Assembly: GCA_963703565.1 (NCBI GenBank) | Contig: CAVPEW010000042.1 | Coordinates: forward strand, 33,327-97,326 | From: an uncultured Microthrixaceae bacterium | GTDB lineage: Bacteria > Actinomycetota > Acidimicrobiia > Acidimicrobiales > VFJN01 | Reading direction: 5' to 3' | Length of the DNA: 64,000 nucleotides | Shown here: positions 1-64,000 of the stretch, piece after piece | Layout of the letters: each line of letters begins with the position of its first letter | Position numbering within the stretch: position 1 is the first letter of the stretch | Made by a program: the position numbers and the translations under genes | Notes under the pieces: generated by a model | Databases searched by the model: none | Told to the model about the DNA's origin: nothing | The model's input: the letters and a program-made list of their open reading frames with translations, nothing else

Positions 1-186
1 CAGGACCACGAACTCGCCCGGCCACACCTGCAGGTCGAGATCAGCGAGCGCGTCGGCCGCGGCCGGACCCTCGCCCAAGCGCTTCCCGACCCCGTGCAGC
101 AATACCGCCGCGAAGCCGGACCGGGCGGCAGCGTCGGCTGCTGCTGCGAGGTCCACACTCCGGTAACGGTGGTGCTGGACGCGCAT
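1..186 (-). CDS. ABC transporter ATP-binding protein, N-terminal 62 codons only (gene runs off the left edge)
   Basis: Hand translation of the minus strand from ATG 186-184, with GGAGG 8 nt upstream at 199-195. It gives MRVQHHRYRS...LLHGVGKRLGEGPAAADALADLDLQVWPGEFVVL, the usual ABC ATPase start just before the Walker A loop. It is not in the ORF track because there is no stop inside the window. Confidence 0.5.
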   Translation of the reverse strand, partial: MRVQHHRYRSVDLAAAADAAARSGFAAVLLHGVGKRLGEGPAAADALADLDLQVWPGEFVVL

Positions 187-314
187 CGACGTCACCTCCT
201 CGCCCCCAGTGGACGTCGCCAAGGGCCCGTCAGAACAGAGGCAAACGTCACGGGCGCGGCGACGAACGAACCGTCTCGACGCGCTCGCAATAGGATGACG
301 CCCGGCGTGGTGGA

Positions 315-494
315 GAAGTGATCTCCAGCTCGAAGTGATCGTAGGACGGTCAGTTGGCGAGCCGCTTGCGCTTGGTGGCGGCGGGCACGGCTCGGGTGGC
401 CTGCCGTTGGTGGGCCATGGATGTAGCCGGCGGCGTCATGTGTCGGCGCGATTCCAGCCGGTACACCTTCGGCGCGTCATCGCTCGAAGTGATC
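315..494 (+). repeat. Three direct copies of GAAGTGATC (315-323, 332-340, 486-494). Copies 2 and 3 extend to GCTCGAAGTGATC (328-340, 482-494).
   Basis: Read directly from the sequence. The AT-richer 9-mer stands out in GC-rich non-coding DNA. It lies upstream, in the minus sense, of the ABC ATPase start at 186. Confidence 0.7.
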
Positions 495-751
495 CTCTAC
501 TCGCGTCGGTGTGTGGGGCCCGACCGGTCGAACCGGCATGAACGCGCCGACGAGGACTGAGCACGGCGCGGCACTGCGTGCTTGACGCAAGTGACCGCGA
601 CCTCGAACGCCTCATCCGTGTCGCCGATGTGCAAGCCGAGTCCGCCATCCGCCATCTCGGCGTTGTCGAGGGATGGCGCGCCATCGAATGTGGGTGCGGT
701 CCGGTCGGGAGCCTGGCGGTGCTCTCCGAGCCCGTCGGTCCAAGTGGCCGC

Positions 752-892
752 GTCGTGGCGGCCCTTCGCCCCGGCGATCTCGGTGACCTCAGCGTCGACG
801 AGCTCGCCCATCACGCCCAGACCGATCGCCACTCACGCCGCCAGGAGACCCTGGCGCATCTGCGACGCGAACACCTCACGCTGGTCATTCAC
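752..892 (-). pseudogene. Possible transposase N-terminal remnant (Mutator/IS256-like) with an in-frame TGA
   Basis: The minus strand reads VNDQREVFASQMRQGLLAA, then TGA (835-833), then VAIGLGVMGELVDAEVTEIAGAKGRHDAA. From memory this resembles the conserved GL.VM..L.E.EVT.L.GPKGRH segment of actinobacterial Mutator-type transposases. The similarity ends after about 46 codons. No search was run. Confidence 0.3.
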
Positions 893-1003
893 CTTCCCGG
901 CCAGCCGCTCAGCCAGGGGTCGAACCGCTCAGTGCGGGCTCCCCGCGGCCAAGCGCCAGCGCCCGAACCAACCCGCTCCAGGCAGTTCAGGCGCTGGATC
1001 TGC

Positions 1004-1078
1004 TGGCGCCCCCGGCAGGACTCGAACCTGCGCACACGGCTCCGGAGGCCGATGCTCTATCCGCTGAGCTACGGGGGC
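1004..1078 (-). tRNA. tRNA-Arg, anticodon CCG (encoded CCA end included)
   Basis: The reverse complement is GCCCCCGTAGCTCAGCGGATAGAGCATCGGCCTCCGGAGCCGTGTGCGCAGGTTCGAGTCCTGCCGGGGGCGCCA. It has a 7-bp acceptor stem, a D arm GCTC/GAGC, an anticodon loop CTCCGGA, a T arm with GGTTCGAGTCC, and a 3' CCA. Confidence 0.9.
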
Positions 1079-1152
1079 AGGGCGGGCCACGCTAGTCCCC
1101 CCGAGCCTGTCGTCCCACCCAGGGCTGGCGCGGGCCACGGGTACGCTACGCG

Positions 1153-1524
1153 GTGATGGCCACAGTTCTCGTCGTCGAGGACGACCCGGTGATCCAGCGG
1201 CTGCTGGAGGTGAACTTCGAGCTCGAAGGCTTCGCGGTGCTCGTCGCCGCCGACGGGGTCGAGGCGCTCGAAGTCGTGCGGCGGGACCGGCCCGACGTGG
1301 TGATCAGCGACGTGATGATGCCCAACCTGTCGGGCGTCGAGCTGGTGGGACGGCTTCGTGCTGTCGAGGGTGACACCCGCATCCCGGTCATCTTGCTGTC
1401 GGCCAAGGCGCAGTCGGGCGACGTTGAAGCCGGCCTCGCCGCCGGCGCCGACGACTACCTGACCAAGCCCTTCGAGCCGCTCGAGCTCGTCGATCGCGTC
1501 AACGCCCTGCTCGCCGCGCGGTGA
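1153..1524 (+). CDS. Single-domain response regulator (CheY-like receiver)
   Basis: VLVVEDDP, DVVISDVMMP, LLSAK and YLTKPF are the receiver acidic pocket, phospho-Asp, Ser/Thr and Lys motifs. There is no output domain. The start is GTG 1153 or ATG 1156. Confidence 0.85.
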   Translation: MMATVLVVEDDPVIQRLLEVNFELEGFAVLVAADGVEALEVVRRDRPDVVISDVMMPNLSGVELVGRLRAVEGDTRIPVILLSAKAQSGDVEAGLAAGADDYLTKPFEPLELVDRVNALLAAR

Positions 1525-1531
1525 CCGGCCT

Positions 1532-3133
1532 GTGATCCGCGAGCAGCTCGAGTCGTCCCTGCGCGCCGCGCTCGAGACCCTCGGCGTGGCGGCACCCCCC
1601 TCGATCACCCTCGAACGCCCGGCGCGGCGCGAGCACGGCGACTGGTCCACCAACGTTGCGCTCGTGTCGGCCAAGGCGCTGGGCCGCAAGCCCCGTGAGC
1701 TGGCGGCCGAGCTCGCGGCGGCGCTAAGCGCCCAGGGCGTGCCGCACCTCGCCTCGGTCGATGTGGCCGGGCCCGGCTTCGTGAACCTCCGCCTCGAGGA
1801 CGGCTGGCTCCACGATGTCGCCCGCGCCGTGCTCGCTGGCGGCGTCGACGGCTACGCACGGCCAGACCTCGGCGGGGGCCGGCGCGTCGACGTGGAGTTC
1901 GTGTCGGCCAACCCCACCGGGCCGCTGCATGCGGGGGGCGGGCGCTGGGCCGCCTACGGCGACAGCCTGTGCCTGGTGCTCGAACGGTGCGGGCACGAGG
2001 TCCACCGCGAGTACTACCTCAACGACCGCGGGGTCCAGATGGGCCTGTTCGGCGCCTCGCTGGCGGCGCGCAAGGCCGGTACTGCCCTGCCCGAGGACGG
2101 CTACGCAGGTGACTACGTCAGCGAGTGGGCCGCCGAGATGCCCGACGACGTCGACCCGGTCGAGTGGGGATACGCGAAGGTCCGTGCCGACATCGCGGCG
2201 AGCCTAGAGCGCATAGGGGTGCGCTTCGACACCTGGTTCTCCGAGCGGTCCCTGGTCGAATCGGGCGCCATCGACGCCACCCTCGCCGACCTTGCCGCCC
2301 GCGGCGCGACTTACCGGGCCGAAGGGGCGTTGTGGCTGCGCAGCACCGCCCACGGAGACGACAAGGACAGGGTGCTGGTCAAGTCCGACGGTGAGCCCAC
2401 CTACCTGTTGCCCGACATCGCCTACCACCGCGACAAGTTCGCCCGCGGCTGGGACCTTCTCATCGACGTGTGGGGCGCCGACCACCACGGCTACCAGGCC
2501 CGGCTGCGCGCGGGGGTGGCCGCCCTCGGCCACGACCCCGCCGACCTCGAGATCGTGCTCGGCCAGCTGGTCACCCTGCGCCGTGGCGGCGAGGTGGTCC
2601 GGTTGTCCAAGCGGGCGGGGGACCTGGTCCTGCTCGACGACCTCGTCGACGCCGTCGGCCCCGACGTCACCCGGCTCACCTTCCTGCTCCAGTCCCTCGA
2701 CACCCGCCAGACCATCGACTTGGACGTCGTCACCTCGCAGTCGATGGACAACCCGGTCTTCTACGTGCAGTACGCCAACGCCCGCATCCACTCGATCGCC
2801 CGCCGCGCCGCCGAGGCCGGGGTGCGGCGGGCGCCGCTCGACACCGTCGACCTGTCCCTGCTCACCCACCCCCGCGAGCTCGACCTGCTTCGCAGCCTGT
2901 CCGAGCTGCCCGACGAGCTCGCAGCGGCCTGCGACGAGCGGGCGCCGCACCGGGTGGCGACCTGGGCCCGTGAGCACGCCGGGCGCTTCCACGGCTTCTA
3001 CCACGACTGCTACGTGATCGGAGACGTTCCCGCCGAGCTCACCCAGGCCCGGCTCTGGCTGGTCGAGGCGGCCCGCATCGGACTCGCCATCGGCCTCGCG
3101 ATGCTGGGCGTGACGGCCCCGGAAGCGATGTGA
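1532..3133 (+). CDS. argS: Arginine--tRNA ligase
   Basis: 533 aa. It has SANPTGPLHAGGGR (the HIGH region) and the typical ArgS N-terminal and anticodon-binding ends. It is followed by lysA, as in actinobacterial synteny. Confidence 0.95.
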   Translation: MIREQLESSLRAALETLGVAAPPSITLERPARREHGDWSTNVALVSAKALGRKPRELAAELAAALSAQGVPHLASVDVAGPGFVNLRLEDGWLHDVARAVLAGGVDGYARPDLGGGRRVDVEFVSANPTGPLHAGGGRWAAYGDSLCLVLERCGHEVHREYYLNDRGVQMGLFGASLAARKAGTALPEDGYAGDYVSEWAAEMPDDVDPVEWGYAKVRADIAASLERIGVRFDTWFSERSLVESGAIDATLADLAARGATYRAEGALWLRSTAHGDDKDRVLVKSDGEPTYLLPDIAYHRDKFARGWDLLIDVWGADHHGYQARLRAGVAALGHDPADLEIVLGQLVTLRRGGEVVRLSKRAGDLVLLDDLVDAVGPDVTRLTFLLQSLDTRQTIDLDVVTSQSMDNPVFYVQYANARIHSIARRAAEAGVRRAPLDTVDLSLLTHPRELDLLRSLSELPDELAAACDERAPHRVATWAREHAGRFHGFYHDCYVIGDVPAELTQARLWLVEAARIGLAIGLAMLGVTAPEAM

Positions 3134-4428
3134 GCGCGCCGGACCCCGCCGGCGACGCCGGGCCGGTCGCGTCGCACCTGCTGCCCGACACGGCCTCGGT
3201 CGGCATCGCCGGTGAGCTGCGCATCGGCGGTTGCAGCCTGGTGGAGCTGGCCGCCCAGCACGGCACGCCCCTGTTCGTCTACGACGAGGCCCACCTGCGG
3301 GCCCGCTGCCGCGAGGCGCTGGCCGCCTTCGGCGAGGGCGTCGCCTACGCCGGCAAGGCCTTCCTGTGCCGGGCCATGGCCCGCCTCGTCGACGAGGAGG
3401 GCCTGCACCTCGACGTCGCCACCGCCGGTGAGCTGCACGTCGCGCTCGCCGCCGGCGTCGCCGCCGAGCGCCTGGTCCTGCACGGCAACAACAAGGCCGA
3501 CTCCGAGCTGGCCACCGCCCGCCGGGTCGGCGTCGGGCGCATCGTGGTCGACAGCTTCGACGAGCTCGACCGCCTCGGAGCCCAGCACCGCGCTGACGGC
3601 GTGGTGCCCCGGGTGCTGCTGCGCATCACTCCGGGGGTGGAGGCCCACACCCACGAGTTCGTGCGCACAGGGCAGCTCGACTCCAAGTTCGGCTTCGCTG
3701 TGGCCACCGGCGCTGCCGAGGCCGCCATAGAACGAGCCCGGTCGTCGCCGTCGGTGGAGCTGATGGGCCTGCACCTGCACATCGGGTCGCAGGTCTTCGT
3801 GGCCGACTTCTACCGCCAGGCGGTCGAGGTCATCGCCCCGTGGGTGCGCGCCCACGCCCTGCCCGAGGTGTCGGTGGGCGGCGGGCTCGGCGTCGCGTAC
3901 CTGGGCTCGGAGGAGGCGCCGAGCATCACCGCCTGGGCGGCTTCGCTGCGGCGCGCCTGGACCGAGCACGGCATCGAGGCACGCCTCACCGCCGAGCCCG
4001 GCAGGTCGATCGCCGCGCAGGCTGCGGTGACGCTCTACACGGTGGGCACCATCAAGGAGATCCCCGGCGTTCGCACCTACGTGTCGGTCGACGGCGGCAT
4101 GTCGGACAACCCCCGCCCGGTGCTGTACGGCTCGGGCTACGAGGCCTTCCTGCCCCGAGCGGTGAACGCCCGACGTCCCCGCACCGTCACGGTGGTCGGC
4201 AAGCACTGCGAGTCCGGGGACCTCCTGGTGCGCGACGCGCAGGTGCCTGCCGACCTCTCGGTGGGTGACGTGCTCGCCACGCCGGTCACGGGCGCGTACG
4301 GCCACGCCATGGGCTCGAACTACAACAAGGTGCCGCGCCCAGCGGTGGTCTTCGTCGCCGACGGGAGCGCCCGCACCGTCGTGGAGCGAGAGACCCTCGA
4401 CGACATGTTGCGCCACGACGTCGGCTGA
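3130..4428 (+). CDS. lysA: Diaminopimelate decarboxylase
   Basis: 432 aa with YAGKAF (PLP Lys region), HGNNK, and CESGD near the C-terminus. The GTG start overlaps the argS stop (GTGA at 3130-3133). Confidence 0.95.
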   Translation: MSAPDPAGDAGPVASHLLPDTASVGIAGELRIGGCSLVELAAQHGTPLFVYDEAHLRARCREALAAFGEGVAYAGKAFLCRAMARLVDEEGLHLDVATAGELHVALAAGVAAERLVLHGNNKADSELATARRVGVGRIVVDSFDELDRLGAQHRADGVVPRVLLRITPGVEAHTHEFVRTGQLDSKFGFAVATGAAEAAIERARSSPSVELMGLHLHIGSQVFVADFYRQAVEVIAPWVRAHALPEVSVGGGLGVAYLGSEEAPSITAWAASLRRAWTEHGIEARLTAEPGRSIAAQAAVTLYTVGTIKEIPGVRTYVSVDGGMSDNPRPVLYGSGYEAFLPRAVNARRPRTVTVVGKHCESGDLLVRDAQVPADLSVGDVLATPVTGAYGHAMGSNYNKVPRPAVVFVADGSARTVVERETLDDMLRHDVG

Positions 4429-4446
4429 CACCGGCGGGTCCCGGGC

Positions 4447-5115
4447 TCACAGCACCGGCAGGACCGCCTCGGCGAAGCCTTGCCGGTACAGCGCCCGCAC
4501 CAACGCCGAGTCGCCCGAGCGGATCCGCGCGATGCGCAACGCGACGTCGAGCGCGATCTCCACCGAGCCGTCGGGCAGCGCGACGGGCGGGCAATCCAGG
4601 CTGCGGGCCAGGTCGTCGAGGTGCACCACCTGCTCGACGACGCGAGTGGCCAGGTAGGCGCCCAACGACATCGAGCGGCCCCCGAACACGGTGACCAGGC
4701 GGGCCGGGTCGGCGGCATCGAGCCTGGCGCGCATCGCGGGGAGGCGGTCGGTGACCTCTTCGACCAACGCGGCGTGGCCCGCCGCGGCCACCTGGGCGCC
4801 GCGTGCCCGCACGGCCGCGTCGTCGGCGGGGGTCGACGCCGCCACCAGCACCGAGAAGTACTCCGCCGCGTCGGTGAAGTCGGCCGGTCCGGTCGGCTCG
4901 GGCCCGCGGAGGTAGTCGCCCACGAGCCAGATGGCGCCCCGCGCCAGGTGGCCGGCCAGGGAGCCGACCGGCTGGTCCTCGAGCACGCTGGGGCGGTCCC
5001 AACCCAGGGCCACCTCCGGCGCGCGCAGCGCGGCGAGCACCGCCTCGCAACCGGCCAGGTAGAGCGGGCGCAGGTCGACGTCGGTCGTCACATGCCGATG
5101 TTGGCACCGCTGCAC
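4447..5115 (-). CDS. DinB-like / mycothiol-dependent maleylpyruvate isomerase N-terminal domain family protein
   Basis: The N-terminal DVDLRPLYLAGCEAVLAAL...VGSLAGHLARG pattern resembles the TIGR03083-type metal-binding domain. The start may be GTG at 5091. Confidence 0.6.
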   Translation of the reverse strand: MQRCQHRHVTTDVDLRPLYLAGCEAVLAALRAPEVALGWDRPSVLEDQPVGSLAGHLARGAIWLVGDYLRGPEPTGPADFTDAAEYFSVLVAASTPADDAAVRARGAQVAAAGHAALVEEVTDRLPAMRARLDAADPARLVTVFGGRSMSLGAYLATRVVEQVVHLDDLARSLDCPPVALPDGSVEIALDVALRIARIRSGDSALVRALYRQGFAEAVLPVL

Positions 5116-5165
5116 CCGCGTCCGCGCCCCTGGGTACGAGGCTGCAGCGGTGGATCTCGAGGGTC

Positions 5166-5516
5166 TCAGGCTGTCGCGGCTCGCAGCACCAGCACCACTA
5201 TGGCCACCACGGCCAGTACCGCCGCGGGAGCCATCTCGGAGGTCTGGTCGTGGGCCTGCACGTGGAAGACGACAGCGCCGATGAAGTACAGCGCGAGCCC
5301 CGCCGCGGCAGCCACCCCCAGCGGCTCGATCCCCAGCCCGAGCACCAAGCCGAGCGCCCCGAGGGCCTCGAGCAGCGCCAGGGCGGGTATCAGCCTCCCC
5401 ACCCCGAGGTGGTCGAGCATCGTGACCACCCGCTCCTGGCGGGTCAGCTTGCCGGCAGCCGATCCGGCGGCGACCGCCGCCAGCAGCAGCGACAGGATGA
5501 GTGTGACGACGAACAT
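5166..5516 (-). CDS. DoxX family membrane protein
   Basis: 116 aa with four hydrophobic helices and the DoxX-like LLEALGALGLVLGL / GAVVFH pattern. Confidence 0.7.
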   Translation of the reverse strand: MFVVTLILSLLLAAVAAGSAAGKLTRQERVVTMLDHLGVGRLIPALALLEALGALGLVLGLGIEPLGVAAAAGLALYFIGAVVFHVQAHDQTSEMAPAAVLAVVAIVVLVLRAATA

Positions 5517-5605
5517 GAGCCCTCCTCGAGATCTACGGGCGGAACCAGTATCACCTCGCCGGGGCGTCGGCGGGGGACCCGGGGCCGCCCGCCTACCATG
5601 GCGAA

Positions 5606-6899
5606 GTGTCCGCCACGGTCTCGTCGACGGTCAGGGTCGGGCTGCTCGGGTGCGGCACCGTCGGAGGCGCGCTGGTCGAGCTGATGGCGTCGCGTGGCGA
5701 CGCCATCACCGCCAGGACGGGCCTGCACCTCGAGCTTCTCCCGCGTGGCGGTGCGCGACACGTCCCGCTCCCGGCCGGGCGCGCTCGGTGCCGCGAAGGT
5801 CACCACCGACGCAGGGGCGCTCGTCGAGGACCCCGATGTCGACGTCGTCGTCGAGGCCATCGGCGGTGTCGAGCCGGCCCGAGAGCTGGTGACCCGTGCC
5901 CTGGCTGCTGGCAAGCCCGTGGTGACGGCCAACAAGGAGTTGCTGGCCACGGCGGGGCCCGAGCTGTTCGCGGCTGCCGACCGCGCCGGGGTCGACCTGC
6001 TGTTCGAGGCGGCCGTCGCTGGGGGGATCCCCCTGCTGAGGCCGTTGCGCGAGTCGCTGGTGGGCGAGCGCATCGCCCGGGTGACCGGCATCGTCAACGG
6101 CACGACGAACTTCGTGCTGACCCGGATGAGCGAGCAGGGCAGCACCTACGAGCAGGCCCTGGCGGAGGCCCAGCGTCTCGGTTACGCAGAGGCCGACCCG
6201 ACCGCGGATGTCGAGGGCCACGATGCCGCGGCCAAGGCCGCCATCCTGGCCACGATCGCCTTCGGCGTGCGCGTGGCCTCGGCCGACGTGTTCCGCGAGG
6301 GCATCTCGGGGGTGACCGCCGTCGACATCGCGTTCGCTGGGCGCCTCGGCTACGTCGTGAAGCTGCTGGCGGTTGCCGAGGACGACGGAACTACGACCGC
6401 CGTGCGGGTCCATCCTGCGATGGTGCCGACCACCCACCCGCTGGCCGCGGTCCGAGACAGCTTCAACGCGGTCTTCGTAGAGGGCGACGCCGTGGGAGAG
6501 CTGATGTTCTACGGGCGTGGCGCCGGCGGGTCGCCGACCGCGTCAGCGGTGCTCGGCGACCTCATCGACGCCGCCGCCAACCTCCGCCGGGGCACGCACG
6601 GATCGTTGGGCCAGCTCGGCCCTGCCCGCCTGCGCCCGATCGAGGAGCTGCAGTCCGCCTACTACCTGCGCCTCGAGGTGCGCGACCGCCCGGGTGTGCT
6701 GGCGCTGGTGGCCGGCGTGCTCGGGCGCCACGGGGTCTCGATCCGCTCCATGGAGCAGGAGGGCCTCGGTGACGAGGCGCGCCTGATCTTCATCACCCAC
6801 ACCGCCCGGGAGGCGGCGGTGCAGGCAACCCTGCGCGAGCTCGGCGACCTCGACGAGGTCGACCGCGTGGGGGCGATGGTGCGCGTCCTGGGCCCGTGA
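5606..6899 (+). pseudogene. hom: Homoserine dehydrogenase, frame broken by one extra base at about 5735-5741 (assembly error or pseudogene)
   Basis: The NAD-binding start VRVGLLGCGTVGGALVELM is in the frame of GTG 5606. The remainder (RVAVRD...TANKELLA...IVNGTTNF...ACT-like C-terminus) is in the frame of track ORF 5694..6899. Removing one base of GAGCTTCTCCC joins the two frames. Confidence 0.85.
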
Positions 6900-6930
6900 C
6901 CCCGCGCCCCGAAGCCGCCGCGGCCCGTTC

Positions 6931-8277
6931 GTGATGCGCTACGTGTCGACACGGGGCGCCGCCCCGTCGCTGGACTTCGGCGACGTGCTGCTCGAGGGGC
7001 TGGCGCGCGACGGCGGCCTCTACGTGCCCGAGGCGGTCCCCGCACTGGGTCCGGTCGACGCGGCCGCTTCCTACGCCGCGCTGGCGACCTCGGTGATGGC
7101 GCCCTACGCAACCGGCTTCGCCGGGCTCGCCGCGCACGTCGCCGACGCCTACGCCGGCTTCGACGACCCCGCCGTGTGCCCGATGGTCCGCCTCGCCGAC
7201 GGCCGTTGGGTCCAGGAGCTCTGGCACGGCCCGACCCTGGCGTTCAAGGACCTCGCCCTGCAGATCGTCGGCCGCCTGATGGACGCCGAGCTCGACCGTC
7301 GCGGCGACCGGCGCACCATCGTGGTCGCCACCTCGGGTGACACGGGCAGCGCGGCCATCGCCGCCTGCGTCGGGCGCGCCACCCTGGAAGTGGTCGTGCT
7401 GCACCCCGCCGGGCGGGTCAGCGACGTCCAGCGCCGCCAGATGACCACCGTGGACGCCCCCAACGTGCACAACGTCGCCGTCGAGGGGTCCTTCGACGAC
7501 TGCCAGGACCTGGTCAAGGCCCTCTTCTCCGACGAATCGCGCCGGGAGCGCTGCCGCCTGGGGGCCATGAACTCCATCAACTGGGGCCGGGTCCTCGCCC
7601 AGATCGCCTACTACGTCGACGCCACCCGCCGGGTCGGGGCGTGCGACGTGGTGGTGCCCACCGGCAACTTCGGCAACGTGCTCGCCGGCTGGTACGCCCG
7701 CGCGATGGGCGCGCCGATCGCCCGGCTGGTGATCGCCTCCAACCGCAACGACATCCTGCCCCGCTGGCTGGCCACGGGCACCCTTGCCGCCCAGGCCGTC
7801 CGCGAGACCCTGAGCCCCTCGATGGACATCCAGGTGTCGTCGAACCACGAGCGGCTCCTGTTCGAGCTGCTGGGCCGCGACGGCGCGGCCACCGCCGAGC
7901 TGGTGGATCGGTTCCGCTCGTCGGGCTCGGTCGAGGCGCCCGTGCCGGAGGGCTTCGCCGCCGGGCGCGCCGACGACCACGAGATCCTCGCGGAGATCGC
8001 AGCCGTAGCTCGGACCGGCTACCTCGCCGACCCCCACACCGCCGTCGGCCTGCACGTCGCGCGCACCCTCGGGCTCGGTGCCGAGCGCCCCGTCGTGTGC
8101 CTGTCCACCGCCCATCCCGCCAAGTTCCCCGACGCGGTCACGGCCGCCACCGGGTCGCCGCCCCCGGTGCCCGAACGCCTCGCCGCGCTGGCCGGGCTTC
8201 CCGAGCGCTACGAGGTCCTGCCCGCCTCGCTCGACGCTGTCGCCGCAGTGGTCGAGCGCTCCGCCCGCCCCGCCTGA
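6931..8277 (+). CDS. thrC: Threonine synthase
   Basis: 448 aa with MRYVSTRG...LYVPE at the N-terminus and the PLP-lysine motif LAFKDLALQ. It follows hom. The start is GTG 6931 or ATG 6934. Confidence 0.95.
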   Translation: MMRYVSTRGAAPSLDFGDVLLEGLARDGGLYVPEAVPALGPVDAAASYAALATSVMAPYATGFAGLAAHVADAYAGFDDPAVCPMVRLADGRWVQELWHGPTLAFKDLALQIVGRLMDAELDRRGDRRTIVVATSGDTGSAAIAACVGRATLEVVVLHPAGRVSDVQRRQMTTVDAPNVHNVAVEGSFDDCQDLVKALFSDESRRERCRLGAMNSINWGRVLAQIAYYVDATRRVGACDVVVPTGNFGNVLAGWYARAMGAPIARLVIASNRNDILPRWLATGTLAAQAVRETLSPSMDIQVSSNHERLLFELLGRDGAATAELVDRFRSSGSVEAPVPEGFAAGRADDHEILAEIAAVARTGYLADPHTAVGLHVARTLGLGAERPVVCLSTAHPAKFPDAVTAATGSPPPVPERLAALAGLPERYEVLPASLDAVAAVVERSARPA

Positions 8278-8358
8278 GCGCCCGCCCGGGCACTCGGGCC
8301 GACTCGTGCGGTTTGGGCGATCTAGTCTCAGGGCCGCTGCCAACATGAGGGGGAGATC

Positions 8359-9510
8359 ATGCAGACACGAGCAGCCATCCTTTGGGGGGCCAAGACCGAC
8401 TGGAGCGTCGAGGACATCGAGCTCGACGAGCCCAAGACGGGCGAGGTAAAGGTGAAGCTCGCGGCCTCGGGCCTGTGCCACTCCGACGAGCACCTCGTCA
8501 CCGGAGACATGGCAATGGACCCGGAGACAGCGGCGCTGGTGGACCTCGAGCAGTACCCGATCATCGGGGGTCACGAGGGCGCCGGCGAAGTCGTCGAGGT
8601 CGGTCCGGGCGTGACCAGCGTCAAGGTGGGTGACCACGTGACCCTGGGCTTCATCCCCTCCTGCGGCCGCTGCCCCTCGTGCGCACGAGGCCGCCAGCAG
8701 CTCTGCGACCTGGGGGCGTTCGCCCTCGCCGGTCGCCAGATCAGCGACATGACCGCTCGGCACCACGCCAAGGACGGGCGCGACCTCGGGATCATGGCCG
8801 GTCTGGGCACGTTCTCGCCCTACACCGTGGTGAACGAGGCCAGCGCCATCAAGATCGACGACGACATCCCGCTCGACCGGGCTGCGCTGGTGGGCTGCGG
8901 GGTCACGACCGGGTGGGGTTCGGCCATCTACGCCGCCGACGTGCAACCCGGTGAGATCGTCGTGGTGATCGGCATCGGCGGCATCGGGATGAACGCCGTG
9001 CAGGGCGCCGCCCTCGCCGGCGCCCGCTACGTCGTGGTCGTCGACCCCGTCGACTGGAAGCGCCAGGCCGCGATCGACACCTTCGGCGCCACCCACCAGG
9101 CGGCGTCGATCGAGGAGGCCCAGGCACTGGTGGGCGAGATCTCCTGGGGCACGATGGCCGACAAGGCGATCCTCACGCCAGGCGTGGCCACCGGAGACCT
9201 CGTGCAGCCGATGATGAGCCTGGTCGCCAAGGGCGGTCGCGCCGTGGTCACAGCGGTGGCTCCCATGTCGCAGCACACCATCTCGCTCGACCTGTTCGAG
9301 CTGACGTTGCAGCGCAAGGAGCTCGTGGGCTGCATCTTCGGCAACGCCAACCCGCGCCGCGACATCCCGAGGCTGCTGCGGCTCTACATGGATGGCAAGC
9401 TGAAGCTGGACGAGCTGGTCACGACCACCTACGACCTGGACGGCGTCAACCAGGGCTACCAGGACATGCGTGACGGCAAGAACATCCGCGGCGTGCTCAA
9501 CTACGCCTGA
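8359..9510 (+). CDS. Zn-dependent alcohol dehydrogenase, NDMA-dependent (mycofactocin-associated, Rxyl_3153-like) type
   Basis: 383 aa with GLCHSDEH and GHEGAG (Zn ligands) and GIGGIG (Rossmann fold). It lies immediately upstream of mftA, and GGGGGAG precedes its ATG. Confidence 0.85.
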   Translation: MQTRAAILWGAKTDWSVEDIELDEPKTGEVKVKLAASGLCHSDEHLVTGDMAMDPETAALVDLEQYPIIGGHEGAGEVVEVGPGVTSVKVGDHVTLGFIPSCGRCPSCARGRQQLCDLGAFALAGRQISDMTARHHAKDGRDLGIMAGLGTFSPYTVVNEASAIKIDDDIPLDRAALVGCGVTTGWGSAIYAADVQPGEIVVVIGIGGIGMNAVQGAALAGARYVVVVDPVDWKRQAAIDTFGATHQAASIEEAQALVGEISWGTMADKAILTPGVATGDLVQPMMSLVAKGGRAVVTAVAPMSQHTISLDLFELTLQRKELVGCIFGNANPRRDIPRLLRLYMDGKLKLDELVTTTYDLDGVNQGYQDMRDGKNIRGVLNYA

Positions 9511-9530
9511 CCCACCCGAGGAGACCACCG

Positions 9531-9656
9531 ATGACGATCACCGACCCCGCCGCTCCAGTCGACGAGCCCGTCGCAGTGGAGTCGGCCGAGGAGCTCGAGG
9601 CAGACGAGGTCCTGGTGGAGGAGATCTCCATCGACGGGATGTGCGGGGTCTACTGA
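9531..9656 (+). CDS. mftA: Mycofactocin precursor peptide
   Basis: Hand-translated 41 aa: MTITDPAAPVDEPVAVESAEELEADEVLVEEISIDGMCGVY. It has the diagnostic IDGMCGVY C-terminus. GAGGAG lies 7 nt upstream. It is too short for the ORF track. Confidence 0.9.
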   Translation: MTITDPAAPVDEPVAVESAEELEADEVLVEEISIDGMCGVY

Positions 9657-9660
9657 CCCC

Positions 9661-9915
9661 GTGGGCGCCCTCGAGCTCGACCCGAAGGTCGCCCTGCGGC
9701 CCGAGCCCTTCGGCGCCCTCGCCTACCACTACGGCACCCGCCGCCTCACCTTCCTGCGCTCGCCGGAGTTGGTGAAGCTGGTGGGCGAGCTCGCCGAGCA
9801 TGCCTCGATCGACGACGCGCTGGCCGCGTCGTCGATCGAGGCACGGCGTTGGCCGGCATTTCAAGCGGCCGTGGTCTCTTTGACCGATTCCGGATTCCTG
9901 AGGACCCGCGCATGA
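9661..9915 (+). CDS. mftB: Mycofactocin biosynthesis chaperone (PqqD-like RRE protein)
   Basis: 84 aa with LRPEPFGALAYHYGTRRLTFL, the PqqD/MftB pattern. It lies between mftA and mftC. Confidence 0.9.
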   Translation: MGALELDPKVALRPEPFGALAYHYGTRRLTFLRSPELVKLVGELAEHASIDDALAASSIEARRWPAFQAAVVSLTDSGFLRTRA

Positions 9916-11048
9916 CAACCCCCCTCGTCGATGACATGAAGAAGGGGCTCGACGCGCCCATCTGCTTGACCTGGGAGCTCACCTACGGCTGCAACCTGGC
10001 CTGCGTGCACTGCCTTTCGTCGTCGGGTCGGCGCGACCCCCGGGAGCTCGACACCGCCTCTGTCATGGGCCTGATCGACGAGCTCGCCGCCCTGCAGGTG
10101 TTCTACGTGAACATCGGCGGCGGCGAGCCCACCATCCGGGGCGACTTCTACGACATCGTCGACCACGCCGTGGCCAGCGGCGTGGGTGTGAAGTTCTCGA
10201 CCAACGGCTCCACCATCGACGCCACCCGCGCCCGACGCCTCGCCGGCAGCGACTACGTCGATGTGCAGCTCTCCATCGACGGCGCCACCGCCGCCACCAA
10301 CGACCCGATCCGCGGCGAGGGCTCCTACGCCACGGCCCGGCGGGCCATGGACAACCTCGCCGAAGCCGGCTTCGGCGCGTTCAAGATCAGCGTGGTGGTC
10401 ACGCGCACCAACATCGACGAGCTCGACGATCTCGAGGCTCTCGCGCGCCACTACGGCGCCCAGCTGCGCCTCACGCGCCTTCGTCCCTCGGGGCGTGGGG
10501 CCGGCGTGTGGGACCAGCTGCACCTGCTGTCCGGCCAGCAGGTCGATCTGTACCGGTGGCTGCTGGACCGGCCCGACGTGCTGACCGGCGACTCGTTCTT
10601 CCACCTCAACGCCCTGGGCGACTCCCTGCCCGGGCTGAACCTGTGCGGGGCGGGCCGCGTCGTGTGCCTCATCGACCCGTTGGGCGACGTGTACGCCTGC
10701 CCGTTCGTGCTGCACCCCGAGTTCCGCGCCGGCAGCGTCCTCGACGACGGCGGGTTCACTGCGGTGTGGCGCGACAGCGAGCTGTTCACCGACCTGCGCC
10801 GGCCCACCTCGCCCGGCGCCTGCGCCTCCTGCGGCAGCTACGACGCCTGCCAGGGCGGGTGCATGGCAGCCAAGTTCTTCACGGGCCTGCCCCTCGACGC
10901 GCCCGATCCCGAGTGCGTGCACGGCCACGGCGAGCGGGCCCTGGCCGGGGTCGCCGCCGACCTCGTCGCTCCGAAGGGCCCGGACCACTCCAGCGGCCGG
11001 CGACCCGTGCCTGTCAGTCTCGGGCGCGCCCCCGGCGGACGCTCCTGA
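9912..11048 (+). CDS. mftC: Mycofactocin radical SAM maturase (SPASM domain)
   Basis: CNLACVHC is a CxxxCxxC cluster. The C-terminal Cys-rich SPASM region contains CGAGRVVCLIDPLGDVYACPF and CASCGSYDACQGGC. ATG 9912 overlaps the mftB stop (ATGA). Confidence 0.95.
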   Translation: MTTPLVDDMKKGLDAPICLTWELTYGCNLACVHCLSSSGRRDPRELDTASVMGLIDELAALQVFYVNIGGGEPTIRGDFYDIVDHAVASGVGVKFSTNGSTIDATRARRLAGSDYVDVQLSIDGATAATNDPIRGEGSYATARRAMDNLAEAGFGAFKISVVVTRTNIDELDDLEALARHYGAQLRLTRLRPSGRGAGVWDQLHLLSGQQVDLYRWLLDRPDVLTGDSFFHLNALGDSLPGLNLCGAGRVVCLIDPLGDVYACPFVLHPEFRAGSVLDDGGFTAVWRDSELFTDLRRPTSPGACASCGSYDACQGGCMAAKFFTGLPLDAPDPECVHGHGERALAGVAADLVAPKGPDHSSGRRPVPVSLGRAPGGRS

Positions 11049-11049
11049 A

Positions 11050-11082
11050 GTCGGACGGCGCGGCTCCGCCCCGCCGTCCGAC
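11050..11082 (+). terminator. Perfect 11-bp stem / 11-nt loop hairpin directly after the mftC stop (no U-tract)
   Basis: GTCGGACGGCG (11050-11060) pairs with CGCCGTCCGAC (11072-11082). It may be an attenuator or an RNA-stability element rather than a full terminator. Confidence 0.35.
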
Positions 11083-11148
11083 ATCGATCGCGATGAGACA
11101 ACTCAGGATTCTGTCTCGACGTTCCCGGCCTGCGAGAATCGCCCAGGC

Positions 11149-13111
11149 ATGACCCAGATGCGCCTGCTCGACCCGATCCAGTGGGGACCGCTACCGGCGC
11201 GCAACCGGGTCGTGTTCGGGCCACACGAGACGAACCTGGGCCGGGGTCGTGCCCTGTCCGATCGTCACGTCGCCTACTACGAGCGCCGAGCCGCCGGCGG
11301 GGCGGGCGTGGTCGTGGTCGAGGAGGCCTCCGTCCACGCCAGCGACTGGCCCTACGAGCGCGCCCCGCTCGCCGCCGAGGCCGCAGCGGGTTGGGCCGCC
11401 ATCGCCCGCGCCGTCCGTGCCCACGGAGCCCTGGCACTGGCCGCGCTGGGCCACTCCGGCGGGCAGGGGTCGAGCGCGTACAGCCAGGCACCGCTGTGGG
11501 CGCCGTCGAGGGTGCCGGAGGTCAACAGCCGCGAGGTCCCCAAGTGGATGGAGCGCGCCGACATCGGCGAGGTCGTCGACGGCTTCGCAGCCGCGGCGCG
11601 CGCCGCGGTGCGTGCCGGCTGCGACGGCGTGGAGGTCAACGCCGGCCAGCACAGCCTGATCCGTCAGTACCTGTCGGGGCTGACCAACCACCGCGCCGAC
11701 GACTACGCCGACCGGGTCCGCTTCGCACGTGAGGTGCTCAGCGCGGTGCGCGACGCCGTGGGCTCCGACGCGGTGGTCGGCCTGCGGCTCTCGTGCGACG
11801 AGCTGGCCCCCTGGGCCGGGCTGACGCCCGAGATGGCCGTGGAGGTGGCCCGCGAGCTTCGCCCCCCTCGTCCACCACATCACCGTGGTGCGCGGCTCGA
11901 TCTACTCGACCGGCGCCACCCGGCCCGACGGCCACACGCCCCCCGGTTTCAACATCGAGCTGGCCCGCGAGGTGCGCGCGGCGCTGGCCCCGGAGGTCAT
12001 CGTGGTCCTGCAGGGGTCGATCGTCGATCCGGCCATGGCCGACGACGCAGTGGCAAGTGGTGCGGCCGACGCGGTGGAGATGACCCGGGCCCTGCTCGCA
12101 GACGCGGAGCTGGTCACGAAGGTCCGAGCCGGGGAGGCCGAGCGGGTCCGCCCCTGCCTGTTGTGCAACCAGACCTGCCAGGTGCGCGACGCTCGCAACC
12201 CGATCGTGACCTGCGTGGTGGACCCCCGTACCGGCCACGAGCTCGACGACGACGACGCGGACCACCCGCCGAGCGCCACCCGGCCCGGCGACGTGCTGGT
12301 CGTGGGGGCCGGTCCGGCCGGGCTCGAGGCGGCCCGGGTCGCCGCGTTGCGAGGCCACCGTGTGCGGGTGGCCGAGCGCCTCGACCGCGCCGGCGGCGCC
12401 GTGCCCGTCGCGGCCCGCGGCGCGGGCCGCTCCCGCCTGGGAGCGCTCACCGACTGGTTGTCGGCGGAGTGCGCGCGGCTGGGGGTCAAGGTGGAGACCG
12501 GCCACGAGGTGACCGCCGACGACGTCGCCGCACACGACGGCCCGGTCGTGCTCGCCACCGGTTCGCGCGCGGGCGAGCGGACCTATTCCGTCGAAGACGA
12601 CGCCCGGCTGCGCACCGCGGCTCAGGTGCTGGACCCCGAAGGTCCCGATGCCGGTGACGCTCCGCCGTCGCCGGTGCTGGTTTGGGACCCCATCGGCGGC
12701 CCGATAGCGGTGTCGGTGGCCGAGACGCTGCGCGCACGCGGGGCCGAGGTGGCCATCGCCACCCCCGACCTGATCGTGGGCAACGAGCTGTCCCGCTCGG
12801 GCGACCTGGCCCCTGCCAACGCCCGGCTTCAGTCCGCGGGGGTCAGGATCGAACGTCGCTGCCTGCTGCGCCAGGTCGGCCCCGAGGGCGCCGTGCTCGA
12901 GGACCGCTTCACCGGGCAGCGCCGGACGGTGCCGGCGGCCACCGTGGTCGACGCCGGGCACCGGTTGCCCGAAGACGCCCTCTGGCTCGAGCTCGCCCCA
13001 CCCGAAGGCCCCTCGGCGGGCACGGTTCCCGCAGCCGGCGACGCCGTGGCGCCACGCACCATCCTCGAAGCGGTTCTCGAGGGTCGCCGGGTCGGGTTGG
13101 GTCTGGGCTGA
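11149..13111 (+). pseudogene. Mycofactocin-system FadH/OYE family oxidoreductase (paralog 1), frame broken by one extra base at about 11858-11867
   Basis: The OYE-like FMN domain (VVFGPHETN, HSGGQGSS, NAGQHSLIRQYLS) is in the frame of ATG 11149. The continuation HITVVRGSIYS...CLLCNQTC...VLVVGAGPAGLEAA is in the frame of track ORF 11885..13111. The join is at GAGCTTCGCCCCCCTC. Confidence 0.85.
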
Positions 13112-15072
13112 TGCGCTCCACCCGCTACCGGCACCTGTTCACCCCCCTACGGGTCGGCCCGGTCGTGGTGCCCAACCGGATCGTGTTCTCCGCGCACCTC
13201 ACCAACTACGCGGCCGAGGGTCTGCCCACCGACCAGCACGCCGCCTACTACGCGGCGCGCGCCGCGGGCGGTGCCGGGCTCATCATCACCGAGGAGCACT
13301 CCACCCACCCCACCGATTGGCCCTACGAGAAGCTGATCCACGGCTTCCACCCCGAGGTGGTGCCCGGGTACCGGCGCATCACCGATGCCGTGCACCGTCA
13401 CGGCACGCCGATCTTCGCCCAGATCAACCACAACGGCGGGCAGGCCAGCTCCATGTTCTCCCGCCTCCCGGTGTGGGCGGCGTCGGCGGTGGCCGACCCC
13501 CTCTTTCGCGAGGTGGCCCACGCCGTCGACCAGCGCGAGATCGCCGAGATCGTTGCCGGCTACGCCCTCGTGGCAGAGCACTGCCGCGCCGGTGGCTTCG
13601 ACGGGATCGAGCTGCAGTGCTCGCACAGCTCCATCGTGCGCGGGTTCCTCTCGCCCGCGGTGAACCGTCGCACCGACCGCTACGGCGGCCCGCTGGCCGA
13701 TCGGGCCCGCATCCTGCTCGAGATCGTCGCCGCGGTGCGCGAAGCGATCGGGCGCGACCTGGCTCTGGGGGTGCGTCTGTGCGGGGACGAGCTGATCGAG
13801 GGTGGCACGACCATCGACGACGCCGTCGAGGTCGCCCGCATGGTGCAGACCCAGGGTCTGACCGACTACGTCAACACCTCGATCGGAGTGGCCACCGCGT
13901 CGCTGTTCATGATCGAGGCGTCGATGCAGGTCCCGCCCGGCTACGCGATGTTCATCCCCTCGGCTCTGCGCAAGGCGATCGACCTGCCCGTCATCGGCGT
14001 GGGCCGGTTCAAGGACCCGGTGCAGGCCGACCGGGCGCTCGAGGAGGGCCACTGCGACCTGGTGGGCGTGGTCCGGGGCCAGATCGCCGATGCCGACTTC
14101 GCCGCCAAGGCCCACGCTGGGCGCACCGAGGACATCCGGCTGTGCCTGTCGTGCAACCAGGAGTGCGTCGGGCGCATGGGGCTGAACCGCTGGCTGGGAT
14201 GCATCGAGAACCCGCGCACCGGTCGCGAGGCCACCGCCCCTGCGGTCGTGCGGCGCGAGCGTCCTCGCCGGGTGGTGGTGGTCGGAGCCGGCCCGGCCGG
14301 CCTGCAGGCGGCGCTGGCGGCCGCCGAGGCCGGCCACCGGGTGACGGTGCTCGAGCGCCGCGCCGAGGCCGGCGGGCAGGTCCGTCTGGCGGCGAGCGTG
14401 CCCAGCCGGGCCGAGCTCGGTGACCTGGTCCGCAACCAGGTGCACGCCTGCGCCCGCCTCGGCGTCGAGATCCGCTACGGGGTCGATGCCGACGCGGCGG
14501 CGGTCACCGCGCTGGCGCCGGAGGTGGTCGTGGTCGCCACCGGCGCCGAACCCGCCCGACCGTGGTGGGCGCCAGCCGATGCCGAGCGCGTCGTCGACGT
14601 GGTCGAGGTGCTCGAGGGCCGGGTCCAGCCCTCCGGGCGGGTCCTCGTGGTCGACGAGCTGGGCTTCCACCACGCCACCTCGGTGGCCGAGCTGCTCGCC
14701 GACCGGGGCGCGCAGGTGACCGTGGCGGCTCCCGGGATGGTCGTGGGACAGGACCTGGGCATAACCCTCGACATGGAGCACTGGCAGATCAAGGCGGCAG
14801 CGAAGGGCATCGAGCAGCTCGTGGAGCTCGTGCCGATGGCCTTCGACCCCGCTGCCGGACGCCTCACGGTGCAGCACCACCCCACCGGCACAGAACGCCA
14901 CCTCGACGCGGACTGGATCGTGCTGGCGGTCCCCGCGTCACCGCTCGAGGCGCTCTACCACGAGCTGGCGGGCCTCCCCGGCCTCGAGGTGCACCGCGCC
15001 GGCGATTGCGTCGCGCCGAGGCGGGCTCACGCCGCGGTGGTCGAGGGTCAGCGGGTCGGGGCGGCGTTGTGA
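13111..15072 (+). CDS. Mycofactocin-system FadH/OYE family oxidoreductase (paralog 2)
   Basis: 653 aa from ATG 13111. It has an OYE/FMN barrel (IVFSAHLTN, NHNGGQASS, QCSHSSIVRGFLSP), the CLSCNQEC Fe-S motif, and the FAD/NAD fold VVVVGAGPAGLQAA. The first 143 codons of the track ORF are out-of-frame overlap with the upstream gene. Confidence 0.9.
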   Translation: MRSTRYRHLFTPLRVGPVVVPNRIVFSAHLTNYAAEGLPTDQHAAYYAARAAGGAGLIITEEHSTHPTDWPYEKLIHGFHPEVVPGYRRITDAVHRHGTPIFAQINHNGGQASSMFSRLPVWAASAVADPLFREVAHAVDQREIAEIVAGYALVAEHCRAGGFDGIELQCSHSSIVRGFLSPAVNRRTDRYGGPLADRARILLEIVAAVREAIGRDLALGVRLCGDELIEGGTTIDDAVEVARMVQTQGLTDYVNTSIGVATASLFMIEASMQVPPGYAMFIPSALRKAIDLPVIGVGRFKDPVQADRALEEGHCDLVGVVRGQIADADFAAKAHAGRTEDIRLCLSCNQECVGRMGLNRWLGCIENPRTGREATAPAVVRRERPRRVVVVGAGPAGLQAALAAAEAGHRVTVLERRAEAGGQVRLAASVPSRAELGDLVRNQVHACARLGVEIRYGVDADAAAVTALAPEVVVVATGAEPARPWWAPADAERVVDVVEVLEGRVQPSGRVLVVDELGFHHATSVAELLADRGAQVTVAAPGMVVGQDLGITLDMEHWQIKAAAKGIEQLVELVPMAFDPAAGRLTVQHHPTGTERHLDADWIVLAVPASPLEALYHELAGLPGLEVHRAGDCVAPRRAHAAVVEGQRVGAAL

Positions 15073-16019
15073 CGCCCTCCGGCACGAGCGCATGGGGTGA
15101 CGGGCCGGCGACGGCGGTCGTGGTCGCGCGTGACGGTGAGCTCCCTCTCGGCGCAGACGAGGCCGTCGCGACCGCAGCCGGGTCGGCGCTGGTCGTCGGC
15201 TCGGGGACCGCGGTGGCCGCCAAGGCCCTCCAGACGGCCCGCCGTGCCCGGACCGTCGAGCTGGGCGACTACGCGCCGGGTGCCTGGTCCCGGACCCTGG
15301 CGCCGGTGCTCGCCGGGGTCGACCTGGTGGTACTGCCCGCCAGCCCCGACGGGCGCGACCTGGCCCCCCGCCTGGCCCACGAGCTCGACCGTGGCCTGCT
15401 CGCGGGCGCGGTCCAGGTCACCGACGACCACGTCACCCTCGTGCGCCGAGGTGGGCTCGTGGCCGAGACCCACCGGCGCGCCGGTCCGGTGGTGGTCACC
15501 CTGGTGCCCGGCTCGCTCGGCGTCGAGCCCCTCGGCGACGAGCCCGTGATCGAGGTCCTGGACCCGGCGCAGGGCACCGGCGGAGGGTTCGACGCCACCG
15601 TGGTCGAGCTCGTGGCCCCCGACCCCGCCACCGTCGATCTGGCCGACGCCCGGCGCATCGTGGCGGGTGGCGCCGGTCTGGGGGGACCGGAGCCGTTCGC
15701 AACCCTCGAACGGGTCGCCGTCGCGTTGGGGGCAGCCTTCGGCGCCACCCGGGTGGCCTCCGACGTGGGCTGGGCCCCCCACGACCGCTACATCGGCACC
15801 ACCGGGGTGGCCGTCGACCCCGACCTGTACGTGGCGTTGGCCGTGTCGGGCGCGGTTCAACACGTGACCGGGTTGGGCCAACCCGACCACATAGTTGCCG
15901 TGAACGTCGATCCCAGCGCTCCCATGATGGCCATGGCAGACCTGGCGCTGGTGACCGATGCCCGCGCCCTTCTCGACGAGCTGGCCCGACGCCTGGAGGT
16001 CGACACCGATGGCCGCTGA
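15069..16019 (+). CDS. Electron transfer flavoprotein alpha subunit-like (mycofactocin-associated)
   Basis: It has the C-terminal ETF-alpha FAD domain (RIVAGGAGLG...ATRVASDVGW...IGTTGVAVDPDLYVALAVSGAVQH). The GTG start overlaps the upstream stop (GTGA at 15069-15072). Confidence 0.85.
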   Translation: MTPSGTSAWGDGPATAVVVARDGELPLGADEAVATAAGSALVVGSGTAVAAKALQTARRARTVELGDYAPGAWSRTLAPVLAGVDLVVLPASPDGRDLAPRLAHELDRGLLAGAVQVTDDHVTLVRRGGLVAETHRRAGPVVVTLVPGSLGVEPLGDEPVIEVLDPAQGTGGGFDATVVELVAPDPATVDLADARRIVAGGAGLGGPEPFATLERVAVALGAAFGATRVASDVGWAPHDRYIGTTGVAVDPDLYVALAVSGAVQHVTGLGQPDHIVAVNVDPSAPMMAMADLALVTDARALLDELARRLEVDTDGR

Positions 16020-17322
16020 GGTGCGCACCGAGTTCGACGCCGTGGTCGTGGGTGCTGGCCCGGCCGGCTCCGCGGCGGCGTTGACCCTGGCCCGTGCCGG
16101 CAAGCGCGTCGCGCTGGTCGAGCGCGGGCCGTACCCGGGGTCGAAGAACATGTACGGCGGCGTCGTGTACGGGCGCATCCTCGACACCCTCGTGCCCCGC
16201 TGGTGGGAGCAGGTCCCCGTTCAGCGCTGGATCACCCGGCGCCAGACGATGATGCTCACCGAGCACCAGGCGTTGACCGTCGACTTCCGTACCGAGGCGT
16301 GGGGTGATGCGCCCTACAACGGCTGCACCACCTTCCGCCCGGACTTCGACTCCTGGCTGGCCGGCGTCGCCACCGACGAGGGCGCCACGCTGGTCACCTC
16401 GACCACCGTCGTCGGGCTGTTGCGGGGCGCCGGTGGGAACGTGGTCGGCGTTCGCACCGACCGCGGCGAGCTGCGGGCCCCCCTCGTCGTGGCCTGCGAC
16501 GGGGTCAACTCGTTCCTGGCCAAGGAGGCCGGGCTCCACCCCCACGGCGACGAACCGGACCACTTCACCCTCGGGGTCAAAGAGGTCCTCGGCCTGCCCC
16601 GGGAGGTGATCGAGGCCCGATTCGGGGTGCGTGGCGACCATGGGGTCGACATCGAGGTGGTGGGGGCGACCGGCGACGTGGCCGGTGGCGGGTTCGTCTA
16701 CACCAACGCCGACTCGGTGGCGATCGGCGTCGTGCTGTCCCTGCCCGACCTGGCCCGCAGCGGCACCCGGCCCGAGACGTTCCTGGCCCGCCTCAAGGCC
16801 CACCCCGCCATCGCCCCCCTCATCGAGGGCGGCGACGTGAAGGAGTACTCCGCCCACCTGATCCCCGAGGGCGGCTACGACCACCTGCCGGGCCTGCACA
16901 CCGACGGCCTGCTCGTGGCGGGCGACGCCGCCGGGCTGTGCCTCGCCGCGGGCATCTGGCTCGAGGGCGTCAACTTCGCCATCGGCTCGGGGGCGGTGGC
17001 CGGCGAGGTGGCCGCCGAGGCCCTCGTGCGCGGCGACACGAGCGCAGCCGGGCTGGCCGACTACCGGCGCCGCCTCGAGGCGAGCTTCGTGCTCGCCGAC
17101 CACCGCAAGCTGCGTGGCGCTCCCGATCTGATCCTGTCGCCGAGGATGCAGCAGCGGTACCCCGGCGTGATCTGCGACCTGGTGGAGGCCATGTTCACCG
17201 TCGACAACCCGACCCCCAAGCCGGGAGCGCTGGCTGCGGCCCGCGCCGCCGCCAAGCGCCACGACGTGAAGCTGCGGCACCTGGCGCGCGACACCGTCCG
17301 AGCCCTGAGGGCCTACGGGTGA
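16009..17322 (+). CDS. FixC/ETF-quinone-oxidoreductase-like FAD-dependent oxidoreductase
   Basis: DAVVVGAGPAGSAAA dinucleotide fold, ACDGVNS, and GDAAG. ATG 16009 overlaps the ETF-alpha end by 11 nt. Confidence 0.85.
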   Translation: MAAEVRTEFDAVVVGAGPAGSAAALTLARAGKRVALVERGPYPGSKNMYGGVVYGRILDTLVPRWWEQVPVQRWITRRQTMMLTEHQALTVDFRTEAWGDAPYNGCTTFRPDFDSWLAGVATDEGATLVTSTTVVGLLRGAGGNVVGVRTDRGELRAPLVVACDGVNSFLAKEAGLHPHGDEPDHFTLGVKEVLGLPREVIEARFGVRGDHGVDIEVVGATGDVAGGGFVYTNADSVAIGVVLSLPDLARSGTRPETFLARLKAHPAIAPLIEGGDVKEYSAHLIPEGGYDHLPGLHTDGLLVAGDAAGLCLAAGIWLEGVNFAIGSGAVAGEVAAEALVRGDTSAAGLADYRRRLEASFVLADHRKLRGAPDLILSPRMQQRYPGVICDLVEAMFTVDNPTPKPGALAAARAAAKRHDVKLRHLARDTVRALRAYG

Positions 17323-17432
17323 GCGCCCCCGCCCGGGCCGGGCGCGCCCCGCTGCTCGACCGCTTCCGTCGCCTGCGGGCCGGGCGCGTCGCGCTGCCCA
17401 CCGACGCCGACGACGTCGGCTCGGGAGGTGCC

Positions 17433-17738
17433 GTGCGGCCCGATGCGCCCGACGCCGGAGGCATCGACTTCCAGGACCGGATGGGCACGGTGGACTTCCG
17501 CGTCGGCGAACGTGCCCACATCACCGTCGACGGTGACACCTGCCGGGGCTGCACGACCCGCGAGTGCGTCACCGGCTGCCCGGCGAACCTGTTCGTTCCC
17601 ACCTCCGACGGAGGGATCCTGTTCAACTACGAGCAGTGCTTCGAGTGCGGCACGTGCTACTTGGTCTGCAACCGGCAGGGCGCCATCACGTGGACCTATC
17701 CCGACGGTGGCCACGGCGTCGCATACCGCCGCTCATGA
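17433..17738 (+). CDS. FixX-like ferredoxin-like protein
   Basis: Cys motifs CRGCTTRECVTGCP and CFECGTCYLVC. GTG 17433 is preceded by GGGAGG and gives about 101 aa, the typical FixX size. An alternative start at GTG 17319 would overlap the fixC stop. Confidence 0.75.
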   Translation: MRPDAPDAGGIDFQDRMGTVDFRVGERAHITVDGDTCRGCTTRECVTGCPANLFVPTSDGGILFNYEQCFECGTCYLVCNRQGAITWTYPDGGHGVAYRRS

Positions 17739-18592
17739 CCGTCGCCGTTTGCGTCAAGCTCGTGGACTCCCGGCCCGAGGTCGACCCGCTCACCGGCGAG
17801 GTGACCGTCGACGCCCGTGCCGCCGGCATCAGCGAGGCCGACCAGGCCGCTCTGGAGTGGGGCCTGCGCCTCGGCGAGACGTGGGGAACCCCGGTGCTGG
17901 CGGTCAGCGCCGGACCTCCGCCGGCAGAGGTCGTGCTGCGCGACGCCCTGGCCGCGGGTGCTGCCCGAGCCGTACGGGTCGACCTGGAACCCGATGCGCC
18001 CAGCGCGTACGTCGCCTCGGCGCTGGCGTCGGTGGTCGCCGGCTCGGACGTCGTGCTGTGCGGCGACTGGTCCATCGACCGCGGCAGCGGCTCGGTGCCC
18101 GCCTTCGTGGCAGCGCACCTCGACGCTGCCCAGGCGCTGGGCCTGGTCGAGCTGACGGCGGGCCCGCCCGGCCGCTTGGCCGCGCTCCGCCGCCTCGACG
18201 CTGGGCGCCGCGAGCGCCTCGACATCTCGGCGCCCGCGGTCTGCTCGGTCGAGGGTCGGATCCGGCTGCGCCGGGCGAGCCTCGAGGGTGTCCTCGCGGC
18301 CGGTGACGCCGTGGTGGAGGTCCGCCAACCGCCGGGCGGCGAGCTGGGTGCAGCGCCCTGCGAGGCGGTCCGCACCGGTCCGTACCGGCCTCCGGCGAGA
18401 GTCCTGCGCCCGCCCGAGGGCGACGATGCCCGCACCCGCATCCTGGCCCTGACCGGGGCGCTGGTCGACCGCACGCCCCCCGAGCGCCTCGTGCTCGAAC
18501 CGCCCGACGCCGCGGAGCGGCTGTTGGCCCAGCTGGTCTCGTGGGGGTACCTCGACGAGGTTCCCGCCCCCCCGGCGCCGGCGGGCTCCTGA
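17735..18592 (+). CDS. Electron transfer flavoprotein beta subunit-like (mycofactocin-associated)
   Basis: MTVAVCVKLV...PEVDPLTG is an ETF-beta-type N-terminus, and CGDWSIDRGSGSVPAFVA is also ETF-beta-like. ATG 17735 overlaps the fixX stop (ATGA). Confidence 0.85.
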   Translation: MTVAVCVKLVDSRPEVDPLTGEVTVDARAAGISEADQAALEWGLRLGETWGTPVLAVSAGPPPAEVVLRDALAAGAARAVRVDLEPDAPSAYVASALASVVAGSDVVLCGDWSIDRGSGSVPAFVAAHLDAAQALGLVELTAGPPGRLAALRRLDAGRRERLDISAPAVCSVEGRIRLRRASLEGVLAAGDAVVEVRQPPGGELGAAPCEAVRTGPYRPPARVLRPPEGDDARTRILALTGALVDRTPPERLVLEPPDAAERLLAQLVSWGYLDEVPAPPAPAGS

Positions 18593-18633
18593 GCAGCCGG
18601 GCGTCACGTCCCCCCGGCTGGCACACTGCGATC

Positions 18634-19419
18634 ATGACCGACACGAAGCCCGGTGGGGGAGCCGGGTCCGCGGGTCACCCGGGCGGACGCCCGGTGTCGA
18701 CGCGCAGGAGCCGGCTCCCAGGTGAACCCCCCACCGCCCCACCCGAGGGGCGCCTCGAGACGCTGTGCTGGCCCGACGTCGACGACCGGGCGGGATCGCT
18801 GCTGCTCGTGGTGCCCCTCGGCGCGACCGAGCAGCACGGGCCGCACCTGCCCTTCGCCCTGGACTCGCTGGTGGCAACCACCTTGGCGTGGGGCCTCGCG
18901 GCAGCACGCGACGACGTGGTCGTGGCACCGACCCTGCCCTTCGGCTCCAGCGGCGAGCACGCCGGCTTCGCCGGGACCCTCTCGATCGGACAGGCCGCCC
19001 TGGAGCTGGTGGTGACCGAGCTGGTCCGCTCGGCCGACGCCTTCGCCGGGGTAGTGCTGGTCAACGGCCACGGCGGCAATGCCGAGCCCCTGGCGGCAGC
19101 CCAGCGGACCCTGGCCGAGGAGGGCCGCAGGGTCCTGGTGTGGTCTCCGAGAGCAGACGGTGACATCCACGCGGGCCGAACCGAGACCTCCCTCGCCCTG
19201 GCCCTCGACGCCGACGGCGTGAGGCTCGATCGCGCCGAGGCCGGCGATGTGCACACGCTGTCTGCGTTGATCGAGCGCCTGCGCAGTGAGGGGGTCCGGG
19301 CAGTGTCGCCCAACGGCGTGCTCGGCGACCCCAAGGGCTCGTCGGCAACCGAGGGGCGCATCCTCGTGGACGCTCTGGTGGCCGACCTCGTGCGCAAGGT
19401 CCGCACCTGGGCTCGTTGA
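18634..19419 (+). CDS. mftE: Mycofactocin precursor peptide peptidase (creatininase family)
   Basis: LVVPLGATEQHGPHLP, GSSGEHAGFAGT, NGHGGN and HAGRTETS are creatininase-fold motifs. The start is uncertain: ATG 18634 or an in-frame GTG about 60 nt downstream. Confidence 0.85.
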   Translation: MTDTKPGGGAGSAGHPGGRPVSTRRSRLPGEPPTAPPEGRLETLCWPDVDDRAGSLLLVVPLGATEQHGPHLPFALDSLVATTLAWGLAAARDDVVVAPTLPFGSSGEHAGFAGTLSIGQAALELVVTELVRSADAFAGVVLVNGHGGNAEPLAAAQRTLAEEGRRVLVWSPRADGDIHAGRTETSLALALDADGVRLDRAEAGDVHTLSALIERLRSEGVRAVSPNGVLGDPKGSSATEGRILVDALVADLVRKVRTWAR

Positions 19420-20217
19420 CACCCCCGGCGCCGGTCGCGGTGCTGACCGGCGCGGCACGGGGCATCGGTGCTGCGACCGCGCGGGGCCTGGCCGCGGACG
19501 GGTGGAGCCTGGTCCTCGTCGACCGCTGCGCCGACGACCCGGCCCTCGGCTACCCCTTGGCCACCCGGGCCGAGCTCGACGCTGTGGCGGCCGAGTGCGG
19601 TGGGCCGAAGCGGGCGGTCCCGGTGGTCGCCGACGTGCGTGACCAGCGGGCCATCGACGGGGCCGTCGCCCTGGCCGTGGAGCGCTTCGGCGGCCTCGAC
19701 GCCGCCGTGGCCGCCGCCGGGGCGCTCGTGGGCGGCCCGGTCGCCTGGGACACCGACGACGCCGCCTGGGCGACGATGGTGGGGGTGAACCTGGAAGGGC
19801 CGTGGCGCCTGGCGCGGGCGGCGGTCCCCGCGCTGCTGTCGCGCCCGGCTCCCAGGCAGGGTCGGGTCGTGGTGATCGCGTCGTCGGGCGGCCTGGTCGG
19901 GCTTCCCCGCATGGCGGCCTACAGCGCCGCCAAGCACGGCGCGATCGGGCTGGTGCGCAGCCTGGCGGCCGAGCCTCGGCGAGGAGGGGGTGACGGTGAA
20001 CGCGGTCGCGCCCGGGTCGACGGGCACCGCCATGCTCGACGCGAGCGCCGCCGTCTACGACCTGGCCTCGCCCGACGAGTTCGCGGTGCACCACCTGCTC
20101 GGCCGGCTGCTGGGCCCCGACGAGGTGGCCGCCGCCGTGCGCTGGCTGTGCAGCCCGGCGGCCAGCGGGGTGACCGGTGCGGTGGTGCCCGTCGACGCCG
20201 GCATGACCGCGCGGTGA
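19416..20217 (+). pseudogene. Mycofactocin-coupled SDR family oxidoreductase, frame broken by one extra base at about 19974
   Basis: TGAARGIG, the insert DRCADDPALGYPLATRAELDAV, and YSAAKHG are in the frame of 19416. The C-terminal part VTVNAVAPGSTGTAM...VPVDAGM is in the frame of track ORF 19990..20217. The join is at GAGCCTC. Confidence 0.8.
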
Positions 20218-21704
20218 GGGCAGGCGCGCTCGGCAGGCCGCCCCGTCCGGCTCGGGACCCGCCGGGAGTGCCTCGGCCCTCGGACCCGCCGCCACCGTTG
20301 CCGGCGCGCTGGCGCGTCGTGCTCGACCACCGAACCAGGCGCGACCGCACCGGCACGGTGGTCTCGGGGGGCCACCCCTGGCGCATCCTGCGCCTCACCC
20401 CCTCCGGCGCCCGACTGCTCGCTCGCCTCGCCGCCGGTGAAGCGGTGTCCACCGATGCGAGCGGTGCGCTGGCGCGGCGCCTGGTCGAGGGCGGCCTGGC
20501 CCACCCGCGCCCACCCGCCGCCGGGCCCTTCGTGGCGCGGGAGCGACCGAGCGTGGTGGTGCCGGTGCGTGGCGAGCCCGCTGAGCTGGACACCACGCTG
20601 GACTCGCTCGGCGCGGTGCGCGAGGTCGTGGTCGTCGACGACGCTTCGCTCGACGCCGGAGGCATCGCCGCCGTGGCGCGCCGCCACGGGGCGACGCTGG
20701 TGCGCCACGAGGTCACCGGCGGCCCGGCCGCCGCACGCGAGGCGGGCTGGCGGCGCTGCGAGGGACCGGTCGTGGCCTTCGTCGACGCCGGGGTCGAGCT
20801 GCCCGCACGCTGGTACGAGCCTCTCGGCGACCACCTCGGCGACCGCAGCGTGGTGGCGGTGGCGCCCCGGGTTCGGCCCACGGCGCGCCCGGGCACGCCA
20901 CGTTGGCTGGCGCGGTACGAGGCCCGCCGTTCGCCCCTCGACCTGGGTGGCCGCCCGGCCGAGGTGCGCCCGGCGTCGCCGGTGGCGTACGTGCCCACCG
21001 CGACCCTGGTGGTGCGTCGCAGCGCCTTGGAGGAGGTGGGTGGGTTCGACCCGGCACTGCGCTACGGGGAGGATGTCGACCTGGTCTGGCGCCTGGTCGG
21101 TGCCGGGGGCCGGGTCCGCTACGAGCCAAGGGTGGTGGTGCGTCACCCGGTGCGCACCTCCCTGCGGGCACTGGTCCTGCAGCGGGCCGGCTACGGCTCG
21201 GCGGCGGGGCCGCTGGCCAGGCGCCACGGCTCGGCTGTGGCGCCGGCACGGATCTCACCCGGCGCCGGCGCCGGCTGGTGGCTGGTCGCCTCGGGCGCCC
21301 CGCGGGCAGCGGGGGTCGTGATCGGGGTGTCCAACGCCCCTCTGGTACGGCGCCTGGCCTCGCTGCCCCACCCGGTGCGCACCGCCGCCCGCCTCGGGCT
21401 GGCCGGCCAGATGTCGGCCGGTCGACAGCTCGTCGAGGCGGCCCGCAGGGTCTGGGCTCCCGGCCTGGCAGTGGCCGCCGCGCTCGGTGGCCGCCGCACC
21501 CGCGGGGTCGTCGCCTCGGTGTGGGTGTTGCCACCGCTGTGCGAGGCGCTCGCCCGTCGCCCCGAGCTGGGGCTGGCCCGGTGGATCGCCCTGCGTGCCG
21601 TGGACGACATCGCCTACTGCGCGGGCGTCTGGCGAGGCTCGTGGGCGGCGCGCACCACGGTCGCGCTGCGTCCGGTTCGGCCCCGCCCGAACCCGGCGCA
21701 GTGA
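20214..21704 (+). CDS. mftF: Mycofactocin system glycosyltransferase
   Basis: The MftF-type N-terminus is WRVVLDHRTRR..GTVVSGGHPWRILRLTPSGARLL. The GT2 core contains VVVPVRGE, VVVVDDAS and GEDVDLVWR. The GTG start overlaps the SDR stop (GTGA). This gene is the last two thirds of the chimeric track ORF 19416..21704. Confidence 0.85.
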   Translation: MRAGALGRPPRPARDPPGVPRPSDPPPPLPARWRVVLDHRTRRDRTGTVVSGGHPWRILRLTPSGARLLARLAAGEAVSTDASGALARRLVEGGLAHPRPPAAGPFVARERPSVVVPVRGEPAELDTTLDSLGAVREVVVVDDASLDAGGIAAVARRHGATLVRHEVTGGPAAAREAGWRRCEGPVVAFVDAGVELPARWYEPLGDHLGDRSVVAVAPRVRPTARPGTPRWLARYEARRSPLDLGGRPAEVRPASPVAYVPTATLVVRRSALEEVGGFDPALRYGEDVDLVWRLVGAGGRVRYEPRVVVRHPVRTSLRALVLQRAGYGSAAGPLARRHGSAVAPARISPGAGAGWWLVASGAPRAAGVVIGVSNAPLVRRLASLPHPVRTAARLGLAGQMSAGRQLVEAARRVWAPGLAVAAALGGRRTRGVVASVWVLPPLCEALARRPELGLARWIALRAVDDIAYCAGVWRGSWAARTTVALRPVRPRPNPAQ

Positions 21705-21768
21705 TCACCGCGCCGTGCCGGCGTGACGCCGGGGGGTCCGGCGGGCACGAGCCGATACGGTCGGCGTC

Positions 21769-22524
21769 ATGGAGCTCGGGTTGCGGGGACGGCGGGCTGC
21801 GGTGGCGGCGGGCAGCGCCGGGCTGGGGTTCGGCGCGGCCCGGGCCCTTGCCGACGAGGGCGCGCGAGTCGTGCTGTGCGGTCGCCGGGCCGAACGCGTA
21901 GAGGCGGCCGAGCGGACCCTGCGAGACGCCGGAGGCGACGCGACCGGCGTGGTCGCCGACCTGTCCACGCCCGACGGAGCGGCCGGGTTCGTGGCCGCTG
22001 CAACCGAGGTGCTCGGTGGGCTCGACGTGCTCGTGGCAAACGGGGGCGGGCCCCCGCCCGGAACCGTGGCGTCCACCCCGTTCGAGGCCTACGGGCCCGC
22101 GCTCGAGTCCAACCTGCTGGCGGCGGTGGCGATGTGTCGGGCGGTCGTAGGCCCGATGGTCGACGCCGGCTGGGGGCGCATCGTGGCGGTCACGTCGACC
22201 ACGGTGCGCGAGCCCTCCCCCACGTTGCTGCTGTCCAACATCGCTCGTACCGGGCTGACCGCGTTCTGCAAGACGCTGGCCGGTGAGATCGCCGGGTCGG
22301 GCGTGACCGTCAACACGATCCAGCCGGGAGGTCACGCCACGGAGCGGTTCATGAGCCTGCACGGCGGCGACATGGCCGCGGCGCTGCGCGAGGCACCGGC
22401 GGGCTCGCTGGGTGACCCCGACGACTTCGGCGCGCTCGTGGCGATGCTGTGCTCCGAACAGGCCCGATTCGTCACCGGGACCTCCCTGGCAGTCGACGGC
22501 GGGGTCGTGCGCGCCCTGCAGTAG
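21769..22524 (+). CDS. SDR family oxidoreductase
   Basis: 251 aa with the GSAGLG glycine motif, NGGG and a Rossmann layout. It closes the locus. Confidence 0.8.
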   Translation: MELGLRGRRAAVAAGSAGLGFGAARALADEGARVVLCGRRAERVEAAERTLRDAGGDATGVVADLSTPDGAAGFVAAATEVLGGLDVLVANGGGPPPGTVASTPFEAYGPALESNLLAAVAMCRAVVGPMVDAGWGRIVAVTSTTVREPSPTLLLSNIARTGLTAFCKTLAGEIAGSGVTVNTIQPGGHATERFMSLHGGDMAAALREAPAGSLGDPDDFGALVAMLCSEQARFVTGTSLAVDGGVVRALQ

Positions 22525-22538
22525 CTCGGATCCGGTTC

Positions 22539-23318
22539 TCAGCGCTGGCGGGCCGTCGCCCGGGGTGGGTCGCCTTCGTGAGGATCGGCTGTTGTGGCCA
22601 GCACCACCCGCACTGGCCGGTGGTCCGAGCCCAGGTCGCCGAGGACCACCGCTTCGCGCACCTCGAGCCCCCCGGCGACGAGCACGTGGTCGATCTGGCT
22701 GTGGGGCCGGTGAGCGGGGAACGTCCGTCCCCGCACCGTCGGGCGCCACCGACGCGGGCACATCCAGCGGATGCACCAGCGCCACATGTTCATGTCCCCC
22801 GCGAGCACGGCCCGACCCTGCTCGGGCAGCGTGGCGCGAAAGGCGCGGCGTTGCAGCAGGGCCCCGAACTCGAGGTGAGGCAGGTGGGTGCCCACGACGG
22901 TTACCTCGGTGCCGCCCACGTCGAGCGCCACGCGGTGCACGACCCGGTTCACCGGATCGGGCCACAGGTGTCCCATCGCGACGGTCGAGGCCCCGAGCAC
23001 CGGTCGGCGCGACAGCACCGCAACCTGCCAGGTCCCCTCGCCGCGGGTGCCGGAGCGCCCCGCCATGCGCGGATTCGGTTCGAGCGTGCTGCGCGCCAGG
23101 GGCGCAGTGGCGGCGATCACGTAGCCGTGCGCGGCGGCGACGGTGTCGAGCTGGCCCGGGCCCTCGTCGGGCATCCAGGCCTCCTGGAGCACCACCACGT
23201 CCGCGTCGAGAGCCCCGACGGCGTCCACGACGTCGAAGGCAGGGAAGCCGTGGGCCCGCGCCCCGCGACCCCAGTGGAGGTTGAACGAGGCCACGCTCAG
23301 CTCGCCCGGCTCGCTCAA
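22539..23318 (-). CDS. Endonuclease/exonuclease/phosphatase (EEP) family protein
   Basis: SFNLHWG, DVVVLQE, GDMN and SDHRPV motifs. The TTG start overlaps the upstream stop. Confidence 0.8.
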   Translation of the reverse strand: MSEPGELSVASFNLHWGRGARAHGFPAFDVVDAVGALDADVVVLQEAWMPDEGPGQLDTVAAAHGYVIAATAPLARSTLEPNPRMAGRSGTRGEGTWQVAVLSRRPVLGASTVAMGHLWPDPVNRVVHRVALDVGGTEVTVVGTHLPHLEFGALLQRRAFRATLPEQGRAVLAGDMNMWRWCIRWMCPRRWRPTVRGRTFPAHRPHSQIDHVLVAGGLEVREAVVLGDLGSDHRPVRVVLATTADPHEGDPPRATARQR

Positions 23319-24046
23319 GGCGCGAGCCCCATCGCCTCGATCAGCGGCGGCAGCTCAGCGAGCGACGCGAGGACCTCGAAGCCGGCGACGTCGGCGTCGG
23401 CATCGGCGTGGTCGAGTGGCCAGATCAGCTCGTGGGGAACGTGCACGGCGCGCGCGCCCACCGCCAGCACGGGCAGCACGTCGCTGGCCACCGAGTTGCC
23501 GACCATCACGAAACCCTCCGGCCGCGCCCCGACCCGGGCCAGCACCGTGCGGTAGGTCGCCTCGTCCTTCTCCGACACGATCTGGAGGGAGTCGAAGGCG
23601 TCGATGAGGCCTGACCGGGCCGCCTTGAGCTCCTGGTGCAGCAGGTCACCCTTGGTCACCAGCACGAGCCGGGCCCTGCCGGCCAGCGCCTCGACGGCCT
23701 CGGCAGCCCCGTCGAGCAACTCCAACGGAGCGCGCAGCAGCTCCTTGCCGATCTCGAGGACCTCGGCCAGGTCCCGCGCGCTGATGGCGCCCTGGGTCAC
23801 CTCCACCGCGGTCTCCACCAGCGACAGGGTGAACGCCTTCACCCCGTAGCCGAACAGGGAGAGGTTGGCCCGCTCCACCTCGAGCAGGCGCCCGTCGAGC
23901 TCGTCGGGGTCGATGGCCGCGGAGCGGGCCACGATGGCGCGGTAGGCGAGCTGGGCCGACTGGAAGTGCCGCTCGCTGTGCCAGAGGGTGTCGTCGCCGT
24001 CGAGGCCCACGACCGTGATCGGCCCGTGCGAGCCCTCGCCGATCAC
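23315..24046 (-). CDS. HAD family hydrolase
   Basis: VGLDGDDTLW is the DxDxT motif; LVTKGD and MVGNSVASD are also present. GTG 24046 overlaps the ABC1 kinase stop (GTGA). Upstream codons of the track ORF look non-coding. Confidence 0.75.
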   Translation of the reverse strand: MIGEGSHGPITVVGLDGDDTLWHSERHFQSAQLAYRAIVARSAAIDPDELDGRLLEVERANLSLFGYGVKAFTLSLVETAVEVTQGAISARDLAEVLEIGKELLRAPLELLDGAAEAVEALAGRARLVLVTKGDLLHQELKAARSGLIDAFDSLQIVSEKDEATYRTVLARVGARPEGFVMVGNSVASDVLPVLAVGARAVHVPHELIWPLDHADADADVAGFEVLASLAELPPLIEAMGLAP

Positions 24047-25635
24047 AGCGGGTCTCGGGCCGCCGGGGCTGCGGCGGCCAGACGGTCGGCGTGGCGAGCG
24101 AGCCACTTGGCCTCCTGGTGCCCCAGCACGGTGGCGGGAGCGGCGTCGACGAAGGGCCACAGCTCGCGCGCCACCGCCTGCCACGGCGCGGTGGCGCGCA
24201 GCTCGGCGAGGATCGCGTACATGCCCAGGTTGATGCGTTGGCTGATCACGAAGGGGGCCGGGACGTTGGCGACCTTGAGGATCTCGCCGTGGGGTCCGTT
24301 GGGGTCGAACATCCGCCGCAGGGTCTCCGAGGCGTAGTCCGGTTCGACGGTGGTGGGGCCCTCGCGCAGGACCAGCTCGAAGAAGTGGCGGAAGTAGTCC
24401 CACACCTCGTCGTCGCGAAACGCCGTGCCGTCGGCCAGGAACCCGATGCGTTCCAGCGCGGCGCGGAACCCGGCGATGTCGTCGACCAGCAGGGGTTCGA
24501 TCAGCGCGCCCAGATCGGACACCTCGGTGGCGCTGAAGCGCTTGACCAGGCCGAAGTCCAAGAAGGTCACCCGGCCACCCGGACGGAACAGGTAGTTGCC
24601 GGGGTGGGGGTCCCCGTTGAACGCGCCGAGCCGGTAGATGCTACCGAACACGAACCGGTAGATGGCCTCGCCGGCGAGGTCACGCTCGTGGGGGTCCCAT
24701 CCGACCACCTCGTCGAAGCGGGCCCCGCTGGCCAGCTCGGTGGTCAGCACCCTGGCGGTGGACAGCTCGTCGAGCACGGCGGGCACCGAGATGAACGGGT
24801 GGTCGGCGTAGAAGTCGGCGAAGAGCCGCTGGTTGTCGGCCTCGTGGCGGTAGTCGAGCTCCTCGCCCAGGCGGGCACGCAGCTCGGCCACGAACGGCTC
24901 CCGCTCGAGGCCGGGCAGAGCGAAGCCCAGCGCGCCCAGCACCAGCCCGGCGTTGGCCAGGTCGGCCTCCATCGCCTCGGCGATGCCGGGGTACTGGACC
25001 TTGACCGCCACCTCCCGCCCGTCGTGGGTGCGGGCGCGGTGCACCTGGCCGATCGACGCCGCCGCGAGCGGTCGCCGACCCCAGCTCGCGAACACGTCGT
25101 CGGGGTCGCCCCCCAACTCGGCTCGGACCACCTCGGCGACCAGGTCCGGGTGCATGGGTGGGGCGTCGCTCTGCAGGTCGGCGAGCGCCGCCCGCACCGG
25201 CTCGGGCATGCCGTGGTCGAGGTAGCTCGCCATCTGGCCGATCTTCATCAGCGCGCCCTTCATGGACCCGAGTCGCTCCGCGACGTCGGCCGCGGTGCGC
25301 AGCTCGAAGGCCCGGTCGAGCCCGGGGCGCTGCTCGGCCCGGGCGAGGCGCCGCCGGACCCGGTGCGCCACCCAGGCGCCGCCGGCCCTGCCGACCACCC
25401 CCGCCGCCTGGGCGGTGCGGGCCGCGCGCGAGCGCGGCGCACCCGCGCCGAGCCTGTCGTGGGCCGGCGTGTCGCCGAGACGGCGCCGTCCCAGCGCGGC
25501 TCCGGTGACCACCACCAGGGCGGTCAACGCCAGGCGCCAACCGGCCCGTCGCAGCCTGGCGCGAGCCCGGCGGGGGTTTCGCCGGGGGAGGAGTCGCTGG
25601 GGGAGGCGTCGCCTCACCAGGCGAGAGCGGGGCAC
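24043..25635 (-). CDS. ABC1/AarF/UbiB family atypical kinase (copy 1)
   Basis: [32 protein letters not shown], and [11 protein letters not shown]...FLDFG. The start is uncertain; GTG 25635 is chosen so that the single N-terminal TM helix is included. Confidence 0.8.
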
Positions 25636-25720
25636 CGCGTCGATGGTAGGTCGCCCCCGCGGTCGCCCCGGCCGGGCTCTCACGGGCACCGCTGGGGGCG
25701 CCGTCGTAGGGTCGCACGCC

Positions 25721-26251
25721 GTGAGCGACCTCGACTCGATGAACCTGGCTCTGTTCGTGCTGCGTGCGGCGACGGGCGCGGTAATGCTCGCCCACGGCGT
25801 GAACCACATCTACGGCGGTGGCCGCATCGAGGGCACCGGCCGTTGGTTCGAGAGCCTGGGGATGCGGCCCGGCCTGGTGCACGCCTGGCTGGCAAGCCTG
25901 GCCGAGGTGGCCGGCGGCGTGAGCCTCGTCCTGGGCCTGCTGACCCCCTTGGGGGGAGCGGCGGTGGTCGGCGTCATGGCCGTGGCCGGCATCACCAACC
26001 ACCGGGGCAACGGCTTCTTCATCTTCCGCCCGGGCGAAGGTTGGGAGTACGTGATGACCCTCGGGGTCCTCGGCTTCGCCCTGGCGGTCGTCGGCCCGGG
26101 TGAGTGGTCGCTCGACCACGCTCTCGACCTCGCCGACGACCTGTCGGGTACGACGGGTCTCGTGGTGGCCCTGCTCGCCGGGGCGGGCGGCGCGGCGGCG
26201 CTGTTGGCAGCCGCATGGCGCCCACCGTCGTCGGCCGGCGACGGGGGATGA
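25721..26251 (+). CDS. DoxX family membrane protein (copy 2)
   Basis: LALFVLRAATGAVMLAHGVNH...SLAEVAGGVSLVLGLLTPLG. The start is GTG 25721 or ATG 25739. Confidence 0.75.
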   Translation: MSDLDSMNLALFVLRAATGAVMLAHGVNHIYGGGRIEGTGRWFESLGMRPGLVHAWLASLAEVAGGVSLVLGLLTPLGGAAVVGVMAVAGITNHRGNGFFIFRPGEGWEYVMTLGVLGFALAVVGPGEWSLDHALDLADDLSGTTGLVVALLAGAGGAAALLAAAWRPPSSAGDGG

Positions 26252-27327
26252 GGGCACCGGCGTACCCCGCAGTCGTGCCCCGGCGCTGTCCCGGCCTGCA
26301 GTGGCGGCCGCCGCGGCGGCGCGACGACGCCGAGTGGATCGCGCTGCTGTCCGACCTCGACGCCGCCGACGGGCGGGGGGAGACCTTCGGACCCGACGAG
26401 ATCGACGAGGAGTGGGCAGCCGCCACCATCGACCCTCACCGGGAGGGCACTCTCGGCTGGATCGCCGGCGAGCTCGTGGCGTTCGGCTGGGTGCGGGTCG
26501 TGGCGGGCGTCGGCGGGACTCGCCTCGAGCTGTGGGGCGGGGTGCATCCCCGGGTCCGCGGCCTGGGGATCGGGGCCGAACTGCTCGATCGCCAACTGGC
26601 GGCTGCCGCCCGTGCCCGGGATCGACTCGCCGGGGCGGGGCCGGCTCGGGTTGTCCTGCACTGCTTGGGCTCCCAGCCCGAGCTGGCTCACCTTGCCCGG
26701 GCGCGGGGCCTGGTCCAGCGGCGCACCTTCGTCGACCTCGCCCTGGCAACCCCGGCTCCGCCGCCACCGTGCGACGCGCCGGCGGGTGTGCGACTGGTGC
26801 GGTGGGATCCCTCACTGGACGAGGCCGTGCGCATCGCCCACAACGAGGCCTTCGCCGACCACTGGGGCAGCGAGCCCGCCGACCGTGCTCGCTGGCGGGC
26901 GGAGTCCACCGGGCACCGCTCGTTCCGGCCCGACCTGTCATCGATCGCGCTGGTCGCCGAGCCGCCAGCAGGGCAACCGCAGGACAGGGGAGCGCCGGGA
27001 GAGCGCCAGGCTCCCTTGGTCGCGGGGTACCTGCTGGCCGGCGCCTTCCCGGCCGACTGGCCGACGGCGGGTCGGCCCCAGGCGTGGGTCCAGACCCTGG
27101 GCGTGCGCCCGGCGTGGCGCCGGCGCGGGGTCGGCGCCGCCCTGCTCACGGCTGCCCTGGCGGCCATGGCCGGCGCCGGGGACGGCTTCGCGGAGGCGCT
27201 TGTCGGCGTCGACGAGGCCAATCCCACCGGGGCGCTGCGTCTCTACCGGCGACACGGCTTCGCGCCCGTACGTCGGGTGGGGCTCTTCGAGGGTCCGGTG
27301 CCGGCGACGTCTCGGGGCCGGCGTTGA
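26248..27327 (+). CDS. Two-domain GNAT N-acetyltransferase (mycothiol synthase MshD-like)
   Basis: Two acetyl-CoA motifs are present: VHPRVRGLGIGAELL and VRPAWRRRGVGAALL. ATG 26248 overlaps the DoxX stop (ATGA). Confidence 0.65.
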   Translation: MRAPAYPAVVPRRCPGLQWRPPRRRDDAEWIALLSDLDAADGRGETFGPDEIDEEWAAATIDPHREGTLGWIAGELVAFGWVRVVAGVGGTRLELWGGVHPRVRGLGIGAELLDRQLAAAARARDRLAGAGPARVVLHCLGSQPELAHLARARGLVQRRTFVDLALATPAPPPPCDAPAGVRLVRWDPSLDEAVRIAHNEAFADHWGSEPADRARWRAESTGHRSFRPDLSSIALVAEPPAGQPQDRGAPGERQAPLVAGYLLAGAFPADWPTAGRPQAWVQTLGVRPAWRRRGVGAALLTAALAAMAGAGDGFAEALVGVDEANPTGALRLYRRHGFAPVRRVGLFEGPVPATSRGRR

Positions 27328-27980
27328 CCGCCGAGAAGCCTGACCTGGTCGAGGGGGCCGACGGGCTCCGGCGCTGCTGGTGGTGCGGTGACGACGCGGA
27401 CTACCTCGCATACCACGACCACGAGTGGGGCGTTCCCCTGCGCGACGAGCGCGCCCTGTACGAGCTGTGCTGCCTGGAAGGGTTCCAGGCGGGGTTGTCG
27501 TGGATCACGATCCTGCGCAAGCGCCCCGCCTTCCGCCGCGCCTTCGAGGGGTTCGTGCCCGAGCGGGTGGCCGACTACGGCGAGGCCGACGTCGAGCGGC
27601 TGCTGGGCGACGCCTGCATCGTGCGACACCGCGGCAAGATCACCGCCGCGGTGGCCAACGCCAACGCGGTCCTCGACATGCGCGCCGCGGGCACGTCGCT
27701 GATCGAGGTCGTGTGGTCGCACGCGCCTGCGGTCCCGGGCACCGCTCCGTCGAAGAGGGCCGACGTGCCGGTTGCGACCGCGGCCGCCGAGGCGCTGGCG
27801 TCGGCACTGCGGGGATGGGGCGTGCGCTTCGTGGGCCCGACCACCGCCTATGCGCTCATGCAGTCCGCCGGCCTTGTCGACGACCACCTGGTGGGGTGCT
27901 GGAGGGCCGGCTCACGGGCGGCCGACGACCGGGCCGGCCCTGGTGGCGTCAGCCGACCGTCGCCCGCCACGGGCCGGTGA
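27324..27980 (+). CDS. tag: DNA-3-methyladenine glycosylase I
   Basis: CWWCGDD..YLAYHDHEWGVP, EGFQAGLSW and FVGPTT..ALMQS.GLV.DH. The TTG start overlaps the GNAT stop. Confidence 0.85.
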   Translation: MTAEKPDLVEGADGLRRCWWCGDDADYLAYHDHEWGVPLRDERALYELCCLEGFQAGLSWITILRKRPAFRRAFEGFVPERVADYGEADVERLLGDACIVRHRGKITAAVANANAVLDMRAAGTSLIEVVWSHAPAVPGTAPSKRADVPVATAAAEALASALRGWGVRFVGPTTAYALMQSAGLVDDHLVGCWRAGSRAADDRAGPGGVSRPSPATGR

Positions 27981-28359
27981 TCTCGAGCGGGCACACCAGC
28001 TCCGCCACTTCGCGCAGCCAGCCCAGCACCTCCAGGGCGTCGGTGTCGTAGGTGCGCAGAACGAGGCCGCGCTTGGGGTGGTCCTGGACCACGTACCAGG
28101 CCTGCGGAACGGGATGGCCCACCAGGGCCATCCGGGCGACGAGCCCTGGCCCTGCCCCGTGCTGCAGTCCGATCTCGCCGGGCGTCCACGTGGCCAGGGG
28201 CACCTCCGGGCCACGGGAGCCGAAGAGGTTCGACAGAGGACCCGCGGGGCGGGGGTCGTCGGCGCCCACCCCCGGGACCAGGTTGACGTAGCTCGCTCCG
28301 GCGAGCAGCGGTGCCAGCGGGGCGAGCTCGCCTCCGGGCAGCTCGATCTGGGTGGGCAC
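27949..28359 (-). CDS. Hypothetical protein
   Basis: 136 codons with consistent GC-rich third positions and a non-repetitive composition. The opposite-strand ORFs are Arg/Gly-rich shadows. I recognise no domain. Confidence 0.5.
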   Translation of the reverse strand: MPTQIELPGGELAPLAPLLAGASYVNLVPGVGADDPRPAGPLSNLFGSRGPEVPLATWTPGEIGLQHGAGPGLVARMALVGHPVPQAWYVVQDHPKRGLVLRTYDTDALEVLGWLREVAELVCPLEITGPWRATVG

Positions 28360-28397
28360 CGGCCTCGACGCTAGCCCGGCCGCCCTAGGCTCGGCCG

Positions 28398-28857
28398 GTG
28401 GCTCTCGGCGAGATCGTGCGCGAGGCGCTCGAGCTGCAGGTGCTCGAGGTCGAACCGGAGCGGGCAGCCGAGGCGATCGGACGGGGCGTGACCTCCCACG
28501 GGGCGGTGCCGGTGGCAGAGGCGCTGCTCGACGCCGCGGCGGTCGCCCTGCGGCGGATGGTGTCGGTCACCGACGCCGCGCTCGACCAGGCCGAGCTGCT
28601 GTCGCGCCTGGCCCTGGACGGCGCGGTGCCCGAGCACCGTCTCGAGCTTCCTGGGCACCATGCTCGGCGCGGCTGCGGCCACAGCCGGCGGGGTGCGTCC
28701 ACCCACCGATGCCCTGGGTGCGCGCCTGGGCGATCAGGACCTGCTCTTCGGTGCCTGGCTGGCGCTGCTGACCGCCGTCCGGGTGGCGGCCCTGGGGATG
28801 GAGGACACCGAGGCGGCCGTGGTGGAGGAGGTGGTGGCCGCCATCGAGTCGTTCTGA
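28398..28857 (+). pseudogene. Hypothetical protein (about 153 aa if repaired), frame broken by one extra base at about 28648-28650
   Basis: Frame 28398 reads sensibly up to ...AVPEHRLEL and then turns Arg/Gly-rich. Track ORF frame 28660 continues LGTMLGAAAATAGG...VVEEVVAAIESF and stops before a strong hairpin. The join is at GAGCTTC. Confidence 0.45.
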
Positions 28858-28864
28858 GCCGGGC

Positions 28865-28908
28865 GGCCCGCCGGGTCCCCGTCGCGCCGGACAGGGACCC
28901 GGCGGGCC
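28865..28908. terminator. 15-bp stem hairpin between convergent genes (bidirectional terminator candidate)
   Basis: GGCCCGCCGGGTCCC (28865-28879) pairs with GGGACCCGGCGGGCC (28894-28908), with a 14-nt loop. It lies between the stop at 28857 and the rpf stop at 28925. Confidence 0.4.
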
Positions 28909-28924
28909 CGGGCCACCGGTCGAC

Positions 28925-29545
28925 TCAGCGGTAGCCGAGCTCGGCGGTGCACGCCGGCCAGGCGCCCCAGCCCTGCGCGGCCTGGAGCCGTCTACCGATC
29001 TCGATCTGCACCTCGCGGGAGGCCTCGTCGGGCCGGCCGGTGCCGCCCATGGACTGCCAGGAGCTCAGCGAGAACTGGAGCCCGCCGTAGTACCCGTTGC
29101 CGGTGTTCGCGGCCCAGTCGCCGCCGCTCTCGCAGCGGGCCAGGGCGTCCCAGGTCGCGTCGGAGGCGGGGTCGCCGAGCGCCGGCGCAGGGGGCTGCGG
29201 GGGCGGAGGGGGCGGGGGCGCGGGAGGAGGGGGGGGAGGAGGAGGAGGGGGAGGAGGGGGAGGTGGAGGCGGGGCGGGCGTGAGCTCCGTCGGCACGGCC
29301 GAGAAGGCGGCGAGGGCGGCGACCGGTGAGCTCGGCCGTTGCAGTGCGGGCTGGTCGGCGAGCACTGCCGCAGCGCGGTGGCTGGTACCGACGGTGGCCG
29401 GGGACGGGTCCAGCGCCGGGGCGCCGAGACCGGTCAGGGCCAGCAGGCCACCGGCGGCAGTGGCACCGACGGCCAGAGCCCGACGCCGCCTGAGGGTGGC
29501 GGGCGTCGGGCCGGTGGTACTGGGTGGGTGATCTGCGGGGCGCAT
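28925..29545 (-). CDS. Resuscitation-promoting factor (Rpf transglycosylase-like domain) with signal/TM anchor and poly-proline linker
   Basis: The C-terminal domain reads [32 protein letters not shown]...[11 protein letters not shown] 29545 has GAGGAG upstream, followed by the [19 protein letters not shown] anchor. Confidence 0.85.
29183..29278 (-). repeat. Low-complexity CCN run encoding P-A-P17-A-P7-Q-PP-A-P inside rpf (G-rich on the plus strand)
   Basis: Codons were read directly. The plus strand shows many runs of three or more G, for example GGGGGCGGAGGGGGCGGGGGCGCGGGAGGAGGGGGGGG. Confidence 0.9.
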
Positions 29546-29783
29546 GCGGTGCTCCTCTTCGGCGGATGGGGGCGCGCGACTGCCTGGGGCGTTGTCGGGG
29601 GGTGAGGTGGCTGGCGCCGGGTGCCGGTCGGCGGCGGGCTGACCGAGACGGGTCAACCTAGGCAGGCTCGTAACCAGACCGCAACATTCCATGGGGTGGC
29701 GGACGAGTGCCTTCCAGGTCGGAGCGCACCGGAGCGGGAGTCGGCACCGCGGGCGGGGGTCGGGGGCGCCTACCGTTCACGAC

Positions 29784-30209
29784 GTGCACGTCGAGGTCGG
29801 CCCGGTCCCTGCCCGCAGCGCACGAACGTGGATCCCCTACGCCCGCGAGGTGATCCGGCATCGCCGGGCCCACGATCCCGAGACCCTCCCCGAGGACGTG
29901 CGCGATGGCTTCTTGTTCTTCCTGGACCGGTGGGAGGCCGCTGCAGGTGGCGAGGAGCTGCGCTGGTCGGCCGACGTGGACCCGGGCACCGTCGAATACC
30001 TCGTGCACGGCTTCTATCGGGTGGCGAGCAGGCTGGCCGAGGAAGCGGAGCGCCCTGGCTCGATCCCCCTGCCAGACGGTGGCGAGGTGTTCTACCGCTC
30101 CCTCGTGAACGCCGTGCTCGACGCCATGTCGGCCGAGGGAGGGCCCGTGGCCGAGTTCGCCGACCAGCTCCGGCCCTTCTGGCCGGGACTGGTCTCGCGG
30201 AGGCGCTGA
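29784..30209 (+). CDS. Hypothetical protein
   Basis: Coding-like composition from GTG 29784 (VHVEVGPVPARSARTWIPYAREV...). The upstream part of the track ORF is Arg/Gly-rich and probably non-coding. No domain recognised. Confidence 0.5.
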   Translation: MHVEVGPVPARSARTWIPYAREVIRHRRAHDPETLPEDVRDGFLFFLDRWEAAAGGEELRWSADVDPGTVEYLVHGFYRVASRLAEEAERPGSIPLPDGGEVFYRSLVNAVLDAMSAEGGPVAEFADQLRPFWPGLVSRRR

Positions 30210-30236
30210 GACCTCGACGACCCGGCCCGGCTGCCG

Positions 30237-31208
30237 TCACGGCGCGAGGGCGGCCGGCTCCATGGCCGCGACCGCAGCCGCCAGAGCCGGCGGGTAGCAG
30301 GCGTGGACGGCCTCGGTGAGCTCGCCGACCTCGGGCAACAGGCTGGGCAGCCATCGGCTGAACATGCCGTCGTCGAACCACGCCACCTCCCTGGGGGTCA
30401 GCTGCCGCCCGACGATCGAGGCCAGGATCGGGTGGCGCCGCAGCCCCTGCCAGCCGACGCACGCGGCCATCGGCTCGAGGCTCGCCCTGGCCGCGTGGGG
30501 TTCGACCGCCATCGCCGACTCGCCGGCCCCGGACAACGGAGGCACCACAGCGGTGCGCGCCTCGGGTGCCAGAGCGACCAGTGGGTGCAACTCGGCGAGG
30601 CCACTCCAGTCGCGCGGTCGTGCTGGAGGGTCTCCCGCGACTCGCACCAGAGCATCGAGCCACAGGAGGTGCACGGTGTGAGCGATCCCTTCGCGCGGCG
30701 GCGGTGTCGACAACCCCAGCACCCGCCTGCACGCGTCGACCACGAGGCCCTCCGCCATCGGGGCGCAGCCAGTGTCGCTGACGGCGGCGGCCACCTGGGC
30801 CGGGGGGCCGCACCGGTGGCGGTGTGGAGCCCGCCAGCCGGAGCCGACCGCTGCGTCGACAGTCGCGTGGACCGTGCCGTCGCGCCCCACCGCGAGCACC
30901 GTCTGCAGCACCGCCAGCCCGTCTCTGCCGGGTTCGACCCGCCGCCCGGTGGCGCCCACCCCGACGGCCACCCACTCGTGGGTTCCCTCGACGAAGAGGA
31001 GGTGGTCCAGGGGGTGGCGCGCGGTGGGCACCACGACCACCTCGAGCTGCTCGGCGCGATGTGTCGCGAGGCCGATCAGGGCCCGGTTCGAGCTGGGGTC
31101 GGCCGCTGTGGTGCCTGCCTGCTCGGCGAGCGCGCCGGCCAGCGCTCCGGTGGGTGAGCCGGCACGGCTCCGGCTCCGATTGTCGAGCCCGGGGGTGGTC
31201 GCGTCCAC
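30237..31208 (-). CDS. Hypothetical protein (323 aa)
   Basis: A long ORF with balanced composition, downstream of the exonuclease gene on the same strand. No motif recognised. Confidence 0.5.
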   Translation of the reverse strand: MDATTPGLDNRSRSRAGSPTGALAGALAEQAGTTAADPSSNRALIGLATHRAEQLEVVVVPTARHPLDHLLFVEGTHEWVAVGVGATGRRVEPGRDGLAVLQTVLAVGRDGTVHATVDAAVGSGWRAPHRHRCGPPAQVAAAVSDTGCAPMAEGLVVDACRRVLGLSTPPPREGIAHTVHLLWLDALVRVAGDPPARPRDWSGLAELHPLVALAPEARTAVVPPLSGAGESAMAVEPHAARASLEPMAACVGWQGLRRHPILASIVGRQLTPREVAWFDDGMFSRWLPSLLPEVGELTEAVHACYPPALAAAVAAMEPAALAP

Positions 31209-31328
31209 GGTGGAACCTCGGTGCCGACCGGCGCGGAGCCGGTGCTGGATCGAGGCGGCCGGAAGCGGGACCGCGAGCCGTTGCCCGACAGTCTCCTTGC
31301 CGGGTGTGACGTCGGGCCGCCCGGCGGT

Positions 31329-31967
31329 TCAGGCGGGAACGGGTGCCGCGCCGCCGCTGGTGCTCTCCACGAAGCGGTCCACGAAGCGACTTGCTGTCGA
31401 CCAGCGCCGTTCGGTCAGGACCCGCGCGAGGCGGGCGTCGCTGGCCGCGTAGGCGTGGAGCACCTCGCGGTCGAGCTCGTGGACGCGGGTTCGGTCCACC
31501 TCGACCGCGGCGAGCCCGACCACCCTGGCGATCGCCTTGAGCGAGCACGACAGGCGCAGCGTCGCGCCCACGTCAGCCCGGTACAGCCGGTACGTGTCGA
31601 CGTGGCCGTGGCGGTGCCAGCGGGCTCGGTAGGAGCCCGGGTGCCCCGGCAGCGGGTCGTGGTGCCGCGCCAGGCGCGGGTCGAGGTGCAGCCGCAGACC
31701 CAGGCGGACGCCGTGGCGGGCCGCGCGGTCCGCGATGAAGGGCAGATCGAACGAGGCGCCGTTCCAGGTCGCGACCACGCCGGGCTCGAGCTCGGCCAGG
31801 CGGGCGTCGAGCGACGTGAGCAGCTCTGGCTCCGCGCCGGTGAAGACCTCCTCGCCCCAGGGCCCCGACAACGCCGCGGTCACCACGCCGGACACTGCGG
31901 GATCCAGGCCGTCGATCGTCGTATCGGTCTCGATGTCGACCCCGTACACGGGGAGCGTCTGGCGCAT
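31329..31967 (-). CDS. DEDD-type 3'-5' exonuclease (RNase H-like fold)
   Basis: The Exo I motif is YGVDIETD, the Exo II motif is WNGASFDLPF, and the Exo III-like motif is HVDTYRLY..D. Confidence 0.65.
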   Translation of the reverse strand: MRQTLPVYGVDIETDTTIDGLDPAVSGVVTAALSGPWGEEVFTGAEPELLTSLDARLAELEPGVVATWNGASFDLPFIADRAARHGVRLGLRLHLDPRLARHHDPLPGHPGSYRARWHRHGHVDTYRLYRADVGATLRLSCSLKAIARVVGLAAVEVDRTRVHELDREVLHAYAASDARLARVLTERRWSTASRFVDRFVESTSGGAAPVPA

Positions 31968-32079
31968 GTGGATCCTGCCTCCCCCCGGAGCCCGGCTTCG
32001 TCGGGGTCCGCGGCTCGCGCAACGCTACGAACGCCGCTGCGTCCGGTGGTGGATGCCGCTGTGGTCGGGCTCCCGCGGT

Positions 32080-32709
32080 TCAGCGGGCCCAGCGGGCCAT
32101 GGCTCTGGCCATGCGCACGGCGGTGTGCGGGCCGAGGGCCTCGTCGACCCCGTCGATGCCGAAGGTGACGGCGATCTCGTCGCGTCCGGGCACCACGTCG
32201 CGCAGGCGCGCGCCGCGCGGCAGGGGTGGCAGCGGCAGGTAGCCGCTCAGGACCGCGGGCAGTGGCGAACCCACCCCCGCGACGCGCATCCGCCGGGGGC
32301 GTAGCCGCAGGAAGGGTCCGCTGACCTCGATGTCGGTGAGAACCTCGCCCAGCACGACCCCGGCGACGCCGGTGCGCACGGCGACGCCAAGCTCGGTCAG
32401 CGCCAGGCGCAGAGGCACGCGGGTGGAGCGCAGCCAGCGGTCGAGCCGGGACTGGGTCACCACTACGCGCACCGTGACCGGCCCGGTGCGCAGGCGGGGC
32501 GGGAACCCGGGTGCGACCCGGACGTCGCGGGCGCGCAGCGAGCAGCGCTGCACCGGGACGCGCGCCAGGTCCAGGCGGGGCAGGTCAAGGCCGAGCCGGT
32601 CGACCCGCCCGGCGGTGAGCCCCCTCGCCGAGACACCCAGGCGGGGTCGGGGGGCGGCGCCAGCGACCGCACCGGCGTTCCCGGCCAGCGTGGCTAGCGT
32701 GGCCAGCAC
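32080..32709 (-). CDS. DUF2993 / LmeA-like lipid-binding family protein
   Basis: An N-terminal hydrophobic anchor (VLATLATLAG) is followed by repeated beta-rich segments (VRV.PGFPPRL..G.VTV...) typical of DUF2993. GTG 32709 lies 2 nt after the PhoH2 stop. Confidence 0.55.
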   Translation of the reverse strand: MLATLATLAGNAGAVAGAAPRPRLGVSARGLTAGRVDRLGLDLPRLDLARVPVQRCSLRARDVRVAPGFPPRLRTGPVTVRVVVTQSRLDRWLRSTRVPLRLALTELGVAVRTGVAGVVLGEVLTDIEVSGPFLRLRPRRMRVAGVGSPLPAVLSGYLPLPPLPRGARLRDVVPGRDEIAVTFGIDGVDEALGPHTAVRMARAMARWAR

Positions 32710-32711
32710 CG

Positions 32712-34100
32712 CTACAGGCGCGTCGCGGCGAGCGAGGCCACCTCGGAACGCTCGCAGTGGGCCAGCCGGACGTGGCCGAACAAGCGCTCGCCGGCGAAAG
32801 CGTCGACCAGCGCAGCGACCGCGTTGTTCTGCTCGGACAGGTAGGGCGCGTCTATCTGGCTGGTGTCGCCGGTGAACACGACCTTGGTGCCCTCGCCGAC
32901 GCGGGTGAGGATCGTCTTGAGGGTGGTCGGCTCGAGGTTCTGGGCCTCGTCGACCAGCACGAAGGTGCCCTGCAGGGTGCGGCCACGCAGGTATGTGACC
33001 GCCTCCAGCGAGAGCTTGTCGCGCCCGGTGAGCTCGTCGAGGATGGCCCGGGCGTCGGCATGGCTCCTCCGTTCGGTCAACGCCACCAGGGCGTCGGTGA
33101 TGGCGGTCATCCACGGGTCGAGCTTCTCGTCGAGGGTCCCCGGCAGGAAGCCCAGCTCGGCCTTGCCCACTGGCACGACCGGCCGGTACACCGCGACCTT
33201 GTCGTACAGGCGAGCCTCCATGACCGACTCCAACCCGGCCGCGAGGGCCAGGATCGTCTTGCCCGTCCCGGCCATCCCGTCCAGAGCCACCACGCGTACC
33301 TCGGGATCCAGGAGCAGGTCCAGGGCGAACTGCTGCTCCTTGGAGCGAGGCCGCAGACCCCAGGGCTCGGGCACGCGCACGATCGGCTCCACACGACCGT
33401 CGCGCCGGCGCACGAGCACCGACTGGCTGCCGGCACGCAGGACCGCGTATCGCTGGTCCAGGCCGGCGAGGGCGGTGTCGTCGGGGGCGTCGAGATCAGC
33501 CGGTGAGAGGCCGCTGGGCGCGGAGTAGCAGCGGTCGACGGTGGTGGCGGCCACCTCCACGGTCGTCCAGCCCGCCGGACGCTCCGCCGCGGGGCGACCA
33601 CGGTGGCGCTGGTGCTCGATGGCCTCCAGGCCCAGCTGGGCGGCCTTGATGCGCAGCGCGGCGTCGTTGGAGACCACCACCGTTGGAGCGTGACTTGCCT
33701 GGCCCAGCGCTGCGGCCAGGATCCGGTTGTCGTTGCGCTCCGGATCGAGGCCGTGCTCGCGGATCTCGCCCAGGTGCAGCCCGTTGGTCTCGATGCGCAC
33801 GGTGCCACCGCCGGGCAACCCCACCGGAGTGCGGATGTCGCCGCCGTTGGCTATGCGCAGCTCCTCCACGGCCCGCAGGACCGCCCGGGCAGCCCATCCG
33901 ACGTGGTCGAGTCGGGACTTGTGCTGGTCGAGCTCCTCGACGACCACGAGGGGCACGACGGCGTCGCAGCCCGGGAAGGCGTGCAGGCAGTCAGGGTCGG
34001 AGATCAGCGCCGAGGTGTCGAGCACCATGCGGGTGGTGACCGGCACCGCGGAGCCGCCCGGGTCGTGGGACCTGAGCGCATCGTGGAGGAGATCGGTCAA
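32712..34100 (-). CDS. PhoH2: PIN-domain RNase fused to a PhoH-like ATPase
   Basis: The PIN domain has VLDTSALISDP and VVEELD. The PhoH domain has the Walker A motif DGMAGTGKT and also LVDEAQN. The start is uncertain: TTG 34100 or upstream within the track ORF. Confidence 0.85.
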   Translation of the reverse strand: MTDLLHDALRSHDPGGSAVPVTTRMVLDTSALISDPDCLHAFPGCDAVVPLVVVEELDQHKSRLDHVGWAARAVLRAVEELRIANGGDIRTPVGLPGGGTVRIETNGLHLGEIREHGLDPERNDNRILAAALGQASHAPTVVVSNDAALRIKAAQLGLEAIEHQRHRGRPAAERPAGWTTVEVAATTVDRCYSAPSGLSPADLDAPDDTALAGLDQRYAVLRAGSQSVLVRRRDGRVEPIVRVPEPWGLRPRSKEQQFALDLLLDPEVRVVALDGMAGTGKTILALAAGLESVMEARLYDKVAVYRPVVPVGKAELGFLPGTLDEKLDPWMTAITDALVALTERRSHADARAILDELTGRDKLSLEAVTYLRGRTLQGTFVLVDEAQNLEPTTLKTILTRVGEGTKVVFTGDTSQIDAPYLSEQNNAVAALVDAFAGERLFGHVRLAHCERSEVASLAATRL

Positions 34101-34267
34101 CGTGCCCCCTGCGGGAACGGGAGCGCGGGGCGACCGACGACCCGAGGGTCGCCCGACGCTCGATCGGGTTGGGATGGGCAACGTCGCAGGCCGCGGTCGG
34201 TCACCGATGGCCATTCAACCCGGGGCGCCCCCACCGGGCGCGGATGGGCGCTCCTAGGGTTCCGGGG

Positions 34268-34696
34268 GTGGCCGTCACCTGCGCCTTCTGCGCGATCGTC
34301 GCCGGTACCGCGCCCGCGCATCGGGTGCTCGACGACGACGTGGCGGTCGGCTTCCTGGATCGTCGGCCGCTGTTCTGCGGTCACGTGCTCGTAGTTCCAC
34401 GTCACCACCACGAGACCCTCGTCGACCTGCCTCCCCGGCAGCTCGGGCCGTACTTCGCCCGGGTCCAGGCGGTCGCCGGGGCGATCCCGGAGGTGCTGGG
34501 CGCGACGGGCACCTTCGTCGCCGCCAACAACGGCGTGAGCCAGAGCGTGGCCCACCTGCACGTGCACGTCGTGCCGCGCCGGCCCCGCGACGGGCTGCGC
34601 GGCTTCTTCTGGCCGCGCACCGCCTACGCCGATGACGCCGAGGCCGCCGAGATGGCCGCCCGGCTGGCTCCCGCCGTGGCCGCCCGGTTGGCCTGA
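34268..34696 (+). CDS. HIT (histidine triad) family protein
   Basis: CAFCAIV near the N-terminus and the HLHVHVVP triad. The start is GTG 34268 or ATG 34244. Confidence 0.8.
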   Translation: MAVTCAFCAIVAGTAPAHRVLDDDVAVGFLDRRPLFCGHVLVVPRHHHETLVDLPPRQLGPYFARVQAVAGAIPEVLGATGTFVAANNGVSQSVAHLHVHVVPRRPRDGLRGFFWPRTAYADDAEAAEMAARLAPAVAARLA

Positions 34697-34707
34697 GCCC
34701 GCTCGGG

Positions 34708-35634
34708 TCAGCCCAGAGCCGCCCGCACCGCGTCGGCGGCGACCGTCATCGCCTTGTCGGCCTCGTCGACCTGGTCGAACATCCCGAAGAAGCCGTGGAT
34801 GAGGGTCTGGTATCGCACGGCGTCGACCTTCACCCCCGCCTCACGCAGGCGCTCGGCGTAGGCCTCGCCCTCGTCGCGCAGCGGGTCGTTGCCGGCGGTG
34901 AGCACCATCGCCGGCGGCAGCCCCGACAGGTCCTTGGCCCGCAGGGGGGCCAGGCGCCAGTCGTCGCGGTGGTCGTCGCCCACGTAGTGGGCGAAGAAGT
35001 AGGCCATGTCGGCCCGCGTCAGCAGGTACCCCTCGGCGTTTTCCTCGTAGGACGAGGTGTCCATCGCCGCGTCGGTGACCGGGTACAGCATCAGCTGAAG
35101 GCGCAGGTCCGGTCCGCCGGCATCGCGGGCGAGCAGGGCGCACACCGCGGTGAGGTTGCCCCCGGCGGAGTCGCCGGCCAGCACGACCCGGCCCGGTGTG
35201 GCCCCCAGCGAGCCGGCGTGCTCGGCCAGCCATCCCAACGCCGCGAACGAGTCGTCGACCGCCGCGGGAAAGGGGTGCTCGGGCGCCAGGCGGTAGTCGA
35301 CCGACGCCACGACCGCACCCGAGCGCTTGGCCAGCTCCCGGCACGAGCCGTCGTGGGTGTCGATGCCTCCCAGGACCCAGCCACCGCCGTGCAGGTACAC
35401 CACGAGGCCGGGAGCGGTCTCCTCGACGGGCCGGTAGACCCGCACCGGGATGTCGCCGGCGGGTCCGGGCACGGTGAGGTCCCTGATCTCCGCCATCGGC
35501 GCGCCGGGACCCCGGTCTGCGTTCATGGCCTTCATGGCCTCCCGGGCCTCGGGCGGCGGGAACGCGCTCAGGCCGGGGAACTGCATCTCGACCATCATGT
35601 CGAGCATTGCGCGGACCTGCGGGTCGACGGTCAT
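34708..35634 (-). CDS. Alpha/beta hydrolase, hormone-sensitive-lipase-like esterase
   Basis: HGGGW oxyanion motif, GDSAGG nucleophile elbow, and DPLRDEG...IHGF. The start is ATG 35634 (MTVDPQV). Confidence 0.85.
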   Translation of the reverse strand: MTVDPQVRAMLDMMVEMQFPGLSAFPPPEAREAMKAMNADRGPGAPMAEIRDLTVPGPAGDIPVRVYRPVEETAPGLVVYLHGGGWVLGGIDTHDGSCRELAKRSGAVVASVDYRLAPEHPFPAAVDDSFAALGWLAEHAGSLGATPGRVVLAGDSAGGNLTAVCALLARDAGGPDLRLQLMLYPVTDAAMDTSSYEENAEGYLLTRADMAYFFAHYVGDDHRDDWRLAPLRAKDLSGLPPAMVLTAGNDPLRDEGEAYAERLREAGVKVDAVRYQTLIHGFFGMFDQVDEADKAMTVAADAVRAALG

Positions 35635-35880
35635 GGCGGGCGGTGCTCCCTCGTTGGTTGTGGCGCCGAGGGACGGGGCCCCGAAACGGGCCCGTGGGCC
35701 GCGTCGGCCGTCCTCCCCCTCGTGACGGCGGTCATCTGGATCGCTGTGCAACGTCTAGCGGTCGGCCGGGCGTTCGGCAACCGGCAACGAGGCCGAACCC
35801 GGCCTAGGGTCGCATCCGGGGGCGCCCCCTGGGCGCCGTGCAGCGGCGCCACGTGAGAGGCCTGGACCGGAAGGGGACCG

Positions 35881-37149
35881 GTGAGCACCGACGACGAGAT
35901 CCGCGAGCAGGTGGCCGGCTTCGCGGCCGAGCAGTGGGACCCGACCCTCACCGTGCGCGAGTGGTGGGCGCGGTTGGGTCGTTCCGGCTGGGCCTTCCCG
36001 ACCTGGCCAACCGGGTGGTTCGGGCGCGGCCTGGGCCTCGAGCAGGGTGGAGTGGCCCGCCGCGCCCTCGTTCAGGCCGGCGTGCTGGGCCCCCCCGGTG
36101 GGCTCGGCCAGTCGCTGGCCGCCCCCACGCTGTTGGCCCATGCGACCGAGGAGCAGAAGGGCTGGTGGATCGAGGCGCTGGCCACCGGCGCCGAGGCCTG
36201 GTGCCAGTTCTTCAGCGAGCCCGGTTCGGGGTCCGATCTGGCCAGCCTGGCCACCAGGGCCGTGCGCGACGGCGACGAGTGGATCGTCAACGGGCAGAAG
36301 GTGTGGACCTCGGGCGCCCGACAGGCGGTCAGGGGCATGCTGCTCGCGCGCACCGACCTCGACGCACCCAAGCACCGGGGCATCAGCTACTTCATCATCG
36401 ACCTCGACCAGCCCGGCATCGAGATCCGCCCGCTGAAGCAGATGAACGGCGCCGCCACCTTCAACGAGGTGTTCTTCACCGATGCCCGCGTGCCCCACGC
36501 CAACCTGGTCGGCGAGCTGAACGGCGGGTGGGGCGTGGCGCTCACCACGCTCGCCTACGAGCGCTCCGGGATCGGAGGGCTCGCGTCTGCCGCCGCTCCT
36601 GGGGAGAAGGCCGGTTTCCTGGACCTCGGAGCTGGCGACGTGCTCGCCGGCCGGGCCGGGGGCGGCGCGGCGGAGTCGATGACGAGCTTCTTCGGCCAGG
36701 CCAACCGCCTGACCCGTCAGGCCGCGGAGGCTGCAGGCCGCACCGATGACCCGGTCCTGCGCCAGGGCGTGAGCCGCATCCACGCCATGCACGAGGTCAC
36801 CCGGCTCACCCGCGCCCGTGCCGAGGCCGCGGTCGTGGCCGGCGGGCGGCCGGGCCCGGAGGGATCCACGGGCAAGCTCGCCGCCGCCGTCGACATGCAC
36901 GCGGCGCGCGATGTCGCCCTGTCGGCTCTCGGAGCGCACGGCATGCTCGCGGGCGACGATGCCCCCCTCGGCGGTGCGGTCACCACCATGGCCCTGTCGG
37001 CCCACGGCATCTCGATCGCCGGCGGGACCAACGAGATCCAGCGGAACATCCTGGGTGAACGGGTCCTCGGGCTCCCCAAGGAGCCCTCGGTCGATCGTGA
37101 CGTGCCCTTCCGGGACCTGCGCGTGGGCACCCAGCGACCCGCCGACTGA
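35881..37149 (+). CDS. Acyl-CoA dehydrogenase family protein (copy 1)
   Basis: FSEPGSGSDLASL, NGQKVWTSGA and GGTNEIQRNILGERVLGLP. Confidence 0.9.
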   Translation: MSTDDEIREQVAGFAAEQWDPTLTVREWWARLGRSGWAFPTWPTGWFGRGLGLEQGGVARRALVQAGVLGPPGGLGQSLAAPTLLAHATEEQKGWWIEALATGAEAWCQFFSEPGSGSDLASLATRAVRDGDEWIVNGQKVWTSGARQAVRGMLLARTDLDAPKHRGISYFIIDLDQPGIEIRPLKQMNGAATFNEVFFTDARVPHANLVGELNGGWGVALTTLAYERSGIGGLASAAAPGEKAGFLDLGAGDVLAGRAGGGAAESMTSFFGQANRLTRQAAEAAGRTDDPVLRQGVSRIHAMHEVTRLTRARAEAAVVAGGRPGPEGSTGKLAAAVDMHAARDVALSALGAHGMLAGDDAPLGGAVTTMALSAHGISIAGGTNEIQRNILGERVLGLPKEPSVDRDVPFRDLRVGTQRPAD

Positions 37150-37184
37150 CACACGCCGAGGGCCCGCGGGCCGAGGGAGGAGCG

Positions 37185-38132
37185 ATGGCCATCAGCCTGG
37201 GCGCCCACGTGGGCCAGCAGAACATGACCATGCACGACATGAGAGCCACCTGGGCCCGCCTCGACGAGGCCGGCATGGACTGGATCTCCGCGTGGGACCA
37301 CTTCTACGAGGCGCCCCCGGCGGGGGGCACGGTGGACCACTTCGAGGCCGTCGCCACCCTCGGCGCCCTGGCGGCCGACACCAGCCACGCCCGCATCGGC
37401 TGTCTGGTCTTCTACGTCGGGTACCGGAACCCGGCGATGCTGGCCAAGGTCGCCACCACGCTCGACCACATCTCGGGCGGTCGCTTCGAGCTGGGCCTGG
37501 GGGCCGGATGGCACGAGTGGGAGGCCCGGGCCTACGGCTACGACTTCCCGCCGGTGGGCACCCGGATCGACATGCTCGCCGAGGCGCTGCCGCTGGTGCG
37601 CTCGCTGCTGACCCAGCCGCGCACCACCTTCGAGGGCCGCCACTTCCGCGCCGAGGACGCGTCGTGCCTGCCGGCGCCGGTCCAGGCCCGCCTGCCCATC
37701 TGGGTCGGGGGAACCGGCGAGCGGCGCACCCTGCGCCTGGTGGCGGGCCACGCCGATGGCTGGAACGCCGCCTACGTGTCGGCTGCCGAGTTCGGTCGCC
37801 TCTCGGGGGTCCTCGACCAGTGGTGCGACCGCGAAGGCCGCGACCGTAGCGAGGTCCGCCGCTCGGTGAACCTGATGTTCATGCTCTCCGCCGACGCCGC
37901 CGGCGCGGCTCGCGTCGAGGCGGACCTGCGCGCCCAGTGGGGCGAGGCGGCCGACAGGGTCACCCAGGGGGCGCTGGTGGGCACGCCCGACGACGCGATC
38001 GACGCGGTGTGCGCCTACGCCGAGGCGGGCGCGCAGGAGGTCAACGTGGCCCTGCGGGCTCCGTGGGACAGCGAGGCCCTCGAGGCATACCTGACCCACG
38101 TCGTGCCAGCGGTACGCGCCAGGTTGGACTGA
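37185..38132 (+). CDS. LLM-class (luciferase-like) F420-dependent oxidoreductase
   Basis: 315 aa with LDHISGGRFELGLGAGW and PIWVGGTGERRTL, the TIGR03560-like pattern. Confidence 0.8.
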   Translation: MAISLGAHVGQQNMTMHDMRATWARLDEAGMDWISAWDHFYEAPPAGGTVDHFEAVATLGALAADTSHARIGCLVFYVGYRNPAMLAKVATTLDHISGGRFELGLGAGWHEWEARAYGYDFPPVGTRIDMLAEALPLVRSLLTQPRTTFEGRHFRAEDASCLPAPVQARLPIWVGGTGERRTLRLVAGHADGWNAAYVSAAEFGRLSGVLDQWCDREGRDRSEVRRSVNLMFMLSADAAGAARVEADLRAQWGEAADRVTQGALVGTPDDAIDAVCAYAEAGAQEVNVALRAPWDSEALEAYLTHVVPAVRARLD

Positions 38133-38167
38133 GGGCGCGACGGGCGCGCTGGCCACACTGGAAGGGC

Positions 38168-41100
38168 ATGGCCCCGACCCGATCAGAGCTACGTCACGCC
38201 CTGGCCCAGGCCAGCCTGGCCGACGAGGCGCGCCTGGCCCGTCAGCTGCGCCGGGCCCGCCCCGACGAGCTCGAGGGCCTCGCCGACCGCATCGAGGTGG
38301 CCCGTGCCGCGGCCGCCGCCCGTCGCGCCGCCGTGCCCGAGGTGCGCTACCCGCCCGAGCTGCCGATCTCGCAACGGGTGGCCGAGCTGCGCGCGGCGCT
38401 CGCGGCGCACCAGGTGGTGGTGGTGGCGGGCGAGACGGGGTCGGGGAAGAGCACGCAGCTGCCCAAGATCTGCCTGGACGCCGGGTGCGGGGTGCGGGGC
38501 ATGATCGGCCACACCCAGCCACGCCGCCTGGCGGCACGCGCGGTGGCCGAGCGGGTCGCCGACGAGCTCGGGGTCGAGCTGGGCGGACGGGTCGGCTACG
38601 CCGTGCGCTTCGCCGACCGGGTCGGCGAAGCGACGCTGGTCAAGGTGATGACCGACGGGCTGCTGCTCGCCGAGCTGCGCAGCGACCCCGACCTGCGCCG
38701 CTACGACACGATCATCCTCGACGAGGCCCACGAGCGCAGCCTCAACATCGACTTCCTGCTCGGCTACCTCGCCCGGCTGTTGCCCCGCCGCCCCGACATG
38801 CGCCTGGTGGTGACATCGGCCACGATCGACACGGCGAGGTTCGCCGAGCACTTCGGCGGAGCGCCCGTGATAGAGGTGTCGGGCCGTACCTGGCCCGTCG
38901 AGCTGCGCTACAGGCCCTTCGACGGCGACGGCCGCGACCAGACCGACGCCGTGGTCGACGCGGTGCGCGAGCTGGCCACCGAGGGACCCGGCGACGTGCT
39001 GGTCTTCTGCAGCGGCGAGCGCGACATCCGAGATGCCGCCGTCGCGCTCGAGCGGGCTCGTCTGCCCCACACCGAGGTGCTGGCCCTGTACGCCCGGCTG
39101 CCCACCGCCGAGCAGCACAAGGTGTTCGCCCCCCACACCGGTCGTCGCGTCGTGCTGGCGACCAACGTCGCAGAGACCTCGCTGACCGTGCCCGGCATCC
39201 GCGGCGTCGTCGACCCCGGCACGGCGCGGATATCGCGCTACAACCGCCGCACGAAGGTCCAGCGCCTGCCGATCGAGCCGATCAGCAGGGCCTCGGCCGA
39301 CCAGCGCGCCGGGCGCTGCGGGCGCGTGGGGCCCGGCACCTGCATCCGCCTCTACTCGCCCGAGGACCTCGAGGCCCGCGCCGAGTTCACAGAACCCGAG
39401 ATCCTGCGCACCAACCTGGCCTCGGTCGTGCTGTCGATGGCCGCGCTGGGCCTGGGCGACGTGGAGGACTTCCCCTTCCTGGACCCACCCGAGGCGCGCG
39501 CGGTGGGCGACGCCGTTGCGCTGCTCGTCGAGCTGGGAAGCTCTCGAAGCGGTGTCGGTCCACCACGCTGGCAAGGCCACGGGAGGCCCCCGGTTGACCG
39601 CGCTGGGGCGATCGCTGTCGCGCCTTCCCGTGGATCCCCGCCTCGGGCGGATGATCCTGGCCGCGGAGGCCAACGGATGCGTCGAGGAGGCCATCGTGGT
39701 GGCCGCGGGGCTGACCGTGGCCGATCCCCGCCGGCGCCCCGAGGGCGACGAGGCCAGAGCGGACCAGCTCCACAGCCGGTTCGACGTCGCCGACTCGGAC
39801 CTGTCGTCGATCCTGGCGCTGTGGCGCCACCTGGCGCGCACCCAGCGCGAGCTCGGCTCGAGCGCCCTGCGCCGACGCCTGCGGGACGAGCTGCTGGACC
39901 ACCAGCGGGTGCGCGAGTGGCAGGATCTGGTCCGTCAGCTGCGCGAGGTCGTCCACGAGCTGGGCATCGCTCGTTCCAGCCGCCCCGACGACGCCGACGC
40001 GCTGCACCGCAGCGTGCTGGCCGGCCTGCTGTCGCAGATCGGCATGCGCGACCCCGACGGGCGCGAGTACCGGGGTGCGCGCCAGTCCCGCTTCGTGCTG
40101 GGTCGCTCGTCGGTGCTGCGTGGCCGCGAACCGGCGTGGGTGATGGCCGCCGAGCTGGTCGAGACCGACCGGTTGCGGGCGCACCGTGCGGCGAAGATCG
40201 ATCCCGCCTGGGTCGAACCCCTGGCCGCGCACCTCGTGCGCGTCGCCCACGGCGAGCCCCGCTGGGACGCCCAGCGCGGCACGGCGGTGGTCGACGAGCG
40301 CGTGACCCTTCACGGGTTGCCGGTTGTCACGGCGCGGCCCGTCGCCTACGAGCGGATCGATCCGGCCGGCGCGCACGCCCTGTTCGTGCGCCACGCCGTA
40401 CGCCACGGCGACGGCCTGGCCCGCCGCGCCTTCCACGACGCTCTCGACGAGGCGCTCGACGAGCTGGCCCGCCTCCAGGACCGGCTCCGGCGCGCCGACC
40501 TGGTGCCCGACGACGACGAGCTCGTCGACCTGCTCTCGTCGCGCCTGCCGGTCTCGATCACCTCGCGGACGCGGTTCGAGCGTTGGTGGCGCGGCGCCGC
40601 CGACTCCGAGCGGGCAGCGCTGGCTCCCAGCGTCGGCGAGCTGCTCGGCGGTCGGGTCGAACCGGCGGAGCTGGCCGGGCTCCCCGACCGCCTCGACCTC
40701 GGCGGTGGCGTCACCGCCGAGCTCACCTACCTGTTCGACCCCGGCGAGCCCGCCGACGGCGTGGTGGCGCACGTGTCGCTGGCCGCCCTGGGAGCCCTCG
40801 ACGCCGACCGTGTCGCGTGGGGGGTGCCCGGCCGCCGCCACGAGCTGGTCACAGCCCTGCTGCGCGCGCTGCCCAAGGACCTGCGCAGGCGCCTGGGCCC
40901 CGCCCCCGAGGTTGCCGCCGAGGTGCTGGCGGAGATCGACCCCGGCGACGGCGCCCTGGCAGTCGTGCTCGCAGCGGCGCTTCGCGACCGCTTCGACGTG
41001 CCGGTGGAGGCCGCCCACCTGGACCCGGAAGCTGCGCCCGCCCACCTGCGCCCGATCGTGCAGGTCGAGGACCCCGGCGGGGAACCGCTCGCGTGGGGCC

Positions 41101-42071
41101 GCGACGTCGCCGCGCTGGCCGCCCGGCTCGAGCCCGACCACAGCCGGCTCGTGGCCGCGGTCGGCGGCGGGATCGAGCGCAGCGGCCTCGTCGGGTGGCC
41201 CGACCTCGACCCCCTACCCGAGCAGGTGAGCGGGACCGTCGACGGCTACACCGTGCGCGGGTACCCGGCGCTGGTCGACGAGGGCGAAACGGTCGGAGTG
41301 CGCGTGCTGGCCGACCCGGGCGCCCAGCGCCGGGCCATGACGGCCGGGACGCGTCGCCTGGCGCTGCTGGTGGCGGGCAGCCCGCACGCCACGCTGGTCC
41401 GCGGCCTGGCCGGCCGGGCCGACCTCGTCGGTGTCGCGCTGCCCGGCGCCGGCCTCGAGGAGCTCGTCGCCGACAGCATCGACGCTGCCGTGGACCGGAT
41501 CGTTCGCGCACAGGGGGGACCGGCGTTCGACGGCGCCGGGTTCTCGTCGCTCGCCGCGGCGGTGCGCGGGCGCGTCGAAGCCCTGGCTTCGGCCGTCGCC
41601 GGATCCGCGCTCGACGCGGTGGTGGTCGCCGCCCGCCTCGAGGCGCGCCTGGCCGCGCTCGCCCCGACGGCCCTCGACGATGCCGTGGTGGACATGACGG
41701 ACCAGCTCCACCGCCTGTTCCCCGCCCACTTCGTGGCCCGCACCGGCCTGGATCGCGTGCCGGACCTGGCGCGCTACCTGCGGGGCGTGCAACGACGCAT
41801 CGACACCCTCGTAGAGCGTGCAGACCGCGACGCGCCGGTGGTGGCGCGCATCGTCGCACTCGAGCGCCGCTTCGCCGTGGTGCGCTCCAGGCTCGAGCCG
41901 GCGCGGTGGGCCGATCCCGACGTGGAGGCGGTCCGGTGGTCCCTCGAGGAGCTGCGGATCAGCCTGTTGGCCCAGGTCGTTGGGGCCAAGGGGCGGGTGA
42001 GCGAGGCGCGCGTCGCCGCCGCCATCGAGGACCTCGCCGCTGGCGCCCGCCACCCGAGCCGACCGACGTGA
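38168..42071 (+). pseudogene. hrpA: ATP-dependent RNA helicase HrpA, frame broken by one extra base at about 39537-39539
   Basis: GETGSGKSTQLP, DEAHERS, TSAT and QRAGRCGR are in the frame of ATG 38168. The frame ...LLVELG then switches to the frame of track ORF 39516..42071 (ALEAV...LTALGRSLSRLPVDPRLGRMIL... through to the HrpA C-terminal domains). The repaired protein would be about 1300 aa. Confidence 0.9.
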
Positions 42072-42103
42072 GAGTGGGCGTCGGCGTCGTGCCCGCCGGC
42101 CCG

Positions 42104-42727
42104 ATGGTGGCCAGCGTGCAGGTCGGGCTCCCCGCACCGTTGCGGGGTGGGGAGCGCGTGGTGCGCTCCGCCATCGTGAAGGCGCAGGTGACGGGCTCGG
42201 TCCCGATCGGCGTCGAGGGCCTCGAGGGCGACCGCCAGGCGGACCGCCGCGTGCACGGAGGGCCGGACAAGGCCGTCTACGCCTACGCCGCCGAGGACTA
42301 CCGATGGTGGAGCGCGCAGCTGGATCGGGCCGATCCGCTGCGACCGGGGACCTTCGGCGAGAACCTGACCACGGTCGGGCTCGACCTCGGCTCGTCGGCG
42401 TTGGGCGACCGGTGGCGGGTCGGCTCCGTCGTGCTCGAGGTGGCCCAGCCCCGCTCGCCGTGCGCCAAGCTCGGGATGCGCATGGGCGACCCCTGCTTCC
42501 CGGACCGCTTCACCGCCGCCGCGAGGCCGGGCGCATACCTGCGGGTGCTGGTCCCCGGCTCGCTCGCTGCCGGCGACCCGATCGAGGTCGACCCGGCACC
42601 ACCGCCGACGGTGACCATCTCCGAGGTGTTCGCCGCGCCACGCGACGTCGACCTGGCGCGACGCGTGCTGGCCGACCCGCGAGTGCCGGCGAGCTGGGCG
42701 AGCATGGCGGCGCGCCGGATGCGCTGA
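42104..42727 (+). CDS. MOSC domain-containing protein
   Basis: EGLEGDRQADRRVHGGPDKAVYAY, GENLT, and PRSPCAKL (conserved Cys). This gene is the tail of the chimeric track ORF 37937..42727. Confidence 0.8.
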   Translation: MVASVQVGLPAPLRGGERVVRSAIVKAQVTGSVPIGVEGLEGDRQADRRVHGGPDKAVYAYAAEDYRWWSAQLDRADPLRPGTFGENLTTVGLDLGSSALGDRWRVGSVVLEVAQPRSPCAKLGMRMGDPCFPDRFTAAARPGAYLRVLVPGSLAAGDPIEVDPAPPPTVTISEVFAAPRDVDLARRVLADPRVPASWASMAARRMR

Positions 42728-42749
42728 GCGTGCGGGCCACACTGGGGTC

Positions 42750-43301
42750 GTGTCGCCGACGAACGGCAAGCTCCTCGTCGCCGGGCCCATGCTCGACGAC
42801 CCCAACTTCGATCGGGTGGTCGTGCTCGTGGTCGAGCACAGCGCCGAGGGGGCCCTGGGCCTGGTCCTCAACCAGCCTTCCGAGATCCCCGTGCGCGACG
42901 CACTGCCCGAGTGGGGCGACATGGCCAGCGAACCTCCGGTCGTGCACCGTGGCGGGCCGGTCGAGCCGGCCAGCGGCTGGTGCCTGGGCCGCATCAGGGG
43001 GCCAGTACCCCACGAGGGGTTCGTGCCGCTGCTGGGCGACCTCGGCCTCGTAGACCTCGGTGGCGACCCGCAGCGCTACGTGGGGGTGCTGGCCTCGGCG
43101 CGCTTCTACGCCGGCTACTCGGGTTGGGGTGCCGGCCAACTCGAGGGCGAGCTGGCCCTCGACGCCTGGATCGTCGTGGACGCGGCACCCGGCGACCCCT
43201 TCCACCCCGATCCCGCGGCGCTGTGGCACGACATCCTCGCCCGCCAGCGAGGCCGGCTGTCCGACCTGGCCAACTTCCCGCCCCACCCCAGCGCCAACTG
43301 A
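42750..43301 (+). CDS. YqgE/AlgH family protein (UPF0301)
   Basis: LLVAGPMLDDPNFDRVVVLVVEH..EGALGLVLNQP and GYSGWGAGQLE.E. Confidence 0.85.
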   Translation: MSPTNGKLLVAGPMLDDPNFDRVVVLVVEHSAEGALGLVLNQPSEIPVRDALPEWGDMASEPPVVHRGGPVEPASGWCLGRIRGPVPHEGFVPLLGDLGLVDLGGDPQRYVGVLASARFYAGYSGWGAGQLEGELALDAWIVVDAAPGDPFHPDPAALWHDILARQRGRLSDLANFPPHPSAN

Positions 43302-43396
43302 GATCTCGGTGGCCGCTACCGTGACCCGGTCCGGGTCGGCGATGATGCCCGGATGCCTCCTGTGATGCCGGCTCCCGGCGAGTCGGGCGACTACCG

Positions 43397-44986
43397 GTGA
43401 GCGACGGTCGCGTCGCGGGTCCAGCCGACCTGTCGGTGGGAGCATTCAGCGAGGACGGCCCCTGGAGCATCGATCCCGAGCGGGTCGCGTGGCGCCACGG
43501 GCTGGACGAGGTCCGTCGGTCGGCGCGCGCCGAGGTCCCGGTGCTGATGGCTCACCGCGGCCCGCCGCCGCTGGGCCGCTTCGGGGTGACCGGGGCGCGC
43601 ATCGGCCGGGCGCTGGTGTCGTGGTGGCTCGTCGAACGGCGCCTGGGCGCTCCCGCGTCGGGTGCGGGCCTCTCGCGTCGTCTGCGGGAGGCCTTCGAGT
43701 CCCTGGGCACCACATACATCAAGCTGGGCCAGATCATCTCGTCGGGCCAGGGCCTGTTCCCCGACTACCTGGTCGAGGAGTTCAAGCGCTGCCGGGACCA
43801 GGTGCCCGCCGAGTCGTTCGACTCGGTGTACGCCGTGGTCGAGGCCGAGCTCGGCCGGCCGCTGGGGGACGTCTTCGCCCGCTTCGAGACCGCCCCTGTG
43901 GCGGCGGCGTCGATCGCCCAGGTGCACCGGGCCACGCTGCGCTCGGGCGAGGAGGTGGTCGTCAAGGTGCAGCGCCCCGGGGTCGGCGAGCGGGTGCGGC
44001 GTGACATCCGGGCCATGTCCTGGATCGCCCCCCACCTGATCGGGCGGATCCCGGTCACCGCTCTGGCCAACCCGCCGGCACTGGTCGAGGTCTTCGCCGA
44101 GACCATCCTCGAGGAGCTCGACTTCCGCCTCGAGGCCGAGAACATGCTCGACATCGCTGCCGTGCTGGCCGCGGCCGGCCAGACCGTCATCGTGGTCCCC
44201 CGCCCGCACCCGGTGCTGGTGACCAAGCGGATGCTGGTCATGGAACGCCTCGACGGCTACGCGTTCGACGACGTGGAGGGGGTGGCGGAGGCGGGCATCG
44301 ACGTCACGGCCATGTTGCGCGCCGGGCTCATCGCCTTCCTCGAGGGCGCCCTCTTCCACGGCGTGTTCCACGGCGACCTCCACGGCGGCAACCTGTTCAT
44401 CCGCCCCGACGGCCGCATAGCGCTGCTCGACTACGGGATGACGGGCCGCCTCGGCGACCTGGACCGCCTCGGTTTCGTGCGCCTGCTCGTGGCCGCCGGC
44501 ATCAACGACCAGATGGGCCAGCTCGCCGCCCTGCGGGACCTCGGGGCGTTGCCATCCGACACCGACCTGTCGGCGGTCGTGTCGGACCTGGGCCTCGACC
44601 AGCCCATGGTCGACCCGACGGCGATGTCGGCCGAGGATCTGCTGGGCGAGGTCCGGCGGCTGGTGAAGGCCCTGCTCGGCTACGGCGCCCGGCTCCCCAA
44701 GCCGCTCATGCTCTTCGTCAAGAACATGCTGTTCCTCGACGGGGCCGTCGCGTTGTACGCGCCGCACATGGACCTGTTCGCCGAGATCATGCAGATATCC
44801 GCGTACTTCACCCAGACCCACGGCGAGCGTCTCGCCGCAGAGGTCGGGCTGGACGCCGGCGACCTCGTCGTCGACATCGACAGCATCAAGCGCTCGCTCG
44901 GAATGTCGGGCCAGGAGCTCAGCTACGCCGACCTGCAGGCCCGGCGTGAGCTGATCCGTCGCCGCTTCGACGGCCGCGGGGCCTGA
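43397..44986 (+). CDS. ABC1/AarF/UbiB family atypical kinase (copy 2)
   Basis: YIKLGQIISS, AAASIAQVHRA, EVVVKVQRPG and HGDLHGGNLF...LLDYG. Confidence 0.85.
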   Translation: MSDGRVAGPADLSVGAFSEDGPWSIDPERVAWRHGLDEVRRSARAEVPVLMAHRGPPPLGRFGVTGARIGRALVSWWLVERRLGAPASGAGLSRRLREAFESLGTTYIKLGQIISSGQGLFPDYLVEEFKRCRDQVPAESFDSVYAVVEAELGRPLGDVFARFETAPVAAASIAQVHRATLRSGEEVVVKVQRPGVGERVRRDIRAMSWIAPHLIGRIPVTALANPPALVEVFAETILEELDFRLEAENMLDIAAVLAAAGQTVIVVPRPHPVLVTKRMLVMERLDGYAFDDVEGVAEAGIDVTAMLRAGLIAFLEGALFHGVFHGDLHGGNLFIRPDGRIALLDYGMTGRLGDLDRLGFVRLLVAAGINDQMGQLAALRDLGALPSDTDLSAVVSDLGLDQPMVDPTAMSAEDLLGEVRRLVKALLGYGARLPKPLMLFVKNMLFLDGAVALYAPHMDLFAEIMQISAYFTQTHGERLAAEVGLDAGDLVVDIDSIKRSLGMSGQELSYADLQARRELIRRRFDGRGA

Positions 44987-45015
44987 ACGCGGGACCCTGA
45001 TGGGCTCCAGGCGGC

Positions 45016-45747
45016 TCAGGTGTCGGTGAGGCGGCGGAACGCCTCGGCGGCGGCCAGCGAGTCGGGACGCCCCGCCGCGGCCGCCTCGGCGCGAATGCGG
45101 GCCCGGAACACCTCGAGCTGGGCGGCGGCGGTGGCGTCGTCGGCGCGCTCGTCGACCCCCATCGTCGATCGGAGCTGCGACCGGTGCGCCTCCAGGGCTG
45201 CGATCTTGGCCTCGACGAAGCCCTCCACGTCCTCGAGGTGGTCGGGCTCGTCGGCCTCGAACAACCACAGCTCGTCGGGTCGGTGCGGCGGGTTGGCCTG
45301 CTCGGTGAACACGTGGGGTTCACGCGCCGCCACCAGTGCCTCCACCGTCAGCAGGCCGGCGTGTCGATGGTCGGGGTGCAGGCGGTAGCGCTTCCACGGG
45401 TCGTGCCCCAGCAGCACCTGGGGCCGCAGCGCGCGGATCCAGTGGGCTACCTCCCAACGCTGGCGGATGCCGGACTCGAGCTCCCCGTCGGGCCAGCCGA
45501 GGAACACGACCTGCCCCGTGGCGCCCAGGGCCTGGGCGGCGGCGCGCTGCTCGGCCTGGCGTGTCACGACCAGCTCGGCCGGGCTCGAAGACGGGTCCCA
45601 GGAGCCCTTGGAGCCGTCGGTGCAGACCAGCAGGTGCACCTCGCACCCGGCGGCGGCCCACTTCGCCAGCGTCGCGCCCGCGCCGAACTCGATGTCGTCG
45701 GGGTGTGCCGCCACGGCGAGCGCGGTGGTCGGCACGTCGCCGGTCAC
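45016..45747 (-). CDS. PIG-L/LmbE family deacetylase
   Basis: AHPDDIEFGAG and HPDHRHAG are the zinc-binding motifs. GTG 45747 overlaps the cofC stop (GTGA). Confidence 0.8.
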   Translation of the reverse strand: MTGDVPTTALAVAAHPDDIEFGAGATLAKWAAAGCEVHLLVCTDGSKGSWDPSSSPAELVVTRQAEQRAAAQALGATGQVVFLGWPDGELESGIRQRWEVAHWIRALRPQVLLGHDPWKRYRLHPDHRHAGLLTVEALVAAREPHVFTEQANPPHRPDELWLFEADEPDHLEDVEGFVEAKIAALEAHRSQLRSTMGVDERADDATAAAQLEVFRARIRAEAAAAGRPDSLAAAEAFRRLTDT

Positions 45748-46355
45748 GAGCCGCTCACCGGGCCCGGCAGCTCGAGGTCCGCAGGCACGTCGACGTCCCA
45801 TCCCAGTCGCTCGTCGGGCACCAGGCGGGCTGGCAGCCCCAACCGGGCCGCCTCGACACGGTGCGCAGCGAAGCTGCCCGGCCCGTAGGCGAAGCGGAAG
45901 CCGGCTGCGGTCGGCACGGCGGCCACGTTGGTGCCGTCGAGGCGGCGGTCGGGCACCAGGGTCACGCCGTCGAAGTCCGCCACCCAGGCGAGCTCGGTGG
46001 CCAGGGGCAGGTCGGCGTGCGCGACCACGGCGGTGGCGACTCCCCGCCGGGCCAGCTCGGCCACAGCGGCCTCGACGGCGCCGTTGAGGCCCAGGCCCGG
46101 GGTCCACAGAACCTCGGCGCCGGCGCGGAGCGCCCATGCGCGCACTTCCGGGTCGTCGCAGACCACCGCGGCGGGCAGCGGCTCGGCGGCCGCGAGCACC
46201 GTGGCCGCCATCCGGCGCGCCAGCTCGGCGCGAGCCTCGGGGGCCAGGGCCGGGGCCAGGCGGACCTTGGCCGTCGAGAAGGCCTTCACCGGCACGAGCA
46301 CGGCACTCGGCCCAACCGAGGGAGGAGACCCGGCCGCGACGCGCACCGTGGGCAC
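45744..46355 (-). CDS. cofC: 2-phospho-L-lactate/phosphoenolpyruvate guanylyltransferase (F420 biosynthesis)
   Basis: AVLVPVKAFSTAKVRL, LNGAVEAA, DLP and DRRLDGTN are CofC/FbiD patterns. The start is GTG 46355 (GGGG 4 nt upstream) or GTG 46346. Confidence 0.75.
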   Translation of the reverse strand: MPTVRVAAGSPPSVGPSAVLVPVKAFSTAKVRLAPALAPEARAELARRMAATVLAAAEPLPAAVVCDDPEVRAWALRAGAEVLWTPGLGLNGAVEAAVAELARRGVATAVVAHADLPLATELAWVADFDGVTLVPDRRLDGTNVAAVPTAAGFRFAYGPGSFAAHRVEAARLGLPARLVPDERLGWDVDVPADLELPGPVSGS

Positions 46356-46399
46356 GGTACCCCGTCGTCGCGGCGAACGGCCCGCCCTAAGGTCGTCGG

Positions 46400-47404
46400 G
46401 TGCGCGTCGCGGTGATCGGTGCCGGAGCCTGGGGCACGACGCTGGCCAGCGTGGTCGCATCGCGGCAGGCCGTGGTGCTGTGGGCCCGCCGGCCGGAGGC
46501 GGCGAAGGCCATGCGGGAACGCCGCGAGAACGTGGAGCACCTGCGCGGCCACCGGCTGCCCGACGAGCTCGCCGTGACCGCCTCGTTGGCGGACGCGCTG
46601 GCGGGAGCCGACGTGGTCGCCATGGCCGTTCCGACGGCGGGGATGCGTGCCGTGCTCGGTGCCATGGTCCCTCACCTGGCTCCCCGCGTGCCGGTGGTGA
46701 GCCTCGCCAAGGGCTTCGAGCGCGGCACCGGAGCGCGGATGACCGAGATCGTGGCCGAGGTGCTGCCCCGCAACCCGCCCGCCGTGCTCACCGGGCCGAA
46801 CCTGGCCGGCGAGATCCTCGCCGGGCACGCCGCGGCCAGCGTGCTCGCAGCTCACGACGAGGCGCTCGCCGCCGAGCTGCGACCGGCGTTCGCCACGGCC
46901 TCGCTGCGCGTCTACACCCATTCCGACGTGGTGGGCTGTGAGGTCGCCGGCGCGTTGAAGAACGTCATCGCCATCGCCTCGGGCATGGCCGACGGGCTCG
47001 GCACCGGCGACAACACCCGGGCGACCGTGATCACCCGCGGCCTGGCCGAGCTGTCCCGGCTGGGGACCGCCATGGGGGGCGATGCCACCACCTTCGCCGG
47101 GCTGGCCGGGATGGGCGATCTCATCGCCACCTGCAGCTCGCCTCTGAGCCGCAACCGCGCCGTTGGCGCGGCGCTGGGTCGGGGCGAGCGGCCCGACGTG
47201 ACGGTCGCCGCGGTGGGAGGTGTCGCGGAGGGGGTCGCCACCAGCGCTGTCGCCCTCGCACTGGGGCGCCGCCACGGGGTGGAGCTGCCCATCACCGAGG
47301 AGGTGCACGCCGTGTGCCATCTCGGCCGTCCCGCCCGGGAGGCCTACGAACGACTCCTGGCCCGGCCGGAGCGCTCCGAGGTGCACGGGCACCGCCCCCG
47401 GTAG
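46400..47404 (+). CDS. gpsA: NAD(P)H-dependent glycerol-3-phosphate dehydrogenase
   Basis: VAVIGAGAWGTTLA, GPNLAGEI and GALKNVIAIA.G..DGLG.GDN. Confidence 0.9.
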   Translation: MRVAVIGAGAWGTTLASVVASRQAVVLWARRPEAAKAMRERRENVEHLRGHRLPDELAVTASLADALAGADVVAMAVPTAGMRAVLGAMVPHLAPRVPVVSLAKGFERGTGARMTEIVAEVLPRNPPAVLTGPNLAGEILAGHAAASVLAAHDEALAAELRPAFATASLRVYTHSDVVGCEVAGALKNVIAIASGMADGLGTGDNTRATVITRGLAELSRLGTAMGGDATTFAGLAGMGDLIATCSSPLSRNRAVGAALGRGERPDVTVAAVGGVAEGVATSAVALALGRRHGVELPITEEVHAVCHLGRPAREAYERLLARPERSEVHGHRPR

Positions 47405-47416
47405 TAGCCAACTGCG

Positions 47417-49126
47417 GTGGCCCGACGACGGACCTCGCATCCCGACGGTGGCCGCGCGGACGCGACGGGGCAGTGGCCGGCCGACTGGGTCGGGCCGTAC
47501 CAGGCCGGGTCGCCTGCTCCGGTGGCCACCCGGGTCGGTGTCCTCGACGGAGAGGGACCCGCATGGGTGGATCCCCGCGGCCTGGTCGTCACGTCGGGGG
47601 TGGCCGTCGACTGGTGGGTGGGTTCCGAGCAGCGATGGCACCTGCCCGCCACCGAGGTCGGGGTACGCCAGGCGCTCCTGGGTGGGGCTCCGGTCGTCGA
47701 GACGCGGGTACGGGTCCCTTCGGGTGACGCCGTCGCTCGCACCTACGGGGCCAGGACCCCTTCGGGCGCTGCCGTCGTCGTCGAGATCACCAACGACAGC
47801 GCCGCTCCCCTCGCCGTGGCGCTGGCGGTGCGGCCCCACGACCTGACCGGTCCGGTGTCGATCACCGAGGTGGCCGTCGATGGCGGCGAGGTGCGCGCCG
47901 ACGGCAGGCTGGTGCTCGTCGCCGAGCGGCCGCCCCACCACGGCGTGGTCGGCGATGCGTCGCGCGACGTGGCAGCGGTCGTGACCAGCAACGGGGCCCG
48001 CCCGCTGCCCGGAGGCGCCGCTCGGCAGCGTTGCGGGCTCGGCCGCGCCCAGGCCGCGTTGGTCTTCGCCCTGTCCCACCGCGCCACGCTGAGGGCCCTG
48101 GTCCCCCTGTCGGGGGAGCCGGGACCCGTGCCCGACGCTGCCTCGGTCGCGTCGGGCTGGGCCGCCCAGCGCGCACGAGGAGCGCGCCTGGTCCCCCCAG
48201 CGGGGCGCCTCGCCGACGCGCTGGCCGCCACCAGGTGCCACCTCCTGCTGGGCTCCACCGACCGTGGCGCCCCGGTCTCGGCCGGGCAGGTCGAACCGGT
48301 GGTTGTCGCCCTGGCCGAGTTGGGCTTGGCCGACGAGGCGGCGACGGTGTTGGGGGCGGCCCTTCGGGCCGGCACGGTCGACTGCGCCTGGGTGAGGGCG
48401 ACGGCCCGCCACCTGCGACTCGCCGGGACCCTGCCGGCTCCTGCCGGCGAGGTCGCACCGGCGGTCGCTGCCGCCCTGGAGGCCCGTTTGCGAGCCGTTT
48501 CGCCCACGCTGGGCACGGATGCGGTCGACCTGGCCGAGGCTCTCACCGCCGGTGCACAGATCCTCGACATCGTGGGTGAGGACCGTGCGGCCGCCGACAC
48601 CCGCCGGGCCCTGGACCGGCTGGGCGTGGGGCCCCTCGCCGGGGGTGCCGTTCGCGCCGACGGGGTCGAGCTGCGCGACTCGCTGGCGCAGGCGTCGGCG
48701 ACCTGGGCGTGGCCCGCCGAGGCCGACGCCGGCGGGCGCGCCGATCCCCACGACCTCGCCCGCACGGCGCGGTTCGTGTCGGCGGCGCGCCGGGCCCTGG
48801 TCGCGGAGGTCCCCTCCGGTGCGAACGGCGACGAGCTGGCTCTCGCCCCTCTAGTGCCCGACGACTGGCTGGGCCAGAGCTGGGAGGTGCACGACGCACC
48901 TACGGCGCTCGGTACGGCGAGCTACGCGGTGCGCTGGCACGGTGCGCGCCCGGCTTTGCTGTGGGAGGTCCAGGACCCGCCCGGCGGGGTACCCCCGCTG
49001 GTGCGAGCGCCGGGGCTGGACCCACGATGGTCGAGTCGCGAGGCGCGAGGTGAGGTGCTGCTCGCTGCGCCGAGCGGAGCGGCCGGCGCGCGCGCCGGGA
49101 CGGCGGCGGGGGGGGTGCGGTCGTGA
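47417..49126 (+). CDS. Hypothetical protein (569 aa)
   Basis: A long uninterrupted frame with non-repetitive composition. Its stop overlaps the start of the cyclase gene (GTGA at 49123-49126). No domain recognised. Confidence 0.55.
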   Translation: MARRRTSHPDGGRADATGQWPADWVGPYQAGSPAPVATRVGVLDGEGPAWVDPRGLVVTSGVAVDWWVGSEQRWHLPATEVGVRQALLGGAPVVETRVRVPSGDAVARTYGARTPSGAAVVVEITNDSAAPLAVALAVRPHDLTGPVSITEVAVDGGEVRADGRLVLVAERPPHHGVVGDASRDVAAVVTSNGARPLPGGAARQRCGLGRAQAALVFALSHRATLRALVPLSGEPGPVPDAASVASGWAAQRARGARLVPPAGRLADALAATRCHLLLGSTDRGAPVSAGQVEPVVVALAELGLADEAATVLGAALRAGTVDCAWVRATARHLRLAGTLPAPAGEVAPAVAAALEARLRAVSPTLGTDAVDLAEALTAGAQILDIVGEDRAAADTRRALDRLGVGPLAGGAVRADGVELRDSLAQASATWAWPAEADAGGRADPHDLARTARFVSAARRALVAEVPSGANGDELALAPLVPDDWLGQSWEVHDAPTALGTASYAVRWHGARPALLWEVQDPPGGVPPLVRAPGLDPRWSSREARGEVLLAAPSGAAGARAGTAAGGVRS

Positions 49127-50355
49127 CCGACGAGGACGACGTGGTGGGCGACGACCCCGACCGGCGCGAACCCGGCCGGTCGATGTTCCTGGGCGTGCTG
49201 CGTTCGCTGGGCGTCGGGGAGGAGGCGATCCCCGACACCGACCAGGACGAGGTCCTGATGCTCCAGGCGGTCGAGCACCTCGTCGACATGCCCGAGCCCG
49301 ACGCCGACCTGGACCAGGCGGCGCTTCGCGCGGGGATCAGCGTCGAGCAGGTGCGCCAGATCTGGCGGTCGCTGGGCTTCACCGACCCGGCTCCGGGCGA
49401 GAGGGTCTTCACCGACCAGGACATCGAGAACATGGCCACCGTCGGCCGCCTCGTCGACACGGGCGCCGTGCCCTTCGAGGTGGCCCTGCAGGTCACCCGC
49501 GTGCTGGGCTCGTCGTCGGCGCGCATCGCCGAGTCGCTCATCGACGCGGTCGCGGGACGGAGCCTCGCGGCGTCGACCGGCAAGCCGATGGGCGACGCGG
49601 GCGTCGCCCAGGCGGCGGCGTTCCTGCCCCAGTTCTCCGACATCCTCCTGCACGTGTGGCGCCGGCACCTGCAGACCGCGGCCAGGCGGCGGCTGCTGCG
49701 CGCCGGCGGCGACGAGTCGCGTGCGAGCGTCGTCGGCTTCGCCGATCTGGTGCAGTTCACCGCCTTGTCCCAGCAGCTCTCCAACGACGAGCTCGCCGGT
49801 CTCGTCGGGCTGTTCGAGCAGCTGGCCTACGACGTGATCCTCGCCGGCGGCGGCCGGGTGGTCAAGACGATCGGTGACGAGGTCATGTTCCTCGTCGACG
49901 ACGTCGTCGCCGGCGCTGAGATCGCCCTGGGCCTCGCCGAGGCGTCGCGCGACACGACGCTGTTGCCCGACGTGCGCGTCGGCCTGGCCCTGGGACCGGT
50001 GCTCGAGCGCGACGGCGACGTCTACGGCCCCACGGTGAACCTGGCGAGCCGCATCACCGGTATCGCCCACCCCGGCAGCGTCGTGGTGCCCAAGGAGGTC
50101 CGCGACGAGCTCGAAGGCCACGCCGGCTTCGCGTTGCGCCCCATCCGGGCACGCTCGCTCAAGCACCTCGGCAGGGTCCCCCTGTGGACGCTCGTGCGCC
50201 GCGCCGACGACCGGCCCAACACGATGCGCCAGCTCATCGACGACCAGCGGCGGCTGGTGCTGACCGCAGTGCGGGAGCGTCTGGCCTCGCTCGGCGATCT
50301 GCTGCCGGGGGACGTGAGCCTGCCGGTGGAGCGCGGCGACCGGGAGCACCCCTGA
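49123..50355 (+). CDS. Class III adenylate/guanylate cyclase domain protein
   Basis: The C-terminal catalytic domain has VVGFADLVQFT, KTIGDEVMF and GPTVNLASR. The N-terminal region of about 190 aa has unknown function. Confidence 0.85.
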   Translation: MTDEDDVVGDDPDRREPGRSMFLGVLRSLGVGEEAIPDTDQDEVLMLQAVEHLVDMPEPDADLDQAALRAGISVEQVRQIWRSLGFTDPAPGERVFTDQDIENMATVGRLVDTGAVPFEVALQVTRVLGSSSARIAESLIDAVAGRSLAASTGKPMGDAGVAQAAAFLPQFSDILLHVWRRHLQTAARRRLLRAGGDESRASVVGFADLVQFTALSQQLSNDELAGLVGLFEQLAYDVILAGGGRVVKTIGDEVMFLVDDVVAGAEIALGLAEASRDTTLLPDVRVGLALGPVLERDGDVYGPTVNLASRITGIAHPGSVVVPKEVRDELEGHAGFALRPIRARSLKHLGRVPLWTLVRRADDRPNTMRQLIDDQRRLVLTAVRERLASLGDLLPGDVSLPVERGDREHP

Positions 50356-50417
50356 GGGGACGCCGGCGGCACCTCGCCGTGGCGATCCTCCCGGGCGGCG
50401 CCGGCGGCGAGCGCCGG

Positions 50418-51062
50418 TCAGCCCGCGCGTCGCGCCCACACCGCGAACAGCGGATCGCCGCGGTGGGGAGCGGGGTCGCGACGCTGCGAGGTGGGCGCCT
50501 CGAAGCCGCCGGCGAGGGCGAAGTACCGCTCGACAATGGCCACGTGGCCGGCGTCGTCGGTGGCCAGCCAGCCCCGGATCGCCTTGGTGGGGAAGCAGCG
50601 GTTCGAGAAGGTCGTCACGAACAGCCCGCCGGGGCGAAGCACCCGGGCGACCTCCGCGAAGACCTCCAGGGGCCGCACCAGGTAGTCGACCGACACGCAG
50701 CAGGTGACAGCGTCGAACGACGCGTCCGGGAAGCCGAGCGTGGGGTCGGCGTTGAGGTCGTGGCGCACCGTGGCCGTAGCGGCCGCGTTGGCGGCCAGCT
50801 CGGAGTCGTTCATGCCCAGCACGGTCAGGCTCGCCGGCGGCGTGCGGAAGTGCGAGATCCACGAGCCCATGAGGTCGAGGACGTCGCCGGCCAGGCCCAG
50901 CTCGTCGTAGAGGGCGCCCACCGCGGCGATGGCGTCGTCGTCGATGTGGGTGACCAGTCGCGGGGGAGCGTAGAAGCGGGCGTCGTCGCCGTCGGCCCGC
51001 TCGAAGAAGCCGGGAGGGAATGCCTCGTACGCGCGAGGACCCGGCGCGGGGCGCTCAGCCAC
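50418..51062 (-). CDS. Class I SAM-dependent methyltransferase
   Basis: VLDLMGS is a degenerate motif I. FDAVTCCVSVDYL and LRPGGLFV are Methyltransf_11-like. GTG 51062 overlaps the GH38 stop by 8 nt. An alternative start is ATG 51095. Confidence 0.65.
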   Translation of the reverse strand: MAERPAPGPRAYEAFPPGFFERADGDDARFYAPPRLVTHIDDDAIAAVGALYDELGLAGDVLDLMGSWISHFRTPPASLTVLGMNDSELAANAAATATVRHDLNADPTLGFPDASFDAVTCCVSVDYLVRPLEVFAEVARVLRPGGLFVTTFSNRCFPTKAIRGWLATDDAGHVAIVERYFALAGGFEAPTSQRRDPAPHRGDPLFAVWARRAG

Positions 51063-53742
51063 GCTGCGCTCCGGGCTCCCGTGCCGGCGCCCCATCGGCG
51101 TCCAGCTCGACGGTGGCGACCTTCCAAGGGCCCAACGCAAGAGAACCGGTGAACGCCGAGACCGGCCGGCCCTGCAGGTCGACCACCCGGCCCCGTCGGC
51201 CCTCCAGGGTCACCGTCACCGGCTGCGGGGTCGGGTTGTGGACCCGTACCGTGGGCCCATCGCCGGGGTGGGTCAGTGCGCTGAGCGTTGCGCCGCCCAG
51301 CGAGAGCACCTGGTGCCGGCGGGGGAGGGTCCCACCGCCGGCGAGCACCACCGGTAGCGGGACCAGGGCGTCCTCGGTCACCGCGAAGGGGTCGCGTCCG
51401 GCGGTGTGCAGAGCCAGGCGCAGCCGCACGCGCCGCTGGAGCTGGGGTCCCTCGAGGGCCAGCAGCGGCCCCGCGGGCAGCGGCCGGGTGGCCATGGACC
51501 CCTGCGAGAGCATGCCGGTCGCTCTAACAAGGGTCACCGCCAGCGTGCGGGCCGTCGCGGCCGAGGGGTCGACATCGACCAGCTCGTACTCGCACGGGCC
51601 CTCGTGGACCACGGTGAGCCCGCCGGCTCGCACGAAGCGCCGGGACGGGAAGGTGCCCACGGCGGCCTCGGTCGGCCCGCCCTCGCCCTGCAGGCCCCGG
51701 CGCACCACTGCGAAGGCGCACTCGGCCTCGCTGGCGGTGGCCGGCTGGGGCAGCGGCAGGTGGAGCCGCAGCCGATGGTCCCGCACGCCGTGGTTGTCGA
51801 GCTCGATCGTGACTCCCACCACGTCGGCACCGGCGCGCAGCTCCAGGGTGGTGTCGACCTCGACCGCACGGTCGCCCACCCGGCGGCCGGCTTCGACGCA
51901 GGCCGGCCACCGGTATCGACGCCGAACCCGCATCCGGGCCCGCAGCGGGCCCCGTTCGAGCACTTCGACCTGCACGGCCTCGGGGTCTGCCAGAAGCTCG
52001 TCGTGCGGGGGTGGGCACCAGTTGTAGGTGTCGCCCACGTCGCCGCCGTCGACGAGCAGGCCCATCCCGGCGGTCCCGTCGAGACAGAACGTGCCGGAGG
52101 CGGCGTCGAGGGCGACCTCGACCAGCCCGTTCGACATCGTCGTGTCGGTCACGACCACCGGCTGGATCGGCGGGCCGGGCGCAGGGCCGGCGCTGGGCAG
52201 CGGCGCCCAGCCCAGCCCCGGGACCGGCCCGGTCGCCGCCAGCACGGTCACGGTGGGAGGTCCGGTGACGTGCACCGCCACCGCTTCGCCCCCTCGTGCG
52301 CCTCGCAGGGCCTCGAGGCGAGCTCGCAGCGCGGGGGTGATCAGCGTGGCGTCGGCTGCACGCCTCACCTCGAGGAGCACCTCGCCAGCGCCGGCGCCGG
52401 CCGTCTCGAGACGGAAGCCCTCGATGCCCGCCAGGTACTCCATCTCGGCGACCATGACGCTGGCCGTGGCGAGGTCGGTGGTCGTCAGGAGCCGGTCGGC
52501 CGGCGACCGTCCCAGCTCCTGGCTCAGCGGTGGCGCCTCCTCGCCGGGCACGAGTACCTCCACCACCCCGGCACGGGTGCGGCCGGAGGGGTTGACCACC
52601 ACCGGGCCGTCCCCGGCGATCGAGGTGGCGATCGCCTCCAGCGCCCCCGCGGCAAGTCCCTCGGCGATGCGGGTCGCCTCCGCGTAGCGCACCAGCACCG
52701 CGTCGACCACCTCGTCGTGCGAGCAGGCGCAGATCGAGTCGTGGGCGCTGTTTCGCAGCATCTCGAGCCAGGCGGCGTCGAGCAGTGCAGCGGGCCATGC
52801 CGCTCGGGGCGATGTCGGGCCGAGCGTGGCTCGGGCCATGGTGCACAGCGGTTCGGCCAGCTGCTCGAGCGACCGCTCGGCGACCGCCGCGGCGGCCTTG
52901 ACGTCGACGCGGTTGGACGCGACGCCCGGGAGCAGGTTGGCTCGCGCAGCCGAGCGCAGCTCGCCCTCCACATGTTCGAGCCCGTCGGTCGGGGCCTGGG
53001 CGAGGTGCTGGGCCAGGCTCACGATGCGAACCCGGGTGGCCGGATCGAGCCGGTCCGCCTCGGCCACCACCTCGGCCAGCCACGGCTGGGGCATCTGGTG
53101 GTCCGTGCCGTTCATCCACAACACGGCGCCGATCGTGCGCCCGTCCTGCTCCGTCGCGAACTCCTCGATGCGCGCCAGCAGGTCCTCCGCTCGGCGCGGG
53201 ACTCGGGCCCCGTTCCCGTATCCCTGGGGTAGGTACTCGGCGCGCACGGTCGACCCGTCGGGGGCGTGCCACCAGAACGCGTTGCGGGTCACCGCTGCGG
53301 GGACGCCCCGCCAGACCACCGCGTGGTCGAAGCCCATCTGGGTCAGCAGTTGGGGCATCTGGGCGACGTGGCCGAACATGTCGGGCAGGTACCCCACCGC
53401 CATGGCGCCACCCAGGGCCTCGGCCCGGGCCCAACCGGTCTGCAGGTTGCGCACCAGGGTCTCGCCCGACACGAGGAACTCGTCGGGCAGCGTGTACCAA
53501 GGGCCCATGGCGAGGCGGCCGGCGCCGGCGAGGCGGGCCAGCCTCGACGCCGCGGAGGGTCGGACGGCCAGGTAGTCGTCGATCACCGCCATCTGGCCGT
53601 CGAGCAGGAAGTGGGCGTAGCCCGGGTCGGACTCGAGCGTGTCGAGCAGGTCGTCGAGCAGGCTGACCAGGCGGAGGCGGAAGGTCTGGAACGGGGCGTA
53701 CCACTCGCGGTCCCAATGGGTGTGGGGGACCACGTCGACCAT
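51055..53742 (-). CDS. Glycoside hydrolase family 38 (alpha-mannosidase / mannosylglycerate hydrolase-like)
   Basis: VVPHTHWDREWY, GPWYTLPDEF and LPDMFGH are GH38 N-terminal catalytic motifs. The start is ATG 53742. Confidence 0.85.
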   Translation of the reverse strand: MVDVVPHTHWDREWYAPFQTFRLRLVSLLDDLLDTLESDPGYAHFLLDGQMAVIDDYLAVRPSAASRLARLAGAGRLAMGPWYTLPDEFLVSGETLVRNLQTGWARAEALGGAMAVGYLPDMFGHVAQMPQLLTQMGFDHAVVWRGVPAAVTRNAFWWHAPDGSTVRAEYLPQGYGNGARVPRRAEDLLARIEEFATEQDGRTIGAVLWMNGTDHQMPQPWLAEVVAEADRLDPATRVRIVSLAQHLAQAPTDGLEHVEGELRSAARANLLPGVASNRVDVKAAAAVAERSLEQLAEPLCTMARATLGPTSPRAAWPAALLDAAWLEMLRNSAHDSICACSHDEVVDAVLVRYAEATRIAEGLAAGALEAIATSIAGDGPVVVNPSGRTRAGVVEVLVPGEEAPPLSQELGRSPADRLLTTTDLATASVMVAEMEYLAGIEGFRLETAGAGAGEVLLEVRRAADATLITPALRARLEALRGARGGEAVAVHVTGPPTVTVLAATGPVPGLGWAPLPSAGPAPGPPIQPVVVTDTTMSNGLVEVALDAASGTFCLDGTAGMGLLVDGGDVGDTYNWCPPPHDELLADPEAVQVEVLERGPLRARMRVRRRYRWPACVEAGRRVGDRAVEVDTTLELRAGADVVGVTIELDNHGVRDHRLRLHLPLPQPATASEAECAFAVVRRGLQGEGGPTEAAVGTFPSRRFVRAGGLTVVHEGPCEYELVDVDPSAATARTLAVTLVRATGMLSQGSMATRPLPAGPLLALEGPQLQRRVRLRLALHTAGRDPFAVTEDALVPLPVVLAGGGTLPRRHQVLSLGGATLSALTHPGDGPTVRVHNPTPQPVTVTLEGRRGRVVDLQGRPVSAFTGSLALGPWKVATVELDADGAPAREPGAQRG

Positions 53743-53832
53743 GGTCGTGGTGCCCCGGCCTGCAGACAGCGCTCTATCGCCACCCATCGCTGCTCCCTCG
53801 GTGCTCGGTCGGTCCCACCGACGGTGAGGGCC

Positions 53833-54642
53833 TCACTCCACCGTCAGGCCGTCGAGGCCCTCCGGTTCGGGCCAGGTCATCCCCAGCCCCTCCAGGGTCG
53901 AGACCAGCAGCGAGGCCACGGCCCAGTTGCGGTACCACTTGTGGTCGGCGGGCACGACGTGCCAGGGGGCAGCATCCGTACTCGTCTCGGTGAGGGCCTC
54001 CTCGTAGGCGCGGCGGTACGCCGACCAGGCGCGCCGGGCCACGAGGTCGGCCGGGTCGAACTTCCACCGCTTGGTCGGATCGGCCAGCCGGGCCTGCAAC
54101 CGCGCCCTCTGCTCGTTGCGGGATATGTGCAGCATCACCTTGACCAGGGTGGTCCCCTCGTCGACGAGCATCGACTCGAAGTCGCGGATGTGTGCGAAGC
54201 GCCGCCGCCACCTGGACTCGGGCGCGAGTTGGCGGACCGCGACCGCGAGCACGTCCTCGTAGTGGGAGCGGTCGAACACCACCAGCTCGCCGTCGGCGGG
54301 GACGTGGGCGTGGACCCTCCACAGGTAGTCCCGGGACAGCTCGACATCGTCGGGGGCCCTGAACGACACGACCCTCACCCCCGCCGGGTTGACCCCCGAG
54401 AGGACCTTGCGGATCGTGCCGCCCTTGCCCGAGGTGTCCATGCCCTGTAGCACCACCAGCACCCGGTGCCGGTGCTCCGCGTGCAGCAGCACCTGCAACG
54501 CCACGAGTCGCGCGCGCAGGTCTTCGGTGGCGGCCTCGGTGGCGTCACGGTCTCCCGGCGCCCCCGGGGTGCCGGCGGGGTCGATGGCGTCGAGGTCGAC
54601 CCGGTGCCGCGGGTCGATCCGGTGCCGGGATGGCGTGGTCAC
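53833..54642 (-). CDS. ppk2: Polyphosphate kinase 2 family protein
   Basis: VLQGMDTSGKGG (Walker A), FDRSHYE, and the lid region RWKF...D. Confidence 0.9.
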   Translation of the reverse strand: MTTPSRHRIDPRHRVDLDAIDPAGTPGAPGDRDATEAATEDLRARLVALQVLLHAEHRHRVLVVLQGMDTSGKGGTIRKVLSGVNPAGVRVVSFRAPDDVELSRDYLWRVHAHVPADGELVVFDRSHYEDVLAVAVRQLAPESRWRRRFAHIRDFESMLVDEGTTLVKVMLHISRNEQRARLQARLADPTKRWKFDPADLVARRAWSAYRRAYEEALTETSTDAAPWHVVPADHKWYRNWAVASLLVSTLEGLGMTWPEPEGLDGLTVE

Positions 54643-54700
54643 CGAACCAGCTTGGTCGATGGGGCCGGTCGCGCCGCGACGGCCCAGCTACCGTGGCCCG

Positions 54701-55423
54701 ATGCCCACCCCGGCCCCGGTGCTGCGACGGGCGCTGCGCTCGAGCGCTCCCACCCTCGCCGTGGAGCGCCGCTGGTGGGCCCAGGGTGCCGAGGTGGTGG
54801 TCGGCATGGACGAGGTGGGTCGCGGGGCGTGGGCGGGACCGTTGACCCTGGCCGCAGCGGTCGTGCCCCGCGATCGACGGGTGTACAAGATCCGCGACTC
54901 CAAGCTCCTGCGCGAGGCCGAGCGCGAGGCCCTCTACGAGCGGGTGAGCGACTGGTGCGTCGGCTGGTCGGTGGGCCATGCCAGCCCGGAGGAGTGCGAC
55001 GAGCTGGGCATGTCCGAGGCCCAGCGCCTCGCCGCGCGCCGTGCGCTGGACGACCTGGGCGTGACCCCCGACCGGGTGCTCGTCGACGGAACCTGGGACT
55101 TCGTCGGAGGCGGGGTGACCGAGACGTTGGTCAAGGGCGACCGCACCTGCTTGAGCATCGCGGCGGCCTCGGTGCTGGCCAAGGTGACCCGCGACCGCAT
55201 CATGCGCGAGGAGGCGGACCACCACCCATGGTGGAGCTTCGACACCAACAAGGGCTATCCGTGCCCCCGGCACCGGGCGGCGCTGGCGGCGATGGGGCCA
55301 TCGGCGATCCACCGTCGCAGCTGGGTGTTCATGGACCACACGATCTGGGCCGGCGTGCCCCGGCTGGTCGCCCCGTCGCCGCTGGCGGCCCCGGCCACCC
55401 CCGGCCAGACCAGACTGCTCTGA
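54701..55423 (+). CDS. rnhB: Ribonuclease HII
   Basis: VVGMDEVGRGAWAGPL, DSKLL, ASVLAKV.RD and KGY. The start is ATG 54701; upstream track-ORF codons are shadow sequence. Confidence 0.9.
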   Translation: MPTPAPVLRRALRSSAPTLAVERRWWAQGAEVVVGMDEVGRGAWAGPLTLAAAVVPRDRRVYKIRDSKLLREAEREALYERVSDWCVGWSVGHASPEECDELGMSEAQRLAARRALDDLGVTPDRVLVDGTWDFVGGGVTETLVKGDRTCLSIAAASVLAKVTRDRIMREEADHHPWWSFDTNKGYPCPRHRAALAAMGPSAIHRRSWVFMDHTIWAGVPRLVAPSPLAAPATPGQTRLL

Positions 55424-55429
55424 ACCCCC

Positions 55430-55942
55430 GTGCCCTTGGGACCGGAGATCGTCACCGAGACCCGCCGGACCCTCGACGACCTGACCGGCATCCGCCTCGG
55501 GCCCCAGGGCTGGGCCCGTGTCGAGAGCGACCTCGACGCCTTGGCCGACGCGGTGGCCCGGGCCGACGATCCCGCTGTGCGCGAGGCGCTCGTGCCGTTG
55601 TCGGGAGCGGTCTTCGAGGGCAAGGTGCGCCGTCGGATGGACCGTGCCGGGCGCAGCTCCCCGCTGGTTGCCCCCACGAAGCAGACCAGCGCTCTGCCGG
55701 CGGTCGGCGCGGTGTGCGCAGCGGTGCTGCTGGTGCTCGGCTATGTGATCGGCGGAGGGCTGGTGCTGGCGGTCACCGCGGTGCTGTCGCTGTTCGTGCT
55801 CGGCGTGGCGTTGGCAGGCAGCCGCACGGCCCGCGAGCGCGACGCTGCCCGACGCGCTCGGCTGACTCGCACCGAGCCCGACGCCACGTCCGCGCCCGGG
55901 CCGGTCCGTTCCCGGGCCTCGGCCATCCTCGACGTGTTGTGA
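55430..55942 (+). CDS. Hypothetical membrane protein
   Basis: A soluble N-terminal part is followed by two hydrophobic helices (LPAVGAVCAAVLLVLGYVIGGGLVLAVTAVLSLFVLGVALAG). No family recognised. Confidence 0.5.
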   Translation: MPLGPEIVTETRRTLDDLTGIRLGPQGWARVESDLDALADAVARADDPAVREALVPLSGAVFEGKVRRRMDRAGRSSPLVAPTKQTSALPAVGAVCAAVLLVLGYVIGGGLVLAVTAVLSLFVLGVALAGSRTARERDAARRARLTRTEPDATSAPGPVRSRASAILDVL

Positions 55943-56019
55943 CCTGCCGGCGGCCCAGCGGGCGTGCAGGCCCAGGGCCGGCCGGCGCCCTCAGGTGCGA
56001 GCCGGCGTGGTCAGGACGG

Positions 56020-56319
56020 TCAGGTCCGCTCGACGGCGGCGGGCAACCTGCCCGTTCGCCGTGCCCACATCCCGGCAGCCGCGCGCTCGGCGACCAGTCG
56101 GGCCAGGGCGACCACGACGCCCGAGCCGACCGTCCAGGTGATGGCCTGGCCCCAGGTGGTGCCGGGCGCAGCCGGGTTCGCCGGTGGCTCGGACCCCCGC
56201 CGGGCCCGCCACGCGCCTTCGACGGCCTTGCGGGCGACCAGCCCGGCGCCCAGAGCCGCCGCGGCGGCGAAGGCGCTCCACAGGTCGTCGGCGTCGAGCT
56301 CGTCTCGGGGCAGGTCCAT
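56020..56319 (-). CDS. DUF4235 domain protein (99 aa)
   Basis: MDLPRDELDADDLWSAFAAAAALGAGLVARKAVEGAWRA...PPANPA...WGQAITW resembles DUF4235. It is only the last 99 codons of the 1158-aa track ORF 56020..59496. Confidence 0.6.
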   Translation of the reverse strand: MDLPRDELDADDLWSAFAAAAALGAGLVARKAVEGAWRARRGSEPPANPAAPGTTWGQAITWTVGSGVVVALARLVAERAAAGMWARRTGRLPAAVERT

Positions 56320-56369
56320 GGGCGATGTCGGGGGGCTCGACGCCTGGCGGCGGGGCGCTGGCGCGGTGC

Positions 56370-57626
56370 TCAGTTCTTGAGCATGTCCTTGAACGGGGTC
56401 TTGGAGTCGATGCCGGGGTCCTTTGGCAGCCCCAGCACCCGCTCGCCGATGATGTTGCGCATGATCTCGTCCGACCCGCCGGCGATGCGCATGGCCGGGG
56501 ACCCGAGCAGCATCTGGCCCCAGGCGTAGGTGCCCCACTCGCCGGTGTCGGCGACCAGGCGGGCACCGAGGACGTGGCTGACGAAATCGTTGACCAGGCG
56601 CAGGTTCTGGGCCAGGGAGAGCTTGCCGATCGACATCTCCGGGCCGGGCAGCTGGCCGGACTTGATCTTGTCGCTGGCGCGCTGGCCGGTGAGCTTGGCG
56701 ACCTGGAAGCGCACGTACACGTTCATCAGCTCGTCGCGCAGCACCTCGTCGTCGGCCTTGCCGAAGTGCGACAGCATGGCCGCCAGGCGGGTGATGTCGG
56801 CCACGCCGGTCCCCCCGCTGGACCCGCCGCCGATCGAGGCCCGCTCGTTCATCAGCGTGGTCAGCGCGACGCTCCAGCCCTGGTTGACGTCGCCGAGGCG
56901 GTGGTCGTCGGGGACCCGCACGTCGTTGAAGAACACCTCGTTGAAGGCCGCGCCGCCGGTCATCTGGCGCAGTGGGCGGATGTCGACGCCGGGAGCGGAC
57001 ATGTCCACCACGAACCCGGTGAGGCCCTGGTGCTTGGGGGCGTCGGGGTCGGTGCGGCAGATGATCTCGCCGATGTCGCTGTAGTGCGCCCCGGAGGTCC
57101 ACACCTTCTGGCCGTTGATGATCCACTCCTCGCCGTCGCGCTCGGCCCGGCAGGACAGCCCCGCGAGGTCCGAGCCCGCTCCCGGCTCGCTGAAGAGCTG
57201 GCAGGCGACGAGATCTGCCCTGTAGAGCTTGGGCAGGTACTTGGCCTTCACCTCGGGCTGGGCGTGGTCCTTGATCGTGGGGGCGACCATGCCCAGGCCG
57301 ATGCCGAAGAAGCCCTGGTCCGGCACCTCGTAACGGGCCTCCAGGCTGTTGTAGAGCCGCTCGTAGGAGCTGGGCAGCTCGCGCCCTCCGTACTCGGCGG
57401 CGCCGGTGATGTAGCCCAGGCCTGCGTCGTAGCGCTTGGCTCGCCAGGCCTTGGACCCCACCAGAAGGCGCTTCTCGAGCTCGCGGTCGACGTCTTCGAA
57501 CATGCCCACGTCGTCGGAGCCATCGCCCCACTTGAAAGCGGCCTTCTCGGTCTTGCGGGAGGCGTTGGCGTCGAGGAAGGCGGTGACCTCGTCGGTGAAC
57601 TCGTCGAGGCTGGGCGTGTCGGCCAT
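56370..57626 (-). CDS. Acyl-CoA dehydrogenase family protein (copy 2)
   Basis: FSEPGAGSDLAGL, NGQKVWTSGA and GGSDEIMRNIIGERVLGLP. It is a clear paralog of the gene at 35881..37149. The start is ATG 57626. Confidence 0.9.
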   Translation of the reverse strand: MADTPSLDEFTDEVTAFLDANASRKTEKAAFKWGDGSDDVGMFEDVDRELEKRLLVGSKAWRAKRYDAGLGYITGAAEYGGRELPSSYERLYNSLEARYEVPDQGFFGIGLGMVAPTIKDHAQPEVKAKYLPKLYRADLVACQLFSEPGAGSDLAGLSCRAERDGEEWIINGQKVWTSGAHYSDIGEIICRTDPDAPKHQGLTGFVVDMSAPGVDIRPLRQMTGGAAFNEVFFNDVRVPDDHRLGDVNQGWSVALTTLMNERASIGGGSSGGTGVADITRLAAMLSHFGKADDEVLRDELMNVYVRFQVAKLTGQRASDKIKSGQLPGPEMSIGKLSLAQNLRLVNDFVSHVLGARLVADTGEWGTYAWGQMLLGSPAMRIAGGSDEIMRNIIGERVLGLPKDPGIDSKTPFKDMLKN

Positions 57627-57726
57627 GGCGTTCCCCCAAGTGAGAGCCGAGCGCCGCGCGGGGCGCATGACGGTCGCTCAAGGTAGCCCGTGACCTGACG
57701 GGCCGGCGAAACCGCCGTACGGTCGG

Positions 57727-58101
57727 GTGATGCGCGCCGTGCCTGCCCTCGCCGGGGTCACCGTGGCCATCTGGACGACCCGGATCTCCAACATCGTGAG
57801 GGGCGACGAGGCTGCGGGGGCCAAGGCCGTCTCGGCGGTCCTGGCGGTCGTCTTCACCGCCTTCGCCGTGCTCACCGTGGTGCGCTGGTGGCGCCGCTCG
57901 CCCGCGCTGGCAGCGACCGTCCGGGCCTTCGCCGGCTGGACCGTGGCGGTGTGGGTGGTGCGCCTGGCCGGCATCGCCACCGCCGACCACGGAGCCGCCT
58001 TCGTCGTCGTGCACGCGGTGCTCGCCGCGGTCTCGGTCACCCTCGCCGTCGCCGCAGCGCGCGAGGTGGGGGCCCGGGCGCGCACCTCCGTCCCCGCCTG
58101 A
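57727..58101 (+). CDS. Hypothetical membrane protein (four predicted helices)
   Basis: 124 aa, hydrophobic, with Trp/Arg-flanked helices. No family recognised. Confidence 0.5.
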   Translation: MMRAVPALAGVTVAIWTTRISNIVRGDEAAGAKAVSAVLAVVFTAFAVLTVVRWWRRSPALAATVRAFAGWTVAVWVVRLAGIATADHGAAFVVVHAVLAAVSVTLAVAAAREVGARARTSVPA

Positions 58102-58164
58102 GCGCTGCGCCGGCGCCCGACCGTTTCGGAACGTCGGACCCGGCCTGGTTACGATCGCCCGCCG

Positions 58165-58596
58165 ATGGGTCAGCCGATCAGCGTCGTCGAGAAGCGCTCG
58201 CACGATCCCTCCATCGTGCGGTTCGAGACCAACCGTCCCCTCACCGGCATGGCCCACGAGCGCTACGAGGCCTCTCCCGACCCGCTGGCGGTGCGCCCGG
58301 CCGACGAGTTGGCCCGGCGCCTGTTCGCCCGCGGCGGCGTGGGGGCTGTGCACGTGAACGGCTCGGTGGTCACCGTGCGCCTCGGTCCGGGCTCGACCGG
58401 GGAGGGCCTGGCCGAGGTGGTCGCCAGCCTGTTCAGGCACTACCCCGACGTCGACACCGACGGCTCGACCGGGGCCCCGGCCGCAGCGGCGCCGGTCGAG
58501 ATGGAAGTCGACTCCGACGCCGCGGCGCCCGAGACGGCCGCGGACCCTGCCACCGCCACCACCCGTACCGCTCAGGACGCGCCGGGCTCGGACTGA
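58165..58596 (+). CDS. Nfu/NifU N-terminal-like domain protein with acidic tail
   Basis: IVRFETNRPLTG...LARRLFARGGVGAVHVNGSVVTV...LAEVVASLF resembles the Nfu_N scaffold fold pattern. Confidence 0.5.
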   Translation: MGQPISVVEKRSHDPSIVRFETNRPLTGMAHERYEASPDPLAVRPADELARRLFARGGVGAVHVNGSVVTVRLGPGSTGEGLAEVVASLFRHYPDVDTDGSTGAPAAAAPVEMEVDSDAAAPETAADPATATTRTAQDAPGSD

Positions 58597-58615
58597 CGGC
58601 CGGCGATTGACAGGA

Positions 58616-58631
58616 TCGAACAGGTGTTCGA
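58616..58631. promoter_or_regulatory. LexA (SOS) box TCGAACAGGTGTTCGA upstream of, and overlapping, the imuA' start
   Basis: It matches the actinobacterial consensus TCGAAC-N4-GTTCGA perfectly. It is embedded in a 30-bp palindrome (58609-58638), and TTGACA (58607-58612) lies just upstream. Confidence 0.85.
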
Positions 58632-59370
58632 TCCTGTCGTGGTGCAGGAGGGAGCGACGAACCGGATCGCCGACCGGTCCGGGCTGAGCGCCCTGGCCGA
58701 GCGGGTCCGTCCGGTGGCGTTGGCCCGCGAGCAGCGCCTCGAGGTGATCGAGCCCCTGGCCCCGTTGCTGCCCGGAGGGTTGCGCCGGGGTTCCACCGTG
58801 GCGGTCCGGGCCGGGTCGGGAGTCGGTGGGGCCACCTGCCTGGCGCTGGCGCTGGCGGTGCAGGCCACCGTGGCGGGGTCGTGGGCGGCGACGTTGGGCC
58901 TGGGCTCGGTGGGCCTGGTGGCGGCCGCGGAGGTGGGGGTCGACCTCGGTCGCCTGGTCCTGGTTGCGAGCCCGGGGGTGGCGCAGCGTGCCACGGTTGC
59001 GGCGACGCTGGTCGACGGGTTCGACCTGGTGCTGCTCGACGAGTCGACCAGCGCGTCGCTGCGCCCGGCCGAGAACCGCCGGCTGGTGGCCCGGGCCCGC
59101 GAGCGCGGCGCTGTCGTGGTCCGGGTCGGCGCCCGCGGGTCCGATGGTGCCGACGTGGTACTCGAGGTCTGCGGCGCGAGCTGGGAGGGTCTGGGGGAGG
59201 GGCACGGGCACCTGCGGGCCCGCCGGGCGACGGTGATCGCCTCGGGGCGCGGCGAGGCGGCGCGGGTGCGCCGGGCCGAGCTGTGGTTGCCCGGTCCCGC
59301 CGGTGCCGTCGAGACGGTGCTCGAAGAGCCGGCGACCCTGACCTGTCGGGCCCACCCGGCGGTGTCGTGA
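58624..59370 (+). CDS. imuA: ImuA'-like (RecA-fold) SOS mutagenesis accessory protein
   Basis: GGLRRGSTVAVRAGSGVGGATCLALALA has a degenerate RecA/SulA-like P-loop context. An SOS box lies upstream, and the gene is translationally coupled to imuB. The real start may be GTG 58639 or 58642. Confidence 0.65.
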   Translation: MFDPVVVQEGATNRIADRSGLSALAERVRPVALAREQRLEVIEPLAPLLPGGLRRGSTVAVRAGSGVGGATCLALALAVQATVAGSWAATLGLGSVGLVAAAEVGVDLGRLVLVASPGVAQRATVAATLVDGFDLVLLDESTSASLRPAENRRLVARARERGAVVVRVGARGSDGADVVLEVCGASWEGLGEGHGHLRARRATVIASGRGEAARVRRAELWLPGPAGAVETVLEEPATLTCRAHPAVS

Positions 59371-60950
59371 GCCCCACCCTGGCGCGCACCCTCGTCGTGT
59401 GCTGCGCCGACTGGCCCCTGGTGGCCGCCGGCTGTCACGAGGTACCCGCCGTGGTCGTCCACGGCAACGTGGTGCGGGCCACCTCGGCACCGGCACGCCT
59501 CGACGGCGTCGAGGTGGGGCAACGCCGTCGGGAGGCCCAGCGCCGCTGCCCCGACCTCGTCCTGGTCGAGCAGGACCCGGCCCGCGACGCCCGGGCCCTA
59601 GATGCCGTGGTGGCGGCTCTCGAGGCGCTCACCCCCCGCCTGGAGGTCACGGGCGCCGGCACGGTGTCGTTCAGCACCCGTGGACCGGCTCGCTACTTCG
59701 GCGGGGAGGCAGCGCTGGCGCAGCGAGCCCGGCGCCTGGTCCTGGGGGTCGCCGCTGCCGGCGTCGAGGTGGGCGTGGGCGTGGCGGACGGGGCGTTCGC
59801 CGCGGGGCTGGCCGCCGGTTCCGACGCTGCCGCCGGGCTCGCCGACGGTGTGGTGGTGGTGCCCATGGGCTCGACCGCGAGCTTCCTCGCACCGTTGCCG
59901 TTGTCCGTGCTCGATCGGCCCGTCCTGGCCGGGGTGCTGGGCCGCTTGGGCCTGCACGACCTGGGCGCCCTGGCCCGCCTGCCCCCCGCCGAAGTGCTCG
60001 CTCGCTTCGGAGCCGACGGGCTGGCCGCCTGGCGCCTCGCGGCTGCTCGGGCCGCCCCGCCGCTGGCTCCGGCACCGCCCGCTGTCGCGCTCACCGTCGC
60101 CACGCAGATCGATCCCCCGCTCGAGTCGGTGGAGGCGGTGGCCTTCGTGGCCCGGGGCCTCGCCGACGAGTTGCACCGCGGGCTGCTCGAGCGTGGTTCG
60201 TGGTGCCCGGCGATCCTGGTCGGCGCCGAGTCAGACCACGGCGAGCGCAGCGAGCGTGTCTGGCGCCATGACGGACCCCTCGGCGTGGCCGCCATGGTCG
60301 ATCGCGTCCGCTGGCAGCTCGAGGGGTGGTTGGCCGGCTCCTCGCGCCAGCGGCCCACTGCCGGGCTCAGCCGATTGTGGCTCGAGCCCGTCGAGGTGGT
60401 GCCAGCCGGCGGACGCCAGCTGGGGTTCTGGGGCAGCGACACCGCCACCACCGAGCGTGCAGCGCGGGCGGTCGACCGACTGCAGGGTCTGCTGGGGGCG
60501 GGTGCGGTGGCAGTGCCCGAGTGGCGCGGCGGGCGCGATCCCGCCGAGCGGGTGGCGCTGGTGGGGGCCGAGGCGGTCGAGCTCGACCCGACCCGCCCGG
60601 CGGCCAGGTCCGACTGGGTGGTCGAGCCCTGGCCGGGACGGCTCCCCGCCCCGTCGCCAGCGCTGGTGTTCGAGCCTCCTCGTCCCACCGAGGTCGTCGA
60701 CTCCGAGGGCCGCCCGGTGGGGGTGAGCGGCCGGGGCATGGTCTCGTCGCCGCCTGCGCGGGTGCGCGTGGGGCCGGGGCCATGGCGGTCGGTGGTGGCC
60801 TGGGCCGGGCCGTGGCCGATCGAGGAGCGCTGGTGGGACCGTGCCCGGGCTCGGCGCCGCGCCCGGTTCCAGCTGCTCGACGACGCCGGGGCGGCGCACC
60901 TGAGCGTGCTCGAGGGCGGTCGTTGGGTCACCGCCGCCACCTATGACTGA
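59367..60950 (+). CDS. imuB: ImuB (Y-family polymerase-like, catalytically inactive type)
   Basis: The DinB-like N-terminus is LVVCCADWPL...; FLAPLPLSVL and an extended C-terminal region are also present. The GTG start overlaps the imuA' stop (GTGA). Confidence 0.85.
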   Translation: MSPTLARTLVVCCADWPLVAAGCHEVPAVVVHGNVVRATSAPARLDGVEVGQRRREAQRRCPDLVLVEQDPARDARALDAVVAALEALTPRLEVTGAGTVSFSTRGPARYFGGEAALAQRARRLVLGVAAAGVEVGVGVADGAFAAGLAAGSDAAAGLADGVVVVPMGSTASFLAPLPLSVLDRPVLAGVLGRLGLHDLGALARLPPAEVLARFGADGLAAWRLAAARAAPPLAPAPPAVALTVATQIDPPLESVEAVAFVARGLADELHRGLLERGSWCPAILVGAESDHGERSERVWRHDGPLGVAAMVDRVRWQLEGWLAGSSRQRPTAGLSRLWLEPVEVVPAGGRQLGFWGSDTATTERAARAVDRLQGLLGAGAVAVPEWRGGRDPAERVALVGAEAVELDPTRPAARSDWVVEPWPGRLPAPSPALVFEPPRPTEVVDSEGRPVGVSGRGMVSSPPARVRVGPGPWRSVVAWAGPWPIEERWWDRARARRRARFQLLDDAGAAHLSVLEGGRWVTAATYD

Positions 60951-61106
60951 CGGTGGGATCCGTCTGGCCCAGATCGGCGGCCGTACCCCGGCGGCCCGGC
61001 AAGGTGTCACGAGAGTGCAACGGCGACACAGCCGTGATCGACCGGCCCCCCGGTACCTTGCTGGGCGGGCGGAGGATCAGCCGTGCTGGGAGGTCGCGGT
61101 CCATCC

Positions 61107-62843
61107 ATGCCCGAGCACTCGAAGGCCCCGCGTGCCACCCGCCGCCGCTGGTTCGCTGCCGCGGTCGCCGCCGTGGCCGCGCTGGTCGTGGCCGTGCTGG
61201 CTGCTGCGCTGGTCGCCGGTAGCGAGGACGGGGGAGGTCGGCCCTCCCCGATGCCTGTGGCGAGGGCCTACCTGCGGGCCTGGGAGGCGGGAGACCTCGC
61301 CACCATGGCCGAGCTGGTGCGCGAGCCGCACGACGACCTCGCGACGCGCCACGCAGCGGTGGCCGAGGCGCTCGGGGTGCGCTCGATCCAGCTGGAGCCC
61401 GGCCGCGTGGTCGTCACCGGTGACCGGGCCGAGGTCGCCTTCACCGCCCACCTCGACCTGGCCGGCCTCGGCCCGTGGACCTATGACGGGCGGTTGCCGC
61501 TCGTCTACGGGGTCGTACCGGCTGGAGCGGGCGACGACGGCGGGGGCGGCACCGCCGGCGACCGGGCCACTGGTGGCAGGGGCGAGCGGTCGGCCTGGCG
61601 CATCCGCTGGACCCCGTCGGTCATCCACCCGGCCTTGAGCGAGGGTCGCTCCCTGGCACGCAGCACCGTCGTTCCGGTTCGGGCCCCGATCCTCGGGGCC
61701 CGGGACGCTGTCCTCGACGGCGCTCCCGGGCTCCCCGCGTTGCGCTCGTTGGTCGGCCGGGTCGGCGAGGCCACCGCCGAGCAGCTCGCTGTCGACGACT
61801 CCCTGGTGCCGGGCGCGACCCTCGGGCGTTCGGGTCTCGAGGCCGCCTACCAGGATCGGCTCGCCGGGCGGCCCGCGGGCGTGGTGCGCGTGGTCGATGA
61901 CGCCACCGGCGCCGAGGTGTCGGTGCTGCACCGCTTCGCAGGCGAGGCCCCCCAGCCGCTGCGCACCACCATCGACCTGGAGGTGCAGGCCGACGCCGAG
62001 GCGGCTCTGGCGGGGCTCGAGGCGAACGCCGCCCTGGTGGCGGTGCGGGCCACCGGCGATGTGCTCGCGATTGCAAACACCCCTGCGGGGGGCTTCGACC
62101 GTGCGCTGCTGGGCACGTATCCCCCCGGGTCGACGTTCAAGATCGTCAGCGCTGCCGCGCTGCTCCGCAACGGGCTGACGCCGTCGTCGGAGCTGACGTG
62201 CCCACCGATCCTGTCGGTCGGGGGCCGATCGTTCACCAACTTCGAGGGCGAGTCGGCCGGCACCCTGTCCTTCTCGGAGGCCTTCGCCCGGTCCTGCAAC
62301 ACCGCCTTCCTCGGCGCGGCCGAGGACCTCCCGCCCGAAGCGCTCGTTCAGGCGGCGGCGACGTTCGGGTTCGGCGCCGTGCCCTCGCTGGGCGTACCGG
62401 TGGCGGCGTCGTCGTTCCCCGAACCATCCGGACCGGTGGAACGGGCGGCGGCTGTGATCGGCCAGGGACGGGTGCTGGTCACCCCGTTGCACCTGGCCAC
62501 GATCGCTGCCGCGGTGCGCTCGGGGGCCTGGCACCCTCCGGTGCTGCTGCCCGAGGTGGCCCCGGCCGACCCGGCGGCGGTGCAGCCCATGGAGCCCGAG
62601 GTGGCGGAGGCGCTGAGGTCGCTCATGGCCGGTGTGGTCCAGCGGGGCACGGGCACCGCGGCGGCGCCCGCCGAGATCGGCAAGACCGGCACCGCCGAGT
62701 ACGCCGGCGGGAGCCCTCCGCCGACCCACGCCCTCTTCGTGGGCTGCCGGGGCGACGTGTGCATGTCGGTGGTGGTCGAAGGAGGCGAGTCGGGCGGCCA
62801 CGTGGCGGCCCCGATCGCCGGGCGGTTCTTCGCCGCCCGCTGA
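61107..62843 (+). CDS. Penicillin-binding protein (class B-like transpeptidase with NTF2-like N-terminal domain)
   Basis: A TM anchor is followed by ARAYLRAWEAGD (MecA_N-like). The transpeptidase motifs are STFK, SCN and KTGT. Confidence 0.85.
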   Translation: MPEHSKAPRATRRRWFAAAVAAVAALVVAVLAAALVAGSEDGGGRPSPMPVARAYLRAWEAGDLATMAELVREPHDDLATRHAAVAEALGVRSIQLEPGRVVVTGDRAEVAFTAHLDLAGLGPWTYDGRLPLVYGVVPAGAGDDGGGGTAGDRATGGRGERSAWRIRWTPSVIHPALSEGRSLARSTVVPVRAPILGARDAVLDGAPGLPALRSLVGRVGEATAEQLAVDDSLVPGATLGRSGLEAAYQDRLAGRPAGVVRVVDDATGAEVSVLHRFAGEAPQPLRTTIDLEVQADAEAALAGLEANAALVAVRATGDVLAIANTPAGGFDRALLGTYPPGSTFKIVSAAALLRNGLTPSSELTCPPILSVGGRSFTNFEGESAGTLSFSEAFARSCNTAFLGAAEDLPPEALVQAAATFGFGAVPSLGVPVAASSFPEPSGPVERAAAVIGQGRVLVTPLHLATIAAAVRSGAWHPPVLLPEVAPADPAAVQPMEPEVAEALRSLMAGVVQRGTGTAAAPAEIGKTGTAEYAGGSPPPTHALFVGCRGDVCMSVVVEGGESGGHVAAPIAGRFFAAR

Positions 62844-62879
62844 GAGCCGGTGCTGCTCGCTCCGCCGCCGCGTTGCTCG

Positions 62880-63383
62880 CTACGCGGCCGGCGCGTCCCG
62901 GCGCGCCCGGAGCCCCAAGGCTAGGGCCACCAGCACCGCCGCGACCGAGGGGGCGAGCACCGCGGGATCCTCGCCGGCGTCGCCGGAGGCCAGCACGGCC
63001 AGGGCCAGCAGTGCCAGGTTGCGGGCCAGGGTGCGCCCCGAGACGGCGGTGGCGTCGGCGCCGCCGAAGCAGCGGCACACCGGATGGCGGCCCCTTGACA
63101 CGGCGAGACCCACGGCGATGGTGAACGCGGCGAGCATGGCCCCGGCGAGGGCGGCGCCGGCAACGGCCAGGGGCGGCACCAGCAGGGCGGACGCAGCCAG
63201 GGCCTCGCCCGCTGGCACTGCCACCGCTGCGGCGGGCGCCCACCGGCGGGGCACGCCGAGGGCGATGGCGGAGTCGGTGAGGCCCTCTGGGCGCGCGACC
63301 TTGGCGATCGCCGCCAGGCCGACCACGCCGGCGAGCACCGCCCGGCAGGCCAGGATGAGGGCGGTCACGGCTGCGTCGGCCAC
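62880..63383 (-). CDS. MauE/DoxX-like redox-associated membrane protein
   Basis: 167 aa with multiple helices, the AAIAKV motif, and a conserved Cys pair (HPVCRCFG) as in MauE family proteins. Confidence 0.6.
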   Translation of the reverse strand: MADAAVTALILACRAVLAGVVGLAAIAKVARPEGLTDSAIALGVPRRWAPAAAVAVPAGEALAASALLVPPLAVAGAALAGAMLAAFTIAVGLAVSRGRHPVCRCFGGADATAVSGRTLARNLALLALAVLASGDAGEDPAVLAPSVAAVLVALALGLRARRDAPAA

Positions 63384-63486
63384 AGCGATCCGGCACGACC
63401 CTTCGCGTCCCGCGGGGCCGGACAGCCGGGCACCGGGTCACCGTACCGGTCGGATCGGGGCCACCATGTCGCGTTCCCCTTCCTGA

Positions 63487-63502
63487 TCGAACATCTGTTC
63501 GA
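63487..63502. promoter_or_regulatory. LexA (SOS) box TCGAACATCTGTTCGA upstream of dnaE2
   Basis: It matches the consensus perfectly. It abuts a -10-like TAAGGT (63503-63508), and the dnaE2 GTG lies 6 nt after that hexamer. Confidence 0.85.
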
Positions 63503-63514
63503 TAAGGTGACCGG

Positions 63515-64000
63515 GTGGGTTTCGACAACCGGGGCCGATCGTGGTCCGAGCTGGAGCGAGCCCTGTCGGATCGCCGTCCCGACGGCCGCCCCCGCTCGCG
63601 CCCGCCTGGAGCCACCGGCGGTGACAGCCCCGGGTGGTCGCACCACCGCGAAGCCTACGAGGCGCCGCGGGGCCTCCGGCCGCCGCCTGGCGGGCCGCCC
63701 TACGGCGAGTTGCACGCCCACTCCCACTTCAGCTTCCTCGACGGGGCGAGCCCGCCCGAGGCGCTCGCCGAGGAAGCGGTGCGGCTCGGGTTGTCGGCGT
63801 TGGCGCTGACCGATCACGACGGCCTCTACGGAGTGGTCCGCTTCGCCGAGGCGGCCCGAGTCGTCGGGCTGCCCACCGTGTTCGGGGCGGAGCTGGCCGT
63901 TGGGGCCTGCGGTGCGCGCACGGGCACGCCCGATCCCGCCGGCGAGCACCTGCTGGTGCTGGCACGCGATCCCGCCGGCTACGCCCGGCTCGCATCCGTG
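63515..64000 (+). CDS. dnaE2: Error-prone DNA polymerase III alpha subunit DnaE2, N-terminal part (runs off the right edge)
   Basis: Hand translation gives VGFDNRGRSWSELERALSDRRP...PYGELHAHSHFSFLDGASPPEALAEEAVRLGLSALALTDHDGLYGVVRFAEAA, the PHP domain start typical of DnaE2. It is not in the ORF track because it has no stop in the window. Confidence 0.85.
   Translation, partial: MGFDNRGRSWSELERALSDRRPDGRPRSRPPGATGGDSPGWSHHREAYEAPRGLRPPPGGPPYGELHAHSHFSFLDGASPPEALAEEAVRLGLSALALTDHDGLYGVVRFAEAARVVGLPTVFGAELAVGACGARTGTPDPAGEHLLVLARDPAGYARLASV

Follow-up and report, generated by a model that had tools for sequence, protein, structure and literature searches.

GAGCTC is a documented target of m5C methylation at the C in position 4, as described for M.Sgr13350I, a Patulibacter genome, and a compost metagenome-assembled genome (MAG), and the GAG(m5C)TC methyltransferase specificity occurs in high-G+C actinobacteria (PMC11954522). 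The nanopore errors reported for modified bases are mainly substitutions, C-to-T and G-to-A, with no emphasis on indels (PMC11610603). According to the accessible part of a study on P. freudenreichii with a 5mC GRGCYC motif, native R10.4.1 assemblies contained 114-126 errors versus 2 without the motif, a roughly 50-fold difference, and the errors were gone when PCR-derived reads were added (PMC11649196).

Here, we analyzed a 64-kb stretch of DNA (the window; 74% G+C) from an Acidimicrobiia MAG. Exactly five frame breaks were detectable in the window, each a +1 shift corresponding to one extra base, and all five are present in the public 126.6-kb contig from which the window was taken.

Position of the five frame breaks

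The five 7-mers named in the original prediction were all found where it had placed them on the plus strand, comprising GAGCTTC at three breaks and its reverse complement GAAGCTC and GAGCCTC at one each. Localisation was made independent of the motif by enumerating every single-base deletion and comparing the products with homologue residues. Protein alignments were used instead of orthologous DNA because the closest relative in the genome collection had only 79% amino-acid identity. Homologue alignment placed the extra base in a GAGCTC with one doubled internal base at 5 of 5 sites, as had been predicted, and the inserted base was always the C known as methylated (position 4) or the T adjoining it. 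Removal of one base per gene also gave a single full-length gene, as anticipated: each break was a +1 shift between two frames, domains or homologues crossed the junctions, and Pfam domains did so in the repaired hom, fadH, short-chain dehydrogenase (SDR), and hrpA genes.

Each broken gene carried a single lesion, always of the same kind, with no second one. On either side of the breaks, GC3 was 0.92-0.99 and identity to orthologues was 60-79%. Varied lesions, loss of codon bias, and loss of conservation, the marks of gene decay, were not seen, and the domains were full-length after removal of one base. A GC3 tail scan found no further frame break in the window, and the coding phase changed at exactly 5 of the 25 internal-duplication 7-mers that the window contains. 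A candidate sixth frame change at GAAGCTC 51993 was dismissed, with the codon position 2 phase kept and a 910-aa ORF unbroken. Candidate frameshifts at the same-strand abutments 45750, 27250, 48950, and 42700 were likewise dismissed, as stops and starts were present at the hand-over and the extra coding signals were antisense shadows.

Among the Leu codons of the window, CTT (1.5%) was rare compared with CTC (38.4%), in line with what had been suggested. Therefore, T was preferred as the extra base where T or an adjoining C restored the protein equally. Repair restored Glu-Leu at four sites, but the expectation of Glu-Leu throughout failed at hrpA, where GGA GCT CTC encodes Gly-Ala-Leu; the hexamer is thus out of frame at the fifth site, indicating an association with DNA and not with codons. 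A natural in-frame GAGCTTC does exist in the window, at position 59879 rather than 59877 as first given.

The first site, GAGCTTC at 5732..5738, lies in the homoserine dehydrogenase gene hom (5606-6899), beside intact thrC and thrB. The family pattern L-E-[VLI]-[AT]-[RK]-VAVR was compatible only with deletion of 5736, 5737, or 5738, and judging from codon usage the extra base is most likely the T. Of the C-run at 5738-5743, proposed as an alternative culprit, base 5738 falls within this range. NAD_binding_3 crosses the junction in the repaired hom, and the public record holds a shortened 384-aa product (P0121) starting at GTG 5745.

The second site, GAGCTTC at 11854..11860, lies in a gene for a fadH/OYE-type 2,4-dienoyl-CoA reductase (11149-13111), with the extra base among 11858-11860. 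When orthologue proteins were aligned to the unrepaired window, the frame change fell at 11852-11865. The suggestion that the C-run at 11862-11867 is responsible did not hold, as repair in this C6 run gives Arg where orthologues show A/V/L (or ELAP). Oxidored_FMN crosses the junction in the repaired gene, of which the public record has just a 408-aa C-terminal fragment (P0363).

At the third site, GAGCCTC at 19971..19977 in a short-chain dehydrogenase gene (19416-20217), the same type of alignment placed the frame change at 19973/19975. The three closest SDR orthologues have AAELG, which was obtained only by deleting the extra C at 19974 or 19975, and adh_short_C2 crosses the junction after repair. 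The break leaves a 762-aa open frame merging the dehydrogenase with its neighbour. For products starting with M near the second and third sites, exact matches were found in the source record alone.

The fourth site, GAGCTTC at 28644..28650, lies in a gene (28398-28857) for a conserved protein of unknown function. The repaired product has 152 aa and 654 homologues, many likewise of exactly 152 aa, among which PEHR[LI]ELL[GA] is conserved. The homologue residues permitted deletions at 28648-28651, and the extra base was assigned to T (28648 or 28649) because a contig of a second assembly reads without this T. The public record contains a 65-aa fragment (P0362) here. The broken products in the public record thus corroborate the breaks at the first, second, and fourth sites.

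The fifth site, GAAGCTC at 39537..39543, lies in hrpA (38168-42071), where the coding signal changes frame at about 39535 and the extra base is the A at 39538 or 39539. Homologues were retrieved with a 415-aa sub-query, which returned fragments no longer than about 1.75 times the query, still usable at the junction. They have ELGA[LIM], and ELGAL was obtained only by deleting one A. Deletion of a G at 39535-39537, which had been named as a possible culprit, gave ELEAL and conflicted with this conserved residue pattern. The HA2, OB, and DUF3418 domains cross the junction in the repaired hrpA. As a separate observation, no small complete gene was found in hrpA near this site.

Motif specificity and a second assembly

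The window contained 62 intact GAGCTC. The view that the hexamer is common and that just a subset is affected was therefore borne out, with 5 of 67 sites (about 7%) broken. In a look-elsewhere simulation of 200,000 random five-site draws that allowed any restorable hexamer, 3 draws had one in common (P ~1.5e-5), and GAGCTC was the only hexamer common to the observed five sites. Errors thus occurred at one short motif beyond chance, with every break at a GAGCTC carrying one additional base. No break fell at the 194 sites of the related hexamers GGGCCC, GAGCCC, and GGGCTC (P ~0.001), and the wider BanII-type specificity GRGCYC was ruled out on this basis. No extended context distinguished the 5 affected from the 62 unaffected sites.

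The window was compared with a second, separate assembly, built from k-mers of run ERR12036780, which allowed the first and fourth sites to be checked. The contigs of this assembly showed 10 differences from the window in 13.6 kb, indicating the same organism, with no strain-type SNPs and nearly all differences in recurring sequence contexts. Three were CG deletions in (CG)3 in the k-mer contigs; both of those checked, at 36345 and 4526, break frames that the window leaves open. The 2-bp difference at 36345 was accordingly attributed to a mistake in the k-mer contig rather than in the window. Three others were G-to-A changes in a CGCG context, and one was a C-to-G change at 42317 without a recurring motif.

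Two of the 10 differences fell inside GAGCTC sites, which account for 0.68% of the bases compared (P = 0.002). At the fourth site, contig L083 reads GAGC-TCCTGG, an intact GAGCTC without the extra T, and its product (P0361) exactly matches the predicted repaired 152-aa protein. The second GAGCTC site differing between the assemblies was the one at 57477..57482, intact in the window, which contig L087 reads as GAGCAC; this T to A change at position 5 replaces Glu with Val in a minus-strand gene. At the first site, contig L082 has the extra T as well. Its occurrence in both assemblies implies that the insertion is in most reads, or real. ERR12036780 is probably the same read set as that used for the MAG, and the second assembly would then be independent in its algorithm but not in its chemistry.

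Probable consensus error and alternative explanations

These results suggest that the five frameshifts are very probably consensus errors in a long-read MAG, most likely from Oxford Nanopore sequencing of native DNA, and not lesions of the organism, in which all five genes almost certainly remain unbroken. A motif-specific consensus or basecalling error, favored in the original prediction over five pseudogenes, is supported by the fact that all breaks are +1 at one palindrome and by the intact fourth site in the second assembly. From the error types of the contigs and from related MAGs, we infer a native-DNA nanopore platform without short-read polishing; the closest genomes are Nanopore-only MAGs built with Flye and Medaka 1.8, without short-read polishing.

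In the proposed mechanism, the organism would methylate GAGCTC, probably as GAG(m5C)TC, and the modified base would perturb basecalling at or beside the methylated C, whichever strand is read. Where reads conflict, the assembler or polisher would in a few cases (5 of 67 sites) write one base too many, either a T straight after the methylated C (GAGCTTC, or GAAGCTC from the other strand) or another C (GAGCCTC). This could plausibly arise if partial C-to-T miscalls are aligned as a deleted C plus an inserted T, and the consensus retains both.

A basecaller or polisher bias at GAGCTC itself, whether the DNA is modified or not, is an unlikely explanation, even though few of the hexamers are affected and the documented methylation errors are substitutions rather than insertions. 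A motif scan for a methyltransferase gene, which the original prediction had suggested looking for, found no methyltransferase motif within the 64-kb window, and the repeat-type (CG)n deletions in the second assembly need no methylation. Against such a bias, the target coincides exactly with a palindromic site of Type II methyltransferases that is known from actinobacteria, the related GGGCCC, GAGCCC, and GGGCTC are unaffected, and every inserted base lies at or beside the C known as methylated. Nor did we find a literature account of context errors at GAGCTC when the DNA is unmodified.

Real lesions, by which motif-targeted mutation (self-restriction with subsequent error-prone end joining, or defective repair at the methylated C) would have produced five recent pseudogenes, appear improbable. 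The extra T of the first site in both assemblies would fit such lesions, and SacI-type enzymes cleave at GAGCT^C, which is the position of the extra T. Nevertheless, the fourth site is intact in a second assembly of the same organism, and five inactivations in about 60 genes would be needed, including that of hom beside intact thrC and thrB. In addition, codon bias is normal with no second lesion per gene, such a mutational process is undocumented, and the substitution disagreement at 57477..57482 suggests read error. It is highly doubtful that a mutational process aimed at GAGCTC operates in this Acidimicrobiia lineage and that the insertions are its genuine marks, for example as SacI-type self-restriction scars with error-prone end joining or through insertion-prone repair at GAG(m5C)TC. 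If this were true, host genes would be losing their function at the very sites that a restriction-modification system recognises. Little credence can also be given to a mixed case, in which some insertions (the first site) are real variants and others (the fourth site) reflect consensus errors or a co-assembled strain. The disagreement between the two checkable sites and the metagenomic source would allow it, but strain-type SNPs between the assemblies are absent across 13.6 kb, and a GAGCTC-specific cause would still be required for both classes, which is less economical.

Ordinary homopolymer indels or programmed frameshifting lying near GAGCTC by coincidence can be practically discounted. 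A C6 run does adjoin the second site, and short G or C runs occur near the first, third, and fifth sites; however, the C6 and G3 runs were excluded by orthologue residues, and the extra base lies in TT, CC, or AA doublets rather than in a run of at least 4. Programmed frameshifting or transcriptional slippage is opposed by the encoding of orthologues and homologues in a single frame, with no conserved frameshift, and by the sequence at the sites, where GAGCTTC is not slippery and neither a homopolymer nor an X XXY YYZ heptamer is present. Coincidence with one hexamer is also countered by the simulation described above.

Significance and comparison with known systems

If consensus error is accepted, the five breaks mean very little for biology, and their value lies in genome quality control. 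In this record, an additional base breaks the frame at about 7% of the GAGCTC sites, and if the remaining genome resembles the window, many genes would be wrongly split, truncated, or fused, and annotation pipelines would label them pseudogenes or fragments. Long-read errors linked to modification, as proposed here, may thus show as insertions, beyond the substitutions described so far. The pattern is recognisable from the assembled sequence alone and hints at the methylation motif of the organism.

The lesions resemble long-read homopolymer errors in being one-base indels that cause an apparent frameshift in an otherwise intact gene, but they differ in that the doubled base is single in the true sequence and in that homologue residues rule out the C6 and G3 runs. 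They share with the R10.4.1 errors of the Hammerhead study the recurrence at a short methyltransferase target motif (PMC11610603). Such modification errors are not removed by polishing with long reads and vary with the strand being read, as far as the accessible parts of the reports describe (PMC11610603; Lohde et al. 2024, PMC11610573). The G-to-A changes at CGCG in the k-mer contigs are of the published R10.4.1 modification-error type (PMC11610603). Unlike the published substitutions, a one-base frame-breaking insertion was found here at about 7% of motif sites (PMC11610603); none of the five lesions is a C-to-T or G-to-A change, and substitutions of this kind occurred in the k-mer contigs only (CGCG).

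Within the accessible text on P. freudenreichii, the host is likewise a high-G+C actinobacterium and its 5mC motif covers GAGCTC (PMC11649196). In contrast to its GRGCYC, the specificity in the window is GAGCTC alone, and the errors in that accessible text are not mapped to the motif (PMC11649196). Unlike the hosts of SacI or M.Sgr13350I-type systems, the window has no such gene, and methylation is here a predicted property (PMC11954522). Nevertheless, the hexamer is the same as in these systems, the modified C4 is at or adjoins the extra base, and use of this hexamer is known from high-G+C Actinomycetota and environmental MAGs (PMC11954522).

Five frame breaks and the position of the surplus base

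As the original prediction had listed, the window contained five 7-mers consisting of GAGCTC with one internal base duplicated, at 5732-5738 (hom), 11854-11860 (fadH), 19971-19977 (short-chain dehydrogenase, SDR), 28644-28650 (a hypothetical protein of 152 aa), and 39537-39543 (hrpA). Every site lay between two overlapping open frames of a single gene, with the downstream frame +1 relative to the upstream frame, corresponding to one surplus base each. Removal of one base yielded full-length hom, fadH, SDR, and hrpA products, and Pfam domains crossed each junction (NAD_binding_3, 15-134; Oxidored_FMN, 6-328; adh_short_C2, 12-264; and the HA2/OB/DUF3418 series, respectively). The fifth gene had no Pfam match; its repaired 152-aa product had 654 homologues, many of exactly 152 aa, with identity up to 77% and coverage of 99-100%. 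The domains and homologues together indicate that all five are genuine genes with genuine frame breaks in the sequence.

At 74% G+C, open frames in the window are very long, and the stretch in which both frames were open ranged from 342 to 2,886 nt across the five sites; localisation must therefore rest on homology. Orthologous proteins from related loci, aligned to the unrepaired window, switched frame at 11852-11865 (fadH) and 19973/19975 (SDR). Additionally, all single-base deletions within 14 nt of each site were enumerated and the peptides compared with homologues. The fitting deletions were 5736-5738 in hom (LELSRVAVR; homologues L-E-[VLI]-[AT]-[RK]-VAVR), 11858-11860 in fadH (A, V, or L at the key position, and ARELAP in one orthologue), 19974 or 19975 in the SDR gene (AAELG in the three closest orthologues), 28648-28651 in the 152-aa gene (PEHR[LI]ELL[GA]), and 39538 or 39539, both A's, in hrpA (ELGA[LIM]). 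Neighbouring runs, previously named as possible culprits, did not fit: a C-run base in hom would give LELLRVAVR, against the homologue pattern, the C6 run at 11862-11867 in fadH would yield Arg where orthologues have A, V, or L, and the G run in hrpA would yield ELEAL versus ELGA[LIM]. The homologue alignments also ruled out homopolymer errors and programmed frameshifting.

In hom, fadH, and the 152-aa gene, removing T or the adjoining C gives an identical protein. CTT, suspected to be rare, made up 1.5% of Leu codons against 38.4% for CTC (10,442 codons, intact genes), and this usage favours a surplus T at these three sites by about 25 to 1. The repair was also predicted to restore GAG CTC (Glu-Leu), which held at four sites but not in hrpA, where it gives GGA GCT CTC (Gly-Ala-Leu) with the hexamer out of frame; the association is therefore with the DNA hexamer and not the codon pair. 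GAGCTTC (three sites) and GAAGCTC (one site) are reverse complements, representing one double-stranded lesion type at four sites, and GAGCCTC in the SDR gene has the central C duplicated. At all five sites, the surplus base is the position-4 C or a T immediately 3' of the position-4 C, on either strand.

Some of these genes showed further features. The 152-aa family (28398-28857) has more than 650 homologues, chiefly in MAGs of Acidimicrobiia and other actinobacteria, and the motif LALDGAVPEHR[LI]ELL was invariant among those examined; the name "type III secretion system FlhB-like substrate exporter" in a few JGI records looks doubtful. The SDR frameshift brings the SDR N-terminus in frame with the downstream gene (about 20214-21704), creating one 762-aa open frame (19416-21704), which gene prediction might take for a fusion protein. 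The fadH/OYE-type 2,4-dienoyl-CoA reductase occurs as two tandem paralogues (11149-13111 and 13111-15072), a pair syntenic in many Acidimicrobiia MAGs (loci L002-L081).

Specificity for GAGCTC

The window held 62 intact GAGCTC hexamers and 25 internal-duplication 7-mers, and the coding phase was altered at exactly five of the 25. A simulation with no hexamer specified in advance drew five 10-nt intervals at random 200,000 times; in 3 draws, the intervals had in common a hexamer that removal of a duplicated base would restore. The real five share exactly one, GAGCTC. A scan across the window for coding signal departing its frame well ahead of a stop codon returned these five genes only, the remaining hits being antisense shadows. 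An apparent sixth phase change at 51993, within an unbroken 910-aa ORF, was noise. The BanII-type sibling hexamers were similarly frequent in the window (GGGCCC, 73 sites; GAGCCC, 62; GGGCTC, 59), and no frame break was found at them (P ~0.001). The association of the frame breaks with GAGCTC is highly non-random. The affected sites (5 of 67) had no visible extended context in common, and GAGCTC was not clearly avoided (62 observed versus 79 expected, maximal-order Markov model).

Deposited record and second assembly

The source contig in NCBI and ENA (126,620 bp) carries the broken pieces as called products, namely a truncated hom of 384 aa (P0121), a C-terminal fadH fragment of 408 aa (P0363), and a C-terminal fragment of 65 aa from the 152-aa protein (P0362). 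Thus, the frameshifts were already in the deposition and were not introduced into the window. In the genome collection, the nearest relatives were Acidimicrobiia MAGs at 77-79% amino-acid identity, and long-read MAGs of the "MFD…bin" series were numerous among them. The project behind the closest MAGs, which may or may not be the source of the window, was Nanopore-only, using Flye and one Medaka 1.8.0 round without short-read polishing (PMC12313526). Among hrpA matches on long ENA contigs, many were fragments with Arg/Pro-rich out-of-frame tails (P0241, P0243, P0247, and P0250). Long-read MAG records thus often seem to carry frameshifted hrpA genes, perhaps with an error motif particular to each organism.

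The same organism is present in a Logan k-mer assembly of run ERR12036780, five contigs of which span 13.6 kb of the window with only 10 differences in all. Two of the five sites, those in the 152-aa gene and hom, were compared. At the 152-aa gene, contig L083 reads CTCGAGC-TCCTGG with GAGCTC intact, directly confirming T as the surplus base, and its product (P0361) is identical to the repaired protein predicted beforehand. At hom, contig L082 has GAGCTTC, as in the window. GAGCTC-derived sites make up 0.68% of compared bases and hold 2 of the 10 differences (P = 0.002), namely this T and a T-to-A change at position 5 of the intact GAGCTC at 57477-57482. There, contig L087 has GAGCAC (Glu to Val in a minus-strand acyl-CoA dehydrogenase-like gene). 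On the k-mer contig side, three CG deletions in (CG)3, one at the extreme end of contig L001, and three G-to-A changes in CGCG context were found (4526, 4729, 29574, 30611, 36345, and 41101); the two checked deletions (36345 and 4526) break frames open in the window. Such repeated disagreement in CGCG contexts hints that the organism may have another modified motif, of CGCG or GCGCGC type. One C-to-G change at 42317 (window GCGCAGCTGG, contig L086 GCGGAGCTGG; Ala to Gly if ORF 42304-43053 is read) lies outside any recurring motif.

None of the 10 differences looked like an ordinary strain SNP, and modification-induced R10.4.1 read errors have a G-to-A and C-to-T signature (PMC11610603). ERR12036780 would therefore be a long-read (most likely nanopore) run, and probably the read set from which the MAG was built, which would make the Logan contigs independent in algorithm but not in chemistry.

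Origin of the insertions

The insertions are most likely caused by methylated GAGCTC and conflict in the consensus. With GAGCTC methylated in this genome, basecalling would be disturbed at and beside the modified C on the strand being read, and conflicting calls would become a surplus base at a minority of sites in the consensus step. An insertion in place of the usual substitution could arise if C-to-T miscalled reads (GAGTTC) and correct GAGCTC were aligned as "C deleted, T inserted"; a consensus retaining both would give GAGCTTC, or GAAGCTC from the other strand, and GAGCCTC could result from misreading of the adjacent T, much as at 57481. A methylation-independent bias in basecalling or polishing at GAGCTC is an improbable cause. 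Methyltransferases that make m5C at GAGCTC have been documented in high-G+C Actinomycetota (M.Sgr13350I, a Patulibacter genome, and a compost MAG), and they modify the position-4 C (PMC11954522). Some results are less easily accommodated by methylation: no methyltransferase was found within the 64-kb window, only 5 of 67 sites are hit, GAGCTC is not clearly avoided, and published modification errors are substitutions.

Real lesions through motif-targeted mutagenesis are very unlikely. The extra T in hom, common to both assemblies, does not fit an artefact neatly, but the second assembly has the 152-aa gene unbroken, and every gene carries a single lesion with undiminished codon bias. A single rare kind of event would also need to have inactivated five of about 60 genes, among them homoserine dehydrogenase, which adjoins intact thrC and thrB. 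The original view that five independent pseudogenes are less likely agrees with the single lesions, normal codon bias, and the unbroken 152-aa gene of the second assembly, and its preferred reading, a motif-specific consensus or basecalling error, is supported by the non-random association and the intact site in L083. These results support the five breaks as a feature of the assembly and not of the organism, and thus of low biological interest; the record deserves a flag as a quality problem.

The proposed methylation-linked errors would have a counterpart in Propionibacterium freudenreichii. In the available part of that report (PMC11649196), native R10.4.1 assemblies of two strains with 5mC GRGCYC, which digestion showed to cover GAGCTC, had 114-126 residual errors, and a strain without the motif had 2; the authors ascribe native-DNA errors to modifications, and that part gives no mapping of errors onto the motif. 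The window would be an example of modification-linked long-read errors seen as frame-breaking insertions, whereas the published modification errors are substitutions.

Follow-up and report, generated by a model that had tools for sequence, protein, structure and literature searches.

Within the 64-kb window analysed here (the whole stretch of DNA, 64,000 nucleotides), six flavoprotein genes fill the stretch from mftC to mftE, which is the mftD position of canonical mycofactocin loci, and the first of them, FadH/OYE-1, and mftD were mutually exclusive across loci, metagenomes and plasmids, an observation that is new here. Judging from sequence, we tentatively propose an OYE/ETF-type mycofactocin system in which FadH/OYE-1 would replace MftD, and FadH/OYE-2 together with EtfABCX would replace MftG, a reading that we place slightly short of an even chance. 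The original prediction had described a mycofactocin locus split by a flavoprotein module, with maturation genes and a complete electron-transfer chain in one self-contained system, and did not mention the absence of mftD. The block, rather, holds the canonical mftD position, and with mftD absent from the window a complete maturation set is wrong unless an enzyme of the block replaces MftD.

Gene identities and positions were as predicted, and all mycofactocin-specific families scored above the NCBIfam curated cutoffs (bits vs. cutoff in brackets). All genes lie on the plus strand, on which codon-position GC indicated coding throughout 8359–22524. An NDMA-dependent (nicotinoprotein) Zn alcohol dehydrogenase (ADH; 8359–9510; TIGR03989, 587.5 vs. 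440), presumed to be a mycofactocin-dependent enzyme, precedes the genes for the 41-aa precursor peptide with the C-terminus IDGMCGVY (mftA; 9531–9656; TIGR03969, 44.5 vs. 25), the peptide chaperone (mftB; 9661–9915; TIGR03967, 93.4 vs. 33) and the radical SAM/SPASM maturase (mftC; 9912–11048, with an ATGA overlap with mftB; TIGR03962, 593.8 vs. 265). The block itself comprises the mycofactocin-system FadH/OYE-1 of the FMN/4Fe-4S/FAD type (11149–13111; TIGR03996, 796 vs. 628 with 1 nt removed), FadH/OYE-2 (13111–15072, 1-nt overlap with FadH/OYE-1; TIGR03997, 959.7 vs. 793), the mycofactocin-associated ETF alpha (etfA; 15069–16019, GTGA overlap; NF038209, 374.5 vs. 240), a FixC-type ETF:quinone oxidoreductase flavoprotein (16009–17322, 11-nt overlap; PRK10015, 333, below the cutoff of 466), a FixX ferredoxin-like 4Fe-4S protein (17319–17738, starting at GTG 17319 or ATG 17481; PRK15449, 48.7, below cutoff) and the mycofactocin-associated ETF beta (etfB; 17735–18592; TIGR04503, 276.5 vs. 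200). It is followed by the creatininase-family peptidase gene mftE (18634–19419; TIGR03964, 255.4 vs. 172), a mycofactocin-coupled SDR of subfamily 2 (19416–20217; TIGR04504, 338 vs. 250 with 1 nt removed) and the glycosyltransferase gene mftF (20214–21704; TIGR03965, 383.6 vs. 280). Thus, the HMM assignments held for the mft and ETF families, while FixC and FixX fell below the NCBIfam cutoffs, yet matched chains of 7KOE. With regard to the two flanking genes of the original prediction, the upstream NDMA-type ADH was confirmed, and an ADH also lies upstream of mftA in the closest relative, locus L001. The downstream SDR (21769–22524), in contrast, is generic and FabG-like, hit only generic SDR models, all below their cutoffs, did not match the mycofactocin-coupled SDR subfamily in the profile search and has no counterpart after mftF in L001; whether it belongs to the unit is doubtful.

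The canonical mftABCDEF locus with mftG and mftR, as found in M. smegmatis, M. tuberculosis and on the plasmid of Streptomyces sp. NBC_00080 (L083), has mftA, B, C, E and F, nicotinoprotein ADH and SDR partners and the IDGMCGVY precursor C-terminus in common with the window, whereas the window lacks mftD (premycofactocin synthase), mftG (mycofactocin dehydrogenase) and mftR: no homologue of MftD, MftR or GMC/MftG was found in its 64 kb. The search for mftD covered these 64 kb of this genome and about 10 kb around mftC elsewhere. Among 81 mftC-centred loci, 24 carried mftD only, 25 FadH/OYE-1 only and none both (Fisher p = 3e-5, with phylogeny not properly corrected for), and for the 41 loci flanked on both sides by 8 kb or more the corresponding numbers were 18, 11 and 0, with 12 having neither (p = 8e-4, subject to the same limit). 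When the window and six plasmid loci were added, giving 88 loci, mftD was present in 27 and FadH/OYE-1 in 29, again with no co-occurrence, and Fitch parsimony on an NJ tree of MftC, a noisy single-protein tree, required at least 11 switches between the two. Likewise, six whole Streptomyces plasmids carried FadH/OYE-1 without MftD, four plasmids carried MftD without FadH/OYE-1, and none of 14 metagenome FadH/OYE-1 loci contained mftD.

Comparative genomics also bore out the association of the flavoprotein block with the mft genes, its order recurring in distant taxa: Acidimicrobiia MAGs, Solirubrobacterales, one Pseudonocardiaceae MAG, metagenome contigs and Streptomyces plasmids. The same 13-gene order was found in L001 at 50–89% amino-acid identity, the full block in L023, L025, L059, L068 and the metagenome loci L089 and L094, and the same layout on the PGAP-annotated Streptomyces plasmids L082, L084 and L087. 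By sequence comparison, the architecture is conserved across distant Actinomycetota. The two locus types alternate within a single genus, Streptomyces, where NBC_00080 has mftR-mftG-mftABCDEF and NBC_00564 has mftR-mftABC-OYE1-OYE2-etfA-fixC-fixX-etfB-mftE. The OYE/ETF type recurs as an alternative to canonical mftABCDEF(+mftG) loci and is already catalogued: the association of mft genes with flavoproteins is not new, as four NCBIfam families (TIGR03996, TIGR03997, NF038209 and TIGR04503) are named for it and RefSeq annotates it on Streptomyces plasmids. RefSeq loci of this type (Streptomyces yangpuensis NZ_CP102515.1, Streptomyces sp. NBC_00564 and Streptomyces sp. SAT1) show the same mftABC-OYE1-OYE2-etfA-fixC-fixX-etfB order, and these and the mftD-less Saccharopolyspora clusters, which lack TIGR03966 and contain TIGR03997 in the clusters examined with BGCFlow (PMC11162802), share the absence of mftD and the NCBIfam families with the window. 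Unlike them, the window belongs to another class, with Acidimicrobiia MAGs as nearest relatives (73–83% identity), ends in mftE-SDR-mftF rather than in mftF-mftE or mftE alone, has the ADH directly upstream, contains a 100-nt hairpin-bearing gap after mftC and carries two frame disruptions as deposited. S. erythraea makes MMFT-2, MMFT-2H2 and MMFT-3, which are redox-active methylmycofactocin (PMC9679996). In agreement with the original prediction, no biochemical characterisation of the flavoprotein block was found in the literature searched.

The best solved or curated relatives of the two FadH/OYE paralogs are FadH (2,4-dienoyl-CoA reductase), 2-naphthoyl-CoA reductase (NCR) and BaiCD. FadH, NCR and histamine dehydrogenase were the PDB relatives of FadH/OYE-1, while FadH/OYE-2, whose exact protein is already in NCBI/ENA, matched NCR (6qkg, 7e-80) and FadH (1ps9, 1e-73); BaiCD and bilirubin reductase were the next NCBIfam matches. 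The four cluster cysteines and the first, FAD-binding GxGxxG are common to the relatives and retained in both OYE families, whereas the NADPH GxGxxG of the third domain of FadH is replaced, reading DPiGGpi and DElGFHqA, which fits a protein redox partner. Both families are clearly apart from FadH, NCR and BaiCD (242 and 385 bits to BaiCD vs. a cutoff of 825). Trimethylamine dehydrogenase, another member of this FMN/4Fe-4S family, passes electrons from the amine that it oxidises to ETF. This enzyme (Methylophilus methylotrophus, PDB 1O94) and histamine dehydrogenase appear to have the same three-domain FMN/[4Fe-4S]/ADP-or-FAD fold, pairing with ETF and lacking a working NADPH site, and their conversion of amine to carbonyl is the chemistry needed to turn AHDP into premycofactocin. 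Their similarity to the paralogs is only moderate (119–175 and 153–191 bits, respectively, vs. 178–273 bits for FadH and NCR).

In the proposed OYE/ETF-type system, AHDP would be made by MftC and MftE as usual; FadH/OYE-1, with FMN, [4Fe-4S] and FAD/ADP and no recognisable third-domain NAD(P)H motif, would convert it to premycofactocin by oxidative deamination, as MftD does elsewhere, and the product would then be glycosylated by MftF. Alcohol or carbonyl oxidation by the ADH and SDR would yield the reduced cofactor, and FadH/OYE-2, EtfAB and FixCX would pass the electrons of mycofactocinol, possibly also those of the OYE-1 reaction, to menaquinone, the role of MftG in mycobacteria; on this reading, the block would be the 'reoxidation system' of the original prediction. 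Replacement of MftG is less well supported than that of MftD, since mftG is missing near several mftD-type loci too. In the literature, mftG is missing in about 25% of genomes with mftC, and its replacement is stated as open (PMC11778925). With this proposal, two open questions stated in the literature become testable.

A possible alternative, which we nevertheless consider distinctly less probable, is that the block serves catabolism or respiration linked to mycofactocin. In that case the OYEs would act reductively or oxidatively on an organic substrate, for example an amine or a CoA ester of the enoyl, dienoyl or aryl type, electrons would pass between EtfABCX and the quinone pool, and mftD would lie elsewhere in the genome. 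The relatives described above, nearest to CoA-thioester reductases and not specifically to amine dehydrogenases, point in this direction and count against a replacement of MftD. Genes for an enoyl-CoA hydratase, a thioesterase and an acyl-CoA dehydrogenase near Streptomyces loci also speak for a catabolic unit. In L103, a related FadH/OYE-2 and EtfABCX unit has no mft genes within 21 kb and so can work without them nearby, which favours this alternative and counts against our preferred explanation. Further, mftD and FadH/OYE-1 are both missing from 32 of the 88 loci; mft genes are thus often dispersed, and mftD could be elsewhere. A catabolic unit, however, leaves unexplained why, over some 100 loci and many independent switches, no locus or plasmid carries FadH/OYE-1 together with mftD, and why the block lies exactly between mftC and mftE. 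Nor does it suit the finding that FadH/OYE-1 is the component tied to mftC, which it follows even where FadH/OYE-2 and the ETF genes are missing (e.g., L047; TIGR03996, 675 bits vs. 628).

EtfA, EtfB, FixC and FixX together matched all four chains of the bifurcating Thermotoga maritima EtfABCX (7KOE). FixC (7koe_C, 2.3e-73, vs. 1.5e-16 for ETF-QO 2gmh) and FixX (7koe_D, 1.3e-13) are clearly homologous, and EtfA (7koe_B, 8e-31), identical to P0001, keeps the FAD domain. In contrast to this complex and Azotobacter FixABCX, the gene order here is etfA-fixC-fixX-etfB, the operon also includes the FadH/OYE and mft genes, and EtfB has diverged strongly, lacks a clear motif for the bifurcating FAD and matches solved ETF-beta only weakly (4kpu_B, 7e-15; 1o94_C, 1e-12; 7koe_A, 2e-9). 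It is unlikely, in our view, that EtfABCX bifurcates electrons from NADH or mycofactocinol between quinone and a low-potential supply for MftC or a reductase-acting FadH/OYE. MftC, as a radical SAM enzyme, requires a reductant, and this favours bifurcation together with the 7KOE matches. So does the low-potential electron donor that NCR requires (PMC6502838), NCR being nearest to FadH/OYE-2 among solved structures. Against it, EtfB scored only 41–59 bits to any solved ETF-beta and reads DRGSGSVPA where bifurcating ETFs have DGDTAQVGP, leaving no evident site for a second FAD, and canonical mftD-type loci need no such electron supply.

Two frame disruptions occur within 14 kb, each due to one extra base: at about 11857–11860 in FadH/OYE-1 (GAGCT[T]CGCC) and at about 19974 in the mycofactocin-coupled SDR (GAGC[C]TCGGC), where ORF 19416–21704, as deposited, reads from the SDR into the mftF frame. 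The TIGR03996 and TIGR04504 scores of these genes were computed after deletion of one base from each. Homologues read uninterrupted across the junctions (...LAPLVHH... and ...AAELGxxGVT..., respectively). The disruptions, and the lack of any entry for the repaired proteins in the public collection, would suit a decaying locus in which both genes are true pseudogenes and the system is non-functional, but we regard this as very improbable. The same kind of 1-nt insertion is also present in hom, an essential gene, and in a gene for an hrpA-like helicase, and all four lesions are single-base duplications within would-be GAGCTC sites, which indicates a systematic, motif-linked error; moreover, both genes are otherwise full-length, are free of stops once the frame is restored and score well above the cutoffs of their families, with GC3 above 0.9 on either side of each junction. 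The frameshifts are most likely sequencing artefacts, and the system is therefore probably intact.

As predicted, most genes are joined by overlaps of 1–11 nt: eight junctions within 8359–22524 overlap, by 4, 1, 4, 11, 4, 4, 4 and 4 nt, and five are gaps of 20, 4, 100, 41 and 64 nt, so a single transcription unit is plausible from the gene arrangement. That the six genes are an unrelated operon placed in the mft locus by chance, for which the 100-nt gap with its hairpin between mftC and FadH/OYE-1 might speak, is contradicted by the comparative data and hardly credible, given that dozens of loci across different classes and plasmids share the arrangement, mostly with the stop codon of one gene overlapping the start codon of the next, and that curated NCBIfam families are defined by association with mycofactocin. 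The gap is not conserved, the two genes overlapping by 4 nt in L082 and L084 and lying 2 nt apart in L087 (Streptomyces plasmid loci), and a search for promoter and terminator consensus sequences gave no match. RNA folding of 11040–11155 gave −49.9 kcal/mol (z = −3.06), with a strong, GC-rich hairpin directly after the mftC stop (11050–11082, plus strand) that lacks a U-tract and might act in attenuation or mRNA stability.

In the window (G+C content about 74%), codon-position GC resolved an unbroken run of plus-strand genes from 8359 to 22524. It opens with an NDMA-type alcohol dehydrogenase gene (ADH; 8359-9510; TIGR03989, 587 bits vs. a curated NCBIfam cutoff of 440), mftA (9531-9656; TIGR03969, above cutoff), whose peptide ends in IDGMCGVY, the chaperone gene mftB (9661-9915; TIGR03967, above cutoff) and the radical SAM maturase gene mftC (9912-11048; TIGR03962, above cutoff). 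Immediately 3' of mftC lie two oxidoreductase genes, FadH/OYE-1 (11149-13111; TIGR03996, 796 bits vs. 628 after repair of 1 nt) and FadH/OYE-2 (13111-15072; TIGR03997, 960 bits vs. 793), which are followed by etfA, encoding ETF alpha (15069-16019; NF038209, 374 bits vs. 240), fixC (16009-17322), fixX (from 17319 or 17481 to 17738) and etfB, encoding ETF beta (17735-18592; TIGR04503, 276 bits vs. 200). The run ends with the peptidase gene mftE (18634-19419; TIGR03964, 255 bits vs. 172), a mycofactocin-coupled SDR gene (19416-20217; 338 bits vs. 250 after repair, tested with TIGR04504/TIGR03971), the glycosyltransferase gene mftF (20214-21704; TIGR03965, 384 bits vs. 280) and a last, generic SDR gene (21769-22524), which fails the mycofactocin-coupled SDR cutoffs and has no conserved counterpart in the closest relative, locus L001.

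In these NCBIfam scans, all mycofactocin-specific genes exceeded their curated cutoffs, FadH/OYE-1 and the coupled SDR doing so after the 1-nt repair. The gene identities and the one-strand, overlap-joined layout claimed in the original prediction were thereby borne out: junctions overlap by 4, 1, 4, 11, 4, 4, 4 and 4 nt, and the gaps measure 20, 4, 100, 41 and 64 nt. The family assignments held for the mft, ETF and FadH/OYE genes, whereas FixC and FixX stayed below the NCBIfam cutoffs, yet matched the Thermotoga EtfABCX structure 7KOE (chain C, 2e-73, and chain D, 1e-13, respectively), as did EtfA (chain B, 8e-31) and EtfB (chain A, 2e-9). Upstream of the locus are argS, lysA, hom and thrC (1463-8277); thrB, usually the next gene after thrC in actinobacteria, was not observed immediately 3' of it here.

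Transcription of the whole locus as a single transcript is plausible. A consensus scan of 8000-23500, uninformative on transcription units, found neither promoter-like nor terminator-like sites. Directly after the mftC stop, in the 100-nt gap, there is a strong GC-rich hairpin of 11+3 bp (11050-11082; z = -3) lacking a U-tract, which could separate mftABC expression from the remainder of the locus. A gap of this length is unusual: in two Streptomyces plasmid loci (L082 and L084) the end of mftC overlaps the start of FadH/OYE-1 by 4 nt, and in a third (L087) the two genes lie 2 nt apart.

The locus type itself was known before, both in curated families and in annotation, and the present locus is a further member rather than a new system: the four families matched in the block bear the NCBIfam names 'mycofactocin system FadH/OYE family oxidoreductase 1/2' and 'mycofactocin-associated electron transfer flavoprotein alpha/beta subunit', and RefSeq annotates on Streptomyces linear plasmids the series mftA-B-C, OYE1, OYE2, etfA, FAD-dependent oxidoreductase, 4Fe-4S dicluster protein, etfB, and mftE and/or mftF. 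That mftD, mftE and mftR are not universal was noted by Haft (PMC3023750), and a BGCFlow analysis listed 17 Saccharopolyspora mft clusters without the mftD profile and with TIGR03997 (PMC11162802). In S. erythraea, Ellerhorst et al. detected MMFT-2, MMFT-2H2 and MMFT-3 (PMC9679996). The claim that the block is biochemically uncharacterised stands within the literature searched, where no paper joined mycofactocin with ETF and none characterised the block. What is new here is the documented mutual exclusivity of mftD and FadH/OYE-1.

Within the 64-kb window, MftD (TIGR03966) was not found by tblastn with a verified MftD (E<=1e-3), and none of the six frames held an SNHGG-type motif. For MftG and MftR, tblastn searches of the window, with a GMC protein and a PGAP-annotated MftG for the former and a verified MftR for the latter, gave no homologue either. 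Both are accessory, occurring in about 75% of systems, and about one quarter of mftC genomes lack MftG (PMC11778925). As GMC signature regexes matched only one comparison locus (L037), the search was repeated by tblastn with two GMC proteins, and no GMC/MftG homologue was detected near any locus carrying FadH/OYE-1 (OYE-type) that was examined. However, mftG was also missing near some mftD-type loci, which weakens its association with the OYE type.

The closest relatives of the window EtfA (at most 73% identity) were mostly proteins of Acidimicrobiales/Acidimicrobiia MAGs, and L001 has the same 13-gene order as the window. For a wider comparison, an mftC-centred scan was made with one genome per species and the best 80 loci listed; these were scored by tblastn with the window proteins, verified MftD and MftR from a Streptomyces locus, and GMC proteins. 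Among the closest loci listed, FadH/OYE-1 occurred within 10 kb of mftC in 25/81 and mftD in 24/81, and both together in none (Fisher p=3e-5). When the count was restricted to loci flanked by 8 kb or more on each side, 18 had mftD only, 11 FadH/OYE-1 only, 12 neither and none both (p=8e-4). Addition of the window and six plasmid loci gave 27 mftD-type and 29 OYE-type loci, 32 with neither gene and again none with both; parsimony on an MftC NJ tree requires at least 11 switches of locus type. At the level of whole plasmids, six from Streptomyces carry FadH/OYE-1 and no MftD, and four plasmids carry MftD and no FadH/OYE-1. A metagenome scan seeded with FadH/OYE-1 yielded 14 more true FadH/OYE-1 loci, none of them with mftD. 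The alternation is also seen within Streptomyces, where NBC_00080 carries mftR-mftG-mftABCDEF and NBC_00564 carries mftR-mftABC-[six-gene block]-mftE. Recurrence of the embedded ETF/FixCX block, which the original prediction had proposed to look for, was confirmed in L001 and on Streptomyces plasmids. On two haloarchaeal plasmids, NC_013744.1 (Haloterrigena turkmenica) and NZ_CP054588.1 (Halolamina sp.), a gene annotated mftC (43-46% identity) lies 6-17 kb from a FadH-family 'FAD-dependent oxidoreductase' gene with about 35% identity to FadH/OYE-1.

FadH/OYE-1 is the block component tied to mftC. In the metagenome loci, mftC lies directly upstream of it in 10/10 cases with enough upstream sequence; L097 and L098 are the only loci that lack mftC upstream. 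In several loci, FadH/OYE-1 occurs with neither FadH/OYE-2 nor ETF; in one of the comparison loci (L047, 11123-13621), mftB-C are followed by a gene for a PlsY-like membrane protein and then by FadH/OYE-1 (675 bits vs. 628), with no mftE or mftF within 10 kb downstream. The spacing between mftC and FadH/OYE-1 in L018, L039, L043 and L044 (about 630 nt) is of similar size to that in L047. FadH/OYE-2 and EtfABCX, on the other hand, look like a unit of their own, since a divergent etfA-fixC-fixX-etfB-OYE2-like block stands without any mft gene within 21 kb in L103 (6267-11953; also in L102 and L109), on a metagenome contig of 56% GC. This block adjoins genes for a molybdopterin oxidoreductase and an F420-dependent LLM oxidoreductase, and scores just below the mycofactocin-family cutoffs.

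Across 24 FadH/OYE-1 and 15 FadH/OYE-2 sequences, the 4Fe-4S motif CxxCxxxC...C and the first dinucleotide-binding GxGxxG were conserved at 90% or more, which places both families in the FadH/trimethylamine dehydrogenase superfamily (FMN + 4Fe-4S + FAD/ADP). The 2,4-dienoyl-CoA reductase FadH has in addition a third-domain NADPH motif; by alignment to FadH, this GxGxxG was not found in either family, the family consensus at this position being DPiGGpi in FadH/OYE-1 and DElGFHqA in FadH/OYE-2 (FadH ...IIGCG... is aligned to VVDEL in the window FadH/OYE-2). Since the motif is replaced in both families, the alignment suggests that the redox partner of these enzymes is a protein and not NAD(P)H. 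By whole-sequence similarity, the solved relatives are 2-naphthoyl-CoA reductase (NCR), FadH, histamine dehydrogenase and trimethylamine dehydrogenase (TMADH), the last being the textbook example of this fold passing electrons to ETF.

The mechanism that we consider most likely is inferred from gene content, conserved order, the either/or relationship with mftD, the lack of mftG, and S. erythraea, whose mftD-less cluster is of this type and which makes redox-active mycofactocin (PMC11162802, PMC9679996). MftB and MftC would decarboxylate the Val-Tyr end of MftA and cyclise it, after which MftE would free AHDP; FadH/OYE-1, instead of MftD, would oxidatively deaminate AHDP to the keto-amide, and MftF would add sugars to the product. 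The ADH and SDR would load electrons onto the cofactor, from which FadH/OYE-2 and EtfAB would pass them via FixCX to menaquinone, instead of MftG. We put forward only tentatively, as a doubtful but possible generalisation, that FadH/OYE-1 acts as a premycofactocin synthase non-orthologous to, and independent of, the FMN oxidase-type MftD, and that FadH/OYE-2/EtfAB/FixCX forms an MftG-independent mycofactocinol-to-menaquinone route, together amounting to a second full pathway for making and recycling the cofactor in Acidimicrobiia, Saccharopolyspora and on Streptomyces plasmids. The proposal names candidate genes for two gaps, mycofactocin recycling without MftG and synthesis without MftD, the enzyme that makes the redox-active keto-amide and that some clusters lack; the strict either/or pattern turns both gaps into testable predictions. 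MftG was recently shown to connect mycofactocin with respiration, and its replacement was called open by the authors (PMC11778925).

Alternatively, the block may act on CoA esters as a catabolic unit linked to mycofactocin, mftD being located elsewhere. FadH/OYE-2 was most similar to NCR (273 bits), followed by FadH (252) and histamine dehydrogenase (191), and FadH/OYE-1 to FadH (178 bits), followed by histamine dehydrogenase (155) and TMADH (119); PDB similarity does not discriminate between an amine dehydrogenase and a CoA-ester reductase. The mft genes are often dispersed in Acidimicrobiia, as many loci carry only mftA/B/C nearby: L007, L021, L028, L055 and 28 others have no mftD, mftE, mftF or FadH/OYE within 10 kb on either side.

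The block may also, less probably, be a bifurcating EtfABCX that feeds low-potential electrons. The four-subunit EtfABCX set is present; when the second, bifurcating FAD site was looked for by sequence alignment, the EtfB region aligned to DGDTAQVGP of bifurcating EtfB read DRGSGSVPA. In a more extreme version of the mycofactocin recycling route, the divergent ETF would belong to a bifurcating EtfABCX with mycofactocinol, and not NADH, as its mid-potential donor.

Further, the locus may be decaying: the FadH/OYE-1 frame changes near 11857-11860 and the SDR frame near 19974, and the family scores of both were computed on sequences minus one base. Homologues of both genes read uninterrupted across these junctions, and the same lesion affects hom, an essential gene, and an hrpA-like helicase gene. 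All four lesions (5732-5738, 11854-11860, 19971-19977 and 39537-39543) are single-base duplications in a would-be GAGCTC (GAGCT[T]C twice, GAGC[C]TC and GA[A]GCTC); 62 intact GAGCTC sites are left, and no further same-strand frame switch was seen in the window. This pattern suggests a systematic sequencing error tied to the motif, which may be methylated, or else a process that acts at this site specifically. Because of the shared GAGCTC context, and because hom bears an identical lesion, we rejected the reading of FadH/OYE-1 and the SDR as true pseudogenes, which they probably are not. NCBI/ENA records contain intact FadH/OYE-2, ADH, EtfA and EtfB, all from one contig, while repaired FadH/OYE-1 and SDR were not found there; the lesions are therefore probably present in the deposited assembly. 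L001 (5935-10001, on a 3.3-Mb metagenome contig) has frame breaks of its own, two in FadH/OYE-1 and one in FadH/OYE-2, probably long-read errors at different sites, and its mftB-mftC were called as one gene of 472 aa.

Lastly, the juxtaposition may be due to chance, which the comparative data make very unlikely.

An ORF in L035 (11168-12538, plus strand) seemed to encode an unknown protein at the position of mftD; this reading was rejected, as mftD is on the opposite strand in that locus. Outside the mft locus, the window has a UbiB/ABC1-kinase-like gene (24043-25809, minus strand) and a CofC/FbiD-like gene (45744-46787, minus strand), the latter called by eye from the translation, which would be an F420-biosynthesis gene; if this call is correct, the organism may use F420 besides mycofactocin.

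Follow-up and report, generated by a model that had tools for sequence, protein, structure and literature searches.

A six-gene OYE/ETF module between mftC and mftE in a Microthrixaceae mycofactocin cluster that lacks mftD and mftG

In the mycofactocin system, MftD converts AHDP to premycofactocin and MftG oxidises mycofactocinol, handing the electrons on to respiration. Here we study a mycofactocin cluster of an uncultured Microthrixaceae bacterium, contained in a 64,000-nucleotide stretch of DNA (the window), which raises the question of how these two flavin-dependent oxidations are carried out when the genes for both enzymes are missing from the cluster and two genes of the FadH/OYE type stand in the position of mftD. 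In HMM scans, no called protein in the window matches TIGR03966 or any FMN_dh-type family. In tblastn searches of the raw 64 kb, the RefSeq-annotated MftD proteins of M. chubuense and T. roseum give a best E-value of 0.5 and the Streptomyces protein gives no match at E <= 1e-5. Because tblastn was run on raw DNA, the absence of mftD from the 64 kb is independent of gene calling, and the claim of an earlier note that no mftD is found here is thus borne out. The same holds for a gene which that note had passed over: no called protein in the window matches the MftG family (TIGR03970), and tblastn with the Streptomyces MftG finds none in the window.

The module and its neighbours

All genes of the cluster lie on the plus strand. 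The gene for an NDMA-dependent (nicotinoprotein) Zn alcohol dehydrogenase, an enzyme that presumably uses mycofactocin (8359-9510; TIGR03989, 587.5 bits, cut-off 440), stands upstream of mftA, as it also does at loci L001, L087 and L179. The mftA gene (9531-9656; TIGR03969, 44.5 bits, cut-off 25) translates to a precursor peptide of 41 residues with the C-terminus ISIDGMCGVY, and is followed by genes for the chaperone MftB (9661-9915; TIGR03967, 93.4 bits, cut-off 33) and the radical SAM maturase MftC (9912-11048; TIGR03962, 593.8 bits, cut-off 265). Six genes then occupy the space before mftE: OYE1, OYE2, etfA, a fixC-like gene, a fixX-like gene and etfB. OYE1 (11149-13111; TIGR03996, 794.1 bits after removal of one base, cut-off 627.9) and OYE2 (13111-15072; TIGR03997, 959.7 bits, cut-off 793.15, spanning profile positions 1-644 of 645) are co-directional, the OYE2 start overlapping the OYE1 stop by one base. 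By GC3 frame analysis and translation each encodes 653 residues (for OYE1, the length after correction), and the full-length identity between the two proteins is 38%.

The four genes after OYE2, unnoticed in the earlier note, encode what appears to be an electron transfer chain. The mycofactocin-associated ETF alpha subunit (15069-16019; NF038209, 374.5 bits, cut-off 240) and beta subunit (17735-18592; TIGR04503, 276.5 bits, cut-off 200) flank a FixC/YdiS-like FAD-dependent oxidoreductase of the ETF:quinone oxidoreductase type (15958-17322) and a FixX-like 4Fe-4S ferredoxin (17319-17738). The FixC-like protein scores 333 bits with PRK10015 and 304 bits with FixC PRK10157, under the respective cut-offs of 466 and 610, so that its assignment is at family level only; its homolog at L087 has the PF26311 (ETF-QO_FixC_C) domain, and its true start is perhaps slightly downstream of 15958. 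For the FixX-like protein the best match is FixX PRK15449 (48.7 bits, under the cut-off of 166), and its Streptomyces ortholog is annotated in RefSeq as '4Fe-4S dicluster domain-containing protein'. Beyond the module lie mftE, for a creatininase-family peptidase (18694-19419; TIGR03964, 255.8 bits, cut-off 172), a mycofactocin-coupled SDR gene (19416-20217) and the glycosyltransferase gene mftF (20298-21704, start approximate; TIGR03965, 381.9 bits, cut-off 280), whose profile match begins at residue 301 of a long open reading frame starting at 19416. Overlaps between start and stop codons recur along the cluster, which is a sign of an operon, and no terminator-like sites were found in 8200-22600.

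Two genes of the cluster are broken as assembled. In the GC3 plot of OYE1 the coding frame shifts by +1 (frame 0 to frame 1) around 11855-11867, and the literal open reading frames across the gene are 11149-12657 and 11885-13111. Aligned with the DNA of its two nearest intact orthologs, at L178 and L179, the gene shows exactly one surplus base, GAGCT[T]CGCC, and the corrected frame is otherwise open; the reading frame of OYE2 is uninterrupted. The OYE1 insertion lies at about 11855-11856, the C6 run at 11862-11867 being an equally possible site, and had gone unmentioned before. In the SDR gene, interrupted by a single-base insertion near 19973, the TIGR04504-type match covers only residues 6-186; a tblastn match to the L001 SDR splits over two frames, and comparison with L178 and L179 shows a single surplus C. 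A third insertion of this kind interrupts hrpA, an unrelated helicase gene, at about 39530. Because the SDR gene and hrpA carry the same kind of defect, an assembly error is most likely the cause of the OYE1 frameshift. One could instead read the insertions in OYE1 and the SDR gene, set against their intact orthologs, as marks of a cluster that is decaying in this organism, in which case both would be true pseudogenes and the locus would be uninformative on function. We consider this very improbable: the insertion in hrpA points to assembly indel errors, codon-position GC bias is strong on both sides of each shift, the OYE1 frame is open apart from the single base, and all other genes of the cluster are intact and score above their cut-offs, apart from the FixC-like and FixX-like genes, which score under theirs.

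Distribution of the module and of mftD

The same gene order, with neither mftD nor mftG, is found at four loci of Acidimicrobiia (L001, L087, L178 and L179) and on three Streptomyces plasmids (RefSeq annotation), where a classical Streptomyces plasmid has mftR-mftG-mftABCDEF instead. Viewed over about 10 kb on each side, none of 87 OYE2 loci holds MftD (0/87) or MftG (0/87), while EtfA is present in 65 of the 87. In all of the loci that hold both mftC and mftE (22/22), OYE2 lies between them. Correspondingly, OYE or ETF genes occur in none of 80 MftD loci (0/80), and ten bacterial mftC plasmids fall without overlap into six that carry OYE2 without MftD and four that carry MftD without OYE2 (Fisher's exact p ~0.005, for plasmids that are not phylogenetically independent). 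No genome was found to hold both the OYE cassette and mftD, the OYE-type loci being viewed about 10 kb to each side. This mutual exclusion of OYE2 and MftD (0/87 and 0/80) makes replacement of mftD by the module a favoured but tentative reading.

Both families were already named, mftD-less clusters of Saccharopolyspora have been published, and this variant of the mycofactocin cluster is widespread. The Saccharopolyspora clusters contain all mft genes but mftD, together with a TIGR03997 gene and a precursor with the ending IDGMCGVY, and their authors noted the gap (BGCFlow 2024, PMC11162802). Saccharopolyspora belongs to the Pseudonocardiales, whereas the genome studied here is an Acidimicrobiales-like MAG; that paper leaves OYE1, the ETF/FixCX genes and mftG undiscussed and proposes no mechanism. 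As for the second enzyme, mftG is missing from about 25% of mftC genomes, and what replaces it there has been called an open question (PMC11778925).

How far can the absence of mftD from a cluster be trusted? In this class it is weak evidence, because MftD occurs unlinked to other mft genes. In the Acidimicrobiales MAG GCA_035533095.1 a bona fide MftD, annotated as such and 74% identical to that of M. chubuense, stands alone, no other mft gene lying within 10 kb; of the MftD metagenome loci that are at least 8 kb long, about half lack mftC, mftE and mftF in the vicinity; at L175 mftD lies 8 kb from mftABC-mftE; and L088, a close relative (MftC 78% identical), combines mftABC-mftE-mftF with the absence of both mftD and OYE genes within 10 kb. 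It is possible, if somewhat doubtful, that premycofactocin is made here by a stand-alone mftD elsewhere in the genome and that the OYE/ETF/FixCX module acts only as redox partner of the finished cofactor, for instance by passing electrons from mycofactocinol to the quinone pool where mftG is missing. A dedicated ETF with its own ETF:quinone oxidoreductase suits such high-flux recycling and seems excessive for low-flux biosynthesis, and the loss of mftG from the window and from all of the OYE2 loci, together with its unexplained replacement in other genomes, fits as well. Set against this, no genome with both the cassette and mftD was found, and neither of the two closest NCBI relatives comes from that MftD-bearing assembly of the Acidimicrobiales. 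The Streptomyces plasmid clusters look self-contained, on plasmids without MftD, and the six strains with OYE plasmids are unnamed among the best 120 Streptomyces/Actinomadura MftD clusters, which is a weak negative. A stand-alone mftD would also leave the position of the cassette, exactly that of mftD in every locus where it can be judged, without explanation. The earlier note had offered two options, an mftD elsewhere or an OYE enzyme that fills the step, and these were the right two: the exclusion counts favour the second, but the stand-alone MftD of the Acidimicrobiales keeps the first realistic.

Family and structural relatives of OYE1 and OYE2

OYE1 and OYE2 are this genome's members of two families that already have names, "mycofactocin system FadH/OYE family oxidoreductase 1" and "2" in NCBIfam (TIGR03996 and TIGR03997); they are not new. 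These names were overlooked in the earlier note. The window proteins exceed the curated cut-offs of all four NCBIfam families concerned (TIGR03996, TIGR03997, NF038209 and TIGR04503) and show no essential difference from them except for the one-base insertion in OYE1, and OYE2, between mftC and mftE, lies inside a mycofactocin biosynthesis cluster, as expected for TIGR03997. Both OYE families are defined by sequence and context, and their function is putative. Both proteins combine an FMN TIM barrel with a four-cysteine [4Fe-4S] motif and a Rossmann domain of the flavin/ADP type, so that the earlier description of tandem paralogs of about 650 residues with an OYE barrel, an Fe-S site and a flavin domain after mftC proves accurate. 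An identical protein (P0001) carries PF00724 and PF07992/PF13450 domains. The Fe-S motif C-x2-C-x3-C-x11-C is common to both paralogs and the first Rossmann motif, GAGPAG...E, is present. In OYE2 the cysteines C345, C348, C352 and C364 and the residues Q169, H172 and S174 are invariant in 85 of 85 relatives; in OYE1 the motif reads C336-x2-C339-x3-C343-x11-C355, and three of the four cysteines are gone from the protein in four Microthrixaceae loci.

When OYE2 is compared with solved structures, the best scores are those of 2-naphthoyl-CoA reductase (NCR, 6QKG; 272 bits) and the 2,4-dienoyl-CoA reductase FadH (1PS9; 252 bits), and both share the cysteine spacing and the GAGPAG...E motif with the OYE proteins, whereas the amine dehydrogenases score lower overall (175-191 bits). 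Yet OYE2 departs from FadH in several respects: the proton donor Tyr166 is replaced by Ser174 (Ser in all 85 OYE2 sequences), OYE2 has DELGFH in place of the NADPH loop GCGGIG, at which the 1PS9 alignment stops (residue 517), and its partner genes encode ETF and no NAD(P)H system. Lacking a Tyr166 equivalent and a GxGxxG NADPH loop in the third domain, OYE2 is not a typical FadH.

Trimethylamine-type relatives, TMADH and histamine dehydrogenase (2TMD, 1O94, 3K30 and 6DE6), have the same three-domain build as OYE2, align with it end to end or nearly so, and likewise have a third domain without the NAD(P)H glycine loop. In this region the OYE2 segment 'VVDELGFHHATSVAELLADRG' aligns with 'VYDDDHYYLGGVVAELLAQKG' of histamine dehydrogenase and not with the FadH loop 'IIGCGGIGFD', and one of the closest entries, 1O94, is the TMADH-ETF complex. 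TMADH and histamine dehydrogenase oxidise C-N bonds, their electrons passing through FMN and a [4Fe-4S] cluster, and the established acceptor of TMADH is ETF; oxidative C-N cleavage is also the chemistry that deamination of AHDP requires. The likeness has limits: the cysteine that forms 6-S-cysteinyl-FMN (Cys30 in TMADH, Cys35 in histamine dehydrogenase) is Leu30 in OYE2 ('SAHLTN' vs 'VPHCNG'), Tyr169 and Tyr174 of TMADH are Gln169 and Ser174, and the Fe-S cysteines are spaced as in FadH. That ETF is the redox partner of OYE2 is suggested by gene order, the ETF genes being adjacent.

Could the two proteins be ordinary substrate-level enzymes, such as enoyl- or dienoyl-CoA reductases, other ene-reductases or ETF-using amine dehydrogenases, that share no more than location or regulation with the cluster and act on neither mycofactocin nor its intermediates? 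Acyl-CoA dehydrogenases usually have ETF and ETF:quinone oxidoreductase as their partners. Besides the naphthoyl-CoA reductase and FadH structures, BaiCD (385 bits) and bilirubin reductase (316 bits) give the best matches outside the mycofactocin families; L087 has an enoyl-CoA hydratase gene between mftC and OYE1; at L011 and L052 OYE2 lies at least 9 kb from any mft or ETF gene; and the repressor MftR reportedly responds to long-chain acyl-CoAs (PMC8728441). We nevertheless think such a role unlikely: it is at odds with the invariant serine in place of Tyr166 and the missing NAD(P)H loop, as well as with the very strong linkage to mft and ETF genes across Acidimicrobiia, Streptomyces and Saccharopolyspora, and it would leave the missing MftD and MftG functions unexplained.

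Possible roles in place of MftD and MftG

Whether the OYE/ETF module takes over the flavin-dependent oxidations of MftD, of MftG or of both, coupling them to the respiratory chain without oxygen, is in our judgement evenly balanced. Electrons would pass from the substrate to FMN, to the [4Fe-4S] cluster, to ETF, to FixCX and to menaquinone, with NAD(P)H neither receiving nor supplying them; OYE1 and OYE2 would perhaps act as a heterodimer. MftD (Rv0694; TIGR03966, PF01070), the premycofactocin synthase, is FMN-dependent and encoded between mftC and mftE like the OYE genes, but it belongs to an unrelated fold family (alpha-hydroxy-acid oxidase type, about 390 residues, no Fe-S cluster) with no sequence similarity to the window. 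The OYE proteins may thus be a functional analogue of MftD. In vitro, the acceptor of MftD is reportedly O2. MftG, a GMC oxidoreductase (TIGR03970), is the flavoenzyme of the mft system that ties the reduced cofactor to respiration (PMC11778925); it too has an unrelated fold and works as a single protein, whereas the module comprises six genes and brings an ETF and a quinone reductase of its own. Since MftG is absent wherever the module is seen, we treat the module as a candidate for its functional replacement, and because mftG is also missing, a role in cofactor recycling is as plausible as one in biosynthesis.

For the MftD step itself, the cassette sits in exactly the right place, and S. 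erythraea, whose reportedly mftD-less cluster has a TIGR03997 gene, still produces mature methylmycofactocin (MMFT-2, MMFT-2H2 and MMFT-3; PMC11162802, PMC9679996). Against it stand, along with the apparent excess of electron-transfer machinery, the overall score of OYE2 nearer to the reductases, the leucine at the FMN-linking position, the loss of Fe-S cysteines from some OYE1 proteins, and the ambiguous direction of electron flow, as FixABCX-type sets can feed reductases too. Our most specific proposal is accordingly a tentative one, to which we give somewhat less than an even chance: OYE2, by itself or joined with OYE1 in a heterodimer, would be an O2-independent premycofactocin synthase of the TMADH/histamine dehydrogenase type that deaminates AHDP and delivers electrons through ETF/FixCX to menaquinone, and the paired paralog would serve to re-oxidise mycofactocinol as well, through the same ETF chain. 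If true, a single module of six genes would stand in for MftD as well as MftG in a large share of mycofactocin producers, OYE2 relatives being present in at least 586 GTDB species.

A further feature of the neighbourhoods, which speaks for the replacement reading, is a PF01555 methylase gene. At L171 it adjoins the stand-alone MftD gene, and 24 OYE2 loci have homologs 50-71% identical to it at about 1-6 kb upstream of OYE2; at L011 the methylase gene has the same divergent orientation.

The gene cluster around the tandem FadH/OYE pair

The tandem pair of FadH/OYE-type genes described in the earlier note is borne out by codon-position GC analysis and translation, which show the two genes to be co-directional. 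OYE1 spans 11149-13111 (653 aa, with its frame broken as assembled) and OYE2 spans 13111-15072 (653 aa, intact); the two proteins are 38% identical over their full length. Using NCBIfam HMMs with their cut-offs, we assign the corrected OYE1 to TIGR03996 (FadH/OYE family oxidoreductase 1; 794.1 bits against a cut-off of 627.9), OYE2 to TIGR03997 (FadH/OYE family oxidoreductase 2; 959.7 bits against 793.15), etfA to NF038209 (mycofactocin-associated ETF alpha; 374.5 bits against 240) and etfB to TIGR04503 (mycofactocin-associated ETF beta; 276.5 bits against 200). Both OYE families are thus already named, and the membership of OYE1 and OYE2 in them is secure.

Upstream of the pair lie genes for a nicotinoprotein-type alcohol dehydrogenase (TIGR03989), mftA (whose product ends IDGMCGVY), mftB and mftC. 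On the other side, genes for a FixC/YdiS-like flavoprotein and a FixX-like ferredoxin sit between etfA and etfB, and etfB is followed by mftE, a mycofactocin-coupled SDR gene and mftF. From the gene identities and their order, we find that the OYE pair is the head of a six-gene module placed between mftC and mftE. Start/stop codon overlaps are frequent along the cluster, and no terminator-like sites were found in 8200-22600.

The broken frame of OYE1 raises the question of whether the cluster is decaying. In this high-GC DNA (71-79% GC), whose proteins have their nearest relatives in Acidimicrobiales/Acidimicrobiia MAGs, codon-position GC analysis places the OYE1 frame change near 11855-11867, and a DNA alignment with the two closest intact orthologs reveals one surplus base, GAGCT[T]CGCC. 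Frame-breaking one-base insertions are also present in the SDR gene of the cluster (19416-20217; near 19973, GCCGAG[C]CT) and in a hrpA helicase gene unrelated to the cluster (38186-42071; near 39530, GGA[A]GCT). The SDR and hrpA insertions each duplicate the adjacent base, as expected for assembly indel errors. Three defects of this kind within 64 kb, each flanked by normal codon bias, are probably indel errors of the assembly and not signs of decaying genes, and we regard a decaying cluster as very improbable. Since two of the insertions come after GAGC, we suspected a methylation-motif cause (systematic base-calling error at GAGCTC), which we reject in view of 62 intact GAGCTC sites in the window.

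Absence of mftD and mftG and the distribution of the cluster type

Descriptions of mycofactocin biosynthesis present a fixed MftA-F pathway in which MftD is the sole premycofactocin synthase, and they name the GMC oxidoreductase MftG as the link to respiration. The earlier claim that the 64 kb hold no mftD is confirmed by an HMM scan of the called proteins and, independently of gene calls, by tblastn of the raw window. Among all called window proteins there is no NCBIfam match to MftD, to another FMN_dh-type protein or to MftG; tblastn of the raw window with MftD queries that are annotated on plasmids of M. chubuense, T. roseum and Streptomyces sp. NBC_00080 gives a best E-value of 0.5, and a Streptomyces MftG query has no match in the window.

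A genome scan finds an OYE2 relative in at least 586 GTDB species, and we compare the loci of the best 80 of these relatives, which are mostly from Acidimicrobiia. Our census set comprises 87 loci where OYE2 identity is at least 60% (the best 80, exact look-ups and plasmids; loci L001 and L006 are one contig). MftD and MftG are found in none of the 87, within about 10 kb on either side where the contig permits, while the partners encoded there are EtfA (65 loci), FixC (60), EtfB (54), MftE (44), OYE1 (44) and MftC (35). OYE2 lies between mftC and mftE in all 22 loci that have both, and the two closest named relatives (OYE2 at 86% and 82% identity) share the exact gene order of the window with OYE1 and the SDR gene intact.

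Plasmids offer a view of both layouts. Three RefSeq-annotated Streptomyces plasmids carry mftABC-OYE1-OYE2-etfA-fixC-fixX-etfB and then mftE; mftF is adjacent or close by, and neither mftD nor mftG is present in these clusters. Another Streptomyces plasmid carries the classical mftR-mftG-mftABCDEF. Ten bacterial plasmids with mftC divide into six with OYE2 and without MftD and four with MftD and without OYE2. Conversely, none of 80 metagenome loci chosen for MftD contains OYE1, OYE2, EtfA, FixC, FixX or EtfB. The OYE-type cluster is common in Acidimicrobiia and occurs also in Streptomyces and Saccharopolyspora; the Fe-S flavoprotein/ETF module is a constant part of it, and it is secure that OYE1 and OYE2 are part of a conserved cluster type without mftD and without mftG.

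Many loci (L011-L012, L020, L038, L054, L056-L058 and others from Ilumatobacteraceae) have OYE2 with no OYE1 or mftABC nearby. There, etfA-fixC-fixX-etfB-mftE-mftF follows directly 3' of OYE2, or etfA lies about 9 kb off beyond housekeeping genes, which in L011 include purE and purK. We considered whether such 'orphan' OYE2 genes form a separate paralog family and rejected this, as the L011 copy reaches 951 bits against TIGR03997 and has an mft-type etfA 9 kb downstream. On two Streptomyces linear plasmids (L089 and L090), OYE-type mycofactocin clusters adjoin polyketide or other secondary-metabolite genes, namely those for a type I PKS, an aromatase/cyclase and a SARP regulator.

Predicted electron partners and candidate roles of OYE1 and OYE2

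Both proteins carry a C-x2-C-x3-C-x11-C motif. All 85 of 85 OYE2 relatives keep the four Fe-S cysteines unchanged; in the OYE1 orthologs of four Microthrixaceae loci (L040, L042, L046 and L069), three of the four are Ser or Thr, and it may be that OYE1 is not an enzyme in its own right but a partner subunit.

The top solved-structure match of OYE2 is 2-naphthoyl-CoA reductase (272 bits), followed by FadH (252 bits), 6L6J (205 bits), histamine dehydrogenase (191 and 182 bits) and trimethylamine dehydrogenase (175 bits). We consider it improbable that OYE1 and OYE2 are unrelated substrate-level enzymes. In one Acidimicrobiales MAG, an enoyl-CoA hydratase gene stands between mftC and OYE1 (locus L087, 11195-11968), which may hint at an acyl-CoA substrate.

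Inspection of individual residues separates OYE2 from FadH. The NADPH loop of FadH, IIGCGGIG, corresponds to VVDELGFH in OYE2 and the FadH alignment ends there, whereas the alignment with histamine dehydrogenase runs on past that point (VYDDDHYY...VAELLAQKG). The FadH proton donor Tyr166 is Ser174 in OYE2 and, on our reading of the alignment, Gln169/His172 would occupy the place of the His/His or His/Asn pair of classical OYEs. OYE2 differs from the amine dehydrogenases as well, in that their covalent FMN-linking cysteine is Leu30. Trimethylamine dehydrogenase has ETF, not NAD(P)H, as its electron partner. Its family, which includes histamine dehydrogenase, oxidizes C-N bonds, and the primary amine deamination by histamine dehydrogenase is the chemistry of MftD on AHDP. 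Considered along with the neighbouring ETF and FixCX genes, the residue features suggest that OYE1 and OYE2 would exchange electrons with ETF and not NAD(P)H. The substrate of the OYE enzymes, like the direction in which electrons flow, is inferred here, and we see about an even chance that the module takes over the role of MftD, of MftG, or of both.

If the module does take one or both roles, a cofactor pathway would contain a non-homologous replacement and mycofactocin would have an anaerobic route. This would also account for the mislabelling of such clusters by tools that require mftD, as noted for antiSMASH (PMC11162802). The same BGCFlow study describes 17 Saccharopolyspora clusters with all mft genes 'with the exception of mftD' and with a TIGR03997 gene 'with unknown function' (PMC11162802). 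The mftD-less cluster with a TIGR03997 gene is therefore already known. In S. erythraea NRRL 2338, MMFT-2, MMFT-2H2 and MMFT-3 have been detected (Ellerhorst et al., PMC9679996), and thus an organism whose cluster is of this type does make the keto-amide core. About 25% of genomes with mftC have no mftG, and what replaces it was left as an open question (Graca et al., PMC11778925). We found no open paper that joins 'mycofactocin' with 'electron transfer flavoprotein'. The finding bears on an acknowledged gap in the mycofactocin field.

Unlinked mftD and other genes of the window

A competing explanation is that mftD lies elsewhere in the genome and the module is only a redox partner, in which case the finding would be ordinary annotation. 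Of the MftD metagenome loci that span at least 8 kb, roughly half have no other mft gene. One such unlinked MftD is identical to 'pre-mycofactocin synthase MftD [Acidimicrobiales bacterium]' of MAG GCA_035533095.1; it has no other mft gene within 10 kb in either direction and is 74% identical to M. chubuense MftD. Because mftD can be unlinked in Acidimicrobiia, the 10-kb census is weak evidence on genome-wide absence. In a close relative of the window (locus L088, 9498-13480; MftC 78% identical) the cluster is mftA-mftB-mftC-mftE-mftF only, with no mftD and no OYE/ETF genes within 10 kb. Of the NCBI relatives, the closest two (P0004 and P0011) belong to assemblies other than the MftD-bearing GCA_035533095.1. 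None of the best 120 MftD matches, all from Streptomyces or Actinomadura, sits on a contig equal in length to an OYE2-bearing one, a comparison that is uninformative for Acidimicrobiia. Locus L175, a candidate mftD-bearing Acidimicrobiia relative, was rejected (ArgS 27% and MftC 64% identical to those of the window). We regard an mftD elsewhere, with the module as a redox partner only, as a realistic reading but a less probable one than the takeover of one or both roles by the module.

The neighbourhood of the stand-alone mftD (locus L171, GCA_035533095.1) adds a further detail. A divergent gene of PF01555 (N6_N4 DNA methylase family) lies about 1.3 kb upstream of it, at 7277-8650 on the minus strand, and 24 OYE2 loci have a homolog of it (50-71% identity) some 1-6 kb upstream of OYE2, with the one in L011 (6883-8265, minus strand) oriented as in L171. 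The PF01555 gene can be read in two ways, as a syntenic anchor or as a gene linked by function. Through this shared neighbour, MftD and OYE2 stand at the same place in different lineages, a hint of what displacement in place would look like, given by one neighbour and one MftD lineage only.

Elsewhere in the window, F420-related genes at 37185-38132 and 45744-46301 (an LLM-class F420-dependent oxidoreductase and cofC) are present, and the organism therefore appears, from its predicted genes, to use F420 besides mycofactocin. Two UbiB/ABC1-family kinase-like genes lie at 24043-25527 (minus strand) and 43436-44986 (plus strand). The end of the window (58639-64000) holds an ImuA'-like gene, a Y-family polymerase-like (ImuB-like) gene, a PBP2-like gene and the start of an error-prone DnaE2-type polymerase gene; the ImuA'-like, ImuB-like and DnaE2-type genes belong to the actinobacterial mutagenesis cassette and have no connection with the mft finding.
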